Shown one piece after another: positions 1-64,000 of a stretch of DNA of 64,000 nt. Location: the NCBI GenBank assembly GCA_023129115.1, contig JAGMCR010000009.1, positions 6,121-70,120 on the forward strand. Direction: 5' to 3'. Within the stretch, counting starts at the first letter, position 1; each line of letters starts with the position of its first letter. The position numbers and the translations under genes are program-made. The notes under the pieces are model-generated. The model had not been told where the DNA came from and ran no database searches. It was given only the letters and a program-made list of their open reading frames with translations. The DNA is from Candidatus Iainarchaeum sp. GTDB taxonomy: Archaea > B1Sed10-29 > WALL01.

Positions 1-295
1 CGCGGGTGATGGTCCTGCCGAGCAAGAGCTTTCTGTCGGCAGGCGTTATGAGCAGGTGCTGGGCGTCTGTGTTCATGGCGATGGATTCAGCGCCCTGGAC
101 GCCGACCTCGTGGAGGCGGCGCATGGTGTTGTTTCCGGAGCCGCCGGTGCCGACGACACGAATCCTGGCCTGCGAGCTCGAAAGAATGTCCTCGATTTCC
201 TTGTTGGAGAGCGCAGCCCTCACACGCGGCTTCCTTGCCTTTGACTTTGACTTGGATTTAGCCCTCTTGGCGGCCTTTTTCACTATTTTCCTCAA
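1..295 (-). CDS. ftsZ: FtsZ/tubulin-family cell division GTPase, N-terminal part (gene runs off the window start)
   Basis: Own minus-strand translation gives ...[94 protein letters not shown]. The GxGGxGxN and NTDAQ motifs are the FtsZ N-terminal signature. Start is TTG 295 or GTG 283, with an in-frame TGA at 302-304. It is absent from the ORF track because it is open at the window edge. Confidence 0.75.
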
Positions 296-324
296 GAAGA
301 ATCACCTTGCCTATCACGCTGTAA

Positions 325-348
325 GCACAATTAGCGGCGTAATTGTGC
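325..348. promoter_or_regulatory. Perfect inverted repeat GCACAATTA-N6-TAATTGTGC in the ftsZ leader/promoter region
   Basis: GCACAATTA at 325-333 and TAATTGTGC at 340-348, with spacer GCGGCG. It lies between the TATA-like box (357-369, minus strand) and the ftsZ start (283/295). Confidence 0.35.
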
Positions 349-356
349 AGAAAGGG

Positions 357-1163
357 GTTTAAATAGGTTATGCTGTTTACTGGTTATCCTTGCATGGCCT
401 TCTCTAATTCCATGGCGAGGTAATCAGTTAACGACCTTTCTTCGAAAATGCCTTTTTTGACAATTTTCTTGACTAGGTTAGGGACTGGTTCGCCAGTCAA
501 ATCAGACAGATAGATTATCGCTTCAGTAATGGCAGTTGGCGGAGTCTGAGCCAGTATGCCTGGCTTAAGCCCCTTATCGATTTCCTTCAAACGTTTGCAC
601 ATCTCAAGATACTCTTGCGGAGACCCATATGCGTTCTCATGTACATCTTCTTTGACCGAGGGGTGCAGGTTTTCTTCCCCCAAGACAAAATAAGCTAACG
701 CTTTACTGACTGATTCATGAAAAGTCTTGAACTTTGAGTAATGCGTGGAAGGATCATTGCCATCTTTGCCGACAAGATGCATGAGGACAACGTGGGACAA
801 TTCTTCCGGAATCGTGCGCCTAGCGAGTTCTACCTCGCCGAAAATGCCTGCACGTTGATTTGCCCCAAGATGATACTCGAACTTGCCGTTTACTTCGAGG
901 GGGAGGGCTACACCAGTAGTGAACTTAGAAACGAGGTTGGAACTATGACTAGCGATTTTGTCTTGCGATTCTTTTGATGCAGAGGGGTGGTTGGCAACGT
1001 AATCCTTTGCATCACCCACAGACTCATGGAATACTATCTTCTCAGGGAGTTCAAAATGAGTTGAGAGTATACTGTTCACCCTGTTTACCCTATCACGAGC
1101 CCACTCTGCCCTGACTTCAATAGGCATGAATCCGATTTATGCCTCTGAGAGTTTAAATAGGTT
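357..1163. mobile_element. Putative single-gene insertion cassette bounded by a 13-bp exact direct repeat
   Basis: GTTTAAATAGGTT occurs at 357-369 and again at 1151-1163. On the minus strand each copy is a TATA-like box: one in front of ftsZ, one about 24 nt in front of the ATG of ORF 384-1127. The enclosed gene is visibly AT-richer than its flanks (GC not computed). Confidence 0.45.
384..1127 (-). CDS. Hypothetical protein (247 aa), no domain recognised
   Basis: Intact ORF from the track with a TATA-like box about 24 nt upstream (1151-1163). It is AT-richer than its neighbours. No motif that I can name. Confidence 0.6.
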   Translation of the reverse strand: MPIEVRAEWARDRVNRVNSILSTHFELPEKIVFHESVGDAKDYVANHPSASKESQDKIASHSSNLVSKFTTGVALPLEVNGKFEYHLGANQRAGIFGEVELARRTIPEELSHVVLMHLVGKDGNDPSTHYSKFKTFHESVSKALAYFVLGEENLHPSVKEDVHENAYGSPQEYLEMCKRLKEIDKGLKPGILAQTPPTAITEAIIYLSDLTGEPVPNLVKKIVKKGIFEERSLTDYLAMELEKAMQG

Positions 1164-1233
1164 CTTGACTGACTGTTCCACTTGCCACGAGCGGGTTGTA
1201 TTGGCTCCAAGAGGATTCATAGAAGAACCTAAC

Positions 1234-1241
1234 CTTTAAAT
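1234..1241 (+). promoter_or_regulatory. TATA-like box for the ribose-1,5-bisphosphate isomerase / AMP phosphorylase pair
   Basis: CTTTAAAT lies about 27 nt upstream of ATG 1265, consistent with a leaderless archaeal promoter. Confidence 0.45.
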
Positions 1242-1264
1242 CCCAAGACTGCTTTTTAGCACCC

Positions 1265-2164
1265 ATGAAGTCGAAAACCACTGCCCAGCGCATAAAGCGG
1301 CTCGAAATCCAGGGCGCGAGGAATATTGCCCGCAAGGGGCTTGAGGCCCTGGCTTTTGACGCGCGCCGGAGCAAGGCGAAGACGCTGGCGGCGTTCGGGA
1401 AGGAAGTGGAGAAGAACAGCGCTCTGCTCGCCGGCGCGCGGCCCACCGAGCCAGCGCTGCGGAACGGCCTCGCGCTCGTGCAGAGCGCGCTCGCAATCGA
1501 GAGCTCTTTGCCCGGGGCAAAGGAGGCGGTCGCAGAGGCGACAACGCAGTACGCCAAGCAGATGGAAGAGGCCAAGAAAAAAATTGTGCAGGTGGGCGTG
1601 AAGCGGATAAGGAGTGGTATGACCGTGTTCACGCACTGCCATTCTTCCACGGTCACTGCGATACTGGTGGCGGCGTGGAAAAAAGGAAAACGGTTCGACG
1701 TGATTAACACGGAAACGCGCCCGCGCTTCCAGGGGAGGATTACTGCCCGCGAGCTTGTTGGCGCCGGGATTCCGGTGACGCACATCGTTGACTCCGCGGC
1801 GAGGAGGGTGATGAACGAGGCAGACCTTGTGCTGGTGGGTGCGGACGCCGTGACTGCAGAGGGCAGCCTCGTGAACAAGATTGGGACGAGCATGATTGCG
1901 CTGGCGGCGCACGAGGCGAGGACAGAGTTTGCCTCCGCGTGCGAGACGTTCAAGTTCGACCCGCTTACGCTGGGCGGCGAGGACGAGCCAATTGAGTACA
2001 GGAGCCCGAAAGAAGTGTGGGCGAGGCCGCCGCGCGGACTCAGTATAAGGAACCCTGCTTTTGATGTGACGCCGCCTGAATATATAGACTATATTATAAC
2101 AGAAGAGGGAATCATCCCGCCGTCAGAGGTAGCGCATATCCTGCGCGAAAGGGCGCGCTGGTGA
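1265..2164 (+). CDS. Ribose-1,5-bisphosphate isomerase (eIF-2B alpha/beta/delta family)
   Basis: Typical eIF-2B-family core: THCHSSTV, RPRFQGR, VGADAVTAEGSLVNKIGT. The specific call rests on the AMP phosphorylase gene immediately downstream. Confidence 0.75.
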   Translation: MKSKTTAQRIKRLEIQGARNIARKGLEALAFDARRSKAKTLAAFGKEVEKNSALLAGARPTEPALRNGLALVQSALAIESSLPGAKEAVAEATTQYAKQMEEAKKKIVQVGVKRIRSGMTVFTHCHSSTVTAILVAAWKKGKRFDVINTETRPRFQGRITARELVGAGIPVTHIVDSAARRVMNEADLVLVGADAVTAEGSLVNKIGTSMIALAAHEARTEFASACETFKFDPLTLGGEDEPIEYRSPKEVWARPPRGLSIRNPAFDVTPPEYIDYIITEEGIIPPSEVAHILRERARW

Positions 2165-2199
2165 ATCTTTATAAACAACGGCTCCGTTAGTGGGATTGG

Positions 2200-3720
2200 A
2201 TGAAAACAGCTTTCAAAGTCAAGTGCGTAGACTTGTCCACGGCAGGGGTGCGCGTGGTCGTGCTCAACAGGGAGGACGCGCGGGACTTGGACCTGAAGGC
2301 GATGGACCGCGTGGAGCTGTCGACTGATGGGCGCCAGCCAGTAACCTGCATCGTTGACCTGACGGACACGTTCGTCCCGCCGGGGATAGTGGGGCTGTTC
2401 AAGGAGGCCTACACGCGGGGCGGCCTCAGCGACAGGGACCAGGTCTACATCACGCCGAAGGGGAAGCCGACGAGCCTGCGCTACATCAAGGAGAAAATGG
2501 CTGGGAAGCCCCACACCGAAGAGGAAATCAATGGCATCATCCATGACCTGATGAACGAGGAGCTCAGCGACGTGGAGCTCACGGGCTGGATTTCGTCTAT
2601 TTACATCCGGGGCCTTGAGAAGGAAGAGACTATTGCCCTCACGAAGGCCATTGTCGCGTCCGGGACGACGCTCGACCTGCGGGAGAAAAGGGTTTTTGAC
2701 AAGCACTGCATCGGCGGAGTCGCCGGGAACAGGACCACGATGATTGTGGTGCCGATTATTGCCGCGGCGGGTTTGACGTGCCCCAAGACATCGAGCCGCG
2801 CGATTACTTCGCCGGCGGGGACTGCGGACACTATGGAAGTGCTTGCGCCGGTGAACCTGAACAAGGACGACATCGAGGAAGTCGTGAACAAGATTGGCGC
2901 GTGCATCGTGTGGGGAGGCGCAGTGAACTTGGCTGCGGCGGACGACAAGCTGATTCGAATTCGCCATCCGTTGTCGCTTGACCCGCGCGGCATGCTTTTG
3001 GCGTCAATCATGGCGAAGAAGAAGGCCGTGGGCGCGACGGACGTGATTATTGACATTCCGGTGGGCGTGGGCGCGAAAATCAAGAGCCCAGACGAGGCCA
3101 CTATCCTGGCGAAGCAGTTCAACGCGCTCGGGGCTTCGCTCGGGATGAACATCCACTCGCTTTTGACGAACGGCGACCACCCGATTGGGCTCGCGGTCGG
3201 GCCGACGATTGAGGCGCGGGAGACGCTGCGGATTCTCAATGGCGAGAATGTTTCGCCTGAGCTGATTGAGAAGAGCGTGCAGCTTGCGGGAGTATTGCTC
3301 GAGATTGGGGAGAAGGCTGCGCAGGGGCAGGGCCGGGAGATGGCGCTGAACCTTATCCGGAGCGGCAAGGCGGGGGAGAAGTTCAGGAAAATGATTGAGC
3401 AGCAGGGCGGCGACGGCAGCATCAAGGTAGAAAGTATTCCAATTGGCGAATATGACCACACCGTGGTCGCGCAGCGCGAGGGGCGGATTGAGCAGGTGAA
3501 CAACCGCGGGATTTCTGCGGTGGTGCGGAACGCGGGTGCGCCGAGAGACAAGGTGGCGGGCATGTATTTGCATGTGGAAGAGGGCGACCGCGTGAAGAAG
3601 GGCCAGCCGCTGTTCACAGTGTACGCGAAGAGCGAGAGAAAAATCGAGCAGGCGCTGGAGGCGTACAAGCAGCACGAGCCAATCAAGTTCGCGAGAATTA
3701 TCCTGCAGACGCTGGACTAG
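2200..3720 (+). CDS. deoA: AMP phosphorylase (thymidine phosphorylase family with extra N-terminal domain)
   Basis: 506 aa. It has the glycosyl-transferase-3 core (KHCIGGVAGNRTT, TSSRAITSPAGTADT) plus the N-terminal extension typical of archaeal AMP phosphorylases. It is adjacent to the R15P isomerase. Confidence 0.8.
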   Translation: MKTAFKVKCVDLSTAGVRVVVLNREDARDLDLKAMDRVELSTDGRQPVTCIVDLTDTFVPPGIVGLFKEAYTRGGLSDRDQVYITPKGKPTSLRYIKEKMAGKPHTEEEINGIIHDLMNEELSDVELTGWISSIYIRGLEKEETIALTKAIVASGTTLDLREKRVFDKHCIGGVAGNRTTMIVVPIIAAAGLTCPKTSSRAITSPAGTADTMEVLAPVNLNKDDIEEVVNKIGACIVWGGAVNLAAADDKLIRIRHPLSLDPRGMLLASIMAKKKAVGATDVIIDIPVGVGAKIKSPDEATILAKQFNALGASLGMNIHSLLTNGDHPIGLAVGPTIEARETLRILNGENVSPELIEKSVQLAGVLLEIGEKAAQGQGREMALNLIRSGKAGEKFRKMIEQQGGDGSIKVESIPIGEYDHTVVAQREGRIEQVNNRGISAVVRNAGAPRDKVAGMYLHVEEGDRVKKGQPLFTVYAKSERKIEQALEAYKQHEPIKFARIILQTLD

Positions 3721-4997
3721 AACTTACAAAACTTCTGCGCTTTCTTCAAAGTGTTTTTTTCGTTTAGCCGCAGGATTTTCTGGTCGCGCATCACGAGTTC
3801 GCCGTTGATAATTGAGTGGATGACGGGAGAGTCCGCGAACAATGCCTTTTGCAAGAGCGAAGAGTCGTCCTGCGGCACCACGCGGTCGCGCATCGAGACC
3901 ACTACAAGGTCGGCGAGCGAGCCCGGGGCCAAAGTTCCTGTGGCGTGGCCGTACAGCCGCGAGTTGAACGCCATCGAAAGCAATTGCTTCAGCGACAACT
4001 GCTTGCCAAGCGTCTGCTGCAGCAGCAAGGCGTTCGACAATTCGCGCCGCAGGTCATTGCTCATGTTCGCCACGGGGTGGTCGACCCCAAGGCCCACCGC
4101 GACGCCCGCCTCAAGCATGTCCGCCACAGGCGCAATCCCCGTGCCGAGGTTCAGGTTCGCCGTCGGGCAGTGCACCACAGTCACGCGGCTTTTGGAGAGG
4201 AGGAGCACGTCCTTCTTGGAGACATTGACCGCGTGCACTGCCAGGGAGTGGTCGCTCAACACGCCGAGGTCGTACAGGTAGCGCACGCTTGTCTTGCCAG
4301 TTCGTTGTAATACAAATCCTTTTTCGCCGAGCGACTCCGCAACGTGCAGGTGCACGCCGGTGTGGTTCTCGACCGCGAGCTGCCTCACGGTCTTGATTAA
4401 GCTCTCGGTCGCCTCGACCTCGTTCGCGAGGCCGAACATTCCCGACAAAAGAGGGTGGTCCTCGAGGCGCTTGACCAGCCACTCGTTTTCCGGCAGGGAC
4501 TTGCAGTCAAAAGTTGCGCTGGTCTTGATGTCGCGGTCCTTGAGCGCGAGCGCCATCGTCCCGCGGAGGCCGAGGCGGTCCAATGCCTTCAGCACGGGCT
4601 TCGACCACCTCGCGTTGATGTTGTTGATGGTGGTGGTGCCGGTGTGCAGGAACTCGAGGCCGGCGACCAGCGCGCCGAGGTAGGCGTGGTTGTCCGTCAT
4701 TTTTTTCTCGAGGGGAAACAAGACGTTTTCGAACATCTCGAAGAGGGGCATGCCCACACCAAAGCCCTGGGCGAGGCCGAGCGCCATGTGGGTGTGCGCG
4801 TTGATGAAGCCGGGCATCACGAGGCAGCCCGTGGCGTCAATCCGGTCGTAGCGCTTGTGCGACTTGCGCATCTTTTCCTTGCCGCCGACGCCGGTGATAA
4901 CAGTGTCCTCGACCGCCACGGACTGCTCCCTCAGGGAGTAGTTGGGCTGGAGGACTTTGCCGTTTTCGATTAACAGAGACACGCTTAAACACCACAA
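3717..4997 (-). CDS. Amidohydrolase, nucleoside (MTA/SAH/adenosine) deaminase-like
   Basis: Metal-binding INAHTHM motif near the N-terminus and an amidohydrolase-fold length. The track start is TTG 4997; GTG 4982 is an alternative. Confidence 0.65.
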   Translation of the reverse strand: MWCLSVSLLIENGKVLQPNYSLREQSVAVEDTVITGVGGKEKMRKSHKRYDRIDATGCLVMPGFINAHTHMALGLAQGFGVGMPLFEMFENVLFPLEKKMTDNHAYLGALVAGLEFLHTGTTTINNINARWSKPVLKALDRLGLRGTMALALKDRDIKTSATFDCKSLPENEWLVKRLEDHPLLSGMFGLANEVEATESLIKTVRQLAVENHTGVHLHVAESLGEKGFVLQRTGKTSVRYLYDLGVLSDHSLAVHAVNVSKKDVLLLSKSRVTVVHCPTANLNLGTGIAPVADMLEAGVAVGLGVDHPVANMSNDLRRELSNALLLQQTLGKQLSLKQLLSMAFNSRLYGHATGTLAPGSLADLVVVSMRDRVVPQDDSSLLQKALFADSPVIHSIINGELVMRDQKILRLNEKNTLKKAQKFCKF

Positions 4998-5011
4998 ATG
5001 ACGAGGTTATC

Positions 5012-5018
5012 TTTATAT
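5012..5018 (+). promoter_or_regulatory. TATA-like box of the por operon
   Basis: TTTATAT lies about 29 nt upstream of ATG 5045. A second box (5026-5035) faces the divergent amidohydrolase gene. Confidence 0.45.
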
Positions 5019-5044
5019 CCGGTGCTGGTTTTTAAAGATACACC

Positions 5045-5572
5045 ATGATGGAAATACGCTTTCACGGGCGCGGCGGGCAGGGCGCCGTTACGGCAGCAGA
5101 AGTCCTTGCGGTCGCAGCATTCAAGGACGGCAAGTACGCGCAGGCCTTCGGCAAGTTCGGGCCGGAGCGCCGCGGCGCGCCGGTCCAGTCCTTCACGCGG
5201 ATTAGCGACGAGCCGATTAGGATTAGGCAGGAGGTCTACGAGCCAGACTGTGTCGTGGTGCTGGACGCGAGCCTCATGAAGGTCGTGGACGTCAGGGAAG
5301 GGCTCAAGGAAGGCGGCATCCTGATAATCAACACTGGCGAAGAAGTCGCCGGCGCGTGGGCCGTCGACGCCACCCAAATCGCCATGGACGTAATCGGCAA
5401 GCCCATAGTGAACACGGCGATGCTCGGCGCGTTCAACAAGGCCAGCGAGTGCGCGGTCACGCTGGACTCGCTCACCGAGGCAATCAAGGAAAGGTTCCCG
5501 GGGAAAATCGGGGAACTCAATTCAAAAGCGATAGTGAAGGCCAGCGAGGGCTGCGCCTGCTGTGAGGTGTGA
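5045..5572 (+). CDS. porG: 2-oxoacid (pyruvate-type):ferredoxin oxidoreductase, gamma subunit
   Basis: N-terminus [19 protein letters not shown]...GPERRGAP is the gamma-subunit signature. It is the first gene of a 4-gene gamma-delta-alpha-beta operon. Confidence 0.85.
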
Positions 5573-5826
5573 AGATGGTCGGTGGCGTGGTGACAAAGGT
5601 TGGGAGCCTGGACTCCAACAAAACGGGGAGCTGGCGGAGCTTCAGGCCGGTGATTGACAGGGAAAAGTGCATCGGATGTGGGCTGTGCAAGAAGTTCTGC
5701 CCCGACGTCTGCATAGAAATCAAGGACAAGAAGGCAGAGGTCGACTACGACTACTGCAAGGGGTGCCTGATTTGCAAGAGCGTGTGCCCTGTCCAGGCGA
5801 TATCGTCGGAAGAGGAGGAGAAGTAG
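5569..5826 (+). CDS. porD: 2-oxoacid:ferredoxin oxidoreductase, delta subunit (2x[4Fe-4S])
   Basis: Two CxxCxxCxxxCP clusters ([24 protein letters not shown]). The start overlaps the porG stop. Confidence 0.85.
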
Positions 5827-6945
5827 ATGGTGAAAAAGATTGCCGAGGGGAGCCACGCCGTGGCAGAAGTCGTGCGGCTTCTGAACCCGGACGTGCTGGC
5901 AATGTACCCAATCACTCCGTCGACACATATCCCTGAGCGGCTGAGCGACTTCGAGTCCGACGGGGAATTGGATGGCACGATAATCCGTGTCGACTCAGAG
6001 TTTTCGGCGATGTCCGCGCTCGTGGGCGCGAGCGCGACTGGCGTGAGGACGTACACGGCGACGAGCAGCCAAGGGCTGGCACTAATGCACGAGGTCTTGT
6101 TCGTCGCGTCCGCGATGAGGCTGCCGATTGTCATCACGGTCGTGAACCGCGCGCTTAGCGCGCCATTGAATATCTTTAACGACTGGCAGGACTCGATTAG
6201 CGAGCGCGACTCGGGATGGATACAGATGTACGGAGAGGACTCGCAGGAAGTCGCGGACCTGATGGTGCAGGCGTACCGCATCGCGGAAGACAAGAGGGTG
6301 CTGCTGCCGGTCATGGTGTGCATGGACGGCTTTTTCTTGAGCCATACCTACGACGTGATTGACGTGCCCGAGGACCTGAAGGGGTTCGTGCCTCCGTACA
6401 AGCCAGAGCACGCGTACCTGGACCCGAAGAGGCCGCAGACGCAGGGCGCGTGGGCCATGCAGGAGCCCTACTTCGAGCTGAGGAAAGAGCTGGAGGAGGC
6501 GGTGGGCGCGGCGCTGCCAGTGATAAAAGAGGTTCATGACGAGTTTGCGAAAGTGTTCGGCCGAAGTTATGGGGGCGGGGCCATTGATGTCTATGGCGAG
6601 GGCGACACTGTCGTTGTGTCCATGGGCAGCGTGTGCACCAACCTAAAGGTCCTTGCCGACAGGCTGGGCTTCCAGGTGGTGCGCGTGAGGTGCTACCGGC
6701 CGTTCCCGGCCGAAGACGTTAAGAAGGCGCTGGAGGGGAAGAAGGCGGTTGCGGTGTTCGAGAAGGACGTTGCGTACGGCACTGGCCACGGCGCGCTCTA
6801 CAACGACGTGCGGGCGTGCACGACGGGCAAGGCAGTGAACTTCATCGTCGGGCTCGGCGGGCTGGACGTCCCAATCAATGCACTGGAGAAGATGTGCGGG
6901 GAGATAGATGCCATGAATGACGGCGAGACGAGGTGGCAGAGATGA
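5827..6945 (+). CDS. porA: 2-oxoacid:ferredoxin oxidoreductase, alpha subunit
   Basis: 372 aa. The N-terminus EGSHAVAEVVRLLNPDVLAMYPITPST is typical of alpha subunits. The operon context supports the call. Confidence 0.85.
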   Translation: MVKKIAEGSHAVAEVVRLLNPDVLAMYPITPSTHIPERLSDFESDGELDGTIIRVDSEFSAMSALVGASATGVRTYTATSSQGLALMHEVLFVASAMRLPIVITVVNRALSAPLNIFNDWQDSISERDSGWIQMYGEDSQEVADLMVQAYRIAEDKRVLLPVMVCMDGFFLSHTYDVIDVPEDLKGFVPPYKPEHAYLDPKRPQTQGAWAMQEPYFELRKELEEAVGAALPVIKEVHDEFAKVFGRSYGGGAIDVYGEGDTVVVSMGSVCTNLKVLADRLGFQVVRVRCYRPFPAEDVKKALEGKKAVAVFEKDVAYGTGHGALYNDVRACTTGKAVNFIVGLGGLDVPINALEKMCGEIDAMNDGETRWQR

Positions 6946-6951
6946 CTATGA

Positions 6952-7010
6952 TGCCTCTGGGGGCATCTGTTGATGCCCCCAAGTCTACCGCGCCAGCTGA
7001 GGTTTCGGCT
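6952..7010 (+). repeat. G-run hairpin mini-element, copy a (inserted between porA and porB)
   Basis: Sequence is TGCCTCT-GGGGGCATC-tgtt-GATGCCCCC-AAGTCTACCGCGCCAGCTGAGGTTTCGGCT. It has a perfect 9-bp stem (6959-6967 / 6972-6980). It is bracketed by the 16-bp direct repeat GAGGTGGCAGAGATGA (6930-6945 and 7016-7031). Confidence 0.8.
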
Positions 7011-7027
7011 GAGATGAGGTGGCAGAG

Positions 7028-7915
7028 ATGAGTAGTGAAGTTATTTCGTCTGGGCACTCGGCTTGCGCCGGGTGCGGCGAAATCATTGGCGAGCGCATGG
7101 TGCTCGAGGCGCTGGGCAAGGACGTGATTGTTTGCCAGGCGACGGGGTGCATGGAAATCACTACAACGCCTTATCCGCGGACCGCGTTCAAGGTGCCGTG
7201 GCTGCACGTGACTTTCGAGAACGCGGCGTCTGCCGCCAGCGGGATTGTCGAGGCCGACAGGAAGCTCGGCCGCAATACCACTGTCGTGGCCATCGGCGGC
7301 GACGGCGGCATGATGGACATCGGGGTTCGCGCCTTGAGCGGGGTGATGGAGCGGGGCCACGACCTGATGCTGGTCGTGACCGATAACGAGGCGTACATGA
7401 ACACCGGGATACAGCGGTCGAGCGGCACGCCGAAGTACGCGGCGACTACGACTACTCCGGCGGGCAGCGTTGTGCCTGGGAAGAGGGAGTGGAAGAAGAG
7501 CATTTCGAGGATTGCGATTGCGCACGGGATTCCGTACGTCGCGACGGCAAGCATTGGGTTCCCCGAGGACCTGGTGGCCAAGGTAAAGAAGGCCCAGGGC
7601 ATCAAGGGCCCAAAGCTGCTGCACATTTACACGCCGTGCCCTGTGGGGTGGGGGTATGACTCGAGCAAGACGGTTTACTACGCCAAGAAGATTGTCGAGA
7701 CCGGGCTGTGGCCGCTTTACGAGATAGAGAACGGGAAGCTCACGATAAGCCAGAGGCCGACGTTCGCGCCGCTGGAAGAATATTTCACTGGCCAGAAGCG
7801 GTACAAGCACATCAAGCCCGAGCACATCAAGGAAGTCAGTGAGCGCGTCAAGGCTGGCTGGAAAGAACTGGAAAAGCAGGAGAAGGCCGGCGTCGACTTG
7901 ATGCTTCTTCCCTAG
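7028..7915 (+). CDS. porB: 2-oxoacid:ferredoxin oxidoreductase, beta subunit (TPP-binding)
   Basis: N-terminal SGHSACAGCG cluster and the TPP motif GGDGGMMDIG. ATG 7028 is preceded by GAGGTG. The track start at GTG 7019 lies inside the duplicated 16-mer. Confidence 0.85.
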   Translation: MSSEVISSGHSACAGCGEIIGERMVLEALGKDVIVCQATGCMEITTTPYPRTAFKVPWLHVTFENAASAASGIVEADRKLGRNTTVVAIGGDGGMMDIGVRALSGVMERGHDLMLVVTDNEAYMNTGIQRSSGTPKYAATTTTPAGSVVPGKREWKKSISRIAIAHGIPYVATASIGFPEDLVAKVKKAQGIKGPKLLHIYTPCPVGWGYDSSKTVYYAKKIVETGLWPLYEIENGKLTISQRPTFAPLEEYFTGQKRYKHIKPEHIKEVSERVKAGWKELEKQEKAGVDLMLLP

Positions 7916-9480
7916 AGCCCTGCCTCGAGCTGTGACTTTAGCTGGCCGAGCTTCTGGATTATTTCCTTGGTCTTGGCGAGGTTTTGCAGCGAGACTGAGG
8001 TCTCGAGCGACACCAGGCCGATGTCTGTTTTTGCGACGAGCAGGTTGAGTGCGGAGACGTCCTGCCCCGCTGCCTTGCCTGTGGTGATTTTGCTTTTGGC
8101 GCTGGCGAGCGTGTCCTTCAGGAAGTCGGCGACGTCCTTGCCAAGCTTTTGCCAGAGGGCTTTTGCGTCCTCTGGCGACGCCGCGGTGTTCAGCTTCTTC
8201 TCGAATCCGGTGAACGTGTCAAGCACGGCCTTGTCTGCCTCGCCTCCCTTCAGCGCCTTCCTGAGCTCCAGCATTTTGGTCCTGACGTCTTTTTGGGCGG
8301 GCGCCGCGGCGCGCCTCGGCTTTGCGGCCTTGCCCTCAAGCTGCTCGAACTCTTTCTCGAAGTCCTGCCTGGAGAGTGTCGCGAGCACGGCCTTGCGGAC
8401 CAGTTCTTTCATCCCGCGGTCGAATTCCACGAGCTGCTGCTGTGTCTCTAGGAGGTCGCGCTCCTGGCGCTGCAGCGACTCCACGCGGTCCGCGAGCATG
8501 CCCATGGTGCCGCTGAACTCGTCAATCCTTTTGCCGAAGTCCCTTGACTTGATTTCCTTTGCCAGCGCCGCGAGGTCTGTGCGGATGTCGTGGACCTCTT
8601 GTAGGTTTTCGGTGTTGCGCTCCCCCCACTCCACGAGCTTTGTCTGGAGGCCCAAGACGGACTCGTTTAGGGTGTTCAGCTCCACGCGCTCCTTCCCGAC
8701 CGCGGAGTAAAGGTCCTCGAACTCCTCGTTGTGCTTGACGATTGTCTTCTTGAGCTCCTCGAACTTGTCGATGGAGCCCGCGACCTGGCCCATCTGGCCC
8801 ATGGTGCGCTCCATTTCCTTCTTGAGCTTTTCGCCGACCTGGGCCTGGGACTCGATGGCGGCGACGCGCTTCAGGAGCGCGTTTAGCTCTTTGGCGTTGC
8901 TCATGCTTTCCTTGTGCCACGCCTCGAGCTCGGTCTTGAGGGTCCGGAGGAATTCCTCTCCCTCTTTGGTCTCGGCCGCCATCTTGCGCGGCGCGGCCTT
9001 GACCTCTTCCTTGAGTGACGTGAGCTCTTCGTCGTGCCGCTGGTCGGTGCTGTCGGACGACGCAGAGAGCTCCTCGAGCTTTTTCTGCAGCTCGATTATG
9101 CGTTCTTTTTCCGTCTGCAGCTTGGAAAGCTGCTCCTCGATGGCGGCCCTCGCCTCGGGGGCTGCCTGCGAAAGCGGGAGCTTTGCGAGTGTCTCCATTT
9201 GGGCCTGGAGCCTGGCGAGCTCTGCCTTTGTCTCCGGCGGCATCGTGGGCTTCTTGGCCGCCATCTGCTGGACCTTCGTGGCCAGGCCCGCAATCTCCTG
9301 CTGGAGCTCGGGGGGGATTGCAGTCTTCTGGGAAAGCAGCTCGAGCCGCTTGTTCAGCGCCGCGATTGAGGTCTGGTTCCTCTTGCTCTCGTCGTGCCAC
9401 TCCTGCAGCTCGTCCTTTATGGACTTGAGGGAGATGGCGAGCTTCTGCATCACTTGCGCCGTAGAAACGTCTTCTGGCAT
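7912..9480 (-). CDS. Long coiled-coil protein (522 aa), function unknown
   Basis: E/K/Q/L/A-rich throughout. It has three internal repeats of the type L..EL.EWH.ES..N...L.AL.KR. No enzymatic motif. Confidence 0.6.
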   Translation of the reverse strand: MPEDVSTAQVMQKLAISLKSIKDELQEWHDESKRNQTSIAALNKRLELLSQKTAIPPELQQEIAGLATKVQQMAAKKPTMPPETKAELARLQAQMETLAKLPLSQAAPEARAAIEEQLSKLQTEKERIIELQKKLEELSASSDSTDQRHDEELTSLKEEVKAAPRKMAAETKEGEEFLRTLKTELEAWHKESMSNAKELNALLKRVAAIESQAQVGEKLKKEMERTMGQMGQVAGSIDKFEELKKTIVKHNEEFEDLYSAVGKERVELNTLNESVLGLQTKLVEWGERNTENLQEVHDIRTDLAALAKEIKSRDFGKRIDEFSGTMGMLADRVESLQRQERDLLETQQQLVEFDRGMKELVRKAVLATLSRQDFEKEFEQLEGKAAKPRRAAAPAQKDVRTKMLELRKALKGGEADKAVLDTFTGFEKKLNTAASPEDAKALWQKLGKDVADFLKDTLASAKSKITTGKAAGQDVSALNLLVAKTDIGLVSLETSVSLQNLAKTKEIIQKLGQLKSQLEAGL

Positions 9481-9519
9481 CGAATCAGGGTAAGATAACC
9501 ACGGAGGGTTTATAAATAT

Positions 9520-10179
9520 TTACTTTCTAAGGCGGGAGAGCACCACAGCGATGCCTTTGGCCTCTCCGCCAGAGATAAAGGCGCGGGAGACCACGTTCCG
9601 GAACATTTTGACTGCATTCTCGGGGTTGCGGAGGCCGCTTGACTCGGCGGCCCCGGTGAACAGGCGGACAAGGGTTTTCTTCTCCATCCTGTCGGACTGG
9701 CGGCGCGTGCTGGCTTTGGAGGAAAAGAGCTCGTAGAAGACGATGGCGGCGGCGTGGGTGATGTTCATGACGCGGTAGCCCGGGCACTCGATGTGGACCA
9801 CGGTGTCGCACGCGCGGAGCTCTTTGTTGGTGAGGCCGCGGGACTCGCGGCCGAACACGAGGGCGTAACGGCCTTTCGCGCGGGCAGAGGCGAGCTCGCG
9901 GGGAGTGAGGTAGGAGCGGGTGGTGTTGTTGTCCGTGCTTGGCTTCGCGGTTGTGGCGATTACCTCGTCGAACCCGGTGACGGCTTCGGAAAATGTTTTT
10001 ACGGTGCGGGCCTTCTCGAGTATTTTGGTGGAGTGCATGGCGCGGGCGCGGGTCATGGCAGTCATGTCGCATGGGTTCACTAGGACCAGGTCGGAAAGGG
10101 AGAAGTTGTTCATGGCCCGGGCTACGAATCCGATTGTGCCGGGGTTTTCTGGTTCAACAAGTATGATTGTCCAACTCAT
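9520..10179 (-). CDS. SPOUT (TrmH/SpoU, TrmJ-like) RNA 2'-O-methyltransferase
   Basis: MSWTIILVEPENPGTIGFVARAMNNF... and FGRESRGLT...NITHAAAIVFYE are SpoU motifs. I start at ATG 10179. The 30 upstream codons in the track ORF are translated hairpin element. Confidence 0.75.
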   Translation of the reverse strand: MSWTIILVEPENPGTIGFVARAMNNFSLSDLVLVNPCDMTAMTRARAMHSTKILEKARTVKTFSEAVTGFDEVIATTAKPSTDNNTTRSYLTPRELASARAKGRYALVFGRESRGLTNKELRACDTVVHIECPGYRVMNITHAAAIVFYELFSSKASTRRQSDRMEKKTLVRLFTGAAESSGLRNPENAVKMFRNVVSRAFISGGEAKGIAVVLSRLRK

Positions 10180-10184
10180 CCAGC

Positions 10185-10250
10185 TGCCTCTCTTAAGGGG
10201 GGCTACGCCAATTGGCGTAGCCCCCCAAGTTGTGGGGATTAACCCCCATA
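10185..10250 (+). repeat. G-run hairpin mini-element, copy e
   Basis: TGCCTCT-cttaa- followed by the perfect 30-nt palindrome GGGGGGCTACGCCAATTGGCGTAGCCCCCC (10197-10226), then AAGT. A small second hairpin TGGGG-attaac-CCCCA follows at 10233-10248. The 3' boundary is uncertain. Confidence 0.7.
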
Positions 10251-10305
10251 GTACGCGGCACAAAAGCACCTAGATTTTTATACTCATAGCTTGTATTCCA
10301 CCTCA

Positions 10306-11637
10306 ATGAAAAGGATTGCGGTAATGCTCTTGCTGCTTTTGGCTGTGGCAGCGGCAGAAGAAGTGTCACTGAACCGCGCCGCCACGCTCGCGGTCGTGGA
10401 ATTCCCCAACCTCGAGACCCAGCCCCAGAGCATTCCCAGCCAGCTCGCCGTCACCGATAGCGGGAGCTACTGGATAGTCGAGTTCGACGGCACGTGGGTG
10501 CCGGTCACGCGCGAGGGCGAGGTGCTGAAGGAAGAGGAAGAAGAGATAAAGGCCGCGTACCGCGTGCACTACGCGCTCAAGAAGGTGGTGGAGCAGCGCG
10601 ACTCCGACCAGTACCCCACCACCAAGGACATGTCGCTCACGCTTATGCTCGGCGACATCGAGGGCAAGGAGACCTACCTCGTGTCGTACCGCAGCCAGCT
10701 CCCAACAGAGCTGCAGGGCGACGCCGACGAACTGGTTGCGGCGGCGCAGGCGCTCAAGGCCTCGGTACAGGGCTCCATCAACGCCATAACCATGCTGCGC
10801 GCCAGGGAAAATGAAGTGCTGTACAGCCCAGCGGACTACGCGGCGTTCGAGTCGTGGCGCGGGGACTTCAACTCCCTGATGAGTTCGTTCCAGCAGGTCG
10901 CGGCAAAGGGCTATGCCTACGACGACGGGCGGACCGCGTTTAATTTGGCGGCGCAGGACTTCCTGAACCAGAGCACTGACGCCACCGAGAACCAAATCGT
11001 GCAGGCGTTCGCGAGCGGAATCTCGATATCCAACATTCCAGGGTCACTGCCCGGGCTCGAGGGCACGGTCAGCCAGTGGAAGGTGAACTGGCTCGACGTA
11101 ACCCTCACGGACGCGAAGATAAACAAGAGCGTGGGAGAGATTTACATAATTTACCAGGAGTTCTACAGCGGCGAGACAGTGGACGTGCTCCAGCAGCAGG
11201 CCTACGAAAAGGTGCAGGGCCTAGCGGTCACCGTGCCGCTGATTGTGGGCGACCTGATGCAGTGCGAGGACGACCTCAGCGCCAGGGAGCAGACCGACCT
11301 CCACGAGCTGAACGAGACGTACGAGAGGGCGGTGAAGAGCTACAACGAGGGCGCGGACTGGGAGCGGGCGCGCGAGGACGGGAAGGCCAGGACCGCGTAC
11401 CTCAACGCCGTGAGCTATGCCGAGGACGCGGCCGAGCTGGAGGCCGGGCTCAGGGACGTCGAGTGCCCCAGGGCCACGCCGAAGCCCCCGGGCGGCGACA
11501 CGCTCATGGACTTCCTCACGTCTGGGTGGGGCATCGCGTTCATTGTCCTGGTGCTGCTGCTGGTCGGGCTCTACGTGTGGAACAGCAGGAAAAAGGAGGA
11601 GACGTACGATGAAGGCGAATATGTTCCTGATTGGTAG
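10306..11637 (+). CDS. Secreted, C-terminally membrane-anchored protein, function unknown
   Basis: Signal-peptide-like MKRIAVMLLLLLAVAAA and a C-terminal TM helix GIAFIVLVLLLVGLYVW. A TATA-like TTTTTATAC box lies about 25 nt upstream of ATG 10306. Confidence 0.6.
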   Translation: MKRIAVMLLLLLAVAAAEEVSLNRAATLAVVEFPNLETQPQSIPSQLAVTDSGSYWIVEFDGTWVPVTREGEVLKEEEEEIKAAYRVHYALKKVVEQRDSDQYPTTKDMSLTLMLGDIEGKETYLVSYRSQLPTELQGDADELVAAAQALKASVQGSINAITMLRARENEVLYSPADYAAFESWRGDFNSLMSSFQQVAAKGYAYDDGRTAFNLAAQDFLNQSTDATENQIVQAFASGISISNIPGSLPGLEGTVSQWKVNWLDVTLTDAKINKSVGEIYIIYQEFYSGETVDVLQQQAYEKVQGLAVTVPLIVGDLMQCEDDLSAREQTDLHELNETYERAVKSYNEGADWERAREDGKARTAYLNAVSYAEDAAELEAGLRDVECPRATPKPPGGDTLMDFLTSGWGIAFIVLVLLLVGLYVWNSRKKEETYDEGEYVPDW

Positions 11638-12328
11638 CATTCTGCTGATGGCGATGGCTTGCGCGGCGTCATTGGACGTCCAGGGCAGGCACGTCTTTGA
11701 GGGAGAGGAATTCGCTGTGGTGTACTCCGCGAGCGCGCCAATCTCGCAGCACGAGGTATCGATTGCGTTCGCGGACCAGACGCGTACCATCACCCTGCCC
11801 ACGGCGCCGACCGGGACTTACTCCAACACGATTACGTTCACGGCGCCGCAGAAGGGAACGTACGAAGTCGTGTCCGGCGAGGCCAAAGCGGTTGTGGAAG
11901 TGGAGCCCGCGCTGCTCGTGCTCGAGGACGTGAGGATTAGCCCGGAGTCCGTGTCGCCGGGCGAGGCGGCGAGGCTGGGGTACACGGTGCGGAATGATGG
12001 GGACATGGCGGTCTACAACGTGAAGAGCCGCGTCGGCCTCTCGTCGGACAGGTTCGACTACAACGCTGACGAGCAGGAGCTCTTCAGCACGATGGCGCCC
12101 GGCGAGCAAATAGGGCAGGTCAAGGAAATCCGCGCGAGGCAAAACGCCGGGGGCGAGGCCAGGATACAGGTCGTCGTGAGCTATGAGTACGACGGCGAAA
12201 CGCACACGCGGGAAGAGTGGGCAACGCTCAGCGTATCCTCAATGGACTTGGGAATGATTGTGGCCGGGGTGCTGGTCGTGGTTGCAGCCTTCCTCGTTTT
12301 CTCAAAGTCAAAGAAGGCCGGCGAGTGA
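11609..12328 (+). CDS. Cell-surface protein with signal peptide, beta-rich (CARDB-like) region and C-terminal TM anchor
   Basis: I start at MKANMFLIGSILLMAMACAA (ATG 11609), which overlaps the previous gene's end. The upstream part of the track ORF is Arg-rich out-of-frame overlap. The CARDB-like call is tentative. Confidence 0.55.
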   Translation: MKANMFLIGSILLMAMACAASLDVQGRHVFEGEEFAVVYSASAPISQHEVSIAFADQTRTITLPTAPTGTYSNTITFTAPQKGTYEVVSGEAKAVVEVEPALLVLEDVRISPESVSPGEAARLGYTVRNDGDMAVYNVKSRVGLSSDRFDYNADEQELFSTMAPGEQIGQVKEIRARQNAGGEARIQVVVSYEYDGETHTREEWATLSVSSMDLGMIVAGVLVVVAAFLVFSKSKKAGE

Positions 12329-12883
12329 GCCGTCGCACGACGGGCTGCTGAGGTCTGCCTTCCCGTCCGACAGGGGGTAGAGGCAGTTCATGGTCAGCCC
12401 AGGTTTGATTGCCGGGTTTGAGGACTCAAGTGCCTTGACGAAGACCTGGCAGTAAGTGCCCTGGTTGGTTATTTCGTAGGAGTAGGCCATGCCGCGGTAA
12501 GAGCTTTTGTGCCTGCCCTCCACGCAGTCAATCGTCTTTTGGACGCAGAACGTGTCGTCGCCGCAGTCCTGCTCGCCCGAGAGCGCGAAGGCAGCGAAGG
12601 AGGCGGCCGCGATGAGGACGAGCACGGCGACGAAGGCCAAGAAGATTAGGGGGAAGTTTATTTTTTTCTTGGGCTTGGCGTAAACAATGGCTTCGGCGCG
12701 AGAAACGATTTTTTCGGTGTCCTGGAAGCTGTAGCCCTGGCCCCGGAGGAGGGACTTTATGGTGCCCCGCTTCTTGCCGGTGCGCAGGAGCTCGGCGGCA
12801 TTGTCGATTGCCGCGTCATTGATTTCCTTTTTTGATGACTCTTCGACCTCGCCGAACTTGCTGAGGTCCACTACCTCGCCCAT
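12308..12883 (-). CDS. Membrane protein with small cytoplasmic helical N-domain, one TM helix and a Cys-rich extracellular domain
   Basis: TM segment FPLIFLAFVAVLVLIAAASFAAFAL. Its 3' end overlaps the convergent gene by 21 nt. Confidence 0.5.
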   Translation of the reverse strand: MGEVVDLSKFGEVEESSKKEINDAAIDNAAELLRTGKKRGTIKSLLRGQGYSFQDTEKIVSRAEAIVYAKPKKKINFPLIFLAFVAVLVLIAAASFAAFALSGEQDCGDDTFCVQKTIDCVEGRHKSSYRGMAYSYEITNQGTYCQVFVKALESSNPAIKPGLTMNCLYPLSDGKADLSSPSCDGSLAGLL

Positions 12884-12916
12884 AGGGTCACAGATAGGCG
12901 GAAGGAGTTTATAAAA

Positions 12917-14011
12917 TCAGCGCTTCAGGTGGAGCTCCAGCACGTCGCTGTCGAGGAGCAGGTGGTTCGCGCCGACGGTTTGCCCGTCGAACCTCGCGCT
13001 CTTGCCCCAGACCTTGGCGTACTGGAAGCGCGTTGCCCACTCCCTGCGGATTTTTCTGCAGGCGCCGAGGACGGTGTGGTTCTTCTTGAGGATGAGTGGC
13101 TCGTCATAGTCAGGCGCGGCACCGATTCTTTTCATGTAGACGCGGATTATGCCAAGGCGCTTGAGTATTTCCTCTCGGAGGGCACCAAGATTTTCAGCCG
13201 TCTCGGCCGAGATGGGGAGGGAGCCGGCGGCCTCCTTCTGCAGTGCCGCGATTTCTTTCTTGCCGAGTGAATCGATTTTGTTGATGACGACCAGGGCCGG
13301 GACGTACTTCCGGTTGCCGGTGATTGCGTCGATGAGCTGGTCGACTGTGACGTCCTGCCGCATGACCACGTCCGCGTTGTGGATGCCGTACTCGTGGAAG
13401 ATGTCCTTGGCGAACTTCTCGGTCAAGTGGGTGAGCTTGCACGACGCGACAAAGTGCACTCCCCCGCTGATTTTTTTCCTTATCGTGACGTTGGGGGGGC
13501 GCCCGTTGAGGCGGAGGTTCGCGGTGTAGAGCTCGTCAAAAATCACTTTGAGCTGGCCCGGCTTGTCAATCATGGCGAGCACCAGGTCCGCGTTGCGGAC
13601 CACGCTAAGGATTTCCCTGCCGCGGCCCTTGCCCTCGGACGCGCCGCTGATGATTCCGGGCACGTCAAGGAGCTGGATTTTTGCGCCCTTGTACTGCATG
13701 AGGCCGGGGATTACGTTAATGGTGGTGAACTCGTAGGCAGCGACCTTGGACTCGGCGTTCGTCAATTGGTTGAGGAGGGTGCTTTTGCCGACTGATGGGA
13801 AGCCGACGAAGAGCACGGTCGCGTCGCCGGTTTTTCTGACGGCGTATGACGGGCCGGAGTGGCTCGACTTCTTGGCGGCGACTTCCTGGCCCGCCTTGAG
13901 CTTCGCTATCTTTGCCTTGACCAAGCCGATGTGGTGCTGCGTGCGCTTGTTGTACTTGGTCTTCTGCAGCTCTTCCTCGAGCTCCGCGATTTTTTCTGCT
14001 ATTGTACCCAT
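12917..14011 (-). CDS. DRG/Obg-family GTP-binding protein with C-terminal TGS domain
   Basis: G1 motif GFPSVGKST, G3 DVPGII and G4 NKID. The overall layout matches archaeal DRG (Rbg) proteins. Confidence 0.8.
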   Translation of the reverse strand: MGTIAEKIAELEEELQKTKYNKRTQHHIGLVKAKIAKLKAGQEVAAKKSSHSGPSYAVRKTGDATVLFVGFPSVGKSTLLNQLTNAESKVAAYEFTTINVIPGLMQYKGAKIQLLDVPGIISGASEGKGRGREILSVVRNADLVLAMIDKPGQLKVIFDELYTANLRLNGRPPNVTIRKKISGGVHFVASCKLTHLTEKFAKDIFHEYGIHNADVVMRQDVTVDQLIDAITGNRKYVPALVVINKIDSLGKKEIAALQKEAAGSLPISAETAENLGALREEILKRLGIIRVYMKRIGAAPDYDEPLILKKNHTVLGACRKIRREWATRFQYAKVWGKSARFDGQTVGANHLLLDSDVLELHLKR

Positions 14012-14511
14012 GCCCTGAACACCACTAGTTCCTCGGTCATTATTGACGTCGAAGAGACTATTTCGTGCCTGTAGCCCAGTTGCGAGAGCAGTTGCTTCGT
14101 CTTTTCAATGCTCGTGATTGAGCTCTGGACGAAGAGTATTTGCCCGCCCGGGGTTAAATAATGTTTTGCCTCTGCGAGGAAGCGGGTGAGCAGCTCAATG
14201 CCTGTGGGGCCGCCGTCCAGCGCTGGGTCCCGGGGCTCGGCGTCCGGCAGGTAGGGGGGGTTGAAGACTATGGTGTCGAACCTTCCGGTGATGTCTTCGA
14301 AGAGGTCGGACTGGATTGCGTTGACTCCCTGGGCTTTGGCTGCGGCGACTGCCTCGGGGTCGATGTCACAGGCGAGGGTTGGGAGGCCCTTGGACAGGGC
14401 GGCCTTGGCCTGGATGCCGCTCCCGGTGCCGACGTCAAGGACTCGGCCGTGGGCGTGTCGCTTGACTGCTTGCTTGAGGAGGAGCGAGTCCTCCCTTGGC
14501 TCGTACACCAT
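13999..14511 (-). CDS. HemK/Mtq2-type N5-glutamine methyltransferase (release-factor methylase)
   Basis: SAM motif VLDVGTGSGI and the catalytic NPPY motif (FNPPYLP). Confidence 0.75.
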   Translation of the reverse strand: MVYEPREDSLLLKQAVKRHAHGRVLDVGTGSGIQAKAALSKGLPTLACDIDPEAVAAAKAQGVNAIQSDLFEDITGRFDTIVFNPPYLPDAEPRDPALDGGPTGIELLTRFLAEAKHYLTPGGQILFVQSSITSIEKTKQLLSQLGYRHEIVSSTSIMTEELVVFRAWVQ

Positions 14512-14512
14512 G

Positions 14513-15250
14513 CTAAAACGGGAGGGCGCCGAAGGCCATCGTGCCGACGAGCGTCGCGAGGATGGCGGAGAAGACCACCAGCACTATGACCGCGCCGAGG
14601 GAGAGCACGAGTGACGGCAGCACGACAGAGGCGCCGGCCCTCATCAGGTCGAACTGGTGCACCTCGGACGTCACGGCTATCTGAAGCCAGAGGATATACA
14701 ACCAGAGCAGGAGAAGGACAATTGCCTCTATCCAGAGTAGGACGACTGCGAGGATTGAGACCAGCGGCATCAGCACCGAGGCCAGGAGGGTGAGCAGCCC
14801 TATAATGAGTGAGGACAGGATGAAGCAGAGCGTGAGGGGGTAGGCCATCACGCCGAAGTGGGTGCCGTAGTCGGCCTGGCCGCCCAACAGCTTCGCGGTC
14901 CCCCAAATCAGGCCGTACCAGACAATCAAGATGATGATGAGTGCGATTATGGCCGGGAGGAAGACGATGACGTAGATGATTACCCCGAGAATCGATTCAA
15001 TGGCTGCAGTGATTAGGTCTGCTGTCGTGCCACTCACGAAGAGGTTGACGAGCGAGCCCAGGAGCTTGCCAATCGCCATGAGCATTACGCCGATTAAGCC
15101 AGCGATGAACCCAAAAAGCGTCACCAGCTTGACGCCTGAGCCTAGGTTTGCCTTGCGGACGACCCGGCGCGCGCCCATCCGCGGCCGGAAAAGAAGCATC
15201 CTGAAGTCGTTAAATTTTTCGTTGAAGTATTGAACCACACCCATGCGCAT
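14513..15250 (-). CDS. Multi-pass membrane protein, Yip1-like
   Basis: About 5 hydrophobic helices after a short cytoplasmic N-terminus. The family call is tentative. Confidence 0.5.
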   Translation of the reverse strand: MRMGVVQYFNEKFNDFRMLLFRPRMGARRVVRKANLGSGVKLVTLFGFIAGLIGVMLMAIGKLLGSLVNLFVSGTTADLITAAIESILGVIIYVIVFLPAIIALIIILIVWYGLIWGTAKLLGGQADYGTHFGVMAYPLTLCFILSSLIIGLLTLLASVLMPLVSILAVVLLWIEAIVLLLLWLYILWLQIAVTSEVHQFDLMRAGASVVLPSLVLSLGAVIVLVVFSAILATLVGTMAFGALPF

Positions 15251-15259
15251 CTCCAGTAT

Positions 15260-15862
15260 CTATTTTTGTGCAATGGCGTTTAAAACCTTTTCGTGGTCTG
15301 AGCCCTCGCGGAGAATCTCAGGGGTGTCCCGGAGGTCGAGGACGGTCGACGATGCGCCGGCTATTTCTCCGGCGTCGATGTAGAGCTCGACCAGGTCGCC
15401 GAAGTAGCGGTATGCTTCTTCTGCTGTGGTCGCGGCCTCTTCGCCCGCCGGGTTGGCCGAAGTGGCGGTGATTGGCTTGTTGAACGACTCAACTATCTCG
15501 GCGGCGAGGGGGTTCAGCGGCAGGCGGAAGCCAATGCCGCTTGGGGAGAGGTTCTTCGCGAAGCCCCTGCCCTCGAGGACAACCGTGACCTTGCCGGGGA
15601 GGAGCTGCTTGAGGATGGCCTCCTGCTCGGGAGTCACTTCGGCGTAGGCCTTTAGCATCCTGAAGCTCGAGACCATAACGCTTATGGGCTGCTCGGGGTC
15701 GCGCTTTTTCAGGGTGAATATTTGCCGGACGCAGTCGTGGCGCGTCGCGTCCGCGCCGATGGCGTAGAGCGTGTCTGTTGGGTATACAGCCATCATTCCC
15801 CCGTCTAGCACGGAGACTGCGCGCTCGACTATGCCGGGTGAGTCCGCCTTGAGTATTGCCAT
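15260..15862 (-). CDS. L-threonylcarbamoyladenylate synthase (Sua5/YrdC/TsaC family)
   Basis: YPTDTLYAIGADA and the TATSANPAGE motif are typical of the YrdC domain. Confidence 0.75.
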   Translation of the reverse strand: MAILKADSPGIVERAVSVLDGGMMAVYPTDTLYAIGADATRHDCVRQIFTLKKRDPEQPISVMVSSFRMLKAYAEVTPEQEAILKQLLPGKVTVVLEGRGFAKNLSPSGIGFRLPLNPLAAEIVESFNKPITATSANPAGEEAATTAEEAYRYFGDLVELYIDAGEIAGASSTVLDLRDTPEILREGSDHEKVLNAIAQK

Positions 15863-15875
15863 TCCGATTCTCCCC

Positions 15876-16529
15876 TTATTGCCTGCCGGGCCTGCCGGTG
15901 AAATAGATGCCGACGGCCACTGATATTATGGCAAAAGTGATTAGCCCGAGGCTTTGGAGCAGGAGGATGACGCCCTGGTTCAGGTCCGTGAAGTCGAGGG
16001 AGATTACCTGGGGCGCTATTGAGATGAGGACGTAGAGGATTACAGCGATGCCGAAGAAGAGGAAGAACATGGACGCGATGAGCCTCCACTGGCTCGGCCC
16101 GCCGAGGAGTGAGTCAATGTCCAGGCGGTTCAGCTTCTGTGCCTCCGCGAGCCTGAGGTTTTCCTCCCGCATTTTCTTTACGGCGAGGGTCATGTCCGTG
16201 CTCTTTTCGTTGACGGTCTTGGCGAACTCGCCGAATCTCGTCTCGGACCCGGCGAGCATGTCCTTTTTCACGGACTCCATCTTTTTCTCGAGCGCTTTTG
16301 CCACCATGGAGTCGATGATGTCCTGGCTCTTCTGTATGCGCTCGGCGATGAACGTGTTCATCTCGCGCTTGAATTTGGAGTAGACGTCCTTGTCCGCGAC
16401 CTGCATTATCCTTTTTACCTGGTCGTCGGTGAGGCCCAGCTGCCGCAGGTTGTCAACAATCTTGTCGTCGCTGAAGCCCTCGGCCCTCATGTCCGCGACT
16501 ATCTGCAGAATCTTTGGCTTTTCCGCCAT
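15876..16529 (-). CDS. Membrane protein with cytoplasmic helical/coiled-coil N-domain, function unknown
   Basis: I start at MAEKPKIL (ATG 16529), about 25 nt downstream of a TATA-like box TTTAAATA on the minus strand. It has two C-terminal TM helices. Confidence 0.5.
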   Translation of the reverse strand: MAEKPKILQIVADMRAEGFSDDKIVDNLRQLGLTDDQVKRIMQVADKDVYSKFKREMNTFIAERIQKSQDIIDSMVAKALEKKMESVKKDMLAGSETRFGEFAKTVNEKSTDMTLAVKKMREENLRLAEAQKLNRLDIDSLLGGPSQWRLIASMFFLFFGIAVILYVLISIAPQVISLDFTDLNQGVILLLQSLGLITFAIISVAVGIYFTGRPGRQ

Positions 16530-16570
16530 AACGCCAACCATTATAAAGCGAGGGTATTTAAAGTTATTCG

Positions 16571-17044
16571 ATGGATTTTGAGCTGCCGTCACTGCCGAAA
16601 TCGGTCGTTTTCAACTCCGCGGTACTCGCAGCCATAGCACTTTCCGCCATCATCGCAATCGTTTTGCTGTGGCAGTTCCTTCCAACTTTTCTGGAAGAAG
16701 AAATAATATTGAACCCTGCCGGCGAGCTCAAGGCGAACTTTACTTACCTTAGGGCTGTCTCGCCCGGCGAGGAGTGGCAGGTCAATGGCACCCTCAGGAA
16801 CCCCAGCGCCGAGAGGCTGAACAACATAACCATCCGGCTGGTCTCGGACAGCAACATAGAGGGCGCCGAATACTTCATCCCCTCCATCGGGCCCAAGCAG
16901 ATGGAAGAGTTCGTTCTGGACGCGAGGATACGGGCGGCCGCGTTCGAGGGCGAGGGGACTGCGCAAGTCGCTGTGAAGGTCGGCGACGAGCCATCGAAGG
17001 CCTACGAGATGCCTATACTCATAACCCGTGAATCAGACGATTGA
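16571..17044 (+). CDS. Membrane-anchored extracellular protein, function unknown
   Basis: N-terminal TM anchor VVFNSAVLAAIALSAIIAIVLLW followed by a beta-rich domain. Confidence 0.5.
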   Translation: MDFELPSLPKSVVFNSAVLAAIALSAIIAIVLLWQFLPTFLEEEIILNPAGELKANFTYLRAVSPGEEWQVNGTLRNPSAERLNNITIRLVSDSNIEGAEYFIPSIGPKQMEEFVLDARIRAAAFEGEGTAQVAVKVGDEPSKAYEMPILITRESDD

Positions 17045-17061
17045 CGAAGATATATACGATA

Positions 17062-17071
17062 ATTATTTAAA
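17062..17071 (+). promoter_or_regulatory. TATA-like box upstream of the HTH regulator / mevalonate-entry gene cluster
   Basis: ATTATTTAAA lies about 29 nt upstream of ATG 17096. Confidence 0.4.
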
Positions 17072-17095
17072 CATTTCCGTTCTAAACCCATTCTT

Positions 17096-17776
17096 ATGGA
17101 TCCTCTTAAGCAACAGATAGCTGGTGAGATAGCCCTTGCCAGGAACCCTGGGGCCACCATAAAGAAGTGGCGGGAAATCTTCGGGATAACCCAGACCGAG
17201 CTTGCGGACTACCTAGGCATAACACCGTCGACCATAAGCGACTACGAGAGCAACAGGCGCAAGAGCCCGGGCATCGGCGTCATCCGCCGGTTCGTCGACG
17301 CGCTCGTCGACATCGACAGCAAGAAGGGCGGCTGGGTGCACAAAAAGCTCGCGGGGGAGAAGAAGCCGGACGTGTTCAGCGTCGTGGACTTCGAGAAGCC
17401 AATCCCGGCGAAGTCTTTCGTTAACGCGATAAGCGGCCGGGTCGTCACGAACAAGCGGAAGCTGGCGGACATCCAGCTCTCGGGGTACTCACTCGTGGAC
17501 TCGCTGCGGGCGATACTGGAGCTTCCCGTGGACAACTTCGCGAACATTTACGGCAGGAGCAGCAACCGCGCGGTCGTCTTCACCCACGTCGGGGTTGGGA
17601 GGTCGCCGATGGTCGCAATCCGCGTGACCAACCCAAAGCCGAGCCTCGTCGTCTACCACGGGCTCGACAAGATGGACGACCCAATCGCCAAGAAAATCAG
17701 CGAGGTCGAGAGAATACCAATAATCCTCACCAACCTAGACATCGACACGATAAAGGAAAAGCTGGGAAGGTTTTAG
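17096..17776 (+). CDS. XRE-type HTH transcriptional regulator with C-terminal domain
   Basis: HTH segment [34 protein letters not shown]. It lies directly upstream of the HMG-CoA synthase gene. Confidence 0.7.
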
Positions 17777-17778
17777 GA

Positions 17779-18807
17779 ATGGCAGGAATAGTCGGGTACG
17801 GGGCATACATCCCCCGCTACAGGATAAAAGTCGAGGAAATCGCGCACGTCTGGGGCAAGGACGCGAGGGCAATCAGCGGAGGCCTCGGCGTCAAGGAAAA
17901 AAGCGTGCCATCGCTCGACGAGGACACTATCACAATTTCTACGCAGGCCGCGCGCAACGCGCTCGAGTACTGCGGCATTGACCCGCAAAAAATCGGTGCG
18001 GTGTACGTCGGCAGCGAGTCCCACCCATACGCAGTCAAGCCGTCCGCCACCGTGGTCGCCGAGGCAATCGGCGCCACGCCAGAGCTGATGGCGGCGGACT
18101 ACGAGTTCGCGTGCAAGGCCGGCACCGCGGCGATGCAGACGTGCATGGCCTTCGTGGACAGCGGCATGGTCGACTACGGGCTTGCAATCGGCACGGACAC
18201 AAGCCAGGGCAGGCCAGGCGACCCGCTCGAGTACACCACCGCTGCCGGCGGGGCCGCGTACATAATCGGCAAGAAGGACACTGTCGCCGACATCGAGGCG
18301 ACTTACTCGTTCACCACGGACACCCCGGACTTCTGGAGGCGCGAGGGAGAGCCGTACCCCAGCCACGGCGCGAGGTTCACGGGAGAGCCCGGCTACTTCA
18401 GGCACGTCCGCGGCGCGACCGAGGGCCTGCTGGAGAAGACGGGTTACAAGTTCGACGACTTCGACTACGTCGTGTTCCACCAGCCCAACGGGAAGTTCCC
18501 CATGCGCATGGCCAAGAAGTTCGGCATCCCAAAGGAAAAGATCGAGGTGGGCCTCCTGACGCCGATGATAGGGAACACTTACTCCGGCTCGACGCCGCTC
18601 GGGCTTGCCGCCGTCCTGGACGTGGCAAGGCCAGGGCAGCTGATTCTCGCGACGAGCTTCGGCTCGGGCGCGGGCGGCGACTCGTTCGCGATAAAGGTCA
18701 CGGACAAAATCCACAAGAACCCACGGCCCGTGAAGGACTACGTCGAGCGGAGGAGCTACCTCACCTACGGCGAGTACATCAAGCACAGGAAGAAAATCAG
18801 GATGTGA
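17779..18807 (+). CDS. Hydroxymethylglutaryl-CoA synthase (archaeal type)
   Basis: N-terminus [16 protein letters not shown] and a thiolase-like fold with the active-site Cys context EFACKAGT. It is followed by thiolase and a DUF35 gene. Confidence 0.85.
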
Positions 18808-18812
18808 TTTCC

Positions 18813-19979
18813 ATGGAAAAAGTTGCAATCATTGGAATGGGCATGACCAAGTTCGGGGAATGCTGGGACAAGGGCTTGAGGGACTTGATAGCCGAGGCCG
18901 GCGCCAAGGCCGTCACCAGCGCCGGAATCGATGGGAAGGACATCCAGGCGATTTACGGCGGCAACATGAGCGCCGGGAGGTTCATCGGCCAGGAGCACGT
19001 TGGGGCACTGATTGCAGACGCAATCGGCCTCAGCCCGATTCCGTCGACCCGCGTGGAGGCGGCGTGCGCGTCCGGGGGCCTGGCACTAAGGGAGGCATAC
19101 CTGTCAATCGCTGGGGGGATATACGACGTCGTCGTCGCGGGCGGTGTCGAAAAAATGACTGACGTCTACACAGAGCAGGTGTCGCTCACGCTCGGCGGCG
19201 CGGGCGACCAGGAGTGGGAGGTCTTCCACGGCGCAACGTTCCCGTCGCTCTACGCCATGATGGCCAGGAGGCACATGCACGACTACGGCACGACCGAAGA
19301 GCAGCTCGCCGCGGTGGCAGTGAAGAACCATTCCAACGGCGCGAAGAACCCGCTCGCGCAGTTCCCGTTCGAAATCACTCTAGAGCAGGTCATGAAGTCC
19401 AGCAAGGTGGCCGAGCCGCTGAAGCTGCTGGACTGCTCGCCAATCACGGACGGCGCGGCCGCCGTGATTCTCGCGAAGGAAAGCTTTGCCAAGAAGGTTT
19501 GCGACAATCCAGTGTGGATAACCGGCAGCGGCCACGCCACGGACACGCTGGCGCTCGACGACAGGCGGAGCATGACCACGCTCGACGCGACCAAGCTCGC
19601 CACCAAGGTGGCGATGAAGCAGGCGGGCATCACGCCAAAGCAGGTCGACCTCGCGGAGGTGCACGACTGCTTTACCATTGCAGAGATTTGTGCGGTCGAG
19701 GACATAGGGTTCGTCAAGAAGGGGGAGGGCGGCAAGGCAGAGGCGGACGGCATGTTCGACCTGAACTCTGATATTCCAGTGAACACTTCCGGCGGCCTGA
19801 AGGCGTGCGGCCACCCTGTGGGCGCGACGGGCATAAAGCAGGCGGTCGAAATCTCGTGGCAGCTCCGCGGCGAGGCGGACAAGCGCCAGGTCAAGGACGC
19901 GAACATCGGGCTGGCGCACAACGTAGGGGGCTCGGGGGCAACTGCAGTAGTGCACGTGTTCTCGAGGGAGGTGAGGTAG
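18813..19979 (+). CDS. Acetyl-CoA acetyltransferase (thiolase)
   Basis: [16 protein letters not shown]..., VEAACASGG and GHPVGATG motifs. The track ORF 18111-19979 is the same frame spuriously extended over the HMGCS gene. Confidence 0.85.
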
Positions 19980-20399
19980 ATGCCGCACCGGAAGAGCCTT
20001 GCATCGGTATGGAGGCGCATCCCGCAGAGGTACCGCATGGAGAGCACAATGTGCGAGACGTGCGGGACCTATTTCTTCCCGCCGAGGAATTTCTGCCCGA
20101 CCTGCAGGCGCAAGAGCAAGATAAAGCATTATGCCGCCAAGGGCACGGGGAAGGTTTATTCCTATACAGTAATCCATGTGCCGCAGGAGGGGTTCGAGCT
20201 GGAAATCCCTTACGTGCTGGCAGTGGTCGAGCTGGACGAGGGGGCAAAGCTGACTGCACAATTGTGCGACGTCGACCTCGAGGACCTGAAGATTGGGATG
20301 CCGGTCGAGGTCACGTTCAGGAGAATCAGTGAGGGCAAGGGCGGCGGCATAATCCATTATGCGTACAAGTTCACGCCTATAAGCGGACAGAATAAGTGA
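19980..20399 (+). CDS. DUF35 Zn-ribbon/OB-fold protein (scaffold of the archaeal thiolase/HMGCS complex)
   Basis: Zn ribbon CETCGTYFFPPRNFCPTCRRKS followed by an OB-fold-length tail. It shows the conserved three-gene arrangement. Confidence 0.8.
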   Translation: MPHRKSLASVWRRIPQRYRMESTMCETCGTYFFPPRNFCPTCRRKSKIKHYAAKGTGKVYSYTVIHVPQEGFELEIPYVLAVVELDEGAKLTAQLCDVDLEDLKIGMPVEVTFRRISEGKGGGIIHYAYKFTPISGQNK

Positions 20400-21084
20400 C
20401 GGAATACCTCTTTTTGCCTGTCTCCTTGTCGACGCCCTTCAGGGTATAAGACTCCTTAACTGTTGGGCGGTAGGTCGCCTGCAGGTGCTGCAGCGCGACT
20501 TTGGCGGCGCGGGCCGAGCCGAAGTAGACGTCGACTCCGTTCTTGACCATTTCGTACCTGAAGATTTCGGCCTTGCGGTCTTTTTTTACCATGGCGCGGG
20601 CCTCGTTGCGCAGGAACATGAGCGCGGAGCGCATGCGCTGTAGGTCGATTTCCCTGCCCGCGGGCCTGAGCTGCAGGATTGCCTCGTAGTAGTTGCCGCT
20701 CTTGCGCGAGCAGACGTCGCACGTCTGCTTCTCGTACTTCACCGTGACGAGCTGGGTGAGCGACACGGGCTCAGCTCCGAGCGCGCCCTTCACGGTCACT
20801 TCGTACACTTCCTTTTTTTCGCCGGGCTCGACGAGCTCGACCGTGACCTCGGGCGACTCGAGCGAGGTCTTGACGTGGGCGCGCACGATTTCGCCCATGG
20901 ACGCCGGCGCCCCACTCTCCCAAACGCCCCGCGTCTTGACGCGCAGGCAGTGGGTGCACCGCTTGATTGTAATGTCCTCTGTCTCGGCGAGGCCGGGGTG
21001 GTCCTTGAGGTAGCAGTCGATGCAGAACCCGCCGTGGAAGGGCCTGTCCGTTGCACCGCACTTGGGGCAGAACTTTCCCTTCAC
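20377..21084 (-). CDS. NMD3-family protein (short, 235 aa)
   Basis: Cys clusters CPKCG...CIDC, CTHC and CDVCSRKSGNYYEAILQLR are NMD3-like. I start at GTG 21084, which overlaps the upstream TGA. The longer track ORF overlaps the beta-CASP gene. Confidence 0.6.
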   Translation of the reverse strand: MKGKFCPKCGATDRPFHGGFCIDCYLKDHPGLAETEDITIKRCTHCLRVKTRGVWESGAPASMGEIVRAHVKTSLESPEVTVELVEPGEKKEVYEVTVKGALGAEPVSLTQLVTVKYEKQTCDVCSRKSGNYYEAILQLRPAGREIDLQRMRSALMFLRNEARAMVKKDRKAEIFRYEMVKNGVDVYFGSARAAKVALQHLQATYRPTVKESYTLKGVDKETGKKRYSVTYSVRL

Positions 21085-22364
21085 AGGTAGTCCTCCAGCT
21101 TGTACTTTTCGCCGAGCTTTGGCGCGAAGGCGTAGCAGCCGAGCTCGCCCTCGGCCCACTGGCGCAGCAGCTCGCACTGCTCTTCCTCGCCGTGGTTCAC
21201 AAACACGACGGAGGGGCTCGCCTTTTTCAGCATCTTGTGCAGGCCATCCTTCCCCGCGTGCGCCGAGAAGTCGAAGTGCCGGACGTCCAGCCCAGAGCAG
21301 TCTGCCGAGACCCTTTCTGTCTCGAACCTTTTTTCCTCGAGGAGCTGGCGGCCGGGAGTGCCGGGCACCTGGAATCCCGTGAAGAAGACCGCGGACCTGT
21401 CGACGTCTCTTATGTCCTGGACGTAGCGCACGGCCGGCCCGCCGGAGAGCATGCCAGCGGTCGAGACGATTACGGAGGGCTCGTTGAAGACGTCGTTGCG
21501 CTGTGGCGGCGCGACAATCCAGTTCACCCACTTCATGGCGTTGTAGAACTGCTCGTAGTCCTTCAGGAGCTCGGGGAAGTCGAGGTAGATTTCGGTGACC
21601 GCCCTCGACATGCCGTCCATGTAGACCGGCACGTCAAGCTTGTGGGCATAAAGCATCGTGATTATTTCCTGGGTTCGGCCGACGGCAAAGCACGGCAGGA
21701 GGACGGAGCCGCCGTTGTCGGTGACGCCCTTGATTGCCTCCAGAAACTCGTCTTCCAGCTGCTTGCGCGGCGGGTGGTCGCGGTCGCCGTACGTGGCCTC
21801 GATGATTAGTGCGTCTGCGTTTTTTGGCAGGTCGGCGCCCTTGTGCAGGCAAGTGTCCTCGGTCTTGAAGTCGCCGCTGTAAACGATTGTGCGGCCCTCG
21901 GCCTCGGCCTCGACTATTGCGGCGCCGAGTATGTGGCCAGCGTCCCTCGGGGTGACGGACACGTCGGAAGTGGCGTGGTAGGTCTTGCCGTAGCTCATGC
22001 CGTCCGTGTTCCGGAGCATGCGCTTGAACTGGGGCTTGCGGAAACAGCGTGTCTTGTTGCTGGCGGCGATTTTCATGGAGTCCTGGAGCAGTAGCTGCAC
22101 TATGGGGACGGACGCGGTGTGCGTCAGGACCTGTGGCTCGCCGGCCTGGAAGAGGAACGGGAGTGCGCCGCTGTGGTCGAGGTGCGCGTGCGACAGCACG
22201 GCCGCGTCAAGGAAGCCATGGACCGGGAGGGGGAACTGTGGCTCGCGGTTTTCCTCGTCGCTCATCTTCATTCCGTAGTCAAAAACGACTTTGCTCTTGT
22301 TGGTCTCGAGCAGTACCGCGCTCCTCCCAACTTCACGCGCGGCGCCCAAAAATGACAGCTGCAT
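21081..22364 (-). CDS. Metallo-beta-lactamase / beta-CASP ribonuclease (aCPSF2-like, no KH domains)
   Basis: HAHLDHSG motif. Length and layout match the beta-CASP RNA-metabolising MBL family. Confidence 0.8.
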   Translation of the reverse strand: MQLSFLGAAREVGRSAVLLETNKSKVVFDYGMKMSDEENREPQFPLPVHGFLDAAVLSHAHLDHSGALPFLFQAGEPQVLTHTASVPIVQLLLQDSMKIAASNKTRCFRKPQFKRMLRNTDGMSYGKTYHATSDVSVTPRDAGHILGAAIVEAEAEGRTIVYSGDFKTEDTCLHKGADLPKNADALIIEATYGDRDHPPRKQLEDEFLEAIKGVTDNGGSVLLPCFAVGRTQEIITMLYAHKLDVPVYMDGMSRAVTEIYLDFPELLKDYEQFYNAMKWVNWIVAPPQRNDVFNEPSVIVSTAGMLSGGPAVRYVQDIRDVDRSAVFFTGFQVPGTPGRQLLEEKRFETERVSADCSGLDVRHFDFSAHAGKDGLHKMLKKASPSVVFVNHGEEEQCELLRQWAEGELGCYAFAPKLGEKYKLEDYL

Positions 22365-22386
22365 TGCGCTAGTTAAACCCGGGAAG

Positions 22387-22396
22387 ATTTATAAAG
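22387..22396 (+). promoter_or_regulatory. TATA-like box of the acd genes
   Basis: ATTTATAAAG lies about 26 nt upstream of ATG 22419. Confidence 0.45.
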
Positions 22397-22418
22397 CTAC
22401 GGTGCCTCTTACGCTACA

Positions 22419-23048
22419 ATGCTGAGCATGAAGGCGGGGTTTGCGCTTCTCGACAAGTACGGAATCCCCACCGCGAAGTTCGCCGTCGTGAAGAGAGTTG
22501 ACGCGGCGGCAAAGGCGGCGAAAAAAATCGGCTACCCCGTGGCGGTGAAGATTGACTCGCCGGACATTGTGCACAAGACAGAGCGTGGCGTCGTGGCGGC
22601 GAACCTGAAAGACGAGGCCGAGCTGCGCGCCGGGGTCAAGAGGGTGCTGAAGCGCGCTGGCAAGGCGAGGGTGAGGGGCATCATTGTCCAGGAACACTGC
22701 TCGGGGAAGGAAGTCATTATTGGCGGGACGTGCGACGCGCAGTTCGGCGACGTGGTGCTGTTCGGCCTCGGCGGAATCTTCGTCGAGGTGCTGAAGGACT
22801 TTTCTGTCCGCGTAACGCCCATCACCAGGAGGGACGCCAAATCGATGGTGAAGGAAATCCGTGGCTATCCACTTCTTGCCGGGACGAGGGGGGAGAAGCC
22901 CGTGGCAATCCCCACCATCGTGAACACAATTATCAAGGCGTCAAGAATGCTCGAGAGAGAGCCGAAGATAAAGGAGCTTGACATCAACCCGCTGTTCGTA
23001 GATGAAAAAGGGGTTAAGGCGGCTGACGTGAGAGTGATAACATACTGA
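22419..23048 (+). CDS. acdB: ADP-forming acetyl-CoA synthetase, beta subunit (ATP-grasp)
   Basis: ATP-grasp-type sequence (GYPVAVKIDSPDIVHKTERGVV). It pairs with the alpha subunit gene downstream. Confidence 0.75.
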   Translation: MLSMKAGFALLDKYGIPTAKFAVVKRVDAAAKAAKKIGYPVAVKIDSPDIVHKTERGVVAANLKDEAELRAGVKRVLKRAGKARVRGIIVQEHCSGKEVIIGGTCDAQFGDVVLFGLGGIFVEVLKDFSVRVTPITRRDAKSMVKEIRGYPLLAGTRGEKPVAIPTIVNTIIKASRMLEREPKIKELDINPLFVDEKGVKAADVRVITY

Positions 23049-23059
23049 GCCTCGATGTC

Positions 23060-24418
23060 GTGTTCAAGCCTAAGAGCGTGGCGATGGTCGGCGCGTCAGC
23101 GACTCCTGGAAAAATCGGGCACGTAATCCTGCAGGGGCTTATGAAGGGGTTCGAGGGGAGGGTTTATCCCGTGAACCCGCACGAGGAAGAGATACTCGGG
23201 CTCAAGTGCTACCCGAAAGTGGCGGCAATCCCGAAGCAGGTGGATCTCGCGGTCATCGCGGTGCCCGCCAAGCTTGTGCCACAGGTGATGAGGGACTGCG
23301 GGAAAAAGGGCATGAGGGGCGCGATAATAATCTCGGGCGGGTTCAGCGAGATTGGCAACAAGGCGCTGGAAGACGAAGTGCGGCGCATAGCGAACAAGAA
23401 CAAAATTGCAGTCATCGGGCCGAACTGCCTCGGCGTCTACGACTCGTACAGCAAGATGGACACACTGTTCAACCCGCGGTACAAGATGGAGCGACCGAGG
23501 GAGGGCGGCATATCATTTATATCGCAGTCCGGAGCGGTCGGAGCGGTCGTAATGGACTGGGCCGGCGCAGAAGGGTTCGGGTTCAGCAAATTCATCTCGT
23601 ACGGCAACGCGCTGAACATTGACGAGGTCGACCTGCTGGACTACCTCGGCAAGGACCCGAGCACCAAGGTAATATGCATGTACCTCGAGGGCACGCGCAG
23701 GGGCAAGGACTTCATCAAGGCCGCGAAGCGCGTCAGCCTCAAAAAGCCCATCATTGGCCTGAAGGCGGGGAAGAGCGACGAGGGTGCGAAGGCGGTTGCG
23801 TCGCATACGGGCTCACTTGCCGGCACAGCCAGGGTGTGGGAGGCCGCGTTCCGCCAAGCGGGCGTGGTCGAGGCGAGGAGCATGCCCGAAGTGTTCAACT
23901 ACGCGCGCGCGTTCGCGGAGCAGCCGCTGCCGAAGGGCGGCAGGGTCGGCATAATCACTAATGGGGGAGGGTTCGGCGTGCTCGCGACCGACGCGTGCAT
24001 AGAGAATGGCCTGGAAGTCCCGCCGCTGGCCAAGAAGACCGCGCAGGAAATCCGGAAAAAAGTGCCTTCGTACGCGACCGTGAAGAACCCGATTGACCTA
24101 GTGGGCGACTCGGACTATTTGAGGTATGAGGCCGCCATCAACGCCCTGCTGAAGGACAAGTCAATCGACTCGATACTCTGCATCGTGCTGTTCCAGACCG
24201 CCGACATAGACTCGAGAGTGATAAGCGTGATTTCAGAGGCGAGCGACTTGGCGAAGAAGCCGATAGTCTGCTGCGCAGCCGGCGGCGAGTACTCGAGGCT
24301 GCACAGCCAATTGCTTGAGGAGGCCGGAGTCCCAACGTTCAGCAGCCTCAAGGCGGCGGCTGACACGCTGGCAGCAATAACTTATTACGATGAGTTCAGG
24401 AAGTCTGTCCGGAAATAA
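23060..24418 (+). CDS. acdA: ADP-forming acetyl-CoA synthetase, alpha subunit (CoA-binding + succinyl-CoA-synthetase-like domains)
   Basis: KSVAMVGASATPGKIGH CoA-binding start and the phospho-His loop context AVASHTGSLAG. GTG start. Confidence 0.8.
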   Translation: MFKPKSVAMVGASATPGKIGHVILQGLMKGFEGRVYPVNPHEEEILGLKCYPKVAAIPKQVDLAVIAVPAKLVPQVMRDCGKKGMRGAIIISGGFSEIGNKALEDEVRRIANKNKIAVIGPNCLGVYDSYSKMDTLFNPRYKMERPREGGISFISQSGAVGAVVMDWAGAEGFGFSKFISYGNALNIDEVDLLDYLGKDPSTKVICMYLEGTRRGKDFIKAAKRVSLKKPIIGLKAGKSDEGAKAVASHTGSLAGTARVWEAAFRQAGVVEARSMPEVFNYARAFAEQPLPKGGRVGIITNGGGFGVLATDACIENGLEVPPLAKKTAQEIRKKVPSYATVKNPIDLVGDSDYLRYEAAINALLKDKSIDSILCIVLFQTADIDSRVISVISEASDLAKKPIVCCAAGGEYSRLHSQLLEEAGVPTFSSLKAAADTLAAITYYDEFRKSVRK

Positions 24419-25580
24419 TTTTCCGCGCTTCCTCTTCCTTTCCTTCCACGAGCAGCGGCAGCAGGTCAGGGGCGCGGGGGCCGGAGTAGCCGGCCTGCTC
24501 AAGGTTTTTCTCGAGGATGGAGAGGCCGATTTCGTCAATGCTTTTCTTTGCCTGGGCCTCGCGGAGTATCTCTATTTTTTTCTTGAAGTGCTCGGACTCG
24601 GCCGTGCTGTCGACGCTGATGACAAGGGAGTCGAAGCCGCGCGTGATGTCTGCAGTGCTCAGGAAAGAGCCGGGCGGGAGCGAGCCCGTGACCTTCAGCT
24701 TGACGAGGGGGTGCGGGTTGTGCGGCCTGATGCCCTCGAGGAGCTCGCGGGCCTTGCGCACAGTTTCTGCGGCATCGCCGGTCGCCTTGAGCTCGAGGCA
24801 GTAGAGCTTCCTCGGCGTGTCGAGCGATTCGGACGAGAGCTCACCTGTAGCGGTGTCGTAGAACCAGACGCGCTTCGGGTGCTCTGACTCGGACTTTATC
24901 ATCTGTGTGATTATGGTGCTGCCCGGGTGGAGCAAAGTCTTGCCGTCCTTCTGCTTCACGTCGCCGGTGTGGACGTGGCCATTTATGTATAGGTCGAAGC
25001 CGTCTGGGAGGTCGCCCATCGAGAGGAAGGCGGCGTCTTCGTAGACGTATTCCCTAAAGCTCTGGTGCAGGACGAGTATGTTGACGGCGCCGGGCAGCGG
25101 CTTGAAGCTGCATTCTTTGAGTGCGAGGGGCGCGTACTGTTCGGGCACGCCGCCCATGCCGTGGATGGCGACGCTTTCGCCCTGCCTGGAGATGATGACA
25201 GCGTCGTTGTGTGCGGCCACGCACAAGCCCGCGGCCTCGAGGAGCTGGACAGGGTTCGTGAGCCCCCTGGCGCGCCGCTCGTGCGTGCCGTGTATTGCGA
25301 CGACTGGAGTGCCCATGCTGGCCGGGACTTCCCTGCCCGAGCGGAAGCCGGTGATTGCGGCGGGGCTGTGGGACGAGTGCACAAGACGCAGGACGCGCAT
25401 GGCCTTGTCCATGACCTCTGGCTTGGGCACGCGGGAGTCGAAGATGTCGCCCGGGAGGATTATGGCGTCGGCGTCAAGGCACTTGGCGATTGCCTCGCGG
25501 CCCTGGACAAAAGAGTCTTCCTGGCGCTCGGTGCCCCACGCGTAGCCGAAGTGCATGTCACTGGCGATGGCTATTTTCAT
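24396..25580 (-). CDS. Mre11/SbcD-family metallophosphoesterase nuclease
   Basis: Phosphoesterase motifs DMHFG, GDIFD, GTHE and GHVH appear in the canonical order. No Rad50-like gene is adjacent. Confidence 0.65.
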   Translation of the reverse strand: MKIAIASDMHFGYAWGTERQEDSFVQGREAIAKCLDADAIILPGDIFDSRVPKPEVMDKAMRVLRLVHSSHSPAAITGFRSGREVPASMGTPVVAIHGTHERRARGLTNPVQLLEAAGLCVAAHNDAVIISRQGESVAIHGMGGVPEQYAPLALKECSFKPLPGAVNILVLHQSFREYVYEDAAFLSMGDLPDGFDLYINGHVHTGDVKQKDGKTLLHPGSTIITQMIKSESEHPKRVWFYDTATGELSSESLDTPRKLYCLELKATGDAAETVRKARELLEGIRPHNPHPLVKLKVTGSLPPGSFLSTADITRGFDSLVISVDSTAESEHFKKKIEILREAQAKKSIDEIGLSILEKNLEQAGYSGPRAPDLLPLLVEGKEEEARKIISGQTS

Positions 25581-25606
25581 CGAGAAGAGTTAGGCAGAAG
25601 AGAGTA

Positions 25607-26578
25607 TTAAAGGGTTTTGATGAACTTCTGTGTCTTGGAGACGCAAATGGAAAGGGCGTCGTCGAGCGCGTCTGGGTTCACGCCGTTGGCCCCGGCGGCT
25701 GCTGCGTGGCCGCCCGCGTCGCCGCCTATTAGTTCGGCTATTGAGGGTAGGATGTCGCGCCCCAGGTGCAGGCCTTTTTTGACTAGGTCGTCCCTGGCAC
25801 GCGCGCTTATGCGGGCCTCGCCCTCTTTTGCCGCCGCGACGAACGAGACGTCGGCGCCAAGGCGAAGCAGTGAGCGGGCCACGCTGCCCTCGAACGAGCT
25901 TACGTGGCTGGCCACGATTATGTAGCCGCCCTCGCGCGTTATCTTGAGGCGCTGCGCGCCCTTGAGCCGCGCGATTTTCTCTGCCTGCTCGCGGGGGGCG
26001 GCAATCAGCTTCAGGACTTCCTGAAAAGAAGCTTTTGTCTCGGTGAGCGACTCGGCGAGCACGCCGAAGGCCTCTGGCGTTGCCGCGATGAAGTTCGCGG
26101 AGTCCGTCACTATGCCCGCGCACACCGCGAGTGCAGTTTCTTTGGTCAGCGGCTCATCCATTTCCTTCAGGAGGGAATAAATGATTTGTGTGGTGGAGAC
26201 TGCAGCCTCGTCGATTATGCACTCGTCGAACCCCTTCATCACGCCGTCTTTGGGCGAGTGGTGGTCAATCAAGATTTTCTTGGCCTTGGACTTCTTGACT
26301 GAGTCCAGGTCGAAGAGGGACGGCGAGTTTGTGTCCAGCACGATTATGCAGTCCACAGAGAAGTCGGGCTCCGTGATTTCAAGGCCGAACACACTGGCAA
26401 AGTCGGCTATCTGGCCGTTGACCGCGCCCTCGGCCGATATAGTTACTTTCTTTTTCCTGCGCTTGAGGGCGAGTGCGAGTGCGGCCGCTGACGCGATGCT
26501 GTCTATGTCGGGAGAACGGTGCGGCAGCAAAAGAAATGAGTTGGATTCCTTGATTAAGGAAACTGCTTTCTTACTCAT
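25607..26578 (-). CDS. DHH-family phosphoesterase (NrnA/RecJ-like)
   Basis: PDIDSIASA (DxD) and the LIDHHSP (DHH) motif, with a DHHA1-length C-terminus. Confidence 0.7.
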   Translation of the reverse strand: MSKKAVSLIKESNSFLLLPHRSPDIDSIASAAALALALKRRKKKVTISAEGAVNGQIADFASVFGLEITEPDFSVDCIIVLDTNSPSLFDLDSVKKSKAKKILIDHHSPKDGVMKGFDECIIDEAAVSTTQIIYSLLKEMDEPLTKETALAVCAGIVTDSANFIAATPEAFGVLAESLTETKASFQEVLKLIAAPREQAEKIARLKGAQRLKITREGGYIIVASHVSSFEGSVARSLLRLGADVSFVAAAKEGEARISARARDDLVKKGLHLGRDILPSIAELIGGDAGGHAAAAGANGVNPDALDDALSICVSKTQKFIKTL

Positions 26579-26894
26579 TCTTTTCAGACTCGCGGAGCTT
26601 CTTCTGCAGCTCTTCGAGGCGCTTCTTCAGCTTTTCTTCCTGTGGGGCCAGCTTCGCCAGATCCTCGGTCGCCTGCTTCTTCTGCTCCTCGAGGCGCTTT
26701 GTGACATCGTCCTTGGTGCTCTCGATGAGCACGGCGCCGGTGGCGAAGTAGACCTTGCCGGTGGCGTTCTCGAGCTCCTTGAGAGTCGCGTCCATTTCAG
26801 CGTTCCTTGCTTCAAGGGCCTGCTTCTGCAGCGCCACCATTTGGTATTGCTGGCTGTAGGCCCGGTACTCTTGCATCTCTTCTTCGGTTGGCAT
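26571..26894 (-). CDS. pfdB: Prefoldin beta subunit
   Basis: 107 aa with coiled-coil/beta-hairpin/coiled-coil organisation. It sits at the usual position at the end of the exosome superoperon. Confidence 0.75.
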   Translation of the reverse strand: MPTEEEMQEYRAYSQQYQMVALQKQALEARNAEMDATLKELENATGKVYFATGAVLIESTKDDVTKRLEEQKKQATEDLAKLAPQEEKLKKRLEELQKKLRESEKNE

Positions 26895-26900
26895 ATTGTT

Positions 26901-27122
26901 TCACCTCATTACTGACAGGCACGCGTCGAGCAGCCGGAGGCTGCTGTTTGCCGACGCGCGGATGGCGACATTGTCGTCGCCGTGAATGTCAATCCTTATT
27001 TTTTTCCCTTGCGGGGCGAAGGCAATCGTGCCCCGCTTTGGCTTCGCGTCTGCCGCGAGGGCCTTCGCGATGGCCCTGGCCTTTTTTTCTTCGCCCGTGT
27101 CGACCTCGATTTCGAGCCTCAT
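26901..27122 (-). CDS. KEOPS subunit Pcc1-like
   Basis: 73-aa product MRLEIEVDTGEEKKARAIAKAL...SANSSLRLLDACLSVMR. The start overlaps the Brix stop (ATGA). The longer track ORF is a spurious extension. Confidence 0.55.
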   Translation of the reverse strand: MRLEIEVDTGEEKKARAIAKALAADAKPKRGTIAFAPQGKKIRIDIHGDDNVAIRASANSSLRLLDACLSVMR

Positions 27123-27577
27123 GCTTTTTCCTTCCTGAGGTGAAGCCGCGGCCCGACTTCCGCGCCGCCCTGGATGAATGTTATTGCGTCCTTGTTCGCG
27201 GAAAGCACTGTGTCGCTTTCCCCTGGCTCGACGCCGAGCGCCTCGGCGAACCCGATTTCGTCTTCCACTGCAAGCGCGTCCGGCCTCTTGGATCGGCCGA
27301 ACTCGCGCCCGAGCCTCACGCCCTTGATGGGGAACTCCTTGCCCCACTCCCAGCCGGCCTCGTCCACTTCAAGGACGCGTATGGAGCTGGGGTTGCCGTG
27401 CCGCCCCGTGACGACCGCCACAACCGAATAGCCCTCCTGGCGGGCCTTTTCGGCTACGGAGTCGATGGGCTGCTTGCCCCTCGTGAGCGAGACAGAGCCG
27501 GGGATTAGCCGGGCCATCTCTTTCACGAGCGAGCGCACCCGGGCACATGGCTTCCGTGAAGTCGTGAACAGTGGCAT
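27119..27577 (-). CDS. Brix-domain (Imp4-like) ribosome biogenesis protein
   Basis: The MPLFTTSRKPCARVRSLVKEMARLIPGS start is typical of archaeal Brix proteins. The superoperon context supports the call. Confidence 0.65.
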   Translation of the reverse strand: MPLFTTSRKPCARVRSLVKEMARLIPGSVSLTRGKQPIDSVAEKARQEGYSVVAVVTGRHGNPSSIRVLEVDEAGWEWGKEFPIKGVRLGREFGRSKRPDALAVEDEIGFAEALGVEPGESDTVLSANKDAITFIQGGAEVGPRLHLRKEKA

Positions 27578-27706
27578 TCACACAGCCTGCACTTTCTTTG
27601 CGAGTGGGGGGCGCTCCTTTGTGATTATCTTGTGGCCGCAGTAAGGGCACGTCACGAACTTTTCCACGTCGTCAATCTTTTTTCCGCAGTTCTGGCACGT
27701 GTACAT
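27578..27706 (-). CDS. rpoP: DNA-directed RNA polymerase subunit P (Rpo12)
   Basis: Own translation gives MYTCQNCGKKIDDVEKFVTCPYCGHKIITKERPPLAKKVQAV (42 aa, CxxC...CxxC zinc ribbon). It is too short for the ORF track and is wedged between eL43 and Brix. Confidence 0.8.
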   Translation of the reverse strand: MYTCQNCGKKIDDVEKFVTCPYCGHKIITKERPPLAKKVQAV

Positions 27707-28273
27707 CTACTTCGCCTCCTCTTCGGCTGGCTCTTCCTCTTCTTCAGGGTTTTCCTCACCAGAAGAACTGGGAGAGTCGCCAGTTGGCGACTCCCCGGTT
27801 GGAACGTTCTCCGGCTCTTCGGTTGGAGAGTCTTCTGCCTTTTCGGCTGTGGCTTCGGTTGGCTCGGCTGCCTTCTTGGCTTTCTTCTTGGCTTTCTTCT
27901 TGGCTTTCTTCTTGGCTGTCTTCTTCTTCGGAGCCGCCGCTTTCTTCGGCTCTTCTTTTTCTTCGACTGCCTCGTAGGCAGCGATGATTTCTTCCTTGGC
28001 CGCGCCCTGGACAGCGCGCTGGCTTATCCTGCCGACGTCTGTTTGGGGGGCGTACGCGCCGCCGGCCAGCTTGGTCCTGCACTTGGTGCACTCCCAGATG
28101 CCGGTCGAGACGCGCTTCAGCGAGACCTTGCCGCACTGCGGGCACTTGTGCTTGGACTTGGCCTTAGCCTCCGCCTTTCGCACGTTCTCGCGGATTTTCC
28201 TTCCGTAGCGCGCGCCGTACCTTCCGGCTATGCCGACCTTCTTGGTCTTCCTCAGCCTCTTCCTTGTGGCCAT
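27707..28273 (-). CDS. rpl37ae: Ribosomal protein eL43 (L37Ae) with a roughly 100-aa charged low-complexity C-terminal extension
   Basis: MATRKRLRKTKKVGIAGRYGARYG...CPQCGK...CTKCR is the eL43 zinc-ribbon core. It is followed by a KKKA-repeat and an acidic tail. I start at ATG 28273. Confidence 0.8.
   Translation of the reverse strand: MATRKRLRKTKKVGIAGRYGARYGRKIRENVRKAEAKAKSKHKCPQCGKVSLKRVSTGIWECTKCRTKLAGGAYAPQTDVGRISQRAVQGAAKEEIIAAYEAVEEKEEPKKAAAPKKKTAKKKAKKKAKKKAKKAAEPTEATAEKAEDSPTEEPENVPTGESPTGDSPSSSGEENPEEEEEPAEEEAK
27872..27919. repeat. Four tandem 12-bp units (CTTCTTGGCTTT) inside the eL43 extension
   Basis: 27872-27883, 27884-27895 and 27896-27907 are identical. 27908-27919 has one change. 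They encode KKAKKKAKKKAKKK on the minus strand. Confidence 0.85.
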
Positions 28274-28284
28274 GCCAAACCGCC

Positions 28285-29067
28285 TCACAATAGCTTTGTC
28301 AGTTCCTTTGACTTCTTGAAGGACATGTCGACGAGCTCGTCGATTTCCTTCATTGTGAAAGAGCCGTTCCCGCCCTTCTGCATGGCGCATATCCTGTCGC
28401 CGACCGTTGCCACGGTGAGCCTGGCGTCAAGCGCCTTGTCCTCGCCGAGCGACGGGTCGAGCATCAGCATGTCGCCAATCTTGAAGAAAGTGCACTCCAC
28501 TGGCTTCTTCTGCACCGACAGCTTGCCCTTCGTCTCCTCGCGGATGACTTTGCCGTCCTCGTACTTCGGCATCTTCGTGTTCAGCAGGGCCGAAATCGCG
28601 GCCAATGCGAACGCGTCGAACAAGTTGCCGTTGTAGTCCAGGACATGCAGGTCAAGTATCACCATCCAGACCTCTTCGCCTTCTGTGACGCAGAGCTTTT
28701 CGAAGTCAAGGGTCCCGGACTCACGGATTCCGCGGTCCACGACTCTCGCGTACTCTACGGCGTTCGGCCTAGGCGGGCCGGACTCGAACATCGGCGACGC
28801 GATTGGCGTCAGCTCAACGCTCGTCATCAGCGTTCCTGCGTTCAGCTTGTCGGGGTAGGGCGTGCCCATCACGAGGCTTACGCCCGCGATGACTTCCGTC
28901 TTCCCGAGCCTCACGCGGGTCGAGCCGAGGGCGTTGGGTATGTAGCCGTTCTCGAGCTCTATTTTCCTGTACTCGAACGGCTTGCGCTTGTCTTCCCTCA
29001 TCTTTTTCTTCGCCAAGTGGCGGGTGTAGTCAGTCTTTATTTCCCATGAAATGTCTTCAACAGTCAT
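28285..29067 (-). CDS. rrp42: Exosome complex component Rrp42
   Basis: RNase-PH-like fold length and sequence. It lies immediately downstream of Rrp41 in the conserved order. Confidence 0.8.
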
Positions 29068-29804
29068 TCCTTGCCACCCCCTTTCTTGAAGCGCTCAGTA
29101 AGTGCCTTCTTCTGCAGCTCATAGATTTGCTTGGCTGCCTTGACAGACATGTCAATTGCCTCCTTGAACTCTTCCTTTGTCAGGTCACCGTCCATCTGCA
29201 GCAGAACGATTTCCTCGCTGTGCGGCAGGATGGCGATTGGCACGTCGGCCTGGCCGAAGTTGTCCTCTTTTTTGCCCAGGTCAAGCACGACGGTGTCGTC
29301 GATTTTGCCTGCGGCGCATGACACAATCAGGTCCCTCATGGGGAGCCCGGCGTCGGCTGCGGCGACCGCGGCCGCGGTAAGCGCGGCGCAGCGCGTGCCC
29401 GCATCTGCCTGGAGGACTTCCACGAACACGTTAATCATTGTGTTGGGGAACTTCTCTACCTCGATGACTCTCTCGAGCGCCTCTGCCGAGATTTTGCTTA
29501 TCTCGGTGGACCTGCGGTCGGGGCCCGGCCTCTTCCGGTCGTCCACAGAAAATGGCGCCATGTTGTAGCGGTAGGTGAGGTATGCCTTGTAGGGGCTGGA
29601 CCTGTGCCTCGGGAGGCACTCGCGCGGGCCGTAGACGCCTGCGATTACCTTGTTCCCACCCCACTCCAAATAAGCGGAGCCATTAGCGTTGTCGAGCACT
29701 CCTGCCTTGATTGTTATCGGCCTGAGCTCGTCGGGCTTTCTCCCGTCCAAGCGCTTTCCGTTTTTTATTAGTTTCAAATCACTTTTCATTCCCATCTTTT
29801 CCAC
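29064..29804 (-). CDS. rrp41: Exosome complex exonuclease Rrp41 (RNase PH family)
   Basis: [13 protein letters not shown] start and RNase PH core motifs. It shows the conserved Rrp4-Rrp41-Rrp42 order. Confidence 0.85.
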
Positions 29805-30432
29805 CTGTCTCCAATAGTTTCTTTATCCTGTCTGTAAGTCCTTTAGTGTGAGCCTCGCGCTCTATGAGGCGGATGGCCGCCTCGGCGCGAGCGATGTCCT
29901 CTTCTTCTCCCTTGATGTATATCCGGCCGTTGCGGCCGACGAATATCCTGCAGTTGCTCCCCGCCGCCAGGGTCTCGACCATGGACGCCTGCCTGCCGAC
30001 GATGCGGGGTATCTTGACCGGGGAAACGTTAATCAGCTTGCCGCCGTACAGCGGCTTCGCGAAGTCAAGGTCCATCTTGTTGATTTCGTTGACGTGCTTG
30101 ATTTCCATTATCATGAGGTCGCCGATTTTGTACTCCCTGTCGCCGAAAAACGATAGGTAGCCGGTGTATGCCGAGTTTATGTCGACGAAGCAGCCCTTGC
30201 CCATGAGGCCCTCGATGATGCCAATCACGTGGTCGCCCTCGCGCGGCATGTACCTGCCGTTGAGCGGGACTACTTTGGCGAATCCCTTGGACGTGTCCAC
30301 AAGGCCCATGACGTCCGCATAAACGCCGTCCTTTTTCTTGAAGGTCCCGTGTCCAGCCCTCAGCTCTTTTCCTCCAGCGATTTTTTCGCCGGGAATAACT
30401 ACTTCACGCATTTCTCTCTTCCTTCCCAACAA
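29779..30432 (-). CDS. rrp4: Exosome RNA-binding subunit Rrp4 (S1 + KH)
   Basis: N-terminal VIPGEKIA, S1-like and KH-like regions. The start may be the internal ATG at residue 8. Confidence 0.8.
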
Positions 30433-30435
30433 AAC

Positions 30436-31131
30436 TTAGATTGTTTCTATTAGCTTGGTTTCTACCGAGCCATGGGTTGATGAATTAAGCTTATCATAAA
30501 CAGCCGACTGCATTCCCGCCGGCATTTCGACGACTGCCACGAGTGAGCCGTCGTTCTTCCACTCCTCTTTCACCCTCTTCAGGTCGTGCAAGAGCCCGTA
30601 GACCTTGCCCGTGTACTGCGGCGGCACGCGGATTTCGACGCGGACCAGCGCGAACTTGATTGGCAGCACGGGCCGCAGCTTCTCGACGACTTCGTCGACC
30701 TGCCGCGACGTGGCCTTTACGGGGTCGATGTGCACCTTCGCCTCGTCCATCGCCTTCTCGATTCGGGCGGGCGGGTGCGGCGTGTTGCTCCTCGGGTCAA
30801 TCGCGTTCTGGGCGATTGCATTGATTATCTGCTTTTTCTTGGCCTTGATGAGCTCCTTCCGCTGCTCCGTCGTCATCTGGATTTCGCCTTTCGCGATTAT
30901 CCTCTTCGCGACCTTGTCGAAGTCCGTGGTGCCGAACGACTCCTTCAGGGCCTCTTCGCTGGCCTTCTCCGCCTTGGACGCGTCGCGGTAGACCTCGTCC
31001 GAGGCCACCCAGTCCCTGACCGGGAGGTCTTTCTCCTTTGCCTCTGCCGCCATCTCGGGGTCCACGAGTATCTCGAAGTGGTGGCCGTGCGTCGTGAGCC
31101 TTGCGATGACAGCGTCGTCCAGTGAAATCAT
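30436..31131 (-). CDS. SBDS/Sdo1 ribosome maturation protein
   Basis: MISLDDAVIARLTTHGHHFEILVDP is the SBDS N-terminal signature. The start overlaps the psmA stop (TAATG). The longer track ORF is spurious. Confidence 0.85.
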   Translation of the reverse strand: MISLDDAVIARLTTHGHHFEILVDPEMAAEAKEKDLPVRDWVASDEVYRDASKAEKASEEALKESFGTTDFDKVAKRIIAKGEIQMTTEQRKELIKAKKKQIINAIAQNAIDPRSNTPHPPARIEKAMDEAKVHIDPVKATSRQVDEVVEKLRPVLPIKFALVRVEIRVPPQYTGKVYGLLHDLKRVKEEWKNDGSLVAVVEMPAGMQSAVYDKLNSSTHGSVETKLIETI

Positions 31132-31844
31132 TACTTTCCCTTCAATGCCTTCTTTATCTCGTCCTGCGTCATCTTGACGAACTTCCTGTCCGCCGCAGAA
31201 ACATAGGAAATCGCGATTGTGTCCGCCGACGCGGACTTGCCGCCCGCCCTCTTGAGCGCCTTGAGCGCCAGCTTTATCGCGTCGTCGCGCGACGCCTGGG
31301 CGCTGTACTCCTTCTCGAACAATGCCTCGACCTCTTTCTTGTTGGAGCCGATGGCCACGGCAAATACTTCGCTGAACGCGCCGCTGGGGTCTGTCTCGAA
31401 GAGCTTTGCCCCCGAGTCGTCGACGCCCATTATGAGGAGAGACGTCCCGAACGGCCTCGTGCCGCCGTACTGCGTGTACATCTGCTTGAGGTCGCACACG
31501 TCCTTGGTGAGCACCTCGATGCGCACCGGCTCGTTGTACGCGACTTTCTCGCGCTGCGCCTCGACGCGGGCGTAATGGATTAGCCTGCGCGCGTCGGCGA
31601 CCAGGCCCGAAGTGGCTGCGCCGACGTGCTCGTCAATCTTGAATATTTTTTCTATGGACGCTGCCTTGACGAGGCGCGTCTTAAGGTTCTTGTCTGTCGC
31701 GAGGAGCACGCCGTCGCCGTAAACAATGCCGATTGCGGTCGTGCCGCGCTTGACTGCCTCGCGGGCGTACTCTACCTGGAACAGCCTGCCGTCAGGTGAG
31801 AATACAGTGATTGCCCTATCATATGCTGAAGAAGCTGGATACAT
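31131..31844 (-). CDS. psmA: Proteasome alpha subunit
   Basis: YDRAITVFSPDGRLFQVEYA is the hallmark alpha-subunit motif. Confidence 0.9.
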   Translation of the reverse strand: MYPASSAYDRAITVFSPDGRLFQVEYAREAVKRGTTAIGIVYGDGVLLATDKNLKTRLVKAASIEKIFKIDEHVGAATSGLVADARRLIHYARVEAQREKVAYNEPVRIEVLTKDVCDLKQMYTQYGGTRPFGTSLLIMGVDDSGAKLFETDPSGAFSEVFAVAIGSNKKEVEALFEKEYSAQASRDDAIKLALKALKRAGGKSASADTIAISYVSAADRKFVKMTQDEIKKALKGK

Positions 31845-31905
31845 TACTAAAACACCCCATTTTCCTTTTTTCTCTTAATTCGGCGTATATTACAATTCAA
31901 GCCCT

Positions 31906-32229
31906 TTAAATACCTTTGGCTTTCCGGATTGTCTTGAGCGTGCCGGACACGCTTAAAACCGTGATTCTCGCCTTTTCTCCCTTTATTTGGCCCACGAAGG
32001 CCAGGGCGATGAGGATATTGTCGAGCCATTCGTGGGTGCACCTGCAGATTCCAACACCCTTTTCGTACTCGATTATCGAGAAGTTGGCGCGTGCGTAGCC
32101 GTCCTCGCCGAACAGCGAGAGGACCGAGTTGCTGATGGCCTGGGAAACGTCTTTTTCAGTGGTGGGGCCGTGGACCTTGAACTCTATGTAGCGGCGCTTC
32201 TCGCGGAGAGTCGGGGGGAACGGCTTCAT
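31906..32229 (-). CDS. RNase P protein component 2 (Pop5)
   Basis: The PPTLREKRRYIEFKV start is typical of archaeal Pop5. It is adjacent to the Rpp30-like gene. Confidence 0.75.
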   Translation of the reverse strand: MKPFPPTLREKRRYIEFKVHGPTTEKDVSQAISNSVLSLFGEDGYARANFSIIEYEKGVGICRCTHEWLDNILIALAFVGQIKGEKARITVLSVSGTLKTIRKAKGI

Positions 32230-32684
32230 TGCTGTGCCTCCATCACGTACTCAGGCGCCTTTGAAATCGCCCACTTGGCCTGCTGGCGCGTCAGGCCGAG
32301 GAATACGCCGAATGCAATCAGTTGCTCGGGCGAGCGGAGCTCGAACTCGTCTTCCGCGCCGGAAGCAAGTATAATCCTGTTTTTCTTTTTGAGGCAGAGC
32401 TGAATCAACTTGCGGTAAGCCACAATCAAGCGAATTCTCTTGAATTTACTTGCGTTCAAAAACTGGCGGAAAGTGACTGCGATGGCTATGTCGTTGTCCT
32501 TCGCCACTTGCAAAGTGGCGGTGTCGATTGTCATCTTGCCGCTGTCCATGGGGTCGAGGAGGACCTGGGTGCGCGAGCGCGCGATTTTTTTGTTGGCTTC
32601 CTCGGTCCCGCCCTTCGTGGACTTCACGGGCTTCGCTGGCGAAAACCCTTCTTCTTTCCTGAAGGCGAACAAGTCGTAATACAC
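32226..32684 (-). CDS. RNase P protein component 3 (Rpp30-like), short form
   Basis: YYDLFAF... start and a TIM-barrel-like remainder. I chose GTG 32684, about 25 nt downstream of a TATA-like TTTATATT box. The upstream ATG 32786 of the track ORF is the alternative. Confidence 0.55.
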   Translation of the reverse strand: MYYDLFAFRKEEGFSPAKPVKSTKGGTEEANKKIARSRTQVLLDPMDSGKMTIDTATLQVAKDNDIAIAVTFRQFLNASKFKRIRLIVAYRKLIQLCLKKKNRIILASGAEDEFELRSPEQLIAFGVFLGLTRQQAKWAISKAPEYVMEAQQ

Positions 32685-32814
32685 GCTGTTTAATGGGCAA
32701 AGGCGGCAATATAAAGGGGTACGCTTATAAAGCCCAGCACGCAGAATGGATGCTACTCGCTTAGAGTGCCGTGAATGTGGGCGCAATGCCTGAACGCGGG
32801 GGAAGTGACCAATA

Positions 32815-33390
32815 ATGGGAGCTTATAAGTACATTCAAAAGACTATGCAGCAGGAGTACGCCAAGCGCGACGAGAACTACAAGCAGAGGCTCATCGCGAT
32901 GAGGCGCGAGCCGACCGTGACCCGGCTCGAGAAGCCGACCAACCTTGCCAGCGCCCGGAGCATCGGCTACAAGGCCAAGCAGGGCTTTGTGGTGGCGCGC
33001 GTCCGCGTCACGCGCGGGAGCGGGATGCAGACCCGCCCCAACAAGGGAAGGCGCCCGAAGCGCATGGGCGTGAACAAGCTCACGCGCGGCAAGAGCAAGC
33101 AGTCGATGGCTGAAGAGAAGGCACAGAGGAAGTTCAAGAACCTCGAGGTGCTGAACTCGTACTGGATTGCAGAAGACGGGCAGCACAAGTGGTTCGAGAT
33201 AGTCATGGTCGACCCCTCGCACCCGAGCATCGCCAATGACCCCAAAGTGTCGTGGACCGCTAGCCAGCGCGGCAGGGTGTACCGCGGAAAGACTTCTGCC
33301 GGCAGGAAAGGAAGGGGCATCACCAAGCGCGGCAAGGGCACGGAGAAGACCCGGCCGAGCATCAGGAGCAAAGAGAGGAAGGGGAAGTGA
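32815..33390 (+). CDS. rpl15e: Ribosomal protein eL15
   Basis: MGAYKYIQKTMQQEY... and a basic composition typical of L15e. Confidence 0.85.
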   Translation: MGAYKYIQKTMQQEYAKRDENYKQRLIAMRREPTVTRLEKPTNLASARSIGYKAKQGFVVARVRVTRGSGMQTRPNKGRRPKRMGVNKLTRGKSKQSMAEEKAQRKFKNLEVLNSYWIAEDGQHKWFEIVMVDPSHPSIANDPKVSWTASQRGRVYRGKTSAGRKGRGITKRGKGTEKTRPSIRSKERKGK

Positions 33391-33395
33391 TTTGA

Positions 33396-33938
33396 ATGGC
33401 AAAGAAGAGCAAAAGGCCGGCAAGCTGCTACAAGAAGCCGCCCAAGCACGCCTACACGCGGACAGCCAAAAAAGTTGTGAAGAAAGCGTTCGTGCGTGGT
33501 GTGCCCAACGTCACCATTTTCCACTTTGACATGGGGAGCTCGGGCAAGAAGTACAAGTACGTCGTGAAGCTCATTTCCAAGAACGCTGTCCAGGTCAGGC
33601 ACAACGCGCTCGAGGCCACGAGGATTGTGGTGAACAGGACCCTCCAGAAGACCATCGGCCTGGAGAACTACCACTTCCAGATAAGGATTTATCCCCACCA
33701 CGTCATGAGGGAAAACGCGATTATCTCCGGGGCAGGGGCAGACCGGCTCCAGACCGGGATGAAGCACGCGTTCGGCAAGCCAATCGGCAAGGCGGCGCGC
33801 GTCAAGCGCAACCAGGCCATGATGACCATCAAGGTCAACACGAAAGCCAACACCGAGAAGGCGAGGCAGGCGTTCAAGAAAATCGTCGCCAAGCTGCCGA
33901 CGGCGTGCGCAATCGTGGTGGAAGAGCTCAAGAAATGA
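33396..33938 (+). CDS. rpl10e: Ribosomal protein uL16 (L10e)
   Basis: RPASCYKKPPKHAYTR...RIYPHHVMRENA is typical of L10e. Confidence 0.85.
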   Translation: MAKKSKRPASCYKKPPKHAYTRTAKKVVKKAFVRGVPNVTIFHFDMGSSGKKYKYVVKLISKNAVQVRHNALEATRIVVNRTLQKTIGLENYHFQIRIYPHHVMRENAIISGAGADRLQTGMKHAFGKPIGKAARVKRNQAMMTIKVNTKANTEKARQAFKKIVAKLPTACAIVVEELKK

Positions 33939-34822
33939 TTCCCGAAGAAGTCGTCAGGGAGCTGAAGGGAAAAAAGAACGCGCGCGTTCTGGTCCAGCTC
34001 CCCGAGGGCCTCAAGACAAAAGCAGTCGAGATTGCTGGTGAGCTGCGGCAAAAGGGCTTCGAGCCCATTGTTTCCGGGGACCTGTGCTTCGGCGCCTGTG
34101 ACCTGAAGACACTGAAGGGCGCGACGACGCTGCACGTCGGCCACTCCGAGTTCGTGAGGCAGGAAAATGTTGTCTACTGGGAATACGATTACGGCCAGGG
34201 CCTGGTCCCCGCGGCCGAGAAGGCATTGCCGCTGTTGGGGGAGCGGGTCGGATTGTTCACCACGGTGCAGCACCTCAAGAAGATTGGAGAGGCGAAAAAG
34301 TTTCTTGAGGGAAAAGGAAAAACCGTGCTCACCGCCGCAGGAAAAACGACGCGCGACTACCAGATACTCGGGTGCGACGCCGCGGGCGCGGTGAAGATAA
34401 AGGGCGGGGTCGACTCTTTCCTTTACATCGGCGGCGGAAGGTTCCACCCGATTGCGATTGCATATTACACTGGGAAGCCCGTGGTTGCAATTGACCCGTT
34501 TTCCCTCGAGCTGCAGGAAATCGATTCCGCGGTTTGGGAAAAAGACCGCGCGCTGCGGCAGACCAAGGCCATGAACGCAAGTAGTTACGGAATACTTGTT
34601 TCTTCCAAGCCCGGCCAGAAGAACTGGAACCTCGCGGAAACAATAAAGAAAAAGCTTGAGTCGGCTGGAAAGGAAACGCTCGTCATTTATCTTGAGAACA
34701 TTACTCCAGACACTTTGCTGCCGTACGGCGTGGACGCCTTCGTTGTTACTGCGTGCCCCCGCATCGTTGTCGACGACTGGAAGAGCTACAAGAAGGCAGT
34801 GCTGCTCCCGGAGGAAGTGTAA
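33935..34822 (+). CDS. dph2: Diphthamide synthesis protein Dph2 (2-(3-amino-3-carboxypropyl)histidine synthase)
   Basis: VLVQLPEGLK start and conserved Cys positions. ATG 33935 overlaps the uL16 stop (ATGA). Confidence 0.75.
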   Translation: MIPEEVVRELKGKKNARVLVQLPEGLKTKAVEIAGELRQKGFEPIVSGDLCFGACDLKTLKGATTLHVGHSEFVRQENVVYWEYDYGQGLVPAAEKALPLLGERVGLFTTVQHLKKIGEAKKFLEGKGKTVLTAAGKTTRDYQILGCDAAGAVKIKGGVDSFLYIGGGRFHPIAIAYYTGKPVVAIDPFSLELQEIDSAVWEKDRALRQTKAMNASSYGILVSSKPGQKNWNLAETIKKKLESAGKETLVIYLENITPDTLLPYGVDAFVVTACPRIVVDDWKSYKKAVLLPEEV

Positions 34823-35676
34823 TGCTTGGCTGGTTCGGGTTCGCCGTCCTGGCGATGTCGCTCTACGCAATCCAGAACTTTCTCTCCAAGGGCGCGATGG
34901 AAAAGAAGTGCAACTCGGCCACTGTCATGTCCATCTTCTTCGCCACTGCGGGGCTGTTGGCCGCCGGGGCAATGCTCGTCACGGGAGAGGCGTGGGCCAA
35001 CAGCTGGACCGTGTTCCTCGCTTTGGCCGTCATCAACGGCTCCTGCTTTCTCATGGGCTCGATAGCCCGGCTTGAGGCGCTGAAGTACCTGCCGCTCATC
35101 ATGGTCTATCCCATGAAAAAAATGGACGTCGCCATCATCGCTGTGGTGGGGCTGCTGTTTTTCGGCGAGGCCTTGTCGCTGGCCCAGGGCATTGGGGTGG
35201 TGCTGGCGATTGCGGTAATCTGGGTCCTCGCCATGGACAAAAAAGCCGAAAAGCCAAAGGACTTCAGGAAGGGAATCGTGCTGGTCGGGATTGCGATACT
35301 CTTTTTTACAGTTACCGATGTCGTGCTGAAGCCTGCCGCGAGCGAGGGGAGTATCTACATGTTCATTGTGGTGGCGTACGGCCTGATGCTTTTGCCGTCC
35401 CTCCTGCTGCAGAAGAGGCTTGGCAAGGACAGGAGCGCCTCGCTCGAGACGACGCTGAAGTGGGGCGTGGCGATTGGCGTGGTGAACTTTTTCGCGATTA
35501 CTGCATTGCTCACGTCACTAATGGATGGGCCGCTGTCCATAGTGTTCCCGATTACTGCGCTCGCCGTCCCGCTCGCGGGGGCGCTGAGTGTTGTGTTCTA
35601 CAAGGAAAAGCTCACGGTGAACCGCATCGTCGGGGTGCTGCTCGCGGTCGCCGTGCTCGTGCTGATGAGCATGTAG
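34822..35676 (+). CDS. EamA/DMT-family transporter
   Basis: About ten hydrophobic helices in a two-repeat layout. ATG 34822 overlaps the dph2 stop (TAATG). Confidence 0.65.
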   Translation: MLGWFGFAVLAMSLYAIQNFLSKGAMEKKCNSATVMSIFFATAGLLAAGAMLVTGEAWANSWTVFLALAVINGSCFLMGSIARLEALKYLPLIMVYPMKKMDVAIIAVVGLLFFGEALSLAQGIGVVLAIAVIWVLAMDKKAEKPKDFRKGIVLVGIAILFFTVTDVVLKPAASEGSIYMFIVVAYGLMLLPSLLLQKRLGKDRSASLETTLKWGVAIGVVNFFAITALLTSLMDGPLSIVFPITALAVPLAGALSVVFYKEKLTVNRIVGVLLAVAVLVLMSM

Positions 35677-35708
35677 TAATTTAAACCGAGCCGCCCCTTT
35701 TTGTTTTC

Positions 35709-36185
35709 GTGAAAAAAGAAATCATCGCAGTGCTTGTGCTGCTGGCCATGGCATGGCTCAGCATGCCCCAGCTGGACCACCACGTTGAGCCGTGGCTCGA
35801 CACCGTGGTGCTTCCGGGCGAAGTCGAGGCAGCGCGCTGGGTGAAAAACAATGTCGACGGCCTGTTTCTCGCGGGAATCTTCGGCGGGGAGCTCGTAATG
35901 GGCATCGCAAGCCAGCCGTCGCTCGTCGGCGGCGACTGGGCCGCTAACATTAATTCGCCCAAGCAAATGAGCGACATGGACGAGTTTTATAAGACGGATT
36001 CTGCGGATAAAGCAGAAGAAATCTGGCGCAACTACAACGCGAGCTACGCCTGGTTCCCGGCGCGCCAGGTCTACGCCGGCTACGGGTGGATAGGCGCCAA
36101 CGAGGAAAAGATGAGTGACCCGCGGTTCGAGGTCGTGTACACAAACCCGGAGGTGAGGGTATACAAATTAAGCGAGAGCACATAG
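35709..36185 (+). CDS. Membrane-anchored extracytoplasmic domain protein; resembles the C-terminal soluble domain of GT-C glycosyltransferases (tentative)
   Basis: One N-terminal TM helix, then ...ARWVKNNVD...DEFYKTDSADKAEEIW...DPRFEVVYTNPEVRVYKL. This pattern recalls AglB/PMT C-terminal domains, but without a WWDYG motif. GTG start. Confidence 0.45.
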   Translation: MKKEIIAVLVLLAMAWLSMPQLDHHVEPWLDTVVLPGEVEAARWVKNNVDGLFLAGIFGGELVMGIASQPSLVGGDWAANINSPKQMSDMDEFYKTDSADKAEEIWRNYNASYAWFPARQVYAGYGWIGANEEKMSDPRFEVVYTNPEVRVYKLSEST

Positions 36186-36199
36186 CACTCGCCGCCGCA

Positions 36200-37117
36200 A
36201 TGCTGTTCGGCATCTGGTACCGGCTTAAGGCGCTCGAGGGGCTGGTGCACCCGACGTACGGCAACACGATGTACCACACCGGCATCATCAGGGCAATCGT
36301 CGAGACCGGTTTTATGCCCGTGTATGACCTGTCGTACGGCGGGTTTACCAAGAGCTTTTACGTGCCGGCGTACCGGCTGTTCACAGCGTCGGTCTCGAGC
36401 CTTTCCGGCACCGACCCAATTGTCTCGGCGGGGCTGATGGTCGTCGCGCTCGGCGCAGTATCGATATGCGCAATTTACCTGCTCGGGAAGGAGTTCGGCG
36501 GGCCGTGGGCAGGGGCTTGCTGTGCAATACTGTTCGTGCTGTCGCCCGAATTAACGATATACACGATAAGGCCGTTCCCCGAAGTGCTTGGCGTGCCCAT
36601 GCTCTTGCTGGCGCTTTACTTCGTGAAGAAGCAGGACCTCGGGATGGCCGTGCTTGCCTCGGTATTGACCGCACTCACGCACCAAACCAGCGCGGCGGTC
36701 CTCGGCTCGGTGCTGCTCGTCTATTCCGTGCTGGCGAGGGACAAAAAAGCTGCGGTGGCATTGCTCTCGATGTTCGTGGCGTACTTTGCGTGGCAGCTCT
36801 ACGCGCTCAACAGCCTAGACATATTTAGCATGAGGCAGATTGCTCTCAAGGAAAGCGGGAAAATCACGCTGATGCACGTCGAGCGGATTGGGTTGTTTGC
36901 ATTGCTGGCCGCGCCAATCGGCGCGATAAAAGCGGTGAAGAAAAGGCATTGGCTGCTCGCGTCGTTCGCAATCGCGGCGCTGCTGCTGGCGAAGAACGAG
37001 TGGCTAGGCATCGGGATATTCAACGACCGGCTCTTTACTTTCCTCGCGCTTGCGGTCGTTGTGCTTGGGGGCGTCGGCCTCGCAGAGCTGGGGAAGATGT
37101 GGGGTGAGGCAAAGTGA
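36200..37117 (+). CDS. Polytopic membrane protein, GT-C glycosyltransferase-like N-terminal module (tentative)
   Basis: About 8-9 TM helices. The first loop, HPTYGNTMYHTGIIRAIVETG, recalls the STT3/AglB D-x-x-YH-x-R loop. The frame is open 81 nt upstream of the ATG without a canonical start. Confidence 0.45.
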   Translation: MLFGIWYRLKALEGLVHPTYGNTMYHTGIIRAIVETGFMPVYDLSYGGFTKSFYVPAYRLFTASVSSLSGTDPIVSAGLMVVALGAVSICAIYLLGKEFGGPWAGACCAILFVLSPELTIYTIRPFPEVLGVPMLLLALYFVKKQDLGMAVLASVLTALTHQTSAAVLGSVLLVYSVLARDKKAAVALLSMFVAYFAWQLYALNSLDIFSMRQIALKESGKITLMHVERIGLFALLAAPIGAIKAVKKRHWLLASFAIAALLLAKNEWLGIGIFNDRLFTFLALAVVVLGGVGLAELGKMWGEAK

Positions 37118-37371
37118 ACATTGGTGTGCTGGAGTTCGCCTCGTTCGCCGCGGCGTTCGCGTTTTTGTTCCTCGCGCCGGGTTATGCTTTACTGCGGAAG
37201 AAAAAATACGCGCTGCCGGAACTGGCCGCGAGGGCGTTTGCAATAAGCGCCGGAGTCGTGCTCGTGGAGAGCTTTTTGCTGGCGTCATTCGTCGGGCTGA
37301 GTGCTTTGTCGCTGGCGGTTGTGGTCGGGGCCACGGCTATGCTATTTTTCCGGTCTGCCAGTCCCGGATAA
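37114..37371 (+). CDS. Small membrane protein (85 aa)
   Basis: Three hydrophobic helices. The GTG/ATG start overlaps the preceding stop. It could be the continuation of the same membrane-protein module. Confidence 0.4.
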   Translation: MNIGVLEFASFAAAFAFLFLAPGYALLRKKKYALPELAARAFAISAGVVLVESFLLASFVGLSALSLAVVVGATAMLFFRSASPG

Positions 37372-38041
37372 GGCGCTTTGCGGCGCGGTCAAGGTCGAGC
37401 TCTGCGCCCTTGCGCAGCATCATCCACTTGCCGGCAAGCTCTTCGAGCTGCTCGTAGGGCTCGTCGAACGGCTCGGCCGTGTAGGCCTTCGCGATTTTTT
37501 GGGGGCCAAGCGTTCTGATGAGCTTCATGGCTGCGCCGATTGGGTCCTTCAGCTTCGTGACGTCATAGGCGCCCTTGATGGCGAGCTTTGCCTCGTCCTC
37601 GTCGCGCGGGATTATGCCGGGCGAGTCGAGCAGGACCACGCGCTTCGTGACGCGGAGCCACTGCTTTCCGCGCGTGAAGCCTGGCTTGCTGGACGTCTTT
37701 GCCTTGCCGCCCAGCGCGTTTATTACGGTGCTTTTGCCGGTGTTGGCGTAGCCCACCAGCCCAGCTTTTATTTTTTCTTTGCCCGGGAGGCACAAGTGGA
37801 TTAGCGAGCGGAGCTCGCGCGTGCCCTGGCGCTTCTTGGCGCTCATCAGGACGACGCGGCCGCTCGGGACTTTGGTCTCCTTCACGAGGTCCATTTTGTT
37901 GACGACGAGCAGGAGTACTTTGCCCTTGCGGCGGACGAGGCCCTCGAGCTTTCTCGAGCGCGTGCCCTCGACGTCCCTGGCGTCCACTACCTCGATTATT
38001 ACGTCGCACTCGTCGATGACTTCGCGCACGTGGCGGTTCAT
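37337..38041 (-). CDS. Circularly permuted GTPase (YlqF/RbgA/MMR-HSR1 type), ribosome biogenesis
   Basis: G4 NKMDL precedes G1 GYANTGKST and G3 DSPG, which is the circularly permuted order. Confidence 0.75.
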   Translation of the reverse strand: MNRHVREVIDECDVIIEVVDARDVEGTRSRKLEGLVRRKGKVLLLVVNKMDLVKETKVPSGRVVLMSAKKRQGTRELRSLIHLCLPGKEKIKAGLVGYANTGKSTVINALGGKAKTSSKPGFTRGKQWLRVTKRVVLLDSPGIIPRDEDEAKLAIKGAYDVTKLKDPIGAAMKLIRTLGPQKIAKAYTAEPFDEPYEQLEELAGKWMMLRKGAELDLDRAAKRLIRDWQTGKIA

Positions 38042-38061
38042 GCGTTAGTTCACCACGGGGT

Positions 38062-39162
38062 GGAATAAAAGAGTAGGTGCCAATCAGCGACTGGGAGTTG
38101 CTGGGATAAACGGGGTTGAGACTTACTCCTCAAGGAGCTTATTTACAAACTTAACGAGGAATTCTGAGGCTTGACGGGCTGTTTCACGGTTTTCTTTGTT
38201 TAACTTTTGGGCTCCAGCGTAGCCAAGCGAGCAACTGCTGCAGAAACAGCCACTCCGCTCCAGTCCATTGTAGTATTCCTCAACTTCTTTCGGCGTAAAC
38301 TCTGATTGCTCTACCTTTGATGGCCGCGTGAGCACTTCCATAAACATATCCGCAGGCGGACACGGCGCTAAGTTCTCCGCGGGCTTTATCTCCAACGAGT
38401 CTTTTAGTGACTTCGCAACCTTGCGGTGTTCTTCTTTATCTGTAAGTAACTCAAACGGTGGCTTGTTTTCATCAAAAGAGAATCTAGGGTCCCCGTGAAC
38501 ATCAATGTAGTGTTCAGGCCTCATAAGGTAATACACGACGTGATGAATTTCAGGGCGGTCGTACCCCTCAGACGGGATGATATTTTCTTTTATCAGCTCT
38601 TCCTCAGCCCGTGTCATCGCTTCCGCGTCTGGCTTAAGCCCAATCACTCCTTTTTCCACTAACTCTCTTGGCGTGGCACTCATTAGCCCTTTGTCCACCC
38701 ATCTTTGGTATTTTTCTTCTGACTCACCATACCCCAACTGCTTCAGGACCTCGTCGGTCGGAACTGGCTTACTGTACTTGCGTGCTCTTGAATTGATTAA
38801 TGCGTCTCTGTGGATATCACAAACACCGTTCAGCTCAATGAAACCCACTTCTTTTTTGTCCTCAAGATTCTTGCGTGCGAGCATAGCGGTAAGCTTACCA
38901 ATTTTCTCATTAAGGTGAACGCCATACTGCAAGACTACCTTTTTGCCAGCTAAGCCAACGAGCTGACGAAGGATGTCTCGATCCACTTCATTTTTGGGCT
39001 TACCCATCTCACCAATAATGAGCTTGCGTAGCTCCTTTGGCGTAGCTTCCTTTGGGAAACCAGGAAAACGCCCGCGCAAGAACTCTTGGTGTCTTTCTCC
39101 CTTGGCCATGCTACACTATTGTGCAGGTTGGAATAAAAGGTTAGATGCCAAGCAGTGGTTGG
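38062..39162. mobile_element. Putative single-gene insertion cassette bounded by roughly 33-bp imperfect direct repeats
   Basis: 38062-38094 (GGAATAAAAGAGTAGGTGCCAATCAGCGACTGG) versus 39130-39162 (GGAATAAAAGGTTAGATGCCAAGCAGTGGTTGG) matches at 26/33 by eye. The right copy contains the real stop and last codons of the ThiI-like gene plus a TATA-like box. The left copy is a decayed duplicate that retains the TATA-like part in front of the GTPase gene. Confidence 0.5.
38123..39109 (-). CDS. Hypothetical protein (328 aa), no domain recognised; C-terminal CFCSSC cluster
   Basis: Intact ORF, visibly AT-richer than its flanks. No motif that I can name. Confidence 0.6.
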   Translation of the reverse strand: MAKGERHQEFLRGRFPGFPKEATPKELRKLIIGEMGKPKNEVDRDILRQLVGLAGKKVVLQYGVHLNEKIGKLTAMLARKNLEDKKEVGFIELNGVCDIHRDALINSRARKYSKPVPTDEVLKQLGYGESEEKYQRWVDKGLMSATPRELVEKGVIGLKPDAEAMTRAEEELIKENIIPSEGYDRPEIHHVVYYLMRPEHYIDVHGDPRFSFDENKPPFELLTDKEEHRKVAKSLKDSLEIKPAENLAPCPPADMFMEVLTRPSKVEQSEFTPKEVEEYYNGLERSGCFCSSCSLGYAGAQKLNKENRETARQASEFLVKFVNKLLEE

Positions 39163-39878
39163 AACACTGGATACGGCTTTTTCGCTGTTGGGGGCTCCTT
39201 GCCTCCAGTGACGAGTGCGGGATAGTTTTCCATTAGTTCTTCCACGCCGCCGTCGGCGTAGTTCACTTCGTGGCCGATGCTCCACTCCTCAATGAGCGGG
39301 CTTTTTTCCCCGAGGATGTCGAGCGTGCAGCCGCGCTTCATCATCATCCACCCCGCGCGCTGTGCGTCTTTGGAGTCGTTCAAGAGCAAAAGCCTCCCGG
39401 AGGTGCCGAGCGGCAGGCCGCCGGGGCCGCGAATGGTTTCCGTGAATACATAGACTACGTCCTCGAAGACTTCCACGAATACTTCCTGGTCGGGCTTGGA
39501 CAAGTTTACCTTGTTTCCCTTCGCCTCGACGACCGCGCTGCCGAGCTCCACCGCGATTTCCTGGCTTGTCTTGGGAAAGCCCTTGAACGGCCGGTTGACG
39601 CGCAGCGCGAAAGTTCCCTCGTGCACCAGGGGCACGACTGCTTTCTTCATTTCTTCGAGTGTTGGCTCGCACGTTGTCACAGGGGAATAGGAAACGATGC
39701 CGAATATCTTTCCGATGGCCTCGCCGCTTTTGTCTTCGACAAGTATCCTGCCGCGGCGCCGCGTTATTTTCGCGCCGGGCATTCCGGCCTGGAGGTTCGC
39801 GATTAGCCGCTGCTCGAATCGCTTCTTCACCGGCTCGGACTTCAGGAACAGCTCGCCGTAGCGGACGAGGAACAGCAT
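39141..39878 (-). CDS. ThiI-like THUMP-domain protein with degenerate, truncated PP-loop region
   Basis: N-terminus [25 protein letters not shown] plus a THUMP-length region is ThiI-like. Where ThiI has SGGxDS, this protein has [10 protein letters not shown], and only about 80 aa follow. Confidence 0.6.
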
Positions 39879-39900
39879 CGGTCTTGTTTTGGAGTCCGGG

Positions 39901-39910
39901 TTTTATAAAG
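39901..39910 (+). promoter_or_regulatory. TATA-like box of pdxS-pdxT
   Basis: TTTTATAAAG lies about 38 nt upstream of ATG 39944. Confidence 0.4.
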
Positions 39911-39943
39911 TGGGGAGTCGATAAAGCCCCGCGAGGGATAACA

Positions 39944-40831
39944 ATGCCTAACACTAAACATGGGACACAGGGCCTGAAGCGCGGCTTCGCGAAAATGGTC
40001 AAGAACGGCGTGATAATGGACGTCACAACGCCGGAACAGGCAAAGCTCGCAGAAAAAGCGGGCGCAGTCGCAGTGATGGCGCTGGAAAAAGTCCCTGCGG
40101 ACATCCGGGCCGCCGGGGGAGTGGCGAGGATGGCCGACCCCGCAATCGTGGGCAAGATAGTGAGGGCCGTCACGATTCCAGTAATGGCGAAGGCCCGGAT
40201 TGGGCACCTGGCAGAGGCCCAGGTCCTGGAAACATGCGGCGTTGACATGATTGACGAAAGCGAGGTCCTGACCCCGGTGGACGAAGAGCACATCGACAAG
40301 GCCAAGTTCACAATACCGTTTGTGTGCGGCGCGAGAAACCTGGGCGAGGCATTGAGGAGAATCAGCGAAGGCGCCGCCATGATAAGGACCAAGGGCGAGC
40401 CCGGCACGGGCGACGTGGCAGAAGCGGTCAGGCACATGAAGCTGATGAACAAACAGATTGCCGCACTCAAGGGGAAGGGCGCGGCTTTCCTGAAGAAGAA
40501 GGCGAAGGAATACCGTGTGAGCGTAAGGCTGGTCAAGGAAGTGGCAAGGCTCCAGAGGCTCCCCGTCGTCAACTTTGCTGCCGGTGGGATTGCGACGCCT
40601 GCCGACGCGGCATTGATGATGCAGCTCGGCGCGGACGGCGTGTTTGTCGGCTCCGGAATCTTCAAGTCAAACAACCCACAGAAAATGGCGAAGGCAATCG
40701 TGGAAGCGACCATGAACTACAACCAGCCCGAAGTCGTTGCGCGGGTCTCAAGAAACCTTGGCGAGGCAATGAAGGGCACTGAGGCAAAGAAGCTTCAGGA
40801 AAGCGACAAGATGCAGGCCAGGAGCAGCTAG
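39944..40831 (+). CDS. pdxS: Pyridoxal 5'-phosphate synthase, synthase subunit PdxS
   Basis: [27 protein letters not shown] and [12 protein letters not shown] motifs. I start at ATG 39944. The track ORF extends spuriously upstream. Confidence 0.9.
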
Positions 40832-41407
40832 ATGCTTGTAGGTGTTCTGGCGGTCCAGGGCGCGATAGCAGAGCACGTGCAGGCGCTCGAGAAAGCGGGG
40901 GCTTCTGCCCTTAAGGTGGAGAACAGGCAGGCGCTCGAGCGGGTTGACGCGCTCGTGATACCCGGCGGGGAGAGCACCACAATAGGCAGGCTCATCGGGG
41001 AGTATGGGCTATACACTGCAATCAGGAAAAGGGCAGCCGCGGGCATGCCGATAATGGGGACGTGCGCCGGGCTAATCCTGCTCGCGAAAGAGGGAGACAA
41101 GGACGTCCAGAGGACAAACCAAAAGCTGCTCGGGCTGATGGACACGAGGATAGCGAGGAACGCGTTCGGGGGGCAGCGCGAGTCTTTTGAGGCCATGCTA
41201 GAGATTCCCGTGATTGGCAGGAAGAAGTTCCGCGGGGTATTCATAAGGGCGCCCACGATAGAAAAGGCGGGCGAGGGAGTGGAAGTGATTTCCCGCTTCG
41301 AAGACAGGATTGTGGCGGCGCGGCAGGGCAGCCTGTTGGCGCTGTCGTTCCACCCAGAGCTCACCGCGGACACTAGGCTGCACAAATACTTTTTGGGAAT
41401 GATTTAG
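40832..41407 (+). CDS. pdxT: Pyridoxal 5'-phosphate synthase, glutaminase subunit PdxT
   Basis: GVLAVQGA, PGGESTT, GTCAG and FHPE motifs. Confidence 0.9.
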   Translation: MLVGVLAVQGAIAEHVQALEKAGASALKVENRQALERVDALVIPGGESTTIGRLIGEYGLYTAIRKRAAAGMPIMGTCAGLILLAKEGDKDVQRTNQKLLGLMDTRIARNAFGGQRESFEAMLEIPVIGRKKFRGVFIRAPTIEKAGEGVEVISRFEDRIVAARQGSLLALSFHPELTADTRLHKYFLGMI

Positions 41408-41408
41408 G

Positions 41409-43214
41409 CTATATACTCTCTTTGACTGCCCTTGCAATCAATTGGCCATCGGCTTTTCCGCGCAATTCTTTCATTACTTCGCCCATGATTTTCTGGAACG
41501 CGCGTGGGTCGCCGAGCGCGCCCTTGTTCTTTGCAACGATTTTCTTGACTGCCTTGCGGACCTGCTTCTCGTTCATTTTCGAGAAGTTGTCCTCAACAAT
41601 GTCGACCACTGTCCTCGTCGGGTTGAACACGATTGCGCGGATAATCTCGGGGAAGCCTTCCTTGGCGAACGCGCCCTTGTCGTAGAGCATGAACATCTCG
41701 ATTAGCTTTTGGTCGGGGAGCATGTCCACGTCAATGCCCTCGCGCCGCAGCTCGGTGAGCGTGTCCTCGAGCACGTGCGCCACAATCTCGGGGTGCTTCC
41801 ACTTGAGGTGGTCGAACAGGATTAGGTTGTTTGACGACGCGAGCTTTTCCGCGAGGTCGTTGCTCATCAGTTTTTTCAGCCGCGCGAGCGTTGCGCCGGG
41901 GAGCTCCGGCAAGGGAATCGCGTCGAGCCGTTTTTGCTCAACAACAACGGGGGGAATATCTGTTTCGATGTAAAGCCTTGCTGCCCCAGGCATGGGCCGC
42001 AGGAACTCACTGTTTCCATCAGGCAATGCCCTCCTTACTTCAGAAGGAACCCCTACGATTAGCTGATTGGCTCTTGCTGCTACCAGTTTCAGAGCGTTTT
42101 TGGCTCGTTTTTCGTCAGCCGCGACAAGGACGAACGCCTCACCCTCCAGCTTGAGGTTAACAATAATGTCTTTCTCAATCTGGTAGTTGCGCATGTCTTC
42201 GTCGCTGTGGATTATGCCGCCAACCCCTGCTTTCTTGGCATGGTCGGATAGTTCTGTGCCCACCCTTCGGTTGGGCTGCACTTCTTTCCCCAGAATTCCT
42301 TCAAAGCCAATCAGAGGTAACGCGAGAACAGTTTTTCCACGAATAAACTTACATTTAGTATTTTTGAATAGATTCGTGACGTCTATGATTTTTCCTACTT
42401 TGGCTTTTCTCTTTTCTAGCTCTTCAGCTACCTCAATCAATACTTGTTGCCGAGCTACTTCTCGGCGGGCTATCTCTGGGAACATTTTGAGGTCTTGTGC
42501 TCCTTTGATTTCAACTCTTGCTCCGCCTTTGATGCTGATGTTGATGTCCTGGCGGATTGTCCCTATGCCGCGCTTTACCTTCCGGGTCGCCCTCAATAAT
42601 GAGCCGATAGCCAAAGCGGTCTCGTATACATGCTCCGGTGACTTTATGTCGGGCTCTGTACTCAATTCAATCAGAGGTATCCCAAGCCGGTCAAGCCGGT
42701 ACCACACTTCTCCGGGCTTCCGGTCAACTACTGTTGCTGCATCTTCCTCAAGCTGGGTGTTGACCATGCGTACCGGCCCCAATGAAGTGTCAATTCTCCC
42801 CCCCCTCCCCACGAGAGAGGTTCTTTGAAATCCAGTTGTATTTGAGCCGTCAACTACTGTCTTCCTCATGACGTGTATTTCCCCGATTACATCTGCCCCA
42901 ATCATCTTGCAGACCTGGAGAGTAGTTTCCAAGGCCTCCTCATTCATTGGATGCGGGGGCTCGGAGTCTGTTTCCACAAGGCAGCTCGTGGCCGGGTTGT
43001 AGCAATAAACGAAGGTGATGTCGCGTGCTTGCTCGTGGCGGGCAGCCAAGTCGATTTCGCCCAGTTCGCCTGCCACTGCCCGTAGTTTGCGCCTTATCTT
43101 GAACGGAAAATCTTGGCTCCTGTGGGTGGGACACTCACAGAATAGCTTGGTAGCAGTATCTAATTGTACGTGAAGCTCCAAGCCGCTGCGGAAACCCATC
43201 TTTTCGTAGTCCAT
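41409..43214 (-). CDS. gatE: Glutamyl-tRNA(Gln) amidotransferase subunit E
   Basis: 601 aa. It has a GatB/E-type N-terminus (GLELHVQLDT.TKLFC), an insertion domain and a YqeY-like tail. Confidence 0.85.
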   Translation of the reverse strand: MDYEKMGFRSGLELHVQLDTATKLFCECPTHRSQDFPFKIRRKLRAVAGELGEIDLAARHEQARDITFVYCYNPATSCLVETDSEPPHPMNEEALETTLQVCKMIGADVIGEIHVMRKTVVDGSNTTGFQRTSLVGRGGRIDTSLGPVRMVNTQLEEDAATVVDRKPGEVWYRLDRLGIPLIELSTEPDIKSPEHVYETALAIGSLLRATRKVKRGIGTIRQDINISIKGGARVEIKGAQDLKMFPEIARREVARQQVLIEVAEELEKRKAKVGKIIDVTNLFKNTKCKFIRGKTVLALPLIGFEGILGKEVQPNRRVGTELSDHAKKAGVGGIIHSDEDMRNYQIEKDIIVNLKLEGEAFVLVAADEKRAKNALKLVAARANQLIVGVPSEVRRALPDGNSEFLRPMPGAARLYIETDIPPVVVEQKRLDAIPLPELPGATLARLKKLMSNDLAEKLASSNNLILFDHLKWKHPEIVAHVLEDTLTELRREGIDVDMLPDQKLIEMFMLYDKGAFAKEGFPEIIRAIVFNPTRTVVDIVEDNFSKMNEKQVRKAVKKIVAKNKGALGDPRAFQKIMGEVMKELRGKADGQLIARAVKESI

Positions 43215-43270
43215 ACCAACTGCCTTGTGATTTGTACCCTAACCTTCTATCGCATGCTTAAAAAAACTTC

Positions 43271-43753
43271 CTAGTCAGAGAGCCCTGGATACAGCTCAAT
43301 CGTGCCTTCTGCAATCTTTTTTCCGAGCCTTGTCAAGTAGACTCTGCCGTCCTTTGTTTTCTTGAGGTGGGTGAACTGCATCCCCTGCTTTACCTCTTTT
43401 GTTTGCTTTATCTTTACCGCATTCTGTGGGGAAAAAGCGCCTGATTTTAAGAGCTGTGCATACAATTCCGCTGACTCATCTGGCTGTGGGAAATACTTTT
43501 GTTTTGCGTACTGGAAGCCCATGCCGGGCATTGTGAGCAGCCCATGCGCCTTGTAAAGAACTCTATTCCCTGTCTTCACTTCAATTATCTTGGGGCCTCG
43601 CTGGGCTTCTTCTATTACCCTTAAGTAGCGGCCGACGGTTTCCGGCCTCAGCCCCGTTTCTTGGGAAATCCGGTGTTTTGAAAGGGCTACATCATTATGC
43701 TTCTCGATGTAGTCCATCATCTCAGTTACGATTTCAAGCGCGTCCTTTCTCAT
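43271..43753 (-). CDS. Winged-helix DNA-binding protein (160 aa)
   Basis: N-terminal wHTH-like segment SKHRISQETGLRPETVGRYLRVIEE. AT-rich gene. Confidence 0.5.
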   Translation of the reverse strand: MRKDALEIVTEMMDYIEKHNDVALSKHRISQETGLRPETVGRYLRVIEEAQRGPKIIEVKTGNRVLYKAHGLLTMPGMGFQYAKQKYFPQPDESAELYAQLLKSGAFSPQNAVKIKQTKEVKQGMQFTHLKKTKDGRVYLTRLGKKIAEGTIELYPGLSD

Positions 43754-43851
43754 TGGGTGATTTATAGCTATTGTAGTATATAAATATTACTATTACAATA
43801 GTAAATAACCTTATATGGCTCGGCAGAGAAAGTTTTCCTGGGGAGAGTAGA

Positions 43852-44112
43852 ATGAGAGACTACGAAGAAGCTGTGCTTATTGCTCTTTTTGATGAGAAAA
43901 TAATTGGCTCTAGCTATAAGCCAATTGAAAAGGCTGCTCGTAAAATTAACTGGGGTGGGATTGCCAGGAAGTACGATGTAAAGAAGTCTTTCAAGAAAGT
44001 CCTGCAGGGACTTGCCCGGAAGGGCGTTGTAAGTGACCATGGCAAGTCAGGCAGGGTGGTCTCCCTGACACTGGCTGGACTGGCTTACCTAAGGAGCGAG
44101 TTGGAAGTATAA
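43852..44112 (+). CDS. Small winged-helix protein (86 aa)
   Basis: ...VLQGLARKGVVSDHGKSGRVVSLTLAGLAYL is a wHTH recognition helix plus wing. It is divergent from 43271-43753 across a palindromic TATA region (43768-43801). Confidence 0.5.
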   Translation: MRDYEEAVLIALFDEKIIGSSYKPIEKAARKINWGGIARKYDVKKSFKKVLQGLARKGVVSDHGKSGRVVSLTLAGLAYLRSELEV

Positions 44113-44129
44113 AGGCGTTCTGGTCTTCT

Positions 44130-44798
44130 TCAAGAGACTTGGCCCTGGAGTTCCTTGAACAGGCGGAAGGCTGTTATCGCATCGTCGTCTGTGAGAGTGA
44201 AAGTTATCTCCGTGTAGCTGGACACCATTTGCAAGACGTTTATTGAGTTGCGTGCCAGCACCCCACTCAAAAAGTAAAGGAAGCCAGGGGTGCTGATGGA
44301 CCGCGCTTCGCTGAACTCAAGGGCAGATAACCCCCTCATTGTCCCCAAGAGCTTTTTCTTTGGGACGAGGGAGACAAGCCGGTCGAAGCGTTTTTCCTCA
44401 AGGACGACTTCTATCTCGCTTGTGCTAAGTATCAAGTAAAAATTCTCGCCCTTCCCCCACTCGACTTCTTTCATCACCCTGAAAATCGCTTTCTCGACTT
44501 CTTCGTCCCGCTCCAGCGCAACGTCACACATCCCGGACTTCAAAGAAAAACGGCAGCCCTTCAGCACGTCCAGGACTTCCTCGGAAACGACTTCCTTCGC
44601 CAGCTTGTCCTCATACCTCTTCAAGGCCAGCACAATTGCTTCCCGCGTCACCTTCCTGCCGAACTCCGCTTCCACCTCCGTCTTTATGGAGTTGGCAAAA
44701 GCAGAGCAATTCAGCACGCCCAGCCGCAGGGAATCGCGGACAAAGACCAATCGGTCCACCCTCTGCCGCACTAGCCCCGCCAGGCTACTCTTCTCCAT
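44130..44798 (-). CDS. ACT-domain-containing protein (predicted small-molecule-binding regulator)
   Basis: C-terminal ...STPGFLYFLSGVLARNSINVLQMVSSYTEITFTL... is an ACT-like beta-alpha-beta-beta-alpha-beta segment. The family call is tentative. Confidence 0.5.
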   Translation of the reverse strand: MEKSSLAGLVRQRVDRLVFVRDSLRLGVLNCSAFANSIKTEVEAEFGRKVTREAIVLALKRYEDKLAKEVVSEEVLDVLKGCRFSLKSGMCDVALERDEEVEKAIFRVMKEVEWGKGENFYLILSTSEIEVVLEEKRFDRLVSLVPKKKLLGTMRGLSALEFSEARSISTPGFLYFLSGVLARNSINVLQMVSSYTEITFTLTDDDAITAFRLFKELQGQVS

Positions 44799-44851
44799 AA
44801 TGTTATATTTGTAACATTATGTATATATATGTAACTAAGCCCAATTATCGC

Positions 44852-45529
44852 ATGAAATTTGCAATCTCGAGGGAAGTGGCCAGAAAATACCCTGGACTGA
44901 AGATTGGGATTGTGGTTGTGAAAAGGCTTGACAACAGCGATTACCCCGACTCGATAAGGCTCTTGAAGCAAAACGCGGAAGAATACACCAAGTTCAATTT
45001 CCGGGGCCTTGTGCATCCCCACTTGTTGGCCTGGAGAGAGGCCTACAAGAAGTTTGGCTGCGATGGCGGGTGTTCTGCTGAGTGGCTGGTCAAGCGTATA
45101 TTGGAGAAGAAAGCACTGCCGAAGATAAACAAGCTCGTCGACATCTACAACCTCGTGTCAGCCAAGAACGCCATGCCAATCGGCGGGCAGGACCTCGACA
45201 GGATTTGTGGGGACATAGTCTTGAGGATTTCACCGGGCGGCGAAAGGTTTGTGGGGATTGGCGGGAAAGAAGAAAAGACAACCCCCGGTGAAGTGGTTTA
45301 CGCCGACGATGAAAAAGTGTTGTGCAGGAATTGGAACCAAAAAGATTGTGATGCCGCCAAGTTTACCAAGGAAACCAAAAAAGCTGTCTTGTTCGTCGAT
45401 GGAATCGGTGGCATAAGCGAGGAAGCAGTAAAGAAAACAGCGAAGGACTTGGAGAGTATTATAACAGAGTACGGGAACGGCGTGGCAACTTCTTATTTTC
45501 TAGTGGGAGCCAACAGTGTTTCGCTGTGA
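44852..45529 (+). CDS. B3/B4 tRNA-binding-domain protein (PheRS-beta B3/4-like)
   Basis: KINKLVDIYNLVSAKNAMPIGGQDLD and CRNWNQKDC are typical of stand-alone B3/4-domain proteins. I start at MKFAIS (ATG 44852). Confidence 0.6.
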   Translation: MKFAISREVARKYPGLKIGIVVVKRLDNSDYPDSIRLLKQNAEEYTKFNFRGLVHPHLLAWREAYKKFGCDGGCSAEWLVKRILEKKALPKINKLVDIYNLVSAKNAMPIGGQDLDRICGDIVLRISPGGERFVGIGGKEEKTTPGEVVYADDEKVLCRNWNQKDCDAAKFTKETKKAVLFVDGIGGISEEAVKKTAKDLESIITEYGNGVATSYFLVGANSVSL

Positions 45530-45573
45530 GTCAGGTCACAGGAAAGATGATTTCGAGGCCTGCCTTGAAGCCG

Positions 45574-46116
45574 TCAGTCACTTTCTTCTCCGCCCTGTAT
45601 CTCTTCCATCACTTCGTCGATTCTTTCGTGGAGCTCTTTAAGAGTGCCCTCGTTGCGGATGATGTGGTCCGCCATCATGAACACAGTCTCCATGCCCTTG
45701 TTCTTGAGGTCGCGCTCGTCCCTCCCGAAGAACGCTTTCTTGTCCTGGGGGTCACTGTCGTCGCGGCGGGTGTAGCGCATTTCGCGCGGGGCTGACGCCA
45801 TTAGGAGGAAGAAGTGGGCGGTCTTGGCACGGAAGAACTCAACTTCTTGGGGGCTTCGGAATCCCGTTATGACGGCGTCCTCGGCGTCTATGATTGGGAA
45901 GAGCATGTTGGCCATTACGCCCATTCCACCTTCCTTGCGGAGCTCGTCGCCTAAGCGGCTTGCGTTGTCCTTGGTCGGCTCGAGGCCGCGCTTCTCAAGT
46001 TCCTTGAGGAAGACGTCATGGTAAAAGTCAAACTGCTTGAAGCCGTACTCCTTCATCAAGTAATGCGCGACAGTGTCCTTGCCGCTCCTCGCCGGGCCGG
46101 TCAAACCGATAATCAT
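45574..46116 (-). CDS. P-loop kinase, archaeal UPF0200 / dephospho-CoA-kinase-like family
   Basis: Walker A IIGLTGPARSGKDT, followed by ...GFRSPQEVEFF... and FFGRDERDL, as in UPF0200 proteins. I start at ATG 46116. Confidence 0.6.
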   Translation of the reverse strand: MIIGLTGPARSGKDTVAHYLMKEYGFKQFDFYHDVFLKELEKRGLEPTKDNASRLGDELRKEGGMGVMANMLFPIIDAEDAVITGFRSPQEVEFFRAKTAHFFLLMASAPREMRYTRRDDSDPQDKKAFFGRDERDLKNKGMETVFMMADHIIRNEGTLKELHERIDEVMEEIQGGEESD

Positions 46117-46148
46117 AGTAACCACGTTAGTAAAGGAACCTCGGAAAG

Positions 46149-47421
46149 TTATACAAGAAAGCTTTATAAAAGCATGAAGAGGTATTAAAGTATATGAAAA
46201 TTCACACCTTGGACGTGTTGCCCCGTCAGGTGAGAACAAAAGCTGGTAAAAAGCGGCTGCTCGTCTTGAAAGAAGGTTCCATCAGCTCCCTTCTGCCCAT
46301 AAAACTCAGGATATTGCGCCTACTCTCTAAGAAAGCCTTAAAAACAACCCAAGTCACGGAATTGCTAGGGATCCAGAAAAGGACGACCAGAAAATTTTTA
46401 AATGAGCTCGAGATTGAAGAAAAAATTGTGAGGACAGAAGGCAATCGCATTAACAACTCTTTTCGTTTCGCTGATTCATGGAGAATTGTTGGCAAGATAA
46501 GTGGCATCCCAAATAAACCCCCAAAAGACAGGGTATGTGTCTGGTACTCCACCAAGCACACTAATTACTCTACCCGTCATTACTGTTTTTTGCCGAAAGA
46601 GATAGGGCTAACAGACAACATCGCGTCTGCTATTGGCATATTTGATGGTGAGGGCAGCAAAACAAAAATTACTACGTTGGAGATTGTGAACAACGAGCCA
46701 CTGGTGATTAAATGCCTACTGGAGTTTTTTGGGATTTTTGGCATTCGGAAAAAAGACTGGAAGTGGAGATTAACATTCAATATTAAACTGAAGGACAAGT
46801 TGAGTGTAAAGGCTATTAAGAAGGCAAGAGAGTATTGGGTCAAGAGCACAAAGATATCCGCTGAAAACGAGACTGCTAGCTCCCCACAGTTTTTGGGTAC
46901 CCGCATAGGCAAAATCAGACGAGGCCCTCCGTGGGGGGCTTTGAGTATTTTTTACAATAGTGTGATACTGCGGAGCGTGCTAGCCTCAATTATGGAAAAC
47001 TTAAAACCAATGATACTACAGGATCCGCAGCTGGTCGCGGGGTATCTTAGGGGCTACCTCGCTGCAGAAGCATACGTTGGAGCAAACGACAGGGCGATAC
47101 AAACAGCCTCAACAAGAAAAGAAGAACTTGCTTATCTTGGAAAATGCTTTGATGTTATAGGGGTTAAAGCATCCATGAGTAAAGCAACAAGCACGTCGCC
47201 ACCACGCATTATTGTTACCAATTTTGATTCTTTCATGAAGCTATACAAGTTAGACGTGTTCAGGCTTCATCCATACAAAAAGGCTAACTTGCTTTCAAAA
47301 TTACTAAATTATACCCTATTAACTGGGGATGACAAAGAAAAAATTGGAAAAGAATTGAAGACACTAAACAACAAAATAGAAAACAGAGAAAAGCCTTTCA
47401 AAAAATTTACTTATACAAAAA
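46149..47421. mobile_element. Putative insertion of the LAGLIDADG gene, bounded by a short direct repeat that copies the gatD tail
   Basis: TTATACAAGAA (46149-46159) versus TTATACAAAAA (47411-47421), 10/11. The right copy is the gatD 3' end (reverse complement ...TTTTTGTATAAGTAA). The left copy (reverse complement TTTCTTGTATAAC) sits in the promoter region of the kinase gene. The repeat is short and AT-rich, so chance is not excluded. Confidence 0.35.
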
Positions 47422-47447
47422 CATATCTGGCTCGAGCTGGGGGTTGA
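46194..47447 (+). CDS. Free-standing LAGLIDADG homing-endonuclease-like protein with N-terminal wHTH
   Basis: Two LAGLIDADG-type motifs, IASAIGIFDGEGS and LVAGYLRGYLAAEAYVG, lie about 150 aa apart. An N-terminal wHTH (LRLLSKKALKTTQVTELLGIQKRTTRKFL) precedes them. This is the most AT-rich gene here. Its last 41 nt overlap the gatD 3' end. Confidence 0.65.
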   Translation: MKIHTLDVLPRQVRTKAGKKRLLVLKEGSISSLLPIKLRILRLLSKKALKTTQVTELLGIQKRTTRKFLNELEIEEKIVRTEGNRINNSFRFADSWRIVGKISGIPNKPPKDRVCVWYSTKHTNYSTRHYCFLPKEIGLTDNIASAIGIFDGEGSKTKITTLEIVNNEPLVIKCLLEFFGIFGIRKKDWKWRLTFNIKLKDKLSVKAIKKAREYWVKSTKISAENETASSPQFLGTRIGKIRRGPPWGALSIFYNSVILRSVLASIMENLKPMILQDPQLVAGYLRGYLAAEAYVGANDRAIQTASTRKEELAYLGKCFDVIGVKASMSKATSTSPPRIIVTNFDSFMKLYKLDVFRLHPYKKANLLSKLLNYTLLTGDDKEKIGKELKTLNNKIENREKPFKKFTYTKTYLARAGG

Positions 47448-48741
47448 GCTCGCCCTTAAGATTCGATGTCATGAGTTCTTTTACTTTGTCACCCTTGGCA
47501 TGCGCCAGCACCCAGCCGAGCTTTACGTACGCCGTCTCGGCGGTCATGTCGTACGCCGGGATTGCGCCCGCGTCGTGGTACAAAATGCGCAGGTTGGTGT
47601 AAACATTCGGGTTCACCGTGCCGTAGATGCACTGCGTCGCGACGACAATGGGGACACCGCTTTTGACGGCGGACTTTATGCGGGGAATCCAGCTCTTGCG
47701 CGCCTTTGTCGGCACGTGGCCGAGCGCAGTGCCCTCGATGACGAGGCCCTTGGCGCCGCTGTCCACGTGGTAGTCGATTATTTTTGGGTCCGAGCCGGGA
47801 TACGCCTTCAGCAGGGCGATGTGGCGCTCGAATTTCGTGTCTACCTCGGTTTTACCAGTGCCGCGCTTCTTAAATTTAGAAATGGGCTCGATTTTCCCGT
47901 CAGGGTAAATCTTGGCGAGGGGGTAGTCATTAATAGGCTTAAAAGCAGGCCTGACAGTACTACTCATTTTCCTCACTTTCGTTCCCCTCAAGAAATAGCA
48001 GTAATCATCAGAAAAGGTAGCGTGCATACAAGTCCCGACTTCAGCTATGTCGGACAGCGCGGCGTAGGCGGAACAAGTAAGGTTCAGCACCGCGTCCGCA
48101 GAGCCGCGGTCGCTCGAGCGCTGCGCGCCCGTGATTATGACTGGCTTCGTGGTGTTGAGCATGAAGGACAAGGCGGCTGAGGTGTAGTGCATGGTGTCCG
48201 TCCCTTGGGTAATTATGACGCCCTCTGCCTTGTCAAGCGCTTTTGCAGTGGCCTTGGCAAGGTCCACCCAGTCAAGCGGGTCAAGGTCCTCACTCATTTT
48301 CTCGAGGACTGTCTTGGTCTTGATGCACGCAATGTCGCCGAGCTCGGGCACGAGTGCAATCAAGTCGTCGCCCGTCATGTCAGTATAGACCGCGCCCGTG
48401 GAATAGTCAACGCGCGAAGTGATGGTGCCACCCGCACCGAGGAGCGCGATGTGCTTCTTTCCCTTGCACGACTGCTTTGCCTTTGCGTGGCCGCCGGTCT
48501 CGTACTTGTATTCCTTGGTGATTCTCTTGGGCTCGGGAGTGGAAGACTTGCTGATGGTTTGGCCCTCGTACTTTATGCCAATGTTGTAGCCGTTGTCCAG
48601 CTTGAGCACGATGTGGTCCGGTGAAGCAGTGATTTCGGGCGACGGCATTAACAGGCCTTCCTCACTCCCAACAACAATTCTGTCGCCTACGGCTGCCTTC
48701 GCCGCCTTCAGGGCACCCTGTATCTCCCTGGAATAAGCCAT
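47407..48741 (-). CDS. gatD: Glutamyl-tRNA(Gln) amidotransferase subunit D
   Basis: N-terminal AspRS-like beta domain plus asparaginase domain (LLGAGGTITSRVD, ITQGTDTM). Confidence 0.85.
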   Translation of the reverse strand: MAYSREIQGALKAAKAAVGDRIVVGSEEGLLMPSPEITASPDHIVLKLDNGYNIGIKYEGQTISKSSTPEPKRITKEYKYETGGHAKAKQSCKGKKHIALLGAGGTITSRVDYSTGAVYTDMTGDDLIALVPELGDIACIKTKTVLEKMSEDLDPLDWVDLAKATAKALDKAEGVIITQGTDTMHYTSAALSFMLNTTKPVIITGAQRSSDRGSADAVLNLTCSAYAALSDIAEVGTCMHATFSDDYCYFLRGTKVRKMSSTVRPAFKPINDYPLAKIYPDGKIEPISKFKKRGTGKTEVDTKFERHIALLKAYPGSDPKIIDYHVDSGAKGLVIEGTALGHVPTKARKSWIPRIKSAVKSGVPIVVATQCIYGTVNPNVYTNLRILYHDAGAIPAYDMTAETAYVKLGWVLAHAKGDKVKELMTSNLKGELNPQLEPDMFLYK

Positions 48742-49428
48742 TCAACCACTCGACGTTAGCTTTTCGCCCTTCTCGTTTTTAATGATAGGCACGGCCACGA
48801 CTTCCAGTGGCTGGAGCCCGAGCTCGATGCGCTTTTCATTGATTAGGTCGGCGCTGGGCCTCGTCTCGTCGCTGACCACGATGGTGCTGAACCGCGGCTC
48901 AAGCGCAAAGCCGTAGACGTCATCTATCTCGCAAATCACTGCGCCCCAGCCCATTTCCGAGAGGAACCGCTCGAGGCCTGCCTGCCTCTCCGCGAACGAA
49001 GGCACGTTGGAGTGCTTGGAAGACGCGAACTCGTCGCTCGTCAAGCCGATTTCCACTATCTTCCCAAGCGCGAACGCCATGCTGAACAAGTACTCGTGGC
49101 CCTTGTGGATAGCGCTGAAGGTCCCGCCAACACAGACCATGTCGCCCTTCTCTGCCGAAGCGTCCGGGAGGCGGATGTGCTCCAGGGAGCTGGAAGGAGT
49201 GGCAGCACTGGAGGAGCCGGCTTCTTCGCCACTGGGGGGGCTGGCAACTGCCAGCCCCCCGGTTTCAGCTTCTTCCTCCCCCGGTTGTGGCTCCTCTTCG
49301 ACGGTTTCTGGCTCTTCTTCAGTTTCTTGTTTTTCCTCCCCGGTTTCTTCTTCGGGCTCCAAAAGCAGGTCCTCGTCTTCTTCAATGTCCATTGCCGGGT
49401 CCAGCGGCGGGGGTGGGGGGCTGTTCAT
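48742..49428 (-). CDS. coaD: Phosphopantetheine adenylyltransferase (archaeal type) with a 96-aa acidic low-complexity N-terminal extension (or start at ATG 49140)
   Basis: The catalytic domain begins at MVCVGGTFSAIHKGHEYLF (nucleotidyltransferase H-x-G-H). Upstream is an in-frame P/E-rich region that contains a hairpin-element palindrome. Confidence 0.7.
   Translation of the reverse strand: MNSPPPPPLDPAMDIEEDEDLLLEPEEETGEEKQETEEEPETVEEEPQPGEEEAETGGLAVASPPSGEEAGSSSAATPSSSLEHIRLPDASAEKGDMVCVGGTFSAIHKGHEYLFSMAFALGKIVEIGLTSDEFASSKHSNVPSFAERQAGLERFLSEMGWGAVICEIDDVYGFALEPRFSTIVVSDETRPSADLINEKRIELGLQPLEVVAVPIIKNEKGEKLTSSG
49235..49270 (+). repeat. G-run hairpin element-like palindrome embedded in an ORF, copy f
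   Basis: GGGGGGCTGGCA-AC-TGCCAGCCCCCC (49235-49260) followed by GGTTTCAGCT (compare GGTTTCGGCT at the end of copy a). It reads in frame as ETGGLAVASPP on the minus strand. Confidence 0.55.
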
Positions 49429-50093
49429 TGCACCACCGTCCCACGCGTTCTTCCCTTGAGCGTCGACTCTATCTCGCCGGGAGTGCCGTTGATTATGAAG
49501 GTCCTTATTTTGGAGCGAGCGATTAGCTTGGCCGCGAGGAGGTCGAACACGAAGTGCGTCCTCGCGCCGCGCGCGTCCTGCTCCGCCGAGAGAGATATTA
49601 GTCTGGCGAACTTCATTTTCCGGAATTTTTTGGCGGACTTGTGCTTGCGCGGGTCCTTGGTGTACACTCCGTCCACGTTGGTGGCGTTGACAAGCTTTTT
49701 GGCGCCGATTGCCTCGGCGAGGAGGGCTGCGACGGTGTTCGTGGTGTGGCCCGGGACAGTGCCACCCATGACCGTGATGCCCTTGCGCTTCGCTTCCCTG
49801 CGGGCCTCGTCGATTGTTGCCGGGACTTTGCCGCGGAGGCCGAGCGCCTTGCGGAGGAGCATCGCGTTCTTGCGGGTTTGCCTGATTGCGACTGCGTCGA
49901 GGTCGTACTCGCTCACGCGCCTTTTCCTGGCGGCGAGGAGTGCTTTTTCGCCGCGCTTCCCCATGCCGACGACCACACCGACGACCGTGCGCCTTTTTAA
50001 GCGCTGCAATATAGAACTGACTTCCTTGACGTAACCCGCGTCTGTTTTGCCGGGAAACACCAGAGAGCCTCCAATCTTCAGGACTATGGCCAA
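49425..50093 (-). CDS. pyrH: UMP kinase (archaeal PyrH)
   Basis: MAIVLKIGGSLV..., GGTVPGHTTNTVAALLAE and NVDGVYTKDP motifs. Confidence 0.8.
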   Translation of the reverse strand: MAIVLKIGGSLVFPGKTDAGYVKEVSSILQRLKRRTVVGVVVGMGKRGEKALLAARKRRVSEYDLDAVAIRQTRKNAMLLRKALGLRGKVPATIDEARREAKRKGITVMGGTVPGHTTNTVAALLAEAIGAKKLVNATNVDGVYTKDPRKHKSAKKFRKMKFARLISLSAEQDARGARTHFVFDLLAAKLIARSKIRTFIINGTPGEIESTLKGRTRGTVVQ

Positions 50094-50146
50094 ATCAACA
50101 CCTCAGGCATTAAATACGCGGGACTATTATAAAAACGTGACTCGAA

Positions 50147-51337
50147 ATGGCGCACTCGAAAGAGAGGTACCTCTTCCGCAAGAAGCTGAAGGAACTGTCC
50201 GAAATGAAGGGACAGGGGACAGAATTGATTAGTATCTACATTACGCCCGGCTACAACGTCAGCGAGGTCACGAACAAGCTCCGCGAAGAAGCTGGCCAGG
50301 CCATGAACATCAAGAGCAAGCAGACGCGGAAAAACGTGAGTGCCGCGATTGAGCGGCTCCTGCACGCGCTGAAGAACATGAAGAAGCCGCCCGAGAACGG
50401 GCTCGCGATTTTTTCGGGAAACATCGACGACAAGGTCGAGTTGTTCTCGATTGAGCCGCCCGAGCCACTGAATATCCAGACGTACAGGTGCGACTCACAG
50501 TTCTTTTTGGACCCGCTGTGGGACATGCTCGAGGCCAAGGAGGCGTACGGCCTGATTATTGTTGACAGGCGCGAGGCCACGCTCGCGCTGCTGAAGGGCA
50601 AGCGCATCGAGCTAATAAAGTCCATGGGGTCGCAGGTCCCCGGAAAGCACCGCGCCGGCGGGCAAAGCAGCGTGCGTTTTGAAAGGCTTATTGAAATCGC
50701 CGCGCACGAGTGGTTCAAGAAAGTCGGCGACCTGGCGAACAAGAACTTCGAGCCCGAAGAGGTCAAGGGCGTTATTTTGGGTGGGCCGGGCCCGACCAAG
50801 CACGGGTTCCTGAACGCGGACTACCTCAGCAACAAAACCAAGAAAAAAATTGTCGCCACTGTGGACACGAGCTACACCGACGAGTTCGGCATACGCGAGC
50901 TGATGCAGAAGTCTGGCGACGTGATGCACGACCTCGAGATAATCAAGGAAAAGAAGCTCCTCGAAAAGTTTTTGAGCGAGGCGGCGCTAGGCGGCCTGGC
51001 GGCGTACGGCGAGAAAGAGGTGCGCGAGGCGCTCACGATGGGCAAAGTGGACACACTGCTCTTGAGCGAGGAATTGATGTGGAAGCGCGTCGAGTTCAAG
51101 TGCCCCCAGTGCGGCGCAATCAAGGAGATGACGGTGAAGGAGCACATGCCACTCGTGAAGTGCGACAAGGACCACATGAACATGGCGCCGCACGTCGAGA
51201 AGGACTTCGTGGAAGAATTGGCCGAGCTCGCGGAGCAGATGGCCAGCAAAATCGAGATGATTTCGACGGACACGCCGGAAGGGGAACAATTTAAAGAGGG
51301 GTTTGGTGGGATAGGTGCGCTCCTGAGGTTTAAATAA
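50147..51337 (+). CDS. prf1: Peptide chain release factor aRF1
   Basis: NIKS motif (AMNIKSKQTR) and GGQ motif (HRAGGQSSVRFERL). Confidence 0.9.
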   Translation: MAHSKERYLFRKKLKELSEMKGQGTELISIYITPGYNVSEVTNKLREEAGQAMNIKSKQTRKNVSAAIERLLHALKNMKKPPENGLAIFSGNIDDKVELFSIEPPEPLNIQTYRCDSQFFLDPLWDMLEAKEAYGLIIVDRREATLALLKGKRIELIKSMGSQVPGKHRAGGQSSVRFERLIEIAAHEWFKKVGDLANKNFEPEEVKGVILGGPGPTKHGFLNADYLSNKTKKKIVATVDTSYTDEFGIRELMQKSGDVMHDLEIIKEKKLLEKFLSEAALGGLAAYGEKEVREALTMGKVDTLLLSEELMWKRVEFKCPQCGAIKEMTVKEHMPLVKCDKDHMNMAPHVEKDFVEELAELAEQMASKIEMISTDTPEGEQFKEGFGGIGALLRFK

Positions 51338-51382
51338 TATATAAGGAAAAGCTTATATATGTAAGTAATTCCTAATACCTGC

Positions 51383-51946
51383 ATGCGGCTCGACAGAGTT
51401 TTAAACGAACTGCTTGGTTCTCAAGCCAAAGTAAGGATTACAAGGGTGGTTGTCACTAACCCCCGGCTGGAGCACACCGGGAGGGAACTTGCCCTGATTG
51501 CGGAAATATCTCAACCACAAGCCAAGGAAGCGCTGGGGGTGTTGGAGACTTATGGGGTGGTTGGGAGCAGGACCGTGGGGCGGGCAATCGTGTGGAGACT
51601 AAATAAAAAAAACTATATTTACAAAGAATTGCTGCTGCCTTTGTTCACGAATGAAAAAATGGTGCTAAGGGATTTGAAAAAAGAACTTGCCCGGACTCTC
51701 GAGCCATTCTCGGAAAAAGTCATTTTATTTGGGAGCATTGCCCGGGAGGGGGGCGGGTCGTCAAGTGACTTGGACTTGTGTGTTGTCACAAAGAACAAGA
51801 AACTAGCCAAAAAAGCACTCTTGGATTTGGGGGCAGAAATTGCCAGAAAGTATAATATAGTTGTTTCGTCAGTAATTTATTCGCCGAAAGAATACAAAAC
51901 ATCAAAAATAATCGAGGGGGGAGAGGCAATATGCGAACGAGGATAG
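51383..51946 (+). CDS. Nucleotidyltransferase (MNT-type) with N-terminal wHTH
   Basis: NTase motif LFGSIAREGGGSSSDLDLCVV (G-S-x-x-R...D-x-D). An N-terminal wHTH-like region precedes it. Confidence 0.7.
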   Translation: MRLDRVLNELLGSQAKVRITRVVVTNPRLEHTGRELALIAEISQPQAKEALGVLETYGVVGSRTVGRAIVWRLNKKNYIYKELLLPLFTNEKMVLRDLKKELARTLEPFSEKVILFGSIAREGGGSSSDLDLCVVTKNKKLAKKALLDLGAEIARKYNIVVSSVIYSPKEYKTSKIIEGGEAICERG

Positions 51947-52329
51947 TGGAAAAATTCAAGTACAATAATTTTCTTCAAAAGGCTAGAGAGTTTTATGACG
52001 AGATGAATGAGGCCCATGCAGCAAAGCGCTGGAATGCTGTTGGATTAAACGGTATTCACTGTGCAATCAGCTGCTGCGACGCGGTGACAGTTTACTTTCT
52101 CGGCAAACGAAGTGCTGGAGAGCGACACGAAGAAGTGGTCAAACTGCTACAGCAAATAAAGGACGTCGATGAAAAAGTAATAAAGCAGAGGATTGTGCAG
52201 ATTCTTGATGTGCTGAGGTCCAAAACACGAGTGGAGTACCACGCAGAAGTATTTTCTGAGAAAGAAGCTGGCATGATAGTCAAGCAAACAAAACGGGTTT
52301 ATGAATGGACAACTGGGCTACTTAAATGA
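51931..52329 (+). CDS. HEPN-domain protein (partner of the MNT gene)
   Basis: 132-aa helical protein that overlaps the MNT gene by 16 nt. It has R-x-x-x-H (RVEYH) near the position of the HEPN R-x(4-6)-H motif. The pairing is typical of HEPN/MNT modules. Confidence 0.6.
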   Translation: MRTRIVEKFKYNNFLQKAREFYDEMNEAHAAKRWNAVGLNGIHCAISCCDAVTVYFLGKRSAGERHEEVVKLLQQIKDVDEKVIKQRIVQILDVLRSKTRVEYHAEVFSEKEAGMIVKQTKRVYEWTTGLLK

Positions 52330-53399
52330 TAATCAAGCAGTCGCCGCAAGATTTTGTTGTCGAAGAAATAACTCTTGACGGGGAAGTGCTGGAGGTCGGG
52401 AAAGAATATTCTTTTTCTGGTGGGGAGGGAGAGCACCTTGTTTTTGTGCTGGAGAAGACAAACTGGGCGACTATGGGCGCGATGAAGGAATTGGGAAAGC
52501 GCTTGCATTGCTCGGAAAAGCGCTTGGGGTTCGCGGGCACCAAGGACCGGCGCGCCGTGACAACGCAGAGGTGCTCTGCGTGGAACGTGAAGAAGGAAGA
52601 GCTTGACAAAGTAAATATAAAAGACATAACGCTGAAGCCGCTCTGCTATGGCGAGCGCGTGGGGCTCGGCGACCTGTGGGGGAACAGGTTCACGATAACA
52701 GTGCGGGAGTTCGACGGCGAGGGAAAAATGCCGGAGAAAATCCCGAATTTTTTCGGGCCGCAGCGGTTTGGGGGGCAGAGGCCGATAACCCACCTCGTCG
52801 GCAAGGCGATTGTGAACGGCCAGTTCCACGACGCCGCCGACATATACCTTTTTGAGACGATGGAGGGCGACCCGGAGAGGGAAGTGCGGGAGAAATGCAG
52901 GGGCGACTACGCCCGCGCCCTCAAGGAATTCCCGATGCACCTTAAGTACGAGCGGTCGATGCTTGGCTGGCTCGCGAAGAGCCCGGGCGACTGGGTGGGT
53001 GCGCTGCGGGCATTGCCGCGGAAATTGCTGGTGATGTTCGTTCATGCTTACCAGTCGCACTTGTTCAACCGCGTGCTCGAGGAGCGGGGCATTGAGCCGA
53101 GGAAAGGGGACGTCCTTGAGGAGGGAGTGCCCACGGGCCCGCTGTTTGGCATGGAGTGCCCGCTCGCCGCCGGGGAGGCGGGCGAGATTGAGCGCCGCGT
53201 GCTTGAGGGCGAGTGGCTGGGGCTGAGGGACTTCGAAATCCACGGCATGCCTGACCTGACGAGCAAGGGCATGAGGCGGAGGCTCTGGATTGAGCCGAAG
53301 GGCTTCGAGGTGTTGGAGGGGGGCGGGAGCTGGATAAAAGTAAGGTTTTCGCTGCCGAAGGGGTGCTACGCGACTACTGCGTTAGATTACCTGAAGTAG
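52326..53399 (+). CDS. truD: tRNA pseudouridine synthase TruD/Pus7 family
   Basis: FAGTKDRRAVTTQ catalytic-Asp motif, and NFFGPQRFG. Confidence 0.85.
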   Translation: MIIKQSPQDFVVEEITLDGEVLEVGKEYSFSGGEGEHLVFVLEKTNWATMGAMKELGKRLHCSEKRLGFAGTKDRRAVTTQRCSAWNVKKEELDKVNIKDITLKPLCYGERVGLGDLWGNRFTITVREFDGEGKMPEKIPNFFGPQRFGGQRPITHLVGKAIVNGQFHDAADIYLFETMEGDPEREVREKCRGDYARALKEFPMHLKYERSMLGWLAKSPGDWVGALRALPRKLLVMFVHAYQSHLFNRVLEERGIEPRKGDVLEEGVPTGPLFGMECPLAAGEAGEIERRVLEGEWLGLRDFEIHGMPDLTSKGMRRRLWIEPKGFEVLEGGGSWIKVRFSLPKGCYATTALDYLK

Positions 53400-53400
53400 A

Positions 53401-53500
53401 TGCCTCTGGGGGGCGTCAACTGCCACCGGCTTAGGGGGGCGCCGACTGGCGCCCCCCTAGTCCATTGCGATGGCTTGGTAGTCTAACGCGAAGTTATCCT
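53401..53500 (+). repeat. G-run hairpin mini-element, copy b (composite/nested)
   Basis: It starts 1 nt after the truD stop with TGCCTCT-GGGGGGCGTCAACTG, whose 15 nt GGGGGGCGTCAACTG match copy c. A complete hairpin TAGGGGGGCGCC-gact-GGCGCCCCCCTA follows at 53432-53459, then TAGTCCATTGCGATGGCTTGGTAGTCTAACGCG. It is bracketed by GTTAGATTACCT at 53381-53392 and 53506-53517. Confidence 0.7.
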
Positions 53501-54353
53501 AAGCTGTTAGATTACCTTCAGTAAGGTTTCCCGGCTCGGCAGGAATGGCCAAGAAGTACGGCAGGCCTTCCCTCAGGAGCCCTATTGTCGCGTTGACCGC
53601 TTTTTGCGAGTCGCCGGGGGCGGGCTGTATGTCTATGGTCGAGTTGCCCACGTGCACCTGTGTCGTGGGGTAGGACGGGTAGCGCAGGATTATGGACGGC
53701 TCCTCGAGGGCCTGGCGGCACTTTTCGACCGGGACTTGCGCGTTTGAGCTGTTGGTGCACGAGAGCCAGTCGCCGTCCGCCTGCACGCCGTAGACGCTCA
53801 CGTTCACCCCCTCTGACGCGAGGTGGAAGACGAGCGGCACGAACGCGTCGACTGCTCCCTGGGGGTCTTCGCCGGGCTTTACCTCGAAAAAGAAGTTCAC
53901 TTCGGGGGAGTAGCCCAGCAATGCCGCCTTGAGCAGGGGGTTCCAGTGGTACGAGTAAAAGATTATGCCTGCCTGCTTGTCGCCGGCGGCGTTGTAGTCT
54001 ACGTAGAGGCCTTCCGAGTTGTGCAGGAGCTTGTGGCCGTTCTCGTCAGTGGCGTAGACGCTTATTTGCTTAAGGCCGACGTCGTCGTACGGCGAGACGA
54101 AGTAGCTGAAGAAGTAGCTGTTGCCCTCCTGCCTGTCAAGGGTGGCCTCGCGGTCCGGGAGGAGAACTGATATCTGGTTGAGCGGAATGCTGGAGTCCAC
54201 GCGTATCGTGGCGTAGCCTATGGCTGCGGGCTGGGGATGGGCGGAGACATTGAGCTCGGCGCGCTCGCTGTGGGACGTGCCGAAGTACGAAGTGATGCCT
54301 ATTGAAATGACGACTATAAGGGCGAGGAATATCCATTGCTTTTGTGCTTTCAT
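53499..54353 (-). CDS. Secreted protein with signal anchor, several N-x-S/T sequons, function unknown
   Basis: N-terminal MKAQKQWIFLALIVVISIGITSYF. It is downstream of, and possibly co-regulated with, the large surface protein gene. Confidence 0.55.
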   Translation of the reverse strand: MKAQKQWIFLALIVVISIGITSYFGTSHSERAELNVSAHPQPAAIGYATIRVDSSIPLNQISVLLPDREATLDRQEGNSYFFSYFVSPYDDVGLKQISVYATDENGHKLLHNSEGLYVDYNAAGDKQAGIIFYSYHWNPLLKAALLGYSPEVNFFFEVKPGEDPQGAVDAFVPLVFHLASEGVNVSVYGVQADGDWLSCTNSSNAQVPVEKCRQALEEPSIILRYPSYPTTQVHVGNSTIDIQPAPGDSQKAVNATIGLLREGLPYFLAIPAEPGNLTEGNLTA

Positions 54354-54375
54354 GGTATCAGCTAAGGGCTTTTTA

Positions 54376-54413
54376 GAATAAAAAAGAAAGGGGAAAGGGA
54401 CCTTATGGTCCCT
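54376..54413 (-). terminator. Hairpin plus oligo-T tract downstream of the surface-protein gene
   Basis: On the minus strand, AGGGACC-ataa-GGTCCCT (54396-54413) is followed by TTTCCCCTTTCTTTTTTATT (54376-54395). Archaeal termination commonly uses oligo-T tracts. Confidence 0.5.
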
Positions 54414-54424
54414 TCTCCGGGTTT

Positions 54425-56887
54425 TTAAAGTGCCTCAATCGCAGATATGAGACTGTTCACAGCCGAAGCAGTGTCCGAAGCGGTGTAACCCGCGACGTAC
54501 AGTGTGCTTCCGTCCAGCTCAGTCATCGTGGTGCCGGCACCAGTCAGCGTGCCCTCGGTCTTGCCGACCGCGAGCTTGTTGACGTAGTGGCCGCCGATAA
54601 CGATGGCGTTGCCGGTTGGGCTGGTCGAGTCACTCACAACGAGGTTGCTGGAGACAGTACCGAAGGTAACTCCGGTCGCAACAGACTCCACGTCACAGGT
54701 GAGCTCGGTCACAGTCACATCAGAGGTCACGTCGTACGGGAACGTCTTGGTTGTGTCGACGGTGAACGCACTCTCGCTCACGCCGGTTGTCTCGCTCACG
54801 CCAGGTGTCAGGGTTGCCCTGAGCTTCGCGTTTTCCTTGAAGACCTCGACCTCAACAGTTGAGGAGTCGGTAGCCTCAAGGTTCGCGTAGGCAAGCTCTT
54901 CGTACAAGAACCTGTCTTCACCAGACTTGTCAACGCTCTGCCTGATGTAGTCGCTGAAGACTTCCCTGATGCCCTCGTAGTCGCCACTTGCAGTCACGTC
55001 GTAGACGAAGCCGTGTACCGCGCTTCCAGGCGCGCGATAGATGGCCGCCACTAAGGTGTTGTTCTCGTAGACATACTCATGGCCCCCAGTGGTGATGTTG
55101 GTATAGTTGGTCCAGTTCCACATTGGGCCGGGCCACCACAGGTCATAGTAGTCACTCGTGATGTTCTGGTCTGCACCACTCATCACGTAGATGACGTCTT
55201 CACTGCCGTAGTCCATGTAGTCGCCCGAGGTCAGAGAGATGTTGACGTTCTGTGTTCCCTGGTTGGTGCTGACGGCTATTTCTTCCCAGATAAGCTGTGC
55301 GCCAGCCGTTGTGTTGTCGTAGCCAAGGAAGAACGGTCCAACTGCATTGACTGCCGCCATCTCGTTGTCACCCTTCGCGTTGGCAGCTGTTATGTTGCCG
55401 TAGTTTGAGAGGGTGTACTTGATGTCGTTCAGCTTCACGTAACTCTTCGCCTGGTTGGGGGCCGACCTATAGTAAATGGTGTCAATCTTGATTGGCTGTT
55501 CATTTGCTATAAAGTAGTCGCCCGACCTGAGCGGGAAGTAACCAATCTGGTTGATGGTGTGGTTGGTGAAGTTGTCCGCATAACCAACATAGGCGCTGGC
55601 ATTCTCTGCCAAGAACGTCTGGCCGCGGTAGTCAGAGTCGTCCCACATGTCGACGGTGTACTGGTTCTCGTAGGTGTCCGAGTACGTCAGCTCGTCAATG
55701 ATGTACCTGTCGCTCGACTCAGTGCCATGGATGGTAAACTTGTCCACCTCAATCTCGTTGCGGTCTGCGTTTGTTCCGGCGTACTTCAGGGTGAAGTACC
55801 CCTTCGGGCCGACAATCTCGGTCACCATATCGTTCTTCCCGTAGTTCTTGTTCAAGTAGAGGTCTACGTAGTTGGTGTTGGGTGGTGCGTTAACAATGTC
55901 GACCTTCCAGATGTCGCTGCCGGGGAACTTGTCGTTGTCAATTAGCTTCAGCAGCTCGCCGCCAACGCGGAGGGTTGCCGAGCCGCCCTGTCCAGGCGTG
56001 TAGGACTTCTGGACCGACTGCAGGTAGGTGTAGAAACCACCCTGGGTCGCGTCCTGGTTGTTGCCTGTGTCGAGCTGCGTGCTCACCGGGCTGGTAAGGT
56101 CGCCGCCGCTCACGGTCACTGTTGCATAACCAACGTTGACCACGCCGGTTTCGTCCAGGCTCGCGCTGTCGAGCGTGACCGTGTAGGTCAGGTCGCCGAC
56201 AGTCACGTCAGTGCTCTGTCCGATACCGAGGCTGACTTTCTCGCCCTTGACCAGGTGCATCTCGTTGGACGTCATCTTGTTCACGACATACGTCTCGCCG
56301 AGGAACACAATCTCGAGAGTCTGGTTCAGCTTGTTGTCCGAGTACGGGAAGTTCTTGATAAAGTCAAACCTGTACTTTACCGCCGGGCTGCCGGTGTCCT
56401 CAAAGTAGACACCGTGGTGGTCCTTGTCCTCCTCGTACTGCAGGGTCACGGCATTGCTCACGTCCACGCTTTCCTTGTAGTCGTATTCCAGGTTGTTGAA
56501 GGTAAACGTGCCCTTGTGCATGCCGTGGGCTTCACCCAGGGTCAAGGAGTCAATTGCTTCGTTGACAATGGTTCCGGTAACATCCTGATCCATATAGGTG
56601 CCTTCTGTCGGAACAGCGGAGGCGCCACTAACCTTCAGCTTGACGGTTCCGGTCGCGTCGGGGGTAACTGCCCCGCCGGTCTCGACGTATGCCTTGCGAC
56701 CAATCCTAGCGGCCAAGTTGCCCGCCAAAACAGCGTCGTCAAGGGAACCGACAACAATCTGAACATTGGTGTTGCCACTTACGTCCCAATAGAAGTCCTT
56801 TGCTGGCAGCGCAGCTAGAGCCGCACCGACAAGCAAAGCAGTACCTGCCGCCACAGCAGCTGCTTTCTTTATGTTTAGAGACTTCAT
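54425..56887 (-). CDS. Large secreted surface glycoprotein candidate (S-layer-like)
   Basis: Signal peptide MKSLNIKKAAAVAAGTALLVGAALAALPA. The 820-aa product is T/S/N/V-rich with many N-x-T/S sequons. ATG 56887 is preceded by GAGGTGA. The track start 56908 lies upstream of that Shine-Dalgarno site. Confidence 0.55.
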   Translation of the reverse strand: MKSLNIKKAAAVAAGTALLVGAALAALPAKDFYWDVSGNTNVQIVVGSLDDAVLAGNLAARIGRKAYVETGGAVTPDATGTVKLKVSGASAVPTEGTYMDQDVTGTIVNEAIDSLTLGEAHGMHKGTFTFNNLEYDYKESVDVSNAVTLQYEEDKDHHGVYFEDTGSPAVKYRFDFIKNFPYSDNKLNQTLEIVFLGETYVVNKMTSNEMHLVKGEKVSLGIGQSTDVTVGDLTYTVTLDSASLDETGVVNVGYATVTVSGGDLTSPVSTQLDTGNNQDATQGGFYTYLQSVQKSYTPGQGGSATLRVGGELLKLIDNDKFPGSDIWKVDIVNAPPNTNYVDLYLNKNYGKNDMVTEIVGPKGYFTLKYAGTNADRNEIEVDKFTIHGTESSDRYIIDELTYSDTYENQYTVDMWDDSDYRGQTFLAENASAYVGYADNFTNHTINQIGYFPLRSGDYFIANEQPIKIDTIYYRSAPNQAKSYVKLNDIKYTLSNYGNITAANAKGDNEMAAVNAVGPFFLGYDNTTAGAQLIWEEIAVSTNQGTQNVNISLTSGDYMDYGSEDVIYVMSGADQNITSDYYDLWWPGPMWNWTNYTNITTGGHEYVYENNTLVAAIYRAPGSAVHGFVYDVTASGDYEGIREVFSDYIRQSVDKSGEDRFLYEELAYANLEATDSSTVEVEVFKENAKLRATLTPGVSETTGVSESAFTVDTTKTFPYDVTSDVTVTELTCDVESVATGVTFGTVSSNLVVSDSTSPTGNAIVIGGHYVNKLAVGKTEGTLTGAGTTMTELDGSTLYVAGYTASDTASAVNSLISAIEAL

Positions 56888-56975
56888 TTGTTTTTTCACC
56901 TCATGCATCTGTAAAAAGATTTACATCAAGGATAGAGCAAGAGCCCTACCCTTGGTGAGCATAAATCACACTCCA

Positions 56976-56984
56976 TTTATAAAC
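56976..56984 (-). promoter_or_regulatory. TATA-like box of the surface-protein gene (long leader)
   Basis: Minus-strand TTTATAAAT lies about 90 nt upstream of ATG 56887. Unlike most genes here, a leader with GAGGTGA (56896-56902) is implied. Confidence 0.35.
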
Positions 56985-57080
56985 ATATCGCTTTATTATC
57001 GTCATTTTGCGAATATTTGGGTTTAAAGGGGTGTTGCCTGTTTGATGGATTCAGACCTATATAAGCCTATTTAAAAGCCC

Positions 57081-57716
57081 TCATTTTATGAAGATTTCCT
57101 TGCTTTGCTTGCGGTATTCCTTGATTGCGAGGTCTTTCTGGACCAAATTGGCTGCATAGGCCTGGAGGACTGAGGCTATATCCATGAGGATGCCCTGGGC
57201 CTCATTGGGGCTGATTGTGTACTCTTCCATGGGCTCCAGCTCTATTGAAGAGGGCCCATACGTCAAAACGAAGTAAACGATGTCCTCGAGCCGCTTTGCC
57301 GCCACATCAGCTTCTATCAGGTTGGTATAGAACGCGTCTTCCTTTATAATCTCGTCCTGGAGCGTGTTGCTCACTGCCACAATCTGGTCCTTGGCCATTT
57401 CTCCCACCATGTGCTTCGTGGCGTCCTCCAAATCCTTTTTTTTCTTGGCCTGGCCCTCAATAATGACGTGCGCCCTGAAAATGTGTGCTTCTGTTGGTTT
57501 TTCACCCATAACTCCTCGCCTCACTGCCTCTACAGCCCTGTACTTGGTTGGGTAGCCGCCCAGCTTTTCCACTGTCCTTAGCTTAATCAGCTTGGCCAGG
57601 TCGCCCTCGAGCTCGTGGAGCGGCATCCCAAGCTCGTCCCTGAGCTCTTTCGCCGTCTTCTCGCCATCGACAAGCGCCTTGGCAATCAGTGCCTGATTGC
57701 GGCTAAACCCGGGCAT
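57081..57716 (-). CDS. wHTH protein with uncharacterised C-terminal domain (211 aa)
   Basis: N-terminal wHTH-like IAKALVDGEKTAKELRDELGMPLHELEGDLAKLIKLRTVEK. Confidence 0.5.
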   Translation of the reverse strand: MPGFSRNQALIAKALVDGEKTAKELRDELGMPLHELEGDLAKLIKLRTVEKLGGYPTKYRAVEAVRRGVMGEKPTEAHIFRAHVIIEGQAKKKKDLEDATKHMVGEMAKDQIVAVSNTLQDEIIKEDAFYTNLIEADVAAKRLEDIVYFVLTYGPSSIELEPMEEYTISPNEAQGILMDIASVLQAYAANLVQKDLAIKEYRKQSKEIFIK

Positions 57717-57721
57717 AGGGC

Positions 57722-57730
57722 TTTTTATAA
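57722..57730 (+). promoter_or_regulatory. TATA-like box of the small membrane protein gene
   Basis: TTTTTATAA lies about 27 nt upstream of ATG 57753. Confidence 0.4.
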
Positions 57731-57752
57731 TTGGGTTTGTTTAAAAACGCTT

Positions 57753-58049
57753 ATGGTCAATCCCGCCAACTTCACGGCGCTGCCCATTGCATTTAACGAG
57801 CCGAGCGGGCTCATAGTGCTCGCCGTGGGCGCAGTCGTCGTCGTTGCCGCGTTCTACATATTCTTCCGCATAATCAAGGACGTCATCGCAAACGCCATAA
57901 TCGGCGGAATCGGCTTGATAGTGCTGCACTTCGCCGGCCCACACATCGGCGTCAGCGTGCCCATCGACTTGATAAACATCGTAATCGCCATCCTCGGCGG
58001 ATTGCCGGGACTGGCCATAATAGTCGTTTTCTCGGCTCTTGGGCTATAG
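57753..58049 (+). CDS. Small membrane protein, BofA-like (tentative)
   Basis: 98 aa with 3 hydrophobic helices. The pattern IANAIIGGIGLIVLHF...INIVIAILGGLPGLAIIV recalls the BofA family. I start at ATG 57753. Confidence 0.4.
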   Translation: MVNPANFTALPIAFNEPSGLIVLAVGAVVVVAAFYIFFRIIKDVIANAIIGGIGLIVLHFAGPHIGVSVPIDLINIVIAILGGLPGLAIIVVFSALGL

Positions 58050-58110
58050 CCTAGCTCAGTAGACTAGGGGGGCGTCAACTGACGCCCCCCCTAGGCTGGT
58101 TTGAATTAAG
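58050..58110 (-). repeat. G-run hairpin mini-element, copy c
   Basis: Plus strand: CCTAGCTCAGTAGACTA-GGGGGGCGTC-aact-GACGCCCCCC-CTAGGCTGGTTTGAATTAAG, with the stem at 58067-58076 / 58081-58090. Its two ends abut the TAG of the BofA-like gene and the TAA of the duplicated radical SAM tail. Confidence 0.75.
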
Positions 58111-58198
58111 TTATTTGAATACTCCAGCAATCTTCGCGCTGCACGACGGGCACTTCCCCTTGTCCACGTGGCTTTCCAGCAGCGCGAAGCCGTGCCGC
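58111..58198 (-). pseudogene. Displaced duplicate of the last 29 codons of the radical SAM gene
   Basis: The minus strand reads RHGFALLESHVDKGKCPSCSAKIAGVFK-stop, versus RHGFALLESHVDKGKCHSCGQKIAGVFK-stop in the real gene. 58149-58198 is identical to 58294-58343 (50/50). The last 39 nt differ at 14 positions. Confidence 0.8.
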
Positions 58199-58254
58199 AG
58201 CCCAAACCTGAGCTGGCGAGGTAGACTTGGGGGGCACAAAGCCCCCCAGAGGCA
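58199..58254 (-). repeat. G-run hairpin mini-element, copy d
   Basis: The reverse complement is TGCCTCT-GGGGGGC-tttgt-GCCCCCC-AAGTCTACCTCGCCAGCTCAGGTTTGGGCT. It starts 1 nt after the radical SAM TAA. Its flanks are nearly identical to copy a. Confidence 0.8.
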
Positions 58255-58255
58255 G

Positions 58256-59302
58256 TTACTTAAAAACGCCGGCAATCTTCTGCCCGCAGCTGTGGCACTT
58301 CCCCTTGTCCACGTGGCTTTCCAGCAGCGCGAAGCCGTGCCGCTTTATCAATGCCTCGCCGCAGTTGGGGCAGTGCGTGTTCTCGAACGGGTCGCCGGGA
58401 TAAGTGTTGCCGCAGTACACGTACTTCACGCCGCTCTCGAGCGCGATTTCCCTTGCCTTTACGAGCGTCTCGCGCGGGGTGGGGTTGGTGTTCCGCATCT
58501 TGTACGCGGGAAAGAACGCGGAGAAGTGGAGGGGCATGTTTGGGTCGAGGTCGTGCACGAACTCCGAGATTTGTAGTATGGACGCGTTGTCGTCGTTCTG
58601 GCCGGGGATGATGAGGTTGGTCACCTCGACCCAGGTCTTGTTCCGCTTCATTCTTTTTATTGAGTCGAGGACGTGCTGCATCTCGACGCCGCCGCACACT
58701 TTTTTGTAGAACTCTTCGTTGCCCTTTACGTCGACGTTGGCGGCGTCCAATTCCTTGTAGTCCTTGAGCATTTCTTTGGTCATGTAGCCGTTCGTGACGA
58801 AGACGTTCTTGATTTTTTGTTTGTGCGCGAGCACGCTGGTGTCCTTGGCGTACTCGTAGAAAATCGTTGGCTCCGTATAAGTGTAGCTGATGCTTGGTGT
58901 TTTGTACTCGCCCGCCAATCGCACGACTTCACTTGGCGGGACCTCGCGCTGCGGCCCGGCCTCCCACGCGGCCTGGCTGATTTCCCAGTTCTGGCAGTGC
59001 TGGCAATGCAGGTTGCATCCCACAGTCGCGATGCTGAGGGTTTCGGTGCCCGGCAAAAAATGAAACAGCGGCTTTTTTTCGATGGGGTCCGTGTTGACCG
59101 AGCATGGCTTGGCGTACGTCATTGCGTACAGGGTGCCGCGGATGTTCTCGCGCACCTGGCAGTTGCCCCTGCCGCCCTCGGGGATTTTGCACCGCCGGTT
59201 GCACAGGCTGCACTGGACGGCCTTGTCCTTGAGCTTTTTGTATAGGTACGCTTCTTTCACGCGAGAGACAAAGCGCCCCGCCGATATAAAGGTTTTGTGC
59301 AA
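58256..59302 (-). CDS. AmmeMemoRadiSam-system-type radical SAM enzyme (PflA-like activase family)
   Basis: CNLHCQHCQNW radical SAM cluster, an N-terminal CSLCNRRCKI cluster and a C-terminal CPNCG...CHSCG zinc ribbon. Confidence 0.75.
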   Translation of the reverse strand: MHKTFISAGRFVSRVKEAYLYKKLKDKAVQCSLCNRRCKIPEGGRGNCQVRENIRGTLYAMTYAKPCSVNTDPIEKKPLFHFLPGTETLSIATVGCNLHCQHCQNWEISQAAWEAGPQREVPPSEVVRLAGEYKTPSISYTYTEPTIFYEYAKDTSVLAHKQKIKNVFVTNGYMTKEMLKDYKELDAANVDVKGNEEFYKKVCGGVEMQHVLDSIKRMKRNKTWVEVTNLIIPGQNDDNASILQISEFVHDLDPNMPLHFSAFFPAYKMRNTNPTPRETLVKAREIALESGVKYVYCGNTYPGDPFENTHCPNCGEALIKRHGFALLESHVDKGKCHSCGQKIAGVFK

Positions 59303-59386
59303 AAATAATGCAAGGGTTTTATATAGTGGGAAAGCCGCAATAGTAGCTACGTGATAGCGATGAAAGGCGATTCACTTCACAAGGGC

Positions 59387-59555
59387 ATGGAAAGTTAGGC
59401 TGGACAAGAAGTTCAGGCTAGTTCTGCCTTTGGAAGCGAGGGAGTCGCTTGGAATCACGGACGAGGTTCTTGTTGTTTTTGACGGCAAAGCGGTAGCCAT
59501 AACCAATTCGAAGGGCGAGAGCGGGAGAGCTATTTCAAAGAATGTTGTTGAGTGC
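59387..59555 (+). pseudogene. SpoVT/AbrB (MazE-like) domain relic, start out of frame by one nt and no stop before the tRNA
   Basis: The frame from 59391 reads KVRLDKKFRLVLPLEARESLGITDEVLVVFDGKAVAITNSKGE. ATG 59387-59389 is separated from that frame by a single extra nt (G 59390). An in-frame TGA lies at 59361-59363. The frame runs through tRNA-His to 59654. Confidence 0.45.
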
Positions 59556-59628
59556 GGCTCGGGTAGTGTAACGGCTGGCACAGTAGGTTGTGGTCCTGCT
59601 AGAGCGGGTTCGACTCCCGCCCCGAGCC
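59556..59628 (+). tRNA. tRNA-His (anticodon GTG) with genome-encoded G-1
   Basis: Hand-folded structure:
- G-1
- acceptor GCTCGGG / CCCGAGC
- D stem GTGT / GCAC
- anticodon stem GTAGG / CCTGC with loop TTGTGGT
- 4-nt variable loop
- T arm GCGGG-TTCGACT-CCCGC
- discriminator C pairing with G-1
No encoded CCA. Confidence 0.85.
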
Positions 59629-59805
59629 CTAAACGAGGTGGTGAAGATGATTAAGGGTGTTTCACTTCACCAAAGCCTACTTTCTGGAGACGCAAGGCTC
59701 GGCAGCCCTCATAGCTGAAGCAGTCATTCTCAGGAATGGCATTGTTTGCAATGTAGAGATTATTGTTAATGGTTCAATGCGGGGCAAAGCAGAGGTGAGT
59801 TTTTC

Positions 59806-60978
59806 ATGAATGAAAAAGTTCAGGGAATTATCCTGGATGTTCGGGAGAACGGCGACGCAGCTATTCGCAAGTATGCCAGGCAATTCGACGGCGTTGAGAT
59901 GGACTGTCTGGAGGTAACAAAAAAAGAAATCCGGGAAGCGTACGCCGCCTTAAGCGAGAAAGAATTGGCTGCGATAAAAAAAGCCGCGTCAAACATCAAG
60001 TGGTTTGCAGAGAAGCAGAAGCCAAAGGAGTGGATGGAAGAGAGGGAGGGGATGCTCCTCGGCCAGATAGTGAAGCCGCTTGACTCTGTGGGCGTGTACG
60101 TGCCCGGCGGGAATTATCCACTGCCGTCCTCGGCCCTCATGGGCGTGATACCGGCGAAGGTGGCTGGCGTAGGGGAAATTGTCGTGTGCTCTCCAAAGGC
60201 AAGGCCGGCGGTCCTGGTGGCGGCCGACATTGCCGGCGCTGACAGGATATTCAGGATAGGGGGAGTCCAGGCAATAGCTGCAATGGCGTATGGCACAGAA
60301 AGCGTTCCAAAGGTAAGCAAGATTGTTGGGCCTGGGAACGCCTACGTGACCGCAGCCAAAAAACTGTTGTTCGGCGAGGTCGGGATTGACATGCTCGCGG
60401 GGCCGACCGAGGTCATGATAATTGCCGACGAAAACGCGAACCCAAAGTACATCGCAGCCGACATGCTCGCGCAGATGGAGCACGACACGAATGCGGAAGC
60501 GATTCTGGTCACGACATCAAAGGAAGTTGCTGCAGAAGTGGAGAAGCAGCTCGAAAGGCAGCTGGAAACGCTTTCGACAAGCGGGATAGCGAGCGAGGCA
60601 AAAAAAGAGATAATCGTTGTTGGGAACCTGGGCGAGGCGTTTGAGCTGGCGAACGAGCGTGCGCCGGAGCACCTCGAGATAATGATTCCGGATGAGGGGC
60701 TGCTGGAAAAAGTGAGGAACGCTGGGGCAGTCTTCATCGGCGAGTACAGTGTGGAGGCTGGGGGCGATTACGCCACTGGCCCCAACCACGTTCTGCCGAC
60801 TGGCGGCTTTGCAAAAGCAAGGGCGGGCCTTTCGGTCATGGACTTCGTGAAAATGCCAAGCGTCCAGATTGTTTCCAAAGAAGGGCTGGAGAACTTGAGG
60901 GAAACCGTTGGGACACTGGCGGACATGGAGGGATTGGAGGCCCACAAAAAATCAGTGGAGGTGAGGTTCGATGGGTAA
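59806..60978 (+). CDS. hisD: Histidinol dehydrogenase
   Basis: ARQFDGV..., VYVPGG.YPLPSS, VGPGNAYVTAAK and QMEHD motifs. A GAGGTGA Shine-Dalgarno site lies 8 nt upstream. Confidence 0.9.
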   Translation: MNEKVQGIILDVRENGDAAIRKYARQFDGVEMDCLEVTKKEIREAYAALSEKELAAIKKAASNIKWFAEKQKPKEWMEEREGMLLGQIVKPLDSVGVYVPGGNYPLPSSALMGVIPAKVAGVGEIVVCSPKARPAVLVAADIAGADRIFRIGGVQAIAAMAYGTESVPKVSKIVGPGNAYVTAAKKLLFGEVGIDMLAGPTEVMIIADENANPKYIAADMLAQMEHDTNAEAILVTTSKEVAAEVEKQLERQLETLSTSGIASEAKKEIIVVGNLGEAFELANERAPEHLEIMIPDEGLLEKVRNAGAVFIGEYSVEAGGDYATGPNHVLPTGGFAKARAGLSVMDFVKMPSVQIVSKEGLENLRETVGTLADMEGLEAHKKSVEVRFDG

Positions 60979-62590
60979 GAAACCAAGAAAGTGCATTGAG
61001 GCGTTGAAGCCGTACGTATGCGCCAGAAGCCTTTTCAAAAAAGGCGTGATGATGGACGCAAACGAGAACTCGATAGGCTCAGCCGTAAGCAATGGGCTAA
61101 ACAGGTACCCGGACCCGGCATGCAGTGAACTGAAGAATGCTTTGTCGGAATACGTTGGTGTTCCCGCTGAAAACATATTTGTGGGGAACGGCTCGGACGA
61201 ATGCATTGACCTCTTGGTCAAGTGCTTTGTGGAGGCGGACGAGAACGTGGTGGTCCTCGAGCCGACGTATGCAATGTACCGGGTCGCCGCAGAGTCCTAT
61301 GGCGTTGAGTACCGGAGTTGTTTGCTTGACGAGGGCTTCCAGATAGACTTCGCGGAATTGGAAGGGATTGTTGACCGCAAGACCAAGCTGGTCTTCTGCT
61401 GTTCCCCGAACAACCCGACCGGCAATAGTTTGGAGAGTGTGCTTGAGGTGGCGAAGAGGCTTGACGCGATTGTCGTGGTGGACGAGGCATACGCCGAGTT
61501 CTCGGGAAAGGGCCTGGCCGCTGACGCCGTGGGCTATGACAACCTGGTTGTGCTCCGGACCTTTTCAAAGGCGTGGGGGCTTGCTGGCGCGAGGGTCGGC
61601 TACTTGGTTGCCGCCAAAAGGATTGTCGAGTGCCTGGACAAGGCCAAGCTCCCTTACAACGTCAGCGCTGTCTCGCAGCGGCTTGCGCTGGGCGCGCTCA
61701 AGAACAAAGGCAAAATGCTCGCGATGGTGGAAGAAATAACCAGGGAGCGGGAGAGGATGGCGCAGGAGATTCGCCGGATGGGGGGCGAGGCCTTTGCGTC
61801 AGAAGCGAACTTTGTTTTGTTCAGGTTTAACAAGAATGCCAGGCAGATACAGGAAAGGCTTGCACGCAAGGGCATCGTGATAAGGGACAGGTCAGGGCTG
61901 CCAAGAACAGGGAATTGCCTGAGGGTGACTGTCGGGGGAAAAAGTGAAAACGATGAGTTCCTGAAGCGGCTTGGGTTGGCTGTCGCCGATGCAGTCATCT
62001 TCGATATTGACGGCGTGCTTGTTGATGTGTCCAGCTCTTACAGGGAAGCAATCCTGCGGACAGTGGAGTGGTGGGGGGGACAGGCAACGAATGGCGACAT
62101 CAGCCGGCTCAAGGGCTTGGGATTCAATAACGATTGGGACGTCACGTATGCGCTCGCGAAAAAAACTACGGGCGTGGACCGGGGCGACCCGGATTACTCC
62201 CTGCTGAAGCAAAAGTTTCAGGAACTCTACCTCGGTGGGCTCATAGACAAAGAAAAAAAGATTGTCAAGCCGGAGATGCTGGACAGGTTAGTGGGTTATA
62301 GGCTTGGCATCGCCACCGGCAGGCCAAGAGCCGAGGCACTCTACTGCCTGAAGGGCTTCATCCCGAAATACTTCAGAGAGGGGTGTATAGTGGCGCTCGA
62401 GGACTGTGGGAAAGAAAAGCCGGACCCCACACCGCTGCTCAAGGCAAAGAAAGCACTGGGGTGCAAGGCGCCAGTGTATGTCGGGGACACTGCAAGTGAT
62501 GAGCTCGCGGCAAAGGCAGCGAACATGCCCTGCATCATTGTTGGCAGGGACATCGAGGACGTTAACGAATTACCGGAGGCAATGGGATGA
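60971..62590 (+). CDS. hisC: Histidinol-phosphate aminotransferase fused to a C-terminal HAD-family phosphatase domain (candidate histidinol-phosphatase)
   Basis: Residues 1 to about 345 are HisC (SPNNPTGN, PLP-Lys context RTFSKAWGLAGARVGY). Residues from about 350 to 539 carry HAD motifs: FDIDGVL (I), GIATGR (II), KPDP (III) and YVGDTASD (IV). Confidence 0.8.
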   Translation: MGKKPRKCIEALKPYVCARSLFKKGVMMDANENSIGSAVSNGLNRYPDPACSELKNALSEYVGVPAENIFVGNGSDECIDLLVKCFVEADENVVVLEPTYAMYRVAAESYGVEYRSCLLDEGFQIDFAELEGIVDRKTKLVFCCSPNNPTGNSLESVLEVAKRLDAIVVVDEAYAEFSGKGLAADAVGYDNLVVLRTFSKAWGLAGARVGYLVAAKRIVECLDKAKLPYNVSAVSQRLALGALKNKGKMLAMVEEITRERERMAQEIRRMGGEAFASEANFVLFRFNKNARQIQERLARKGIVIRDRSGLPRTGNCLRVTVGGKSENDEFLKRLGLAVADAVIFDIDGVLVDVSSSYREAILRTVEWWGGQATNGDISRLKGLGFNNDWDVTYALAKKTTGVDRGDPDYSLLKQKFQELYLGGLIDKEKKIVKPEMLDRLVGYRLGIATGRPRAEALYCLKGFIPKYFREGCIVALEDCGKEKPDPTPLLKAKKALGCKAPVYVGDTASDELAAKAANMPCIIVGRDIEDVNELPEAMG

Positions 62591-63162
62591 AAGTTGAAGT
62601 GGAAAGGAACACAACGGAAACGCAGGTTGAAGTAAAGCTGGACATCAATGGGACAGGAGAAAGGAGGATAGACACGGGCGTTGGGTTCCTGGACCACATG
62701 CTTGAGTTGTTCGCGAAGCAAGGGCTTTTTGACCTGGAGGTGAAGGCCACTGGGGACCTAAGGGTCGACGACCACCACACTGTCGAGGACGTCGGGATTG
62801 TGCTGGGCCAGGCGTTCAGGAAAGCGATTGGCGACAAGATAGGCATTGGGAGGTACGGCTACTTTGTCCTGCCAATGGACGAATCGCTTGCAATGTGCGC
62901 CATTGACCTTTGCGGGAGGGGCTCGCTTGTGTTCAACGCAGAATTCGAGAGGGAGCGGGTCGGCGACTTGAGCACTGAATTGGTCTATGACTTTTTCAAG
63001 GCGTTCGCGGACAACTGTGGCGCAAGCGTGCACGTGAAAGTGTTCTACGGGCGGAACGAGCACCACAAGATAGAGGCAATCTTCAAGGCGTTCGCAAAAG
63101 CGATGCGCATGGCCTGCGAAATTGAAGGCGGAGGGATTCCGAGCACGAAGGGGATGCTATGA
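62587..63162 (+). CDS. hisB: Imidazoleglycerol-phosphate dehydratase (monofunctional)
   Basis: RNTTETQVEV..., DDHHTVEDVGIVLG and RNEHHKIEA motifs. At 191 aa it has no phosphatase domain. Confidence 0.9.
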   Translation: MKVEVERNTTETQVEVKLDINGTGERRIDTGVGFLDHMLELFAKQGLFDLEVKATGDLRVDDHHTVEDVGIVLGQAFRKAIGDKIGIGRYGYFVLPMDESLAMCAIDLCGRGSLVFNAEFERERVGDLSTELVYDFFKAFADNCGASVHVKVFYGRNEHHKIEAIFKAFAKAMRMACEIEGGGIPSTKGML

Positions 63163-63749
63163 TTGCAATAGTTGACTATGGCATGGGAAACATTAGGAGT
63201 GTTGAAAAGGCTCTGCAGAAAGCCGGGGCAGAAGTAGTGGTAACCAGCGATGCCGAAGCAATTCGGGAGGCGGATGGCGTCGTGGTGCCGGGCGTGGGTG
63301 CGTTCGACAGCGCGATGAAGAGGCTGGGCCCGTTCAGGGAAGCAATCCTTGGCTCGATAGAAGACGGAAAGCCTTTCCTCGGCATTTGCCTCGGGATGCA
63401 GGTGCTGGTCGAAAAAAGCGAGGAGGGAAAGGAGCCCGGGCTGGGGGTTGTGAAAGGAAGGGTCGTGAGGTTCCGTGGCGTGAAGACGCCGCATGTTGGG
63501 TGGAACCAGCTGGAGATGGAGCCTGGCTGCCCGCTGTTCAAGGGGATTCCCCAGGAGAGCCGGGTTTACTTCGTGCACTCCTATTACGCGGTCCCGGGCG
63601 AGCAGGTGATTGCAAGCAAAACAGAGTACGGTACAATGTTCTGCTCGGCGATATGGAAAAAGAACGTGCTGGCGACGCAGTTCCACCCCGAAAAAAGCGG
63701 CGAAGCCGGGCTGAAGATGCTCAAGAACTTTGTGGAGTTGGTTGAATGA
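63159..63749 (+). CDS. hisH: Imidazole glycerol phosphate synthase, glutaminase subunit
   Basis: VDYGMGNIRSV, GICLGMQ and QFHPEKS motifs. Confidence 0.9.
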   Translation: MIAIVDYGMGNIRSVEKALQKAGAEVVVTSDAEAIREADGVVVPGVGAFDSAMKRLGPFREAILGSIEDGKPFLGICLGMQVLVEKSEEGKEPGLGVVKGRVVRFRGVKTPHVGWNQLEMEPGCPLFKGIPQESRVYFVHSYYAVPGEQVIASKTEYGTMFCSAIWKKNVLATQFHPEKSGEAGLKMLKNFVELVE

Positions 63750-64000
63750 AAGTGATTCCGGCAATAGACATCATGGACGGAAAAGCAGTGAGGCTTGTGC
63801 AGGGAGACCCAAACAAAAAGAGGGTTTACGGAGAGCCTGCAGAGGTAGCGGAAGCCTTTGCGGAATGCGTTGACTTGGTGCATGTGGTTGACCTTGACGG
63901 CGCGTTCGAGGGCAGGCCGGTGAACACGGGCACAATCAAGAAGCTGTCGGGAATCGTGCGCGTGCAGGTGGGCGGCGGAATACGCTCTGAAAAAGCATTG
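63746..64000 (+). CDS. hisA: ProFAR isomerase HisA (N-terminal part, runs off the window end)
   Basis: Own translation gives MKVIPAIDIMDGKAVRLVQGDPNKKRVYGEPAEVAEAF...VVDLDGAFEG. ATG 63746 overlaps the hisH TGA. It could alternatively be hisF, but the IPAIDI..G..VRL start favours hisA. Confidence 0.7.
   Translation, partial: MKVIPAIDIMDGKAVRLVQGDPNKKRVYGEPAEVAEAFAECVDLVHVVDLDGAFEGRPVNTGTIKKLSGIVRVQVGGGIRSEKAL

What the first reader, a model, noticed from the sequence alone, without database searches (positions are those of the whole stretch)
6952..58254. Family of G-run/C-run hairpin mini-elements with conserved flanks and covarying stems (six copies in 64 kb)
Copies:
- a: 6952-7010 (+)
- e: 10185 to about 10250 (+)
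- f: 49235-49270 (+, inside an ORF)
- b: 53401 to about 53500 (+, composite)
- c: 58050-58110 (-)
- d: 58199-58254 (-)

Each copy has a perfect palindrome that opens with G5-6 C and closes with G C5-6:
- GGGGGCATC/GATGCCCCC
- GGGGGGCTACGCC/GGCGTAGCCCCCC
- GGGGGGCTGGCA/TGCCAGCCCCCC
- TAGGGGGGCGCC/GGCGCCCCCCTA
- GGGGGGCGTC/GACGCCCCCC
- GGGGGGC/GCCCCCC

The inner stem bases and loops differ between copies but always remain complementary, which is covariation. The flanks, in contrast, are conserved. Copy a and the reverse complement of copy d share TGCCTCTGGGGG on the left (12/12). On the right they share CCCCCAAGTCTACC.CGCCAGCT.AGGTTT.GGCT (32/35 by eye). Copies b and c share TAGTC.A.TG.G.T.GCT after the C-run.

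Three copies begin 1-7 nt after a stop codon:
- TAG-A-TGCCTCT at 53397-53407
- TAA-C-TGCCTCT on the minus strand at 58258-58248
- TGA-CTATGA-TGCCTCT at 6943-6958

The window holds no transposase. The elements are analogous in style to bacterial REP/BIME, Correia and Rickettsia palindromic elements and to archaeal MITEs. I do not recognise this sequence family.
Basis: seen in the sequence. Interest (0 to 1): 0.8.

Follow-up and report, generated by a model that had tools for sequence, protein, structure and literature searches.

The report
Mobile G/C-clamp hairpin elements, archaeal
The six hairpins belong to a previously undescribed family of about 58-nt non-coding mobile elements in an uncultured DPANN-like archaeon; they sit at gene ends and are flanked by unusually long, variable duplications of host sequence (about 18-90 nt).

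Summary
The window holds six G5-7/C5-7 perfect hairpins against 0.3 expected by chance.

Five of them (a, b, c, d, e) share flanks. A covariance model built from type-1 copies recovers b2 and c at full length. Copy f is a degenerate member.

The full element reads TGCCTCT, a hypervariable G/C-clamp hairpin (HP1), AAGTCTACC, then a second hairpin (HP2) ending in GCTG.

Related copies were found only in a narrow clade of uncultured archaea: a single-cell genome (SAG AM-311-L14) and a few metagenome contigs. No match was found in Rfam, phage, plasmid or IMG/VR collections.

Relatives supply empty sites for a, b, c, d and e. In those relatives the flanking genes abut or overlap.

Four insertions carry flanking direct repeats of host DNA of 18-90 nt. 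In each, the second repeat starts exactly at the element's GCTG end.

There are no terminal inverted repeats, and the window encodes no transposase or reverse transcriptase.

HP1 stems are purely Watson-Crick, which points to DNA-level palindrome upkeep. HP2 shows G·U pairs and compensatory changes, which looks RNA-like.

Best reading: a new non-autonomous mobile element, anchored at its 3' end and making long variable target duplications. The mobilising enzyme is unknown. It is a new variant of the REP/MITE kind.

The parts
6952..7011 (+). Copy a. A complete type-1 element between porA and porB: TGCCTCT, HP1 (6959-6980), AAGTCTACCGCG, HP2 (6994-7011) ending in GCTG.
   Evidence: Sequence. Covariance model 88.8 bits. 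Two-hairpin fold. The site is empty in four relatives.
6925..6945 (+). Target duplication of a, copy 1 (GAGACGAGGTGGCAGAGATGA). It holds the porA 3' end and stop codon. The filler CTATGA follows at 6946-6951.
   Evidence: D3; score 39, empirical p below 0.001. Empty-site sequences.
7011..7031 (+). Target duplication of a, copy 2 (GAGATGAGGTGGCAGAGATGA). It holds the porB ribosome-binding site and ATG. Its first G is shared with the element's terminal G.
10185..10249 (+). Copy e. TGCCTCT, CTTAA, HP1 (10197-10226), AAGT, then a window-specific 18-nt mini-hairpin (10232-10249). It lies in the divergent intergenic region between the SpoU-methylase gene start and the next gene's TATA box. It lacks the HP2 module.
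   Evidence: An orthologous copy in the SAG has one compensatory change and one mismatch. The site is empty in L015 and L027.
49228..49270 (+). Copy f. A degenerate member: cGCCaCT, HP1 (49234-49260), GGTTTCaGCT. It lies inside the non-conserved spacer or N-terminal extension of a cytidylyltransferase-like (PF01467) gene on the minus strand.
   Evidence: The covariance model hits only HP1 (11 bits). The spacer is absent in L022 and unrelated in sequence in the SAG.
53401..53422 (+). Copy b1. The 5' part of a type-1 element (TGCCTCT plus the left arm and loop of HP1), cut off inside the hairpin. It starts 1 nt after the truD stop codon.
   Evidence: In the SAG the orthologous site holds an intact type-1 element. 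The 15 nt GGGGGGCGTCAACTG are identical to the plus strand of c.
53427..53506 (+). Copy b2. A complete diverged ('type-2') element. HP1 (53434-53457) is enclosed by an outer stem CGGCTTAG/CTAAGCTG and the element ends in AAGCTG. Its last bases supply the stop codon of the convergent gene (53499-53501).
   Evidence: Covariance model 29.2 bits, E 1e-5. Fold. Coordinates.
53381..53398 (+). Target duplication of b, copy 1 (GTTAGATTACCTGAAGTA). This is the truD 3' end.
   Evidence: score 26, p = 0.008. In L030, truD and its convergent neighbour overlap by 9 nt with no element between them.
53506..53523 (+). Target duplication of b, copy 2 (GTTAGATTACCTTCAGTA). This is the 3' end of the convergent minus-strand gene 53499-54353.
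58040..58097 (-). Copy c. A diverged ('type-2') element between the relic amrS tail and the convergent bofA-like gene: CAGCCTA, HP1, TAGTCTACT, GAGCTAGGCTATAGCC.
   Evidence: Covariance model 36.7 bits, E 9e-8. An orthologous copy is in the SAG. The site is empty in L030, where amrS and bofA overlap by 4 nt.
58198..58254 (-). Copy d. A complete type-1 element starting 1 nt after the amrS stop codon.
   Evidence: Covariance model 79.7 bits. Absent from the SAG and from L030.
58254..58343 (-). Duplication flanking d, gene-proximal copy. These are the functional last 90 nt of amrS (... RHGFALLESHVDKGKCHSCGQKIAGVFK*).
   Evidence: D2. (score 114).
58109..58198 (-). Duplication flanking d, distal relic copy of the amrS tail. 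The first 49 nt are identical to the functional copy. The last 41 nt are 66% identical and still encode ... CPSCSAKIAGVFK*.

Best explanation
These are copies of a small non-coding, non-autonomous mobile element.

Anatomy. The full-length form is about 58 nt:
- a 5' TGCCTCT
- a very stable hairpin clamped by G5-6/C5-6 runs, with a hypervariable interior (HP1)
- a conserved linker, AAGTCTACC
- a second short hairpin (HP2) that ends the element at ...GCTG

Insertion. The element is copied into new sites, almost always at the very end of a gene. The process joins the 3' GCTG end precisely to the target. It leaves 1-13 nt of filler at the 5' end. It duplicates a long, variable stretch of target (18-90 nt). 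I infer staggered target cleavage, or 3'-anchored copying, by an enzyme encoded elsewhere in the genome. The most likely candidate is a DNA transposase of the kind that makes long variable duplications. The genome is compact and its genes overlap. The insertions that survive are therefore those whose duplication regenerates both neighbouring gene ends.

After insertion. The element is co-transcribed with the upstream gene as a 3'-UTR or intercistronic double hairpin. Its conserved parts are kept under constraint.

HP1 upkeep. The HP1 interior turns over quickly while staying perfectly complementary. I infer that the two arms template each other at the DNA level.

Shown: family membership, insertion polymorphism, the duplications, the precise 3' junction, the conservation pattern.
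Inferred: the cleavage or copying mechanism, trans-mobilisation, transcription, any host function.

Confidence by layer: about 0.8 that this is a mobile non-autonomous element with long duplications; about 0.35-0.4 for the DNA-transposase version of the mechanism.
For: Family:
- Flanks are shared between a and d (36 nt at 92%).
- Intact copies occur in the single-cell genome AM-311-L14 and in a JGI metagenome contig.
- The covariance model R1 recovers b2 and c at full length.
- Related 'type-3' copies have HP1 nested inside HP2 (L017:2684, L019:3518).

Mobility, from empty sites in relatives:
- a: porA and porB overlap as ATGA in L014, L015/16, L027 and L028.
- d: absent in the SAG (L009) and in L030.
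- b and c: absent in L030, where the flanking genes overlap by 9 and 4 nt. b is also absent in L019.
- e: absent in L015 and L027.
- The L019 copy is absent in the window and in the SAG.

Duplications. Flank-against-flank alignment scores, compared with 3000 random positions:
- a: 39 (p < 0.001)
- d: 114 (p = 0)
- b: 26 (p = 0.008)
- L019: 23 (p = 0.03)
In all four, the right-hand copy begins at nucleotide 0 after GCTG.

5' chimeras. b (53401-53506) and L004 (4180-4271) each have a truncated 5' part followed by a full copy.

Constraint. Between the window and L013, porB is 84% identical (68% at third codon positions). The element's 3' module is 31/31 identical and its 5' end 12/12, while the HP1 interior differs.

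Hairpin pairing:
- HP1 has 142 Watson-Crick pairs, one register-dependent G·U and two mismatches in 15 copies.
- HP2 pair 6 is G-C, C-G or U-A; pair 5 is U·G in the a/L013 and d/L009 forms and U-A in L004 by direct reading of its 6-bp stem (the MAFFT alignment misplaces L004 by one column). One search lists three pair types at pair 6.

Precedent for long variable duplications: IS1549 and IS1634 make repeats of 8-514 bp, and that family is 'remarkably diverse in archaea' (PMC2266710).
Against: - No mobilising enzyme was found. None is encoded in the window or in about 250 kb of related loci. I could not search the rest of the genomes.
- I saw no terminal inverted repeats when comparing the two ends by eye (no formal test), although a DDE transposase would normally need them.
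- Copies c, e and L004 show no detectable duplication.
- The 90-nt duplication at d is not a simple target duplication. Its first 49 nt are identical, while the last 41 nt differ at 14 positions. Those differences fall mostly at synonymous sites, so both tails evolved as coding sequence. An additional recombination event is needed to explain this.
- In 4 of 5 events one edge of the duplication coincides exactly with a stop codon. Neither random staggered cutting nor selection alone predicts that.
- Only about five independent insertion events were available.
- Transcription and function are untested.
Confidence: 0.6

Rival explanations
1. A SINE-like retroposon. The element is transcribed as part of the upstream gene's mRNA. 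A reverse transcriptase recognises the 3' stem-loop (HP2) and copies the RNA into a nicked target by target-primed synthesis. It switches template at the 5' end. The result is a variable-length target duplication.
For: - The 3' terminus is exact and abuts the duplication, while the 5' junction is ragged, with 1-13 nt of filler.
- Duplication length varies from 18 to 90 nt.
- There are chimeras of a truncated 5' part followed by a full copy: b and L004.
- The 3'-terminal hairpin has G·U pairs that work only on the sense strand, plus compensatory changes.
- All four loci that lie downstream of a gene hold the element in sense orientation, directly after the stop codon (a, b, c, d).
Against: - No reverse transcriptase was seen in any available locus.
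- There is no A-rich or repeat tail and no internal promoter.
- Target-primed retroposons other than group II introns are not established in prokaryotes.
- Copy e lacks the 3' module rather than the 5' one.
- HP1 is perfectly Watson-Crick, which speaks for DNA-level rather than RNA-level constraint.
Confidence: 0.2
2. A REP-like element moved as single-stranded DNA by a RAYT or IS200/IS605-type Y1 (HUH) transposase that recognises the hairpin.
For: - It is a short GC-rich palindrome, mostly just downstream of genes.
- Subfamilies carry alternative complementary stem residues, as described for REPs (PMC3733652).
- On the antisense strand a GTAG lies near the stem in type-1 copies and in c (GGTAGACTT|G6 and AGTAGACTA|G6).
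- The element has two subterminal hairpins, like a miniature IS200/IS605.
Against: - Y1 transposition makes no target duplication, yet four insertions have 18-90-nt duplications.
- The GTAG is 4 nt from the stem foot rather than adjacent. It is absent from e, f and the type-3 copies.
- No Y1 transposase was seen in the available loci.
- REP stems within one genome are not hypervariable in this way.
Confidence: 0.07
3. This is primarily a host functional motif. It could be a 3'-UTR or intercistronic RNA hairpin that blocks the exosome, marks processing or termination, or binds a protein. It spreads by local duplication and gene conversion rather than by a dedicated transposition machinery.
For: - The conserved parts are far better conserved between orthologous copies than synonymous sites of the neighbouring gene.
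- The elements lie in sense orientation after stop codons.
- Exosome genes are present in the window (Rrp41, Rrp42, Rrp4).
- In copy a, a 27-codon mini-ORF starts 2 nt after the porA stop and ends on the ATGA of porB, so translational coupling could be preserved. The 6-nt HP1 length difference in L013 keeps that frame.
Against: - Insertions at unrelated loci carry locus-specific duplications and a constant 3' terminus, which needs a copying-in mechanism.
- Copies also occur in 5' UTRs, in promoter regions and antisense to genes (e, f, L017, L019).
- Close relatives manage without the element at every site examined.
- This reading does not exclude mobility. Domestication after insertion is compatible with the best explanation.
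Confidence: 0.1
4. The flanking repeats are scars of horizontally acquired DNA, not of transposition. Foreign DNA would have integrated by homology at one end and illegitimate joining at the other. The hairpins would merely mark such junctions.
For: - The amrS tail next to d and its relic differ mainly at synonymous sites, as two diverged alleles would.
- The same pattern occurs at an unrelated 1.2-kb LAGLIDADG-ORF insertion. There the adjacent GatD tail is synonymously recoded and the ancestral tail survives as a relic.
- A 1-kb orphan-gene insertion also carries a 37-nt flanking repeat.
Against: - Copy a has nearly identical repeats (20/21) and no foreign gene. The inserted DNA is only the element.
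- The same element sequence is inserted at unrelated genes, for which no homology anchor exists.
- The constant GCTG junction is not explained.
Confidence: 0.05

Closest known systems
REP/BIME elements of bacteria (RAYT-associated; GTAG- or CGTC-tagged palindromes)
   Same: Short GC-rich palindromes. They lie mostly just downstream of genes and are probably transcribed as RNA hairpins. Subfamilies have alternative complementary stems. They are non-coding and dispersed.
   Different: These elements have a second conserved hairpin and about 35 nt of conserved non-palindromic sequence. They are flanked by long target duplications. They have no stem-adjacent GTAG tag. No RAYT is known for them. 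They are archaeal and limited to a narrow clade. The interior of the main stem is hypervariable.
MITEs (bacterial and archaeal), including Correia/NEMIS
   Same: Small, non-coding, non-autonomous and structured. Presence and absence differ between relatives. They carry target duplications and are co-transcribed with neighbouring genes.
   Different: No terminal inverted repeats were evident. The duplication is long and variable (18-90 nt) rather than short and fixed (2-10 nt). The two ends are asymmetric, with an exact 3' end and a ragged 5' end. No parent IS has been identified.
IS1634/IS1549 (IS4-related DDE family)
   Same: This is the only prokaryotic transposons I could document that make long, variable-length direct repeats (8-514 bp). 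The family is diverse in archaea (PMC2266710).
   Different: Those are 1.5-2-kb autonomous elements with inverted repeats and a transposase gene. No such gene or inverted repeats were seen here.
Eukaryotic SINEs and non-LTR target-primed retroposition
   Same: Variable-length target duplications, an exact 3' end and a variable 5' junction, 5' chimeras, and a 3' stem-loop as a possible recognition element.
   Different: There is no poly-A or repeat tail, no internal promoter and no known reverse transcriptase partner. The host is a prokaryote.
Rickettsia palindromic elements and mitochondrial GC clusters or organellar palindromic repeats
   Same: Selfish GC-rich palindromic mini-elements that can sit inside reading frames (compare f) and spread within compact genomes.
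   Different: The sequences are unrelated. Those elements have short or no target duplications and no two-module architecture. These comparisons rest partly on my own recall.
Mycobacterial MIRUs
   Same: They are intercistronic and lie within operons. A small ORF overlaps the upstream stop and the downstream start. Copy a has such a mini-ORF.
   Different: MIRUs are tandem repeats without the G/C-clamp hairpin. The mini-ORF is seen only in copy a. This comparison rests on my own recall.

Membership tests
REP (RAYT-type) | A 20-40-nt imperfect palindrome, dispersed and extragenic | tested here: met
   HP1 is 16-30 nt. The copies lie at gene ends.
REP (RAYT-type) | An unpaired GTAG or CGTC tetranucleotide directly at one end of the stem (PMC3733652) | tested here: not met
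   On the antisense strand a GTAG lies 4 nt from the stem foot in type-1 copies and in c. There is none in e, f or the type-3 copies.
REP (RAYT-type) | Insertion without target duplication (HUH/Y1 single-strand mechanism) | tested here: not met
   Four insertions have 18-90-nt flanking duplications that start at the element's end.
REP (RAYT-type) | A RAYT (Y1 transposase) gene in the genome | not testable with these tools
   Only about 78 kb of the source scaffold and about 170 kb of relatives could be read. None was seen there.
MITE | Terminal inverted repeats matching a parent IS | tested here: not met
   The 5' end is TGCCTCTGGG. The reverse complement of the 3' end is CAGCCCAAACC. They share only GCC.
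MITE | A short target duplication of fixed length | tested here: not met
   Lengths are about 18-21, 20-22 and 90 nt.
MITE | Small, non-coding, multi-copy, with presence/absence polymorphism | tested here: met
   There are eight modules in about 78 kb. Empty sites exist for a, b, c, d and e.
IS1634-type DDE transposition | Long, variable-length direct repeats at insertion | tested here: met
   Literature precedent.
IS1634-type DDE transposition | A DDE transposase and inverted ends | not testable with these tools
   No transposase is present in the available loci. The ends are not inverted repeats.
SINE-like / target-primed retroposon | Variable-length duplications, an exact 3' end, a heterogeneous 5' junction | tested here: met
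   GCTG abuts the repeat in every event with a defined duplication. The filler is A, C, CTATGA, ACCATTTAA or TTATATTCAAGCA. There are 5' chimeras in b and L004.
SINE-like / target-primed retroposon | A reverse transcriptase partner in the genome, with an A-rich or repeat tail or an internal promoter | tested here: inconclusive
   There is no tail or promoter in the element. No reverse transcriptase is present in the available loci. The whole genome was not searchable.
Any Rfam RNA family (including C/D box sRNA) | A score at or above the family's gathering threshold | tested here: not met
   The only hit in the window is tRNA-His. At lax thresholds there are only sub-threshold snoRNA-like hits at copy a, the best 20.7 bits against a 64-bit cut-off. 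Box C and box D are not conserved across copies.
Diversity-generating retroelement target (VR / hairpin / TR) | TR-VR differences confined to template adenines, with a reverse transcriptase nearby | tested here: not met
   The 14 differences between the two amrS tails involve all four bases. There is no reverse transcriptase in the window.

The most novel reading that the evidence does not exclude
These are prokaryotic SINE-like retroposons, or more generally elements inserted by 3'-anchored, target-primed copying with template switching. They use the mRNA of the gene they trail as their vehicle. They have been partly domesticated as 3'-UTR or intercistronic RNA modules in a DPANN-like archaeal lineage. 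The exact coincidence of duplication edges with stop codons would then reflect an RNA-level or translation-linked step in insertion.
Probability: 0.2. Interest if true: 0.85.

Novelty: new variant of a known kind. Interest (0 to 1): 0.6.

Why it matters
Small interspersed hairpin repeats are well studied in bacteria (REP, Correia, RPE). They are much less documented in archaea, and I found no report of them for DPANN-like lineages with tiny, gene-dense genomes.

This family shows how a selfish element can colonise a genome in which genes overlap. Each surviving insertion duplicates the overlapped gene ends, so that both neighbours stay intact.

Three features together do not fit the standard DDE-MITE or HUH-REP mechanisms:
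- long, variable target duplications
- an exact 3' end with a ragged 5' end
- no inverted repeats

They point to an IS1634-like process, which has no mechanistic model, or to target-primed copying, which would be new for prokaryotic non-intron elements.

The family also offers a clean natural example of two different ways to keep a stem paired. One is DNA-templated and purely Watson-Crick. The other tolerates G·U pairs and looks RNA-like. That distinction is a caution for covariation-based RNA discovery.

Tried and rejected
- Rfam, at gathering and lax thresholds: no family. A C/D-box sRNA was considered because copy a has ATGATGC ... CTGA. It was rejected because the boxes are absent in the other copies.
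- DGR (variable repeat, hairpin, template repeat) at the amrS locus: rejected. The differences are not adenine-specific and there is no reverse transcriptase.
- Integrase att-site or integron attC-like reading: rejected. The same element sits at unrelated genes, each with its own duplication.
- Viral or plasmid origin: no match in IMG/VR with three patterns (the single hit, L029, has no hairpin). No match in the INPHARED phage or PLSDB plasmid collections.
- Genome-wide pattern scan: 10 of the 12 hits were bacterial chance matches without a hairpin.
- ORF328 (38123-39109), a 1-kb insertion with a 37-nt flanking repeat, was tested as a possible autonomous partner. It has no Pfam, NCBIfam, PHROG or PDB match. 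There are only 7 representatives among 1.8 billion proteins. The structure model has pLDDT 40. Nothing supports an enzymatic role, and I did not run a fold search on so poor a model.
- ORF247 and ORF328 are unrelated to each other.
- Extending the source scaffold by 4 kb upstream and 10 kb downstream found one more copy (L017:2684) and none in the his operon.
- One contig look-up was wasted on a protein with a different called start, and one on P0121.
- Microhomology between the element's 3' end and the target was seen at a (CGGCG against CGGCTG) and weakly at b. It was not seen at d or L019, so I give it no weight.

Full report
**1. Observation**

Reading the stated coordinates and listing all G/C runs confirms six perfect G5-7 ... 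C5-7 hairpins:
- a: 6959-6980
- e: 10197-10226
- f: 49234-49260
- b: 53434-53457, preceded by a half hairpin from 53408
- c: 58067-58091
- d: 58229-58247

First-order Markov simulations of the window give 0.29 such hairpins on average, with a maximum of 3 in 200 runs. Copy a and the reverse complement of d share TGCCTCTGGGGG and a 36-nt right flank at 92% (I1, E 1e-8). The three stop-codon adjacencies are exact.

**2. Anatomy**

Aligning a, d and three copies from other genomes and folding them shows a two-hairpin element of about 58 nt:
- TGCCTCT
- HP1, a G/C-clamped hairpin with a variable interior and a loop of 3-5 nt, mostly 4
- AAGTCTACCNCG
- HP2 (CAGCTN-AGGTTT-NGGCTG), which ends the element

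A covariance model built from the five type-1 copies hits c (58040-58097, minus strand, 36.7 bits) and b2 (53427-53485, 29.2 bits) over its full length.

- Copy b is a chimera. The 5' part of a type-1 copy is cut inside HP1 (53401-53422). A complete diverged copy follows and ends in AAGCTG at 53506.
- Copy e has TGCCTCT, HP1 and AAGT but lacks HP2.
- Copy f keeps only degenerate flanks.
- In 'type-3' copies found in relatives, HP1 sits inside the HP2 stem: GGGGGGTGCTCGCCAGCTCAG-N-HP1-AAGGGGCTG.

**3. Where it occurs**

The window comes from metagenome scaffold ZHAN22-2_SAMN18200505_METAG-scaffold_7, 268,886 nt. The nearest named homologues of its PorA and GatD are 'Candidatus Diapherotrites' and other DPANN archaea, at 55-62% identity. 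The window carries ordinary housekeeping genes and no transposase or reverse transcriptase.

One scan of 185,579 species genomes gave true hits only in 'Archaeon isolate SAG AM-311-L14'. The other 10 hits lack a hairpin. One scan of JGI metagenomes gave a single contig, L013, which is orthologous to site a. There was no match in Rfam, IMG/VR, or the phage and plasmid collections. A relative at 81% PorA identity has one type-3 copy in 34 kb. A 40%-GC relative has none.

**4. Mobility**

Syntenic loci from relatives supply empty sites.

| Site | State in this genome | Empty in relatives |
|---|---|---|
| a | between porA and porB | porA and porB overlap as ATGA in the SAG, GCA_027007625.1/REYS20-1, L027 and L028; filled only here and in L013 |
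| d | after amrS, with its 90-nt repeat | absent in the SAG and in L030 |
| b and c | after truD; between amrS and bofA | absent in L030, where truD and its convergent neighbour overlap by 9 nt and amrS/bofA by 4 nt; b also absent in L019 |
| e | SpoU-methylase intergenic region | present in the SAG, absent in L015 and L027 |
| L019 type-3 copy | not present here | absent in the window and in the SAG |

**5. Flanking duplications (new)**

Four insertions are flanked by direct repeats of host sequence.

| Insertion | Repeat | Content |
|---|---|---|
| a | 21 nt, 20/21 identical | porA stop codon plus the porB ribosome-binding site and ATG |
| b | 18 nt, 16/18 identical | the overlapped 3' ends of truD and its convergent neighbour |
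| d | 90 nt | the amrS tail |
| L019 | 20-22 nt | the eRF1 start codon and 5' leader |

Against 3000 random positions the empirical p values are below 0.001, 0.008, 0 and 0.03. In all four, the right-hand repeat begins at the first nucleotide after the element's GCTG. The 5' junction instead carries filler: A, C, CTATGA, ACCATTTAA or TTATATTCAAGCA. Copies c, e and L004 have no detectable repeat. SAG-b and L017 have only diverged traces. In four of five events one edge of the repeat coincides with the outer edge of a stop codon (a, b, d and L017).

**6. Two kinds of stem maintenance**

HP1 in 15 copies has 142 Watson-Crick pairs, one register-dependent G·U in copy c and two mismatches. Its interior differs between all copies. 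It differs even between orthologous a and L013 (22 nt against 16 nt). The flanks of those two copies are identical (31/31 and 12/12), while the adjacent porB is 84% identical and only 68% at third codon positions.

The conserved modules are therefore under constraint or are being homogenised. The HP1 interior turns over quickly yet always stays perfectly paired. I infer arm-to-arm templating at the DNA level.

HP2 and the outer stems of b2 and c show U·G pairs and compensatory changes. Pair 6 is G-C, C-G or U-A. These work only on the sense strand, as expected for an RNA-level or single-strand constraint.

**7. Mechanism**

Shown:
- copy-in insertion at gene ends
- an exact 3' junction and a ragged 5' junction
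- long, variable duplication of the target
- no evident inverted repeats
- no enzyme gene nearby

Inferred as most likely: trans-mobilisation by an enzyme that makes widely staggered target cuts. IS1549 and IS1634 are the documented precedent, with repeats of 8-514 bp and no mechanistic model. That family is diverse in archaea (PMC2266710). In a genome where genes overlap, selection would keep only insertions whose duplication regenerates both gene ends.

I put about 0.8 on 'a mobile non-autonomous element with long duplications'. I put about 0.35-0.4 on the DNA-transposase version and about 0.2 on target-primed, SINE-like copying. The 3'-anchored asymmetry, the filler, the 5' chimeras (b and L004) and the sense orientation after stop codons all fit the SINE-like version.

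REP/RAYT-type single-strand transposition is disfavoured by the duplications and by the missing stem-adjacent GTAG tag (PMC3733652).

A host role after insertion is compatible with the conservation pattern but is untested. Candidates are 3'-end protection against the exosome, whose genes are in the window, or preservation of translational coupling through the mini-ORF in copy a.

**8. Unexplained**

The two amrS tails flanking d are identical over 49 nt. They then differ at 14 of 41 positions. In the last five codons every difference is a synonymous third-position change. The relic tail carries CPxC..AK, a motif common in more distant AmrS homologues. Both tails therefore evolved as coding sequence, so a plain target duplication followed by decay does not explain them.

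A parallel exists at an unrelated 1.2-kb insertion carrying a LAGLIDADG-like ORF. There the adjacent GatD tail is synonymously recoded and the ancestral tail survives as a relic. Recombination with diverged alleles may overlay some of these junctions.

The coincidence of duplication edges with stop codons is also unexplained.

**9. Verdict**

It is a previously undescribed family, restricted to a small clade of uncultured DPANN-like archaea. I classify it as a new variant of the small-interspersed-repeat kind (REP/MITE-like in style). It fails the defining tests of both of those groups because of its long, variable target duplications and its asymmetric ends.

Noticed in passing
window 38058-39162: A 1,068-nt insertion carries one orphan ORF (38123-39109, minus strand, 328 aa). 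The ORF has no Pfam, NCBIfam, PHROG or PDB match and only 7 representatives among 1.8 billion proteins. The insertion lies between the THUMP-gene stop codon and the GTPase-gene start. It is flanked by a 37-nt direct repeat (38058-38094 and 39126-39162, 78% identical). That repeat contains the GTPase TATA box and the THUMP 3' end. The SAG has the two genes adjacent, with an e-like hairpin element abutting the THUMP stop codon instead.
   Followed up: partly
window 46128-47421: A 1.2-kb insertion with a LAGLIDADG_3/HTH ORF (46194-47447, plus strand) lies between GatD and a dNMP-kinase-like gene. Those two genes are 10 nt apart in the SAG. The GatD tail next to the insertion is synonymously recoded (TTT TTG TAT AAG TAA). 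A relic of the ancestral tail (TAGTAAAGGAACC, as in the SAG, L019 and L022) sits at 46128-46140, and a second short relic at 46149-46159. This looks like a free-standing homing-endonuclease gene with a protected target.
   Followed up: partly
window 357-1163: An insertion of about 790 nt carries one unannotated ORF (384-1127, minus strand, 247 aa) between ftsZ and the IF-2B-like gene. It is flanked by a perfect 13-nt direct repeat, GTTTAAATAGGTT (357-369 and 1151-1163), which contains a TATA-like box. A TGCCTCT motif lies 4 nt inside the right-hand repeat. The insertion is absent from the SAG and from L015.
   Followed up: partly
window 39876-41433; 43150-45583; 51336-52343: Three gene blocks are present here but absent from the otherwise syntenic SAG region. 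They are pdxS/pdxT, a block of four small genes that includes B3_4 and DUF7523/ACT proteins, and a block of two small genes between eRF1 and truD. No long flanking repeats were found. Conversely, the SAG has a 2-kb radical-SAM gene inserted at window position 3717-3720.
   Followed up: partly
window 49130-49428 (and L018 9376-9600): The spacer or N-terminal extension between the uridylate-kinase-like gene and the cytidylyltransferase-like (PF01467) gene is 0-290 nt long in different relatives. Its sequence is unrelated between the window (acidic) and the SAG (basic and proline-rich). In both genomes it contains G-run/C-run and CCAGCTCA-like fragments, as if built from decayed elements. It stays open as an ORF that overlaps the upstream stop codon.
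   Followed up: partly
window 10232-10249: An 18-nt mini-hairpin, GTGGGGATTAACCCCCAT, lies directly after copy e. It is present here but not in the orthologous SAG copy.
   Followed up: no
L024 1-30 (Logan SRR13892594 contig): An independent assembly of the same organism breaks exactly inside the 49-nt segment that is duplicated on both sides of d. This is consistent with a real repeat confusing the assembler.
   Followed up: partly
L028 9965-10000: In the 40%-GC relative, a hairpin (GGTGGGT...ACCACCC) followed by a run of nine T lies after porB. It looks like a classical terminator. That relative has no G/C-clamp elements.
   Followed up: no
window 27863-27922: There are five tandem copies of a 12-nt unit (CTTGGCTTTCTT). 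I did not establish whether they lie in a coding region.
   Followed up: no
window 1-64000: Base composition is asymmetric between strands. The plus strand has G 30.5% against C 26.5% across the whole window, although genes lie on both strands. The one RNA gene detected is tRNA-His (GTG) at 59557-59629.
   Followed up: no

Follow-up and report, generated by a model that had tools for sequence, protein, structure and literature searches.

The sequence that follows truD in the analysed stretch of archaeal DNA (64,000 nt, hereafter the window) is probably a later-rearranged copy of a REP/MITE-like dispersed element that inserted with a long, variable target duplication. The elements concerned form a family of small, non-coding, two-hairpin units in a DPANN (Diapherotrites/Iainarchaeota-like) archaeal lineage, and the succession of a gene end, an element and a second copy of the gene end is found at truD, between porA and porB (24-nt repeat) and at a radical-SAM gene (90-nt repeat). 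The features concerned are listed in Table 1.

Table 1. Duplicated gene ends, hairpin elements and related features, in positions of the window
Feature	Position	Strand	Description
Copy a, upstream repeat	6925..6948	+	porA end (…ETRWQR-TGA), including the former porB Shine-Dalgarno and ATGA overlap
Copy a, canonical element	6949..7010	+	TGATGCCTCT, hairpin GGGGGCATC-TGTT-GATGCCCCC, AAGTCTACCGCGC, small hairpin CAGCTGA-GGTT-TCGGCTG
Copy a, downstream repeat	7011..7034	+	22/24; Shine-Dalgarno and ATG of porB (start 7028)
Copy b, variant element	10185..10257	+	CTGCCTCT…GGGGGGCTACGCC-AATT-GGCGTAGCCCCCC-AAGT and mini-hairpin; divergent intergenic (promoter) region
Copy f, hairpin with element-like ends	49227..49272	+	CGCCACT…CCCCCCGGTTTCAGCT; in frame in the variable N-terminal extension of a cytidylyltransferase-like gene; alignment tentative
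truD (tRNA pseudouridine-13 synthase), 357 aa	52326..53399	+	ORF list; homologues with PF01142, named TruD
Functional upstream copy of the duplicated truD end	53373..53399	+	strong repeat 53381-53398; positional equivalent 27 nt
Long-range inverted repeat	53379..53489	+	GCGTTAGATTACC (53379-91) pairs with GGTAGTCTAACGC (53477-89), 12/13, 92%; hairpins enclosed
Composite hairpin element	53400..53498	+	compared with simple orthologous copies in L001 and L006; RNA fold z = -6.7
Downstream ('old') truD-end copy	53498..53524	+	reads PKLLDYLQ-TAA; recognisable from 53506; 26-nt geometry as in the L007 overlap
Convergent gene, 284 aa	53499..54353	-	adjoins an S-layer-like gene; orthologues overlap truD in relatives
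Copy c, older related hairpin (58067-58091)	58040..58100	-	TAGTCTAC flank; between the radical-SAM tail relic and a convergent BofA-like gene
Copy d, second (downstream) radical-SAM end, 90 nt	58109..58198	-	first 50 nt identical; 14 mismatches in the last 40 nt
Copy d, canonical element	58199..58253	-	right flank matches the L001 truD copy at 30/31
Copy d, functional gene end	58254..58343	-	AmmeMemoRadiSam-type radical-SAM gene (58256..59260/59302)

The truD junction

The 3' end of truD reads TTA GAT TAC CTG AAG TAG (...ALDYLK-TAG), and the C-termini of close TruD relatives all read ALDYL[KE] or ALNYLE. The sequence GTTAGATTACCTGAAGTA (53381-53398) recurs with a spacing of 125 nt as GTTAGATTACCTTCAGTA (53506-53523), with a match of 16/18 and a 12-nt exact run, and a GC-rich hairpin element separates the two tail copies. 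The first-pass annotation had placed the end of truD, the start of the element beside it and an LDYLQ-stop copy 125 nt downstream, inside the last codons of the convergent gene (EGNLTA-stop, stop codon at 53499-53501), and all of this was confirmed, with the element starting at 53400. The opposite strand of the downstream copy forms the last 8 codons of the convergent gene, which gave no Pfam hit. Since local 18-mer repeats occur at a rate of about 1e-4 at unrelated positions, the alignment of the two tails is significant.

The same annotation had supposed that the two genes once overlapped tail to tail, and that relatives lacking the element would carry the truD stop where the window has its relic stop; both suppositions are borne out by the relative L007. 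There, TruD is 78-79% identical, the element is absent, and truD and the convergent gene overlap by 26 nt tail to tail, with the convergent stop (CTA) lying within ACT ACT of truD. In the window, the convergent stop (53499) and the relic truD stop (53524) likewise span 26 nt, in the same codon phase. Other element-free truD junctions have overlaps of 8 nt (L008) and 9 nt (L003) or a 3-nt gap (L009). L001 (82% identical) carries a simple element at this junction, TAG|ATGCCTCT, and 3' of it the sequence ACT ACT GCT CTG GGA TAT CTG AAG TAG (TTALGYLK-stop), with the convergent stop inside; its two truD tails differ at 9/27 positions, mostly synonymously. The elements of L001 and L006 at the truD site have their left and right junctions in common. 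The truD copy is decayed or rearranged in L006 and in the window. Calling one tail 'new' and the other 'old' is a convention: after the duplication, truD kept the upstream copy and the convergent gene the downstream one.

The window copy of the element begins with ATGCCTCT at 53400-07, followed by an orphan half-stem (53408-22), a complete hairpin at 53432-53459 with 12-bp arms, a 4-nt loop and 100% complementarity, and TAGTCCA at 53458-64. The 15-mer GGGGGGCGTCAACTG is found exactly at 53408-53422 and again at 58067-58081 in copy c, and with up to 2 mismatches it gave 4 hits against 0.15 expected by chance. Between the right-flank motif TAGTCTAACGCG (53479-53490) and the flank AAGTCTACCGCG of copy a, 10/12 positions agree. 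The identity to copy c, the complete hairpin and the likeness to copy a described earlier are thus all upheld. Where the canonical unit has its 3' small hairpin, this copy has none or a degenerate one, and a local tandem repeat with a 26-nt period (73%) is present. The reading of this copy as composite and nested is supported in part: beside the simple forms in L001 and L006, it has an orphan half-stem and a second complete hairpin in addition and is short of the 3' small hairpin. Nested insertion, a tandem duplication in place and an exchange between copies by recombination are all possible origins.

The long-range pairing listed in Table 1 is included in the minimum-free-energy fold of the region, and a weaker equivalent is predicted in the fold of the L006 element. 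The element motif GGTAGTCTAACGC also pairs with the downstream truD-tail copy (10/11). This inverted occurrence of the truD-tail motif had been overlooked in the first-pass annotation.

The element family

The canonical element consists of (A/C)TGCCTCT, a perfect G5-6...C5-6 hairpin, AAGTCTACCGCGC and a 7-bp hairpin ending in GGCTG. The whole unit is about 57-62 nt long, the interior of the hairpin is free, and AAGTCTACC(G/T)CGC follows 3' of the hairpin. It is present at no fewer than three unrelated loci. Both helices covary: in helix 1, 5/10 pairs are changed on both sides, and in helix 2 one pair occurs as C-G, G-C and U-A. The covariation score was reached by 0/500 shuffles, and slid controls scored far lower. 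Copies a, d and c and the truD copy lie 0-30 nt 3' of stop codons, and the orientation of the element is always that of the gene whose stop precedes it. At copy a, a 29-codon ORF links the ATGA of the porA stop with that of the porB start, and its frame is preserved in L005 although the hairpin there has undergone a 6-nt change.

Copy number is low, with 3 canonical copies in the approximately 84 kb examined and 1 in the whole single-cell assembly. Collections of genomes and metagenomes were scanned with one exact-pattern search each (GCCTNNGGGGGN{4,24}CCCCCWAGTCTAC), and only two outside loci were retrieved, in one single-cell assembly and one metagenome contig; a scan of viral contigs for the element pattern gave no match. 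Copy c has a positional counterpart in the single-cell genome. No flanking repeat was seen at the variant copy b, nor a flanking duplication at a related second element type. Further G6/C6 hairpins lie 3' of genes elsewhere in this genome.

Target duplications and empty sites

The target duplications are about 18-27 nt long at truD, 24 nt at porA/porB and 90 nt at the radical-SAM gene. Over the whole window, an 18-mer with a copy matching at 16/18 or more positions in the next 250 nt is found at only 7 places, one of which is a tandem repeat and three of which coincide exactly with flanks of the hairpin elements (at 6924-32, 53381 and 58147-83). By DNA comparison, the repeats at truD, porA/porB and the radical-SAM gene are single-copy at the empty site, as expected of an insertion with long target duplication. 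In the single-cell genome of a relative, porA and porB (L013) are joined by an ATGA overlap, and the radical-SAM gene (L004) has one tail and no element d. Thus, neighbouring genes overlap in two of the empty sites, by 26 nt tail to tail and by the ATGA stop/start, respectively.

A filled porA/porB site is found in the relative L005, where the element occupies the same junction as copy a. The flanks of the two copies are 37/37 identical whereas the interior of the hairpin is wholly different, and porB next to them shows 84% identity, or 68% at third positions. The flank is thus more conserved than neighbouring coding DNA at porA/porB, the one shared locus compared.

The left flank at all three sites is RAGTAR, usually the last sense codon and the stop: GAGTAG| and AAGTAG| at truD, AAGTAA| at the radical-SAM gene and GAGTAG| just inside porB. 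This target motif is drawn from three independent events. Microhomology at the right junction (CGGC, 4 nt, at porA; 1 nt at the radical-SAM gene; none clear at truD) is not diagnostic.

Proposed mechanism

In regard to the process leading to such an arrangement, the left end of the element would have been joined just 3' of RAGTAR, while the other strand was opened at a variable distance of 20-90 nt upstream, so that fill-in would duplicate the intervening stretch. As the whole overlap lies in the duplicated stretch, each neighbour is left intact and the two are separated, and in a compact genome the surviving insertions would be those that spare both neighbours. After insertion, the hairpin interior would turn over and yet remain a perfect palindrome, plausibly by arm-to-arm template switching; at porA/porB, the flanks stayed constant while the interior changed. 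The truD copy of the window would subsequently have gained extra hairpin material and lost its 3' small hairpin. The truD tail, the relic tail and the intervening element motif are mutually complementary or nearly so, and it is probably because of this complementarity that the two tails of the window are still 16/18 identical.

As the element is co-oriented with the preceding gene, its transcription as a structured 3' UTR is probable, and protection of 3' ends or insulation of convergent or coupled genes would be its likely effect at the level of the host. That the flanks are identical in different organisms could stem from a role in the host and not from mobility. A Pfam scan of ten ORFs of the window (four, and six more from the low-GC region near 43-49 kb) revealed no transposase or other enzyme linked to the element. 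It is also conceivable, although we regard it as rather unlikely, that these sequences are miniature mobile DNA of a kind so far undescribed in DPANN, with asymmetric hairpin-bearing ends, targeting of RAGTAR (in effect a stop codon), duplication of 20-90 nt of upstream target (for instance through joining to a displaced flap or a nascent strand at the replication fork, or between nicks with a wide stagger), systematic un-overlapping of genes in streamlined genomes and continual rebuilding of the hairpin interior by template switching in the palindrome.

Alternative explanations

A coincidental 18-nt repeat at truD combined with unrelated GC-rich palindromes is barely credible. In its favour, the repeat is short, and chance does produce GC-rich palindromes at a low rate (3-21 hairpins of 8 bp or more in Markov-shuffled controls), but the excess of motif hits, the rarity of local repeats, the empty and filled sites and the covariation together exclude chance. 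The tails could also be homeologous rather than made on site, if a block of functional tail and element, or of element and relic tail, had been imported by recombination from a related genome, with a homology anchor in the gene on one side and, on the other, either illegitimate joining or a Campbell-type crossover of a small circle carrying tail and element. The mismatches of the radical-SAM repeat, 0/50 followed by 14/40 (35%), are unlike a simple decayed duplication and would suit such an origin, as would its codon differences, six of them synonymous (including TCG/AGC Ser) against three non-synonymous. Furthermore, the relic tail CPSCSAKIAG resembles distant homologues (CPxCGAKIAG) and its CPSCSAK peptide is closer to their consensus than the functional tail is, the functional tail itself resembling close relatives (CH[AS]C..K), and the last 40 nt of the new, old and single-cell tails are roughly equidistant (8, 11 and 14 differences). 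The mostly synonymous differences between the L001 truD tails point the same way, and bacterial long target duplications are enriched in naturally competent species (PMC2853133). With a fair null model, however, the p value of the synonymous excess is only about 0.1, and the functional radical-SAM tail looks native, being 80% identical to the single-cell genome where the rest of the gene is 79% identical. The divergence of porA/porB between the window and L005 begins within 2-5 nt of the right end of the element, so that no co-transferred tract is present, and a 60-nt unit with constant ends at three unrelated genes would still need de novo insertion. We give import a small probability.

We think it similarly improbable that the element is a host-function module, a 3'-UTR or DNA signal under selection (for protection of mRNA 3' ends, insulation or protein binding) that was recruited after ordinary tandem duplications had resolved the overlaps. 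The conservation of the flanks above that of adjacent coding DNA between organisms speaks for such a module, and so do the covariation of both hairpins, with one T·G pair compatible with the sense strand only, the constant co-orientation with the preceding gene, the bridging ORF kept in frame in L005, and the other G6/C6 hairpins located 3' of genes. Yet in 3/3 cases the element sits precisely where the repeats meet and leaves no spare spacer, which makes two separate events unlikely. In addition, the truD copy is decayed or rearranged in L006 and the window, copy b lies in a divergent promoter region, the lack of a T-run means that no terminator-like site is called at any copy, and there is no match to an Rfam family.

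Comparison with known systems

Insertion with long, variable target duplication has been described by Nobusato et al. (2000) and by Furuta, Abe and Kobayashi (2010; PMC2853133). Its mechanism is obscure, it involves neither a transposase nor terminal inverted repeats, and start or stop codons often fall within the repeats (PMC2853133). The known inserts are kilobase-sized bacterial restriction-modification units, and no archaeal case passed the screen (PMC2853133). Our sites share with them an intact target gene and direct repeats, tens of bases long, of which a relative's empty site has a single copy. Unlike those units, the element is about 60 nt long, non-coding, present at several loci and apparently directed to a short target motif; the inserts themselves (55-100 nt, non-coding) are not gene units of the restriction-modification type.

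REPs are bacterial palindromes tagged with GTAG/CGTC, accompanied by RAYT transposases, present in hundreds of copies per genome and usually imperfect (PMC3733652, PMC2817692). The element resembles them as a short, GC-rich extragenic palindrome near gene 3' ends, between convergent or co-directional ORFs, with an end that supplies or abuts a TAG stop and probable transcription. On the bottom strand, GGTAGACTT stands 5' of the stem in copies a, d and L001 (AGTAGACTA in copy c), with GTAG 4 nt from the stem. In REPs, GTAG is directly at the stem and there are no long target duplications, whereas the palindrome of the element is perfect and its 3' arm, asymmetric and conserved, includes a second hairpin. 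Its three canonical copies in about 84 kb fall short of the high copy number of REPs, and no RAYT (Y1) transposase was found in the ten scanned ORFs.

Elements of the IS200/IS605 type have subterminal hairpins in place of terminal inverted repeats and insert in a specific orientation 3' of a short motif. To our knowledge, neither these nor the known hairpin-ended (HUH) elements create target duplications. The present element may resemble their miniatures (PATEs), with a hairpin near each end and, at three independent sites only, an apparent insertion 3' of a short motif; it differs in the long duplications at all three canonical sites and in its size, IS200/IS605 elements being larger, and no TnpA/TnpB gene was seen nearby. 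Some prophages and islands, such as e14 and phage 21 at icd, bring a surrogate 3' end for the gene and likewise produce a functional end, an insert and a displaced, slightly different end. They are large site-specific integrations at one fixed gene, unlike a 60-nt unit at three genes. Variable target duplications of 8-514 bp are known from IS1634/IS1549 (IS4-related), a family common in Euryarchaeota (PMC2266710). These are 1.5-2 kb DDE elements with terminal inverted repeats, features that the present element lacks.

Several further candidates were rejected. A classical DDE MITE does not fit, as the left end ATGCCTCTGGGGG is unrelated to the reverse-complemented right end CAGCCCAAACCTG, so that terminal inverted repeats are lacking, and as the repeats of about 18-27, 24 and 90 nt are no fixed short target duplication. 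In a diversity-generating retroelement (VR/TR), mismatches at A of the downstream copy would be expected, and they account for 4/14; the targets are housekeeping genes, and no reverse transcriptase gene was noticed in the Pfam-labelled gene lists of the flanking loci. The integron attC-like GTCTAAC and GTTAGAT are confined to the truD copy of the window, the canonical copies having GTCTACC and perfect stems. Tandem duplication of tail and hairpin at the radical-SAM gene is contradicted by hairpins c and d, which differ far more than the tails do, and by the match of d to other loci. Guide-like complementarity between AAGTCTACC and the target tail amounts to 6, 8 and 13 bp at truD (L001, L006 and the window, respectively) and is inconsistent at porA and the radical-SAM gene.

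Among RNA-level candidates, the C/D-box signature of archaeal sRNAs (ATGATGC…CTGA) occurs in copy a only and with the wrong spacing, other copies having TAGATGCC or TAACTGCC, and the best Rfam C/D match scored 20.7 bits against a gathering score of 64. ARAGORN and Rfam found only tRNA-His at 59557-59629, which leaves no tRNA-like or other known RNA at the element. An intrinsic terminator was rejected for want of a T-run, the stems being followed by AAGTCTACC and no site being called at any copy. Stop-codon readthrough or recoding by the hairpin 8 nt 3' of the stop was likewise dismissed, with prompt in-frame stops at porA (TGA CTA TGA) and truD and the relic tail out of frame.

Implications

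DPANN genomes are compact and rich in gene overlaps, so almost any insertion should do harm. Here, one small element was inserted three times, and each time precisely the overlap-containing stretch was duplicated, so that both neighbours remained whole and an overlap was turned into an intergenic spacer, which offers a concrete route, dated through relatives, for separating overlapping genes. Insertion with long target duplication, which the cited papers describe for bacterial restriction-modification units only, is thereby extended to a tiny non-coding archaeal element, whose small size should ease the study of the mechanism. Invariant flanks around a rebuilt but always perfect hairpin also provide a clean natural case of palindrome-specific sequence turnover. 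For annotation, the relic tails account for small ORFs that are spurious and for unusual C-termini in the genes next to them.

Duplicated gene ends around the truD element

The truD gene (52326..53399, plus strand) ends in GCG TTA GAT TAC CTG AAG TAG, and ATGCCTCT follows from position 53400. As claimed in the first-pass annotation, this tail recurs inside the end of the convergent gene: GTTAGATTACCTTCAGTA at 53506-53523 matches 53381-53398 at 16 of 18 positions with an exact run of 12 nt, reads LDYLQ-TAA, and falls within the last eight codons of the convergent ORF 53499..54353 (stop at 53499-53501). When all window positions were used as an empirical control, 18-mers that recur at 16/18 or better in the next 250 nt were found at only seven places, three of them flanks of hairpin elements, which supports the significance of the repeat. 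The parts described for the intervening element, a copy from a family of non-coding two-hairpin units, were also borne out, and the reading of it as nested is partly supported. Its half-stem 15-mer GGGGGGCGTCAACTG is identical to copy c (exact match at 58067-58081), a complete second hairpin of 12 bp lies at 53432-53459, and the last segment, TAGTCTAACGCG (53479-53490), agrees with the right flank of copy a at ~6980 in 10 of 12 positions. Absent from that annotation was GGTAGTCTAACGC (53477-89), the truD tail motif inverted inside the element, which pairs with both tails and thereby closes the predicted fold of the truD element (z = -6.7).

By its TruD homologues, the window lineage belongs to DPANN, the matches being named Diapherotrites or 'archaeon'. 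Close homologues, 71-82% identical, all end in ALDYL[KE] or ALNYLE, and truD ends were aligned from seven of their loci (L001, L002, L003, L006, L007, L008, L009). In L007 (TruD 78-79%) the element is absent, and truD overlaps the orthologous convergent gene by 26 nt (…GCCA[CTA]CTGCATTGAATTACTTGGAGTAG); the overlap is 8 nt in L008 and 9 nt in L003, while L009 has a 3-nt gap. In the window, the convergent stop likewise lies 26 nt from the stop of the downstream, relic truD tail, in identical codon phase. L001, from a single-cell genome (TruD 82%), shows TAG directly followed by ATGCCTCTGGGGGCGTCATTTGACGCCCCCAAGTCTACCGCGCCAGCTCAGGTTTGGGCTG, then TGAT, then ACT ACT GCT CTG GGA TAT CTG AAG TAG, a relic tail reading TTALGYLK-stop, with the convergent stop inside it, 26 nt from its end. 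L006 (TruD 81%) carries a diverged element copy with the two junctions unchanged and the relic tail mostly overwritten. The distance and phase in the window, together with the truD ends of the relatives, thus show directly what had been proposed from the window, namely that the two genes ancestrally overlapped tail to tail and were then separated by a tail copy plus the element. A single ancestral insertion would be the economical reading, short of proof; the three element-bearing TruD proteins have 357 aa vs 360 aa in the others, and are only marginally closer to one another than to the L007 protein.

Other features were noted in the neighborhood. In L002, an unrelated 67-aa ORF without a Pfam hit on record (4112-4315) lies between truD and the convergent gene, a further way of opening the overlap. 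A toxin-antitoxin-like nucleotidyltransferase and HEPN pair occupies 51383-52329 of the window, between eRF1 and truD, and is also found directly upstream of truD in L009, whereas in L001, L006 and L008 the pair is missing and eRF1 directly precedes truD. Window positions 42000-48000 have a lower G+C content (46-53% vs ~58%); its ORF 46194..47444 gives weak LAGLIDADG_3 and HTH matches, and a Pfam scan of ten window ORFs, six of them at ~43-49 kb, found no transposase.

Other loci and the insertion site

Element copies and related hairpins elsewhere in the window
Copy	Element or hairpin	Flanking repeat	Setting
a	canonical element, 6949-7010	24 nt, 6925-6948 / 7011-7034 (22/24)	porA/porB
b	related hairpin, 10197-10226 (region 10185-10257)		divergent intergenic region
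c	related hairpin, 58067-91		positional counterpart in single-cell genome
d	canonical element, minus orientation	90 nt, 58254-58343 / 58109-58198	AmmeMemoRadiSam-type radical-SAM gene 58256..59260/59302, minus strand
f	related hairpin, 49234-60 (region 49227-49272)		in frame inside a gene

The repeat around copy a holds the porA end, the porB Shine-Dalgarno sequence and the ATGA stop/start overlap. In the single-cell genome, the same junction is an empty site, …GGGTGGCAGAGATGAGCAGTG, with the genes overlapping by ATGA, and in a metagenome relative (L005) the element is present there, as in the window. The radical-SAM locus of the single-cell genome (L004) has one tail and is without such an element. 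From the three filled sites and the matching empty sites, we infer that the element is mobile.

Left-end flanks were read against the empty sites. The element begins after GAGTAG or AAGTAG at truD, after AAGTAA(CT) at the radical-SAM gene, and after ATGAGTAG at porA/porB, a string that has become ATGACTATG in the upstream copy. RAGTAR thus precedes the element in all three cases, at truD and the radical-SAM gene as the last sense codon plus stop, which for three events is suggestive of an insertion-site motif rather than established. The right end is always GGCTG. On its left side, the duplication has no fixed limit.

A 29-codon ORF (6942-7031) crosses copy a. Its ATG shares an ATGA with the porA stop, its TGA shares another ATGA with the porB start, and its frame is still open in L005 (1-73) despite a hairpin shorter by 6 nt. 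Such an ORF could keep translation coupled from one side of the insert to the other, a role reported for mycobacterial MIRUs. Copy b lies in a divergent promoter region, with the ATG of a SpoU-type methyltransferase gene 4-5 nt downstream, and has a second mini-hairpin, GGGGATTAACCCC, inserted within the AAGT|CTAC motif. Copy f is a perfect G7/C6 hairpin whose ends resemble those of the element (CGCCACT … CCCCCCGGTTTCAGCT). It sits in frame (…TGGLAVASPPSG…) within a cytidylyltransferase-like gene (48742..49428, minus strand), in an N-terminal extension that is acidic and poorly conserved, and may be an in-gene element copy with an internal deletion.

Structure and class of the element

The aligned copies give the consensus (A/C)TGCCTCT; G5-6, a variable interior and C5-6; AAGTCTACC(G/T)CGC; and CAGCT(G/C)A-GGTT-T(C/G)GGCTG. 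By pair counts over these copies, 93% of helix 1 cells are paired and 5 of its 10 pairs are altered on both sides, while one position of helix 2 occurs as C-G, G-C and U-A. The observed covariation was reached by none of 500 shuffles and collapses when the registers are slid. Helix 2 also has a conserved T·G pair, compatible solely with the strand having the sense of the upstream gene. The element has no terminal inverted repeats, its copies have no T-run or terminator call, and no Rfam family was found for it.

The element loci have the architecture of 'insertion with long target duplication', described for bacterial restriction-modification units, where the mechanism is not known and the repeats often span start or stop sites (PMC2853133), as the flanking repeats of the element also do. 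IS1634/IS1549 likewise make long, variable duplications (PMC2266710). The element is similar in shape and location to REPs, in which the GTAG end frequently provides a TAG stop (PMC3733652), and it also resembles the hairpin-ended derivatives of IS200/IS605. However, it departs from REPs in copy number, its GTAG lies 4 nt from the stem rather than directly at it, and it differs from IS200/IS605 derivatives in having the target duplication whose absence defines them. We therefore describe it from sequence comparison as a REP/MITE-like dispersed element with long, variable target duplication, a putative mobile unit, based on ~84 kb of the source genome (the window and sequence beyond it) and outside collections scanned by exact pattern.

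Change after insertion

Between copy a and its L005 counterpart, the flanks are identical at 37 of 37 positions, yet the porB beside them has 84% identity (68% at third positions). The flanks must therefore be under constraint or have been renewed recently; the relic tail starts to diverge 2-5 nt beyond the element. The interiors of the hairpins bear no relation to each other (CATC-TGTT-GATG in copy a vs CC-TT-GG in L005), replaced wholesale with perfect pairing kept, a pattern that would be expected of template switching within a palindrome.

The truD copies of L006 and the window are diverged or rearranged. With the help of several synonymous choices (TTA, GAT, GCG), the window truD tail reaches 12/13 complementarity with the element motif, and the relic tail has the same bases at these positions. 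This shared complementarity is the probable reason for the close likeness of the two tails in the window (16/18), which is not seen in L001 (18/27).

The radical-SAM repeat is bimodal, with no mismatches in the first 50 nt and 14 in the remaining 40, and the two tails differ by six synonymous (including TCG/AGC) and three non-synonymous codon changes. An old duplication may have had its proximal 50 nt homogenised by gene conversion, or one of the tail ends may be foreign. Relative to the single-cell genome, the functional tail has diverged exactly as much as the rest of the gene (80% vs 79%). The relic peptide CPSCSAK is nearer to CPxCGAK of distant homologues than the functional CHSCGQK is.

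Further hairpins

A second, related element type occurs at 12569-12625 of L011 (same genome, outside the window), after an Spt5/NusG gene, and at 1634-1700 of L002. It consists of CAGCCCCTT, a G6 hairpin whose interior varies, and (G/A)CTGAGCTGGCGAGCACCCCCC, in that order, and its core CTGAGCTGGCGAG is the reverse complement of CTCGCCAGCTCAG of the first element. These two copies show no obvious flanking duplication, and the type is conserved at different loci between organisms with ~75% TruD identity. Two further G5-6/C5-6 hairpins lie in tandem at L011 17131-17201, behind a 100-aa gene, small and acidic, which comes after the gene for ribosomal protein L10. Hairpins of this kind behind genes seem to be a general trait of the genome.

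Follow-up and report, generated by a model that had tools for sequence, protein, structure and literature searches.

The closest described systems to the locus studied here are integrative elements that occupy gene ends. In the archaeal iMGEs the att sites span 8-69 bp and a new stop is supplied by the element (PMC6563490), and for e14, which sits in icd of Escherichia coli, an icdC pseudogene with clustered synonymous differences has been described (PMC13626634). The initial annotation had matched the arrangement at our locus to no described process, and these elements provide such precedents. We analyzed a window of 64,000 nucleotides from Candidatus Iainarchaeum sp. (GenBank assembly GCA_023129115.1, contig JAGMCR010000009.1, positions 6,121 to 70,120), in which the end of a radical SAM gene is followed by a short insert that shares several traits with these systems: the insert lies between direct repeats, of which one falls within the 3'-distal portion of the gene; next to the element, the gene is completed by a replacement tail and its stop, and the displaced tail is found beyond the second repeat; the differences between the tails fall largely on synonymous sites; the 3' ends of tRNAs serve as further targets; and the repeats of 18-50 nt found here are within the archaeal range (PMC6563490, PMC13626634). 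Unoccupied sites are likewise present in related genomes (SAG, L082, L086, and L088). In contrast to the integrative elements, the insert measures 56-97 nt and carries neither an integrase nor any gene, the same short element is found at several unrelated targets with no partner recombinase in gene tables covering ~65 kb, and the tail that the gene now uses seems vertical, not foreign.

A second parallel comes from the CIMEs at the 3' end of fda in streptococci, which are flanked by att sites, lack recombination genes, and accrete in tandem at one att site; they are kilobases long and represent decayed integrative conjugative elements. Similarly, our insert has no integrase, lies between repeated copies of a gene 3' end, and is stacked with an internal repeat copy (element d followed by element c at the radical SAM gene, and two fragments at a tRNA in L085), whereas the elements described here form a conserved structured unit of 56 nt. 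Our literature search returned no report of hairpin repeats flanked by long gene-end duplications, the integrative elements being the only analogues found. What is new with respect to these precedents is the nature of the insert, a structured element of 56 nt that contains no gene and looks like a tiny, undescribed relative of the elements that integrate into gene ends.

The duplicated end of the radical SAM gene

The gene in question encodes an AmmeMemoRadiSam-type radical SAM protein of 334 aa (58256..59260, minus strand), as indicated by PF04055, its homologues, and the list of open reading frames; an alternative TTG start lies at 59302, and the gene ends with tail A at the TAA stop in 58256-58258. 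Members of this cluster have 334 and 348 aa, and a look-up of the 334-aa product and of one mid-window protein found no record. A repeat search of the window detected one 90-nt direct repeat at this end (58254-58343 and 58109-58198, spacing 145) with 84% identity. By our own count, the first 50 nt are identical at 50 of 50 positions, and the 14 differences all fall at repeat positions 50-84, a clustering (0/50 versus 14/40) that is highly unlikely by chance (Fisher's test, p = 2.6e-6). These counts bear out the tandem gene-end units that had been annotated at 58050-58343, including the 50-nt identical block and the 14 differences in the last 39 nt.

Read along the minus strand, the order is the 50-nt block, the 38 nt of tail A with its stop, the 56-nt element d, the block again, and tail B. 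The left copy of the block (58294..58343, minus) is coding, and both copies translate as RHGFALLESHVDKGKC, which is followed by HSCGQKIAGVFK and a stop in tail A or by PSCSAKIAGVFK and a stop in tail B. Tail A, the one in use (58256..58293, minus), reads (C)AC AGC TGC GGG CAG AAG ATT GCC GGC GTT TTT AAG TAA, and a CT at 58254-58255 precedes element d (58198..58253, minus; GCCTCTGGGGGG...CCCCCCAAGTCTACCTCGCCAGCTCAGGTTTGGGCTG), whose two hairpins are supported by the covariance model R1 (82.6 bits), by folding, and by pair counts. The right copy of the block (58149..58198, minus) begins directly at the 3' end of d and leads into the displaced tail B (58111..58148, minus), (C)CG TCG TGC AGC GCG AAG ATT GCT GGA GTA TTC AAA TAA. 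Tail A and d therefore lie between two blocks that are 50/50 identical, with tail B and its TAA beyond the second one, and this insert of tail A plus d amounts to 97 gene-less nt, too short to encode any product. A G-run/C-run hairpin element lies behind each of the two tails; the one behind tail B is element c (58040..58096, minus), which belongs to the same family as d and whose second helix overlaps the stop of a convergent BofA-like gene of 98 aa (57753..58049, plus strand; PF07441 in the gene table).

The 14 differences between the tails are distributed over codon positions 1, 2, and 3 as 3:3:8. The synonymous skew proposed by the initial annotation is complete in the last seven sense codons, where, as claimed, all five differences are synonymous third-position changes, but the third-position skew over the whole tail is marginal (8/14, p = 0.058). 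The switch of the Ser codon from AGC in tail A to TCG in tail B is also confirmed. Additionally, both tails end with TAA followed by CT and the relatives with TAG followed by TT, which hints at a common recent origin of the outer ends of the repeat.

The hairpin element family and its flanking repeats

Elements d and c are members of one family of structured elements of ~56 nt, with c scoring 31 bits and an element behind truD 23 bits against the d covariance model. The d-type copies always lie in sense orientation just behind a gene end and form two helices with compensatory changes; the five available copies, a small sample drawn from three or four genomes, align at a mean column identity of 86%. 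Their common structure comprises 17 base pairs, 10 in one helix and 7 in another that is independent of it, separated by a conserved 12-nt linker, with 97.5% of the cells paired, five pairs changed on both sides, and an invariant U.G pair, and it folds in a strand-specific manner on the gene-sense strand. The covariation score exceeded those of 500 out of 500 shuffles and of all slid controls. At the radical SAM gene, d matches the copies found at other genes with ~90% identity and does not resemble the hairpin present at the same site in SAG and L082. More generally, about ten G-run/C-run hairpins were counted in ~78 kb, one of them within an ORF. An intrinsic terminator was considered and rejected, as the terminator scan reports neither c nor d and d is followed by CGGCAC instead of a T-run.

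Searches for further members and for a carrier had a limited yield. No Rfam family matched the elements at its gathering score, the only pass in the window being tRNA-His, and the best match below threshold at the locus was to a frameshift hairpin family at chance level (E = 0.19). Pattern scans of GTDB genomes recovered a single copy, at truD in SAG, and a metagenome scan recovered two contigs; the covariance model run over 26 loci returned nothing beyond the copies already known, and scans of viral contigs for a carrier virus or plasmid gave only chance matches. The gene tables L166, L167, and L175, covering ~65 kb of the scaffold, list no recombinase, transposase, or reverse transcriptase.

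A search for stacked tails at other element-bearing gene ends had been suggested, and at four further loci, namely por, a tRNA, and the truD genes of two genomes, we found copies of the target end on both sides of a d-type element. Between porA and porB (6953..7011, plus strand), the element is enclosed by 23-nt repeats (6926-6948 and 7012-7034) with two mismatches (p < 2e-4), of which the left one retains the porA stop and the right one the ribosome-binding site and ATG of porB. Behind truD of the window lies a composite element (53402..53506, plus strand) with a d-type 5' part fused to a c-type core, and the truD end is repeated over 18 nt (53381-53398 and 53506-53523, 16/18, p = 2e-4). The truD repeat of SAG matches at 18/27 positions in frame (p = 0.004), and its displaced tail differs mostly at synonymous sites. 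At the tRNA in L085, the flanking repeat measures 23 nt (p < 2e-4); the displaced tRNA fragment carries changes in the T-loop and T-stem at positions that we take to be normally invariant and hence looks decayed, not allelic. Overall, the flanking repeats have lengths of 18, 23, 23, 27, and 50-92 nt. The 3' junction is exact, the right repeat always beginning at the last base of the element, and filler of 2-7 nt (CT, AT, or CTATGAT) is found at the 5' junction. Empty sites exist in relatives for the radical SAM gene (one unit in SAG L001 and in L082), for por (L086 and L088), and for truD, which identifies the stacked tails as the flanking repeats of an insertion. Wherever the element is absent, the neighboring gene ends overlap, and in such a compact genome an insertion spares both neighbors only if it duplicates their boundary.

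Origin of the two tails and competing explanations

Tail B retains every conserved residue. In simulations, 14 random changes preserved at least 9 of the 12 residues in none of 20,000 trials, and when 40% of the changes were taken as free synonymous changes on a working copy, this level was reached in 2.3% of the trials. Tail B looks ancestral-like and is therefore not a decayed copy, in agreement with the earlier proposal of two alleles in place of a copy and its decayed twin. Tail A is of the CH type, as in the two closest relatives, and tail B of the CP type, as in element-free outgroups, sharing the codons CCG, GCG, and TTC with the outgroup L176. Against these two relatives, tail A differs at 8/38 and 10/38 sites (gene-wide, 17-21%) and appears to resemble the vertical tail, and tail B differs at 11/38 and 15/38; tail B is thus about equally distant from tail A (14 of 38), SAG (11), and L082 (15). 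The search of relatives suggested by the initial annotation accordingly placed the CH-type tails in the closest relatives, but yielded no B-type tail, and hence no donor, among the 120 best homologues; nor was a second tail copy found in the window or in the loci of relatives. The further suggestion that the tails travel with a hairpin subtype does not hold, since the CH-type tail is accompanied by d at this locus and by c-like elements in two relatives.

Building on the repeat, the structured element family, the four further flanked insertions, the empty sites, and the non-random conservation of tail B, we propose that d is a small, gene-less, probably mobile two-hairpin element inserted behind the radical SAM stop and flanked by att-like repeats of the target end, an explanation that we hold with about as much confidence as doubt. 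A copy of d would have been inserted directly behind the stop codon, with the direct repeats of the target end corresponding to attL and attR; the upstream repeat and tail A would complete the working gene, and the downstream repeat and tail B would constitute the displaced gene end, which would no longer be translated. The perfect 50-nt block may mark the site of recombinational joining or may have been kept alike by recombination. The two tails would be allelic versions of the same 13 codons, of which one was linked to the element or came in with it and the other was resident, and this would explain why their differences lie mainly at sites where change is compatible with a working protein. 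Mobility of the element, a join through recombination in the block (Campbell-type or ends-in) and not through staggered-cut fill-in, and a trans-acting enzyme are inferred; the designation of either tail as the incomer is likewise interpretive. Several observations stand against this proposal. An att-type model requires homology of the element to each target, which is awkward at four unrelated genes, and the supposed incomer of an e14-like reading, tail A, looks vertical. The gene tables for ~65 kb of the scaffold list no recombinase, and the insert has no room for one; the TAA and CT at the end of both tails hint at a recent shared origin; the displaced tRNA fragment has a decayed and not an allelic appearance; and the five d-type copies are a small sample. 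A more specific form, to which we give little credence, is a miniature cassette of ~13 replacement codons, a stop, and the 56-nt two-hairpin site that would enter and leave gene ends through recombination in the short stretch identical to the host gene, the cassette-borne and resident tails both being under selection and 3' ends being exchanged, together with the structured element behind them, among DPANN lineages.

If mobile, the element would be among the smallest units that act like an integrated element, complete with att-like repeats and a new end for the gene, and its hosts are DPANN archaea, a group whose mobile elements have hardly been described. It would illustrate how insertions can be accepted by a very compact genome whose gene ends overlap, only through duplication of the gene boundary, and would offer a concrete route to lineage-mosaic last codons of housekeeping genes; in annotation and in population-genetic pipelines, such loci would be mistaken for mis-assemblies or for runs of synonymous SNPs.

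The alternative that survives best, which we consider unlikely but deserving of serious weight, is a transposition-type insertion with a very long fill-in duplication (from staggered nicks 92 nt apart or of the target-primed reverse-transcription type), after which a 36-nt patch of the unused right copy was overwritten, either by short-patch recombination with a diverged relative or partly by a template switch on a nearby inverted repeat. Tail B indeed holds GCAGCGCGAAG, the perfect reverse complement of CTTCGCGCTGC in the block, and one template switch at this pair would account for 4 of the 14 differences. This alternative also accommodates the variable length of the flanking repeats (18-92 nt), the exact 3' and filler-bearing 5' junctions, the strand-specific folding with its invariant U.G pair, the vertical appearance of tail A, and the TAA and CT common to both copies beyond the patch. 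However, it requires two rare events at one spot, the 120 best homologues offer no B-type donor for the patch, and the allele-like displaced tail at truD of SAG means that the coincidence would have to recur; we also know of no prokaryotic element that makes 90-nt target duplications. Even if the locus were only a long target duplication with a recombination patch, the repeat family would still be new and its insertion signature unusual. As to the 11-nt inverted repeat, a structural contribution was rejected: the right copy is more stable through it (-34.4 versus -31.0 kcal/mol), but the z-scores are only -1.7 and -0.3.

Alternatively, the duplication could be ancient and date from the ancestor of the clade, where the first hairpin insertion created it, with tail B as an old fossil of the ancestral CP-type tail and the adjacent 50 nt kept identical by repeated gene conversion. 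The nearly equal distances of tail B from tail A, SAG, and L082 and the codons it has in common with L176 are consistent with this history, as is the resemblance of the 15 nt directly after the hairpin of SAG (GCGGCTATGGGTTTT) to its own block start at the same junction. Such an old fossil should nevertheless bear about eight or more random changes, and no conserved residue has been struck; the position of the possible right-copy remnant after the hairpin in SAG and L082 is suggestive, but the similarity is not significant, that of SAG being no better than a local alignment gives by chance (p = 0.07-0.10; other parts of the locus reach scores of 17-24); and d resembles the copies at other genes, unlike the hairpin at the same place in SAG and L082. 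We regard this history as quite improbable.

Very improbable, in either of two variants, is an assembly artefact in which the block is a shared graph node, so that two strain alleles (tail A with d, and tail B with c) were threaded together, or in which a single path combines a chromosome with a 145-nt loop or array. The two-unit structure is known here from assembled contigs, and both long assemblies derive from one sample; the second of them, an ENA scaffold of 268,886 nt, is 100% identical over 15.7 kb, both units included. A Logan contig (k=31, run SRR13892594) carries the BofA-like gene, c, and tail B and ends exactly 30 nt into the block, a break that would suit an artefact and is also expected at a real 50-nt repeat, and the copy number of a loop is unreadable from a contig. 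Even so, d must still run into the block start in real reads, which implies the duplication in at least one strain; the two long assemblies agree; flanking repeats occur at four other insertions of the same element, one spanned by a Logan contig and others in other genomes; and it would still be unexplained how two strains can be identical over the block but differ by 36% in the 39 nt that follow. Finally, a functional second unit (an alternative C-terminus reached by frameshift or read-through, a silent tail-switching cassette, or a DGR-like template/variable pair) is scarcely credible, because the intact tail B, the open frame running from tail A through d into the block and tail B (54-aa ORF, 58111-58275), and the chance-level match to a frameshift hairpin family (E = 0.19) are set against a period of 145 that is not a multiple of 3, no credible slippery site before the stop, an obvious passive explanation for the right copies at por and the tRNA, and, with which a DGR is rejected outright, differences that span all four bases in both directions and not adenines only, with no reverse transcriptase in the gene table nearby.

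Comparison with other short mobile and repetitive units

SINE-like retroposition resembles the present insertions in its variable-length target duplications, in the exact 3' and ragged 5' junctions with filler, and in the RNA-like structure of the element, but neither a reverse transcriptase nor an A-rich tail was seen here, and retroposition would yield identical repeats and leave tail B unexplained. Like MITEs, the elements are small, non-coding, and multi-copy, with flanking direct repeats and empty sites in relatives; unlike MITEs, they always lie sense to the upstream gene, and an assignment to this class was rejected on the absence of terminal inverted repeats (the ends GCCTCTGG... and ...GGGCTG are not complementary) and on a repeat length that is not fixed (18-92 nt). 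With integron cassettes they have in common the stacking of units that each end in a folded hairpin site, and structure-based recognition of one strand is plausible. Here, however, the "cassette" is a fragment of the neighboring gene, with neither R''/R' core sites nor an integron integrase, and an attC identity was rejected, as the element forms two separate helices instead of one long imperfect hairpin and its alignment shows no R''/L'' and L'/R' boxes (RYYYAAC ... GTTRRRY).

REP, BIME, and REPIN sequences are likewise short, G+C-rich, imperfect palindromes at gene 3' ends, with several subtypes and nesting. They differ from our elements in that long flanking target duplications are not known for REPs, in the DPANN archaeal host, and in the second conserved helix and conserved single-stranded segments found here, and no RAYT or IS200-type gene is present in the gene tables for ~65 kb of the 268-kb scaffold. 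A GTAG adjoins the palindrome on one strand (GGTAGACTWGGGGGG), reminiscent of the conserved GTAG head of REPs, and GTAGACTWGGGGGG occurs on the antisense strand of both c and d.

Duplicated end of the radical SAM gene

The radical SAM gene of AmmeMemoRadiSam type (58256-59260, minus strand), identified from PF04055, its homologues and the ORF list, ends in the minus-strand reading with ...RHGFALLESHVDKGKC HSCGQKIAGVFK*. Its stop is followed by CT, by the 56-nt hairpin element d and by a repetition of the last 90 nt of the gene, which terminates with PSCSAKIAGVFK* and is separated by a 14-nt spacer from hairpin element c and the stop of the convergent BofA-like gene. The repeat search placed the two copies of this direct repeat at 58254-58343 and 58109-58198 (minus reading, spacing 145). 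Their first 50 positions (hereafter the block) were identical and all 14 differences fell within the last 35 positions (Fisher p = 2.6e-6), splitting 3:3:8 by codon position; the five differences in the last seven sense codons were each synonymous and at third positions. Comparison of the repeat, tails and codons bore out everything the initial annotation had stated about the sequence itself.

With 0/50 differences in the block and 14/40 beyond it, a plain duplication that later decayed is ruled out. When 14 random changes were simulated, at least nine of the 12 residues of the displaced gene end (tail B, CP-type) were kept in 0/20,000 trials, and in 2.3% when 40% of the changes were granted as synonymous on the working copy; for the truD pair of the single-cell genome AM-311-L14 (SAG, the nearest genome), the same simulations gave 0.1% and 12%. 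Tail B is not a wreck. The gene end in use (tail A, CH-type) differed from the two closest relatives at 8/38 and 10/38 positions, the gene-wide divergence being 17-21%, and tail B was somewhat further from them (11/38 and 15/38). Tail B has a Pro and the codons CCG, GCG and TTC in common with the element-free outgroup L176, which gives it the look of an allele that is either ancestral in type or differently derived. Both tails terminate with TAA+CT, and the relatives with TAG+TT.

Two minor features were also observed. A 54-aa ORF with a TTG start (58111-58275) runs from the interior of tail A through element d into the second block and tail B, in frame +1 relative to the radical SAM gene (145 = 48x3+1), and its openness across element d is probably fortuitous. 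In addition, tail B, but not tail A, contains GCAGCGCGAAG, which matches without mismatch the reverse complement of CTTCGCGCTGC, located 37 nt upstream within the block (58132-58189); the fold gain from this inverted repeat is small, and a single template switch could be the source of 4 of the 14 tail differences.

The hairpin element family

Exact-pattern and hairpin searches recovered four more d-type elements, which lie between porA and porB (6953-7011 of the window), 3' of truD in the SAG (L081), at por on JGI contig L084 and 3' of a tRNA on JGI contig L085. The five aligned copies had a mean column identity of 86% and a two-helix structure with 97.5% pairing, in which five pairs were changed on both sides (e.g., GGGGG/CCCCC to GGAAC/GTTCC and C-G to G-C); the covariation score exceeded all 500 shuffles and all slid controls. 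The single invariant U.G wobble assigns the fold to the strand sense to the upstream gene, and every copy was so oriented. Scored against the covariance model of d, element c reached 31 bits and the window truD element 23 bits, which makes c and d two subtypes of a single family. Rfam gave no match to the hairpin elements, pattern and metagenome scans found members to be rare in public data, and none occurred in the viral contigs scanned. The host belongs to the DPANN archaea, and its por genes have their nearest named relatives in Nanobdellati and Iainarchaeum MAGs.

Several hairpins depart from the d-type. The window truD element (53402-53506) is a composite of a d-type 5' arm, a c-type core and d-like TAGTCTAACGCG; it appears that an insertion of one element into another, or a recombination between two, gave rise to it. 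Within ORF 48742..49428, GGGGGGGCTGGCAACTGCCAGCCCCCC (49234-49260) forms an in-frame G-run/C-run hairpin of this general type, located in the part encoding the acidic extension at the N terminus of a CTP_transf_like protein, which is reminiscent of palindromic elements inserting into coding regions. Another subtype, CTGCCTCTCTTAAGGGGGGCTACGCC AATT GGCGTAGCCCCCCAAGT, lies between two divergent genes (10197-10226; 5670-5699 in the relative's locus L086) with no flanking repeat (p = 0.67), and the SAG carries a similar hairpin at the corresponding place. Left of the window in the same genome, three further G-run/C-run hairpins lie 3' of gene ends (L167, 2662-2733 and 7268-7284); in the one after the Spt5 gene the d linker CTCGCCAGCTCAG recurs with its order and orientation reversed, pointing to a modular build of the family.

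Flanking gene-end repeats and empty sites

Similar stacked tails, sought at other element-bearing gene ends as the initial annotation had proposed, were found at por, truD (window and SAG) and the L085 tRNA. The por element has AGAYGAGGTGGCAGAGATGASTA on both sides (23 nt, 2 mismatches), the window truD element is flanked by an 18-nt repeat (16/18 identical), and the tRNA element lies between TTCAAATCCTGCCCCCTGCATTC and TTCAGATTCTGCCCCCTGCACTC, all three far beyond shuffled controls; at SAG truD, translation of the 27 nt 3' of the element gives TTALGYLK*, where the functional end has TTALDYLE* (18/27, p = 0.004). At every insertion the right copy starts at the last base of the element, and the left junction holds 2-7 extra bases, except at the tRNA, where it holds 88 nt. 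Stacking of gene ends goes with the element and is not peculiar to the radical SAM locus.

In the SAG and in the other close relative, L082, the radical SAM gene has a single unit. In L086 and L088, porA and porB carry no element and overlap by ATGA (porA stop/porB start, about 2490), and in more distant relatives, which are devoid of any element, overlaps of 4-12 nt join radical SAM and truD to the genes beside them (L083 2681-2684 and 7354-7362; L176 2298-2309; L177 2956-2967). The flanking repeats together with these empty sites indicate that the insertions duplicate the gene boundary, which is the only way for both neighbours to survive insertion in this compact genome. Each of these insertion sites coincides exactly with a former gene overlap, convergent stops or porA/porB.

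In L085 (4990-5270), an intron-containing tRNA, recognized by Rfam (43 bits) but missed by ARAGORN, has downstream of it another hairpin, a degenerate stretch resembling a tRNA 3' end (GGATCCCTACCCCCATGCA), the d-type element and then a second displaced 3' end. Insertions appear to have been stacked at this single tRNA, and T-loop and T-stem positions that are normally invariant are altered in the displaced copy. In the SAG (L001, 4082-4111), the 15 nt after the hairpin are similar to the opening 15 nt of the SAG's own block, with the junction as in the window, and L082 has a tail-end copy, TCTTTGGCTTGTT, about 130 nt downstream (about 717-735, p = 0.007); both may be remnants of older right-hand copies.

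A possible integrated element and alternative origins

In archaea, integrated elements are bounded by att repeats of 8-69 bp, insert at the ends of tRNA and protein genes and provide the gene with a new stop codon (PMC6563490). The E. coli element e14 is situated between icd and the C-terminal pseudogene icdC, its excision being visible as a cluster of synonymous changes (PMC13626634). At the radical SAM locus the first block leads into the replacement tail and its stop, and the small insert is followed by the second block and the displaced tail, an order that resembles such 3'-distal gene-integrated elements; on this order and these precedents, the block is read as a putative recombination junction and the tails as two alleles that would have been joined there, element d being the presumed cargo of a miniature, non-autonomous integrative-type element. 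That the radical SAM arrangement is a miniature integrated element in a gene 3' end is, by this analogy, about an even prospect. The reading is at odds with the lack of a recombinase in the gene tables of roughly 65 kb of scaffold, and, unlike integrative elements, one short element here occupies several unrelated targets and the tail in use looks vertical. The interpretation of the initial annotation is partly supported: the stacked alleles are real and recurrent, but for the process that it could not match to a described system clear precedents exist (PMC6563490, PMC13626634). What is new here is a repeat family whose insertion signature is unusual; it is best placed among integrative or mobile elements.

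Fill-in duplication of 92 nt, with a short patch of the unused copy later replaced by recombination, accounts for the vertical look of tail A and for the TAA+CT common to both tails, but it needs two rare events, and again at SAG truD, and we regard it as rather doubtful. An ancient duplication with gene conversion of the block is more improbable still: it accounts for the outgroup-like tail B, yet the decay it predicts is absent. Neither an assembly artefact nor a functional second tail is likely. On the former, which the initial annotation had asked to be checked, the two-unit structure was recovered in a second assembly of the same sample: the 348-aa protein form is encoded on an ENA scaffold of 268,886 nt (SAMN18200505), identical to the window (100%) across 15.7 kb including both units, although scaffold, Logan contig and window all come from one sample and are hence not independent proof. 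The Logan contig (k=31, run SRR13892594) covers BofA, c and tail B and ends exactly 30 nt inside the block, as would be expected of such a graph at a true 50-nt repeat. Even if strains had been merged, some reads would have to run from d into the beginning of the block.
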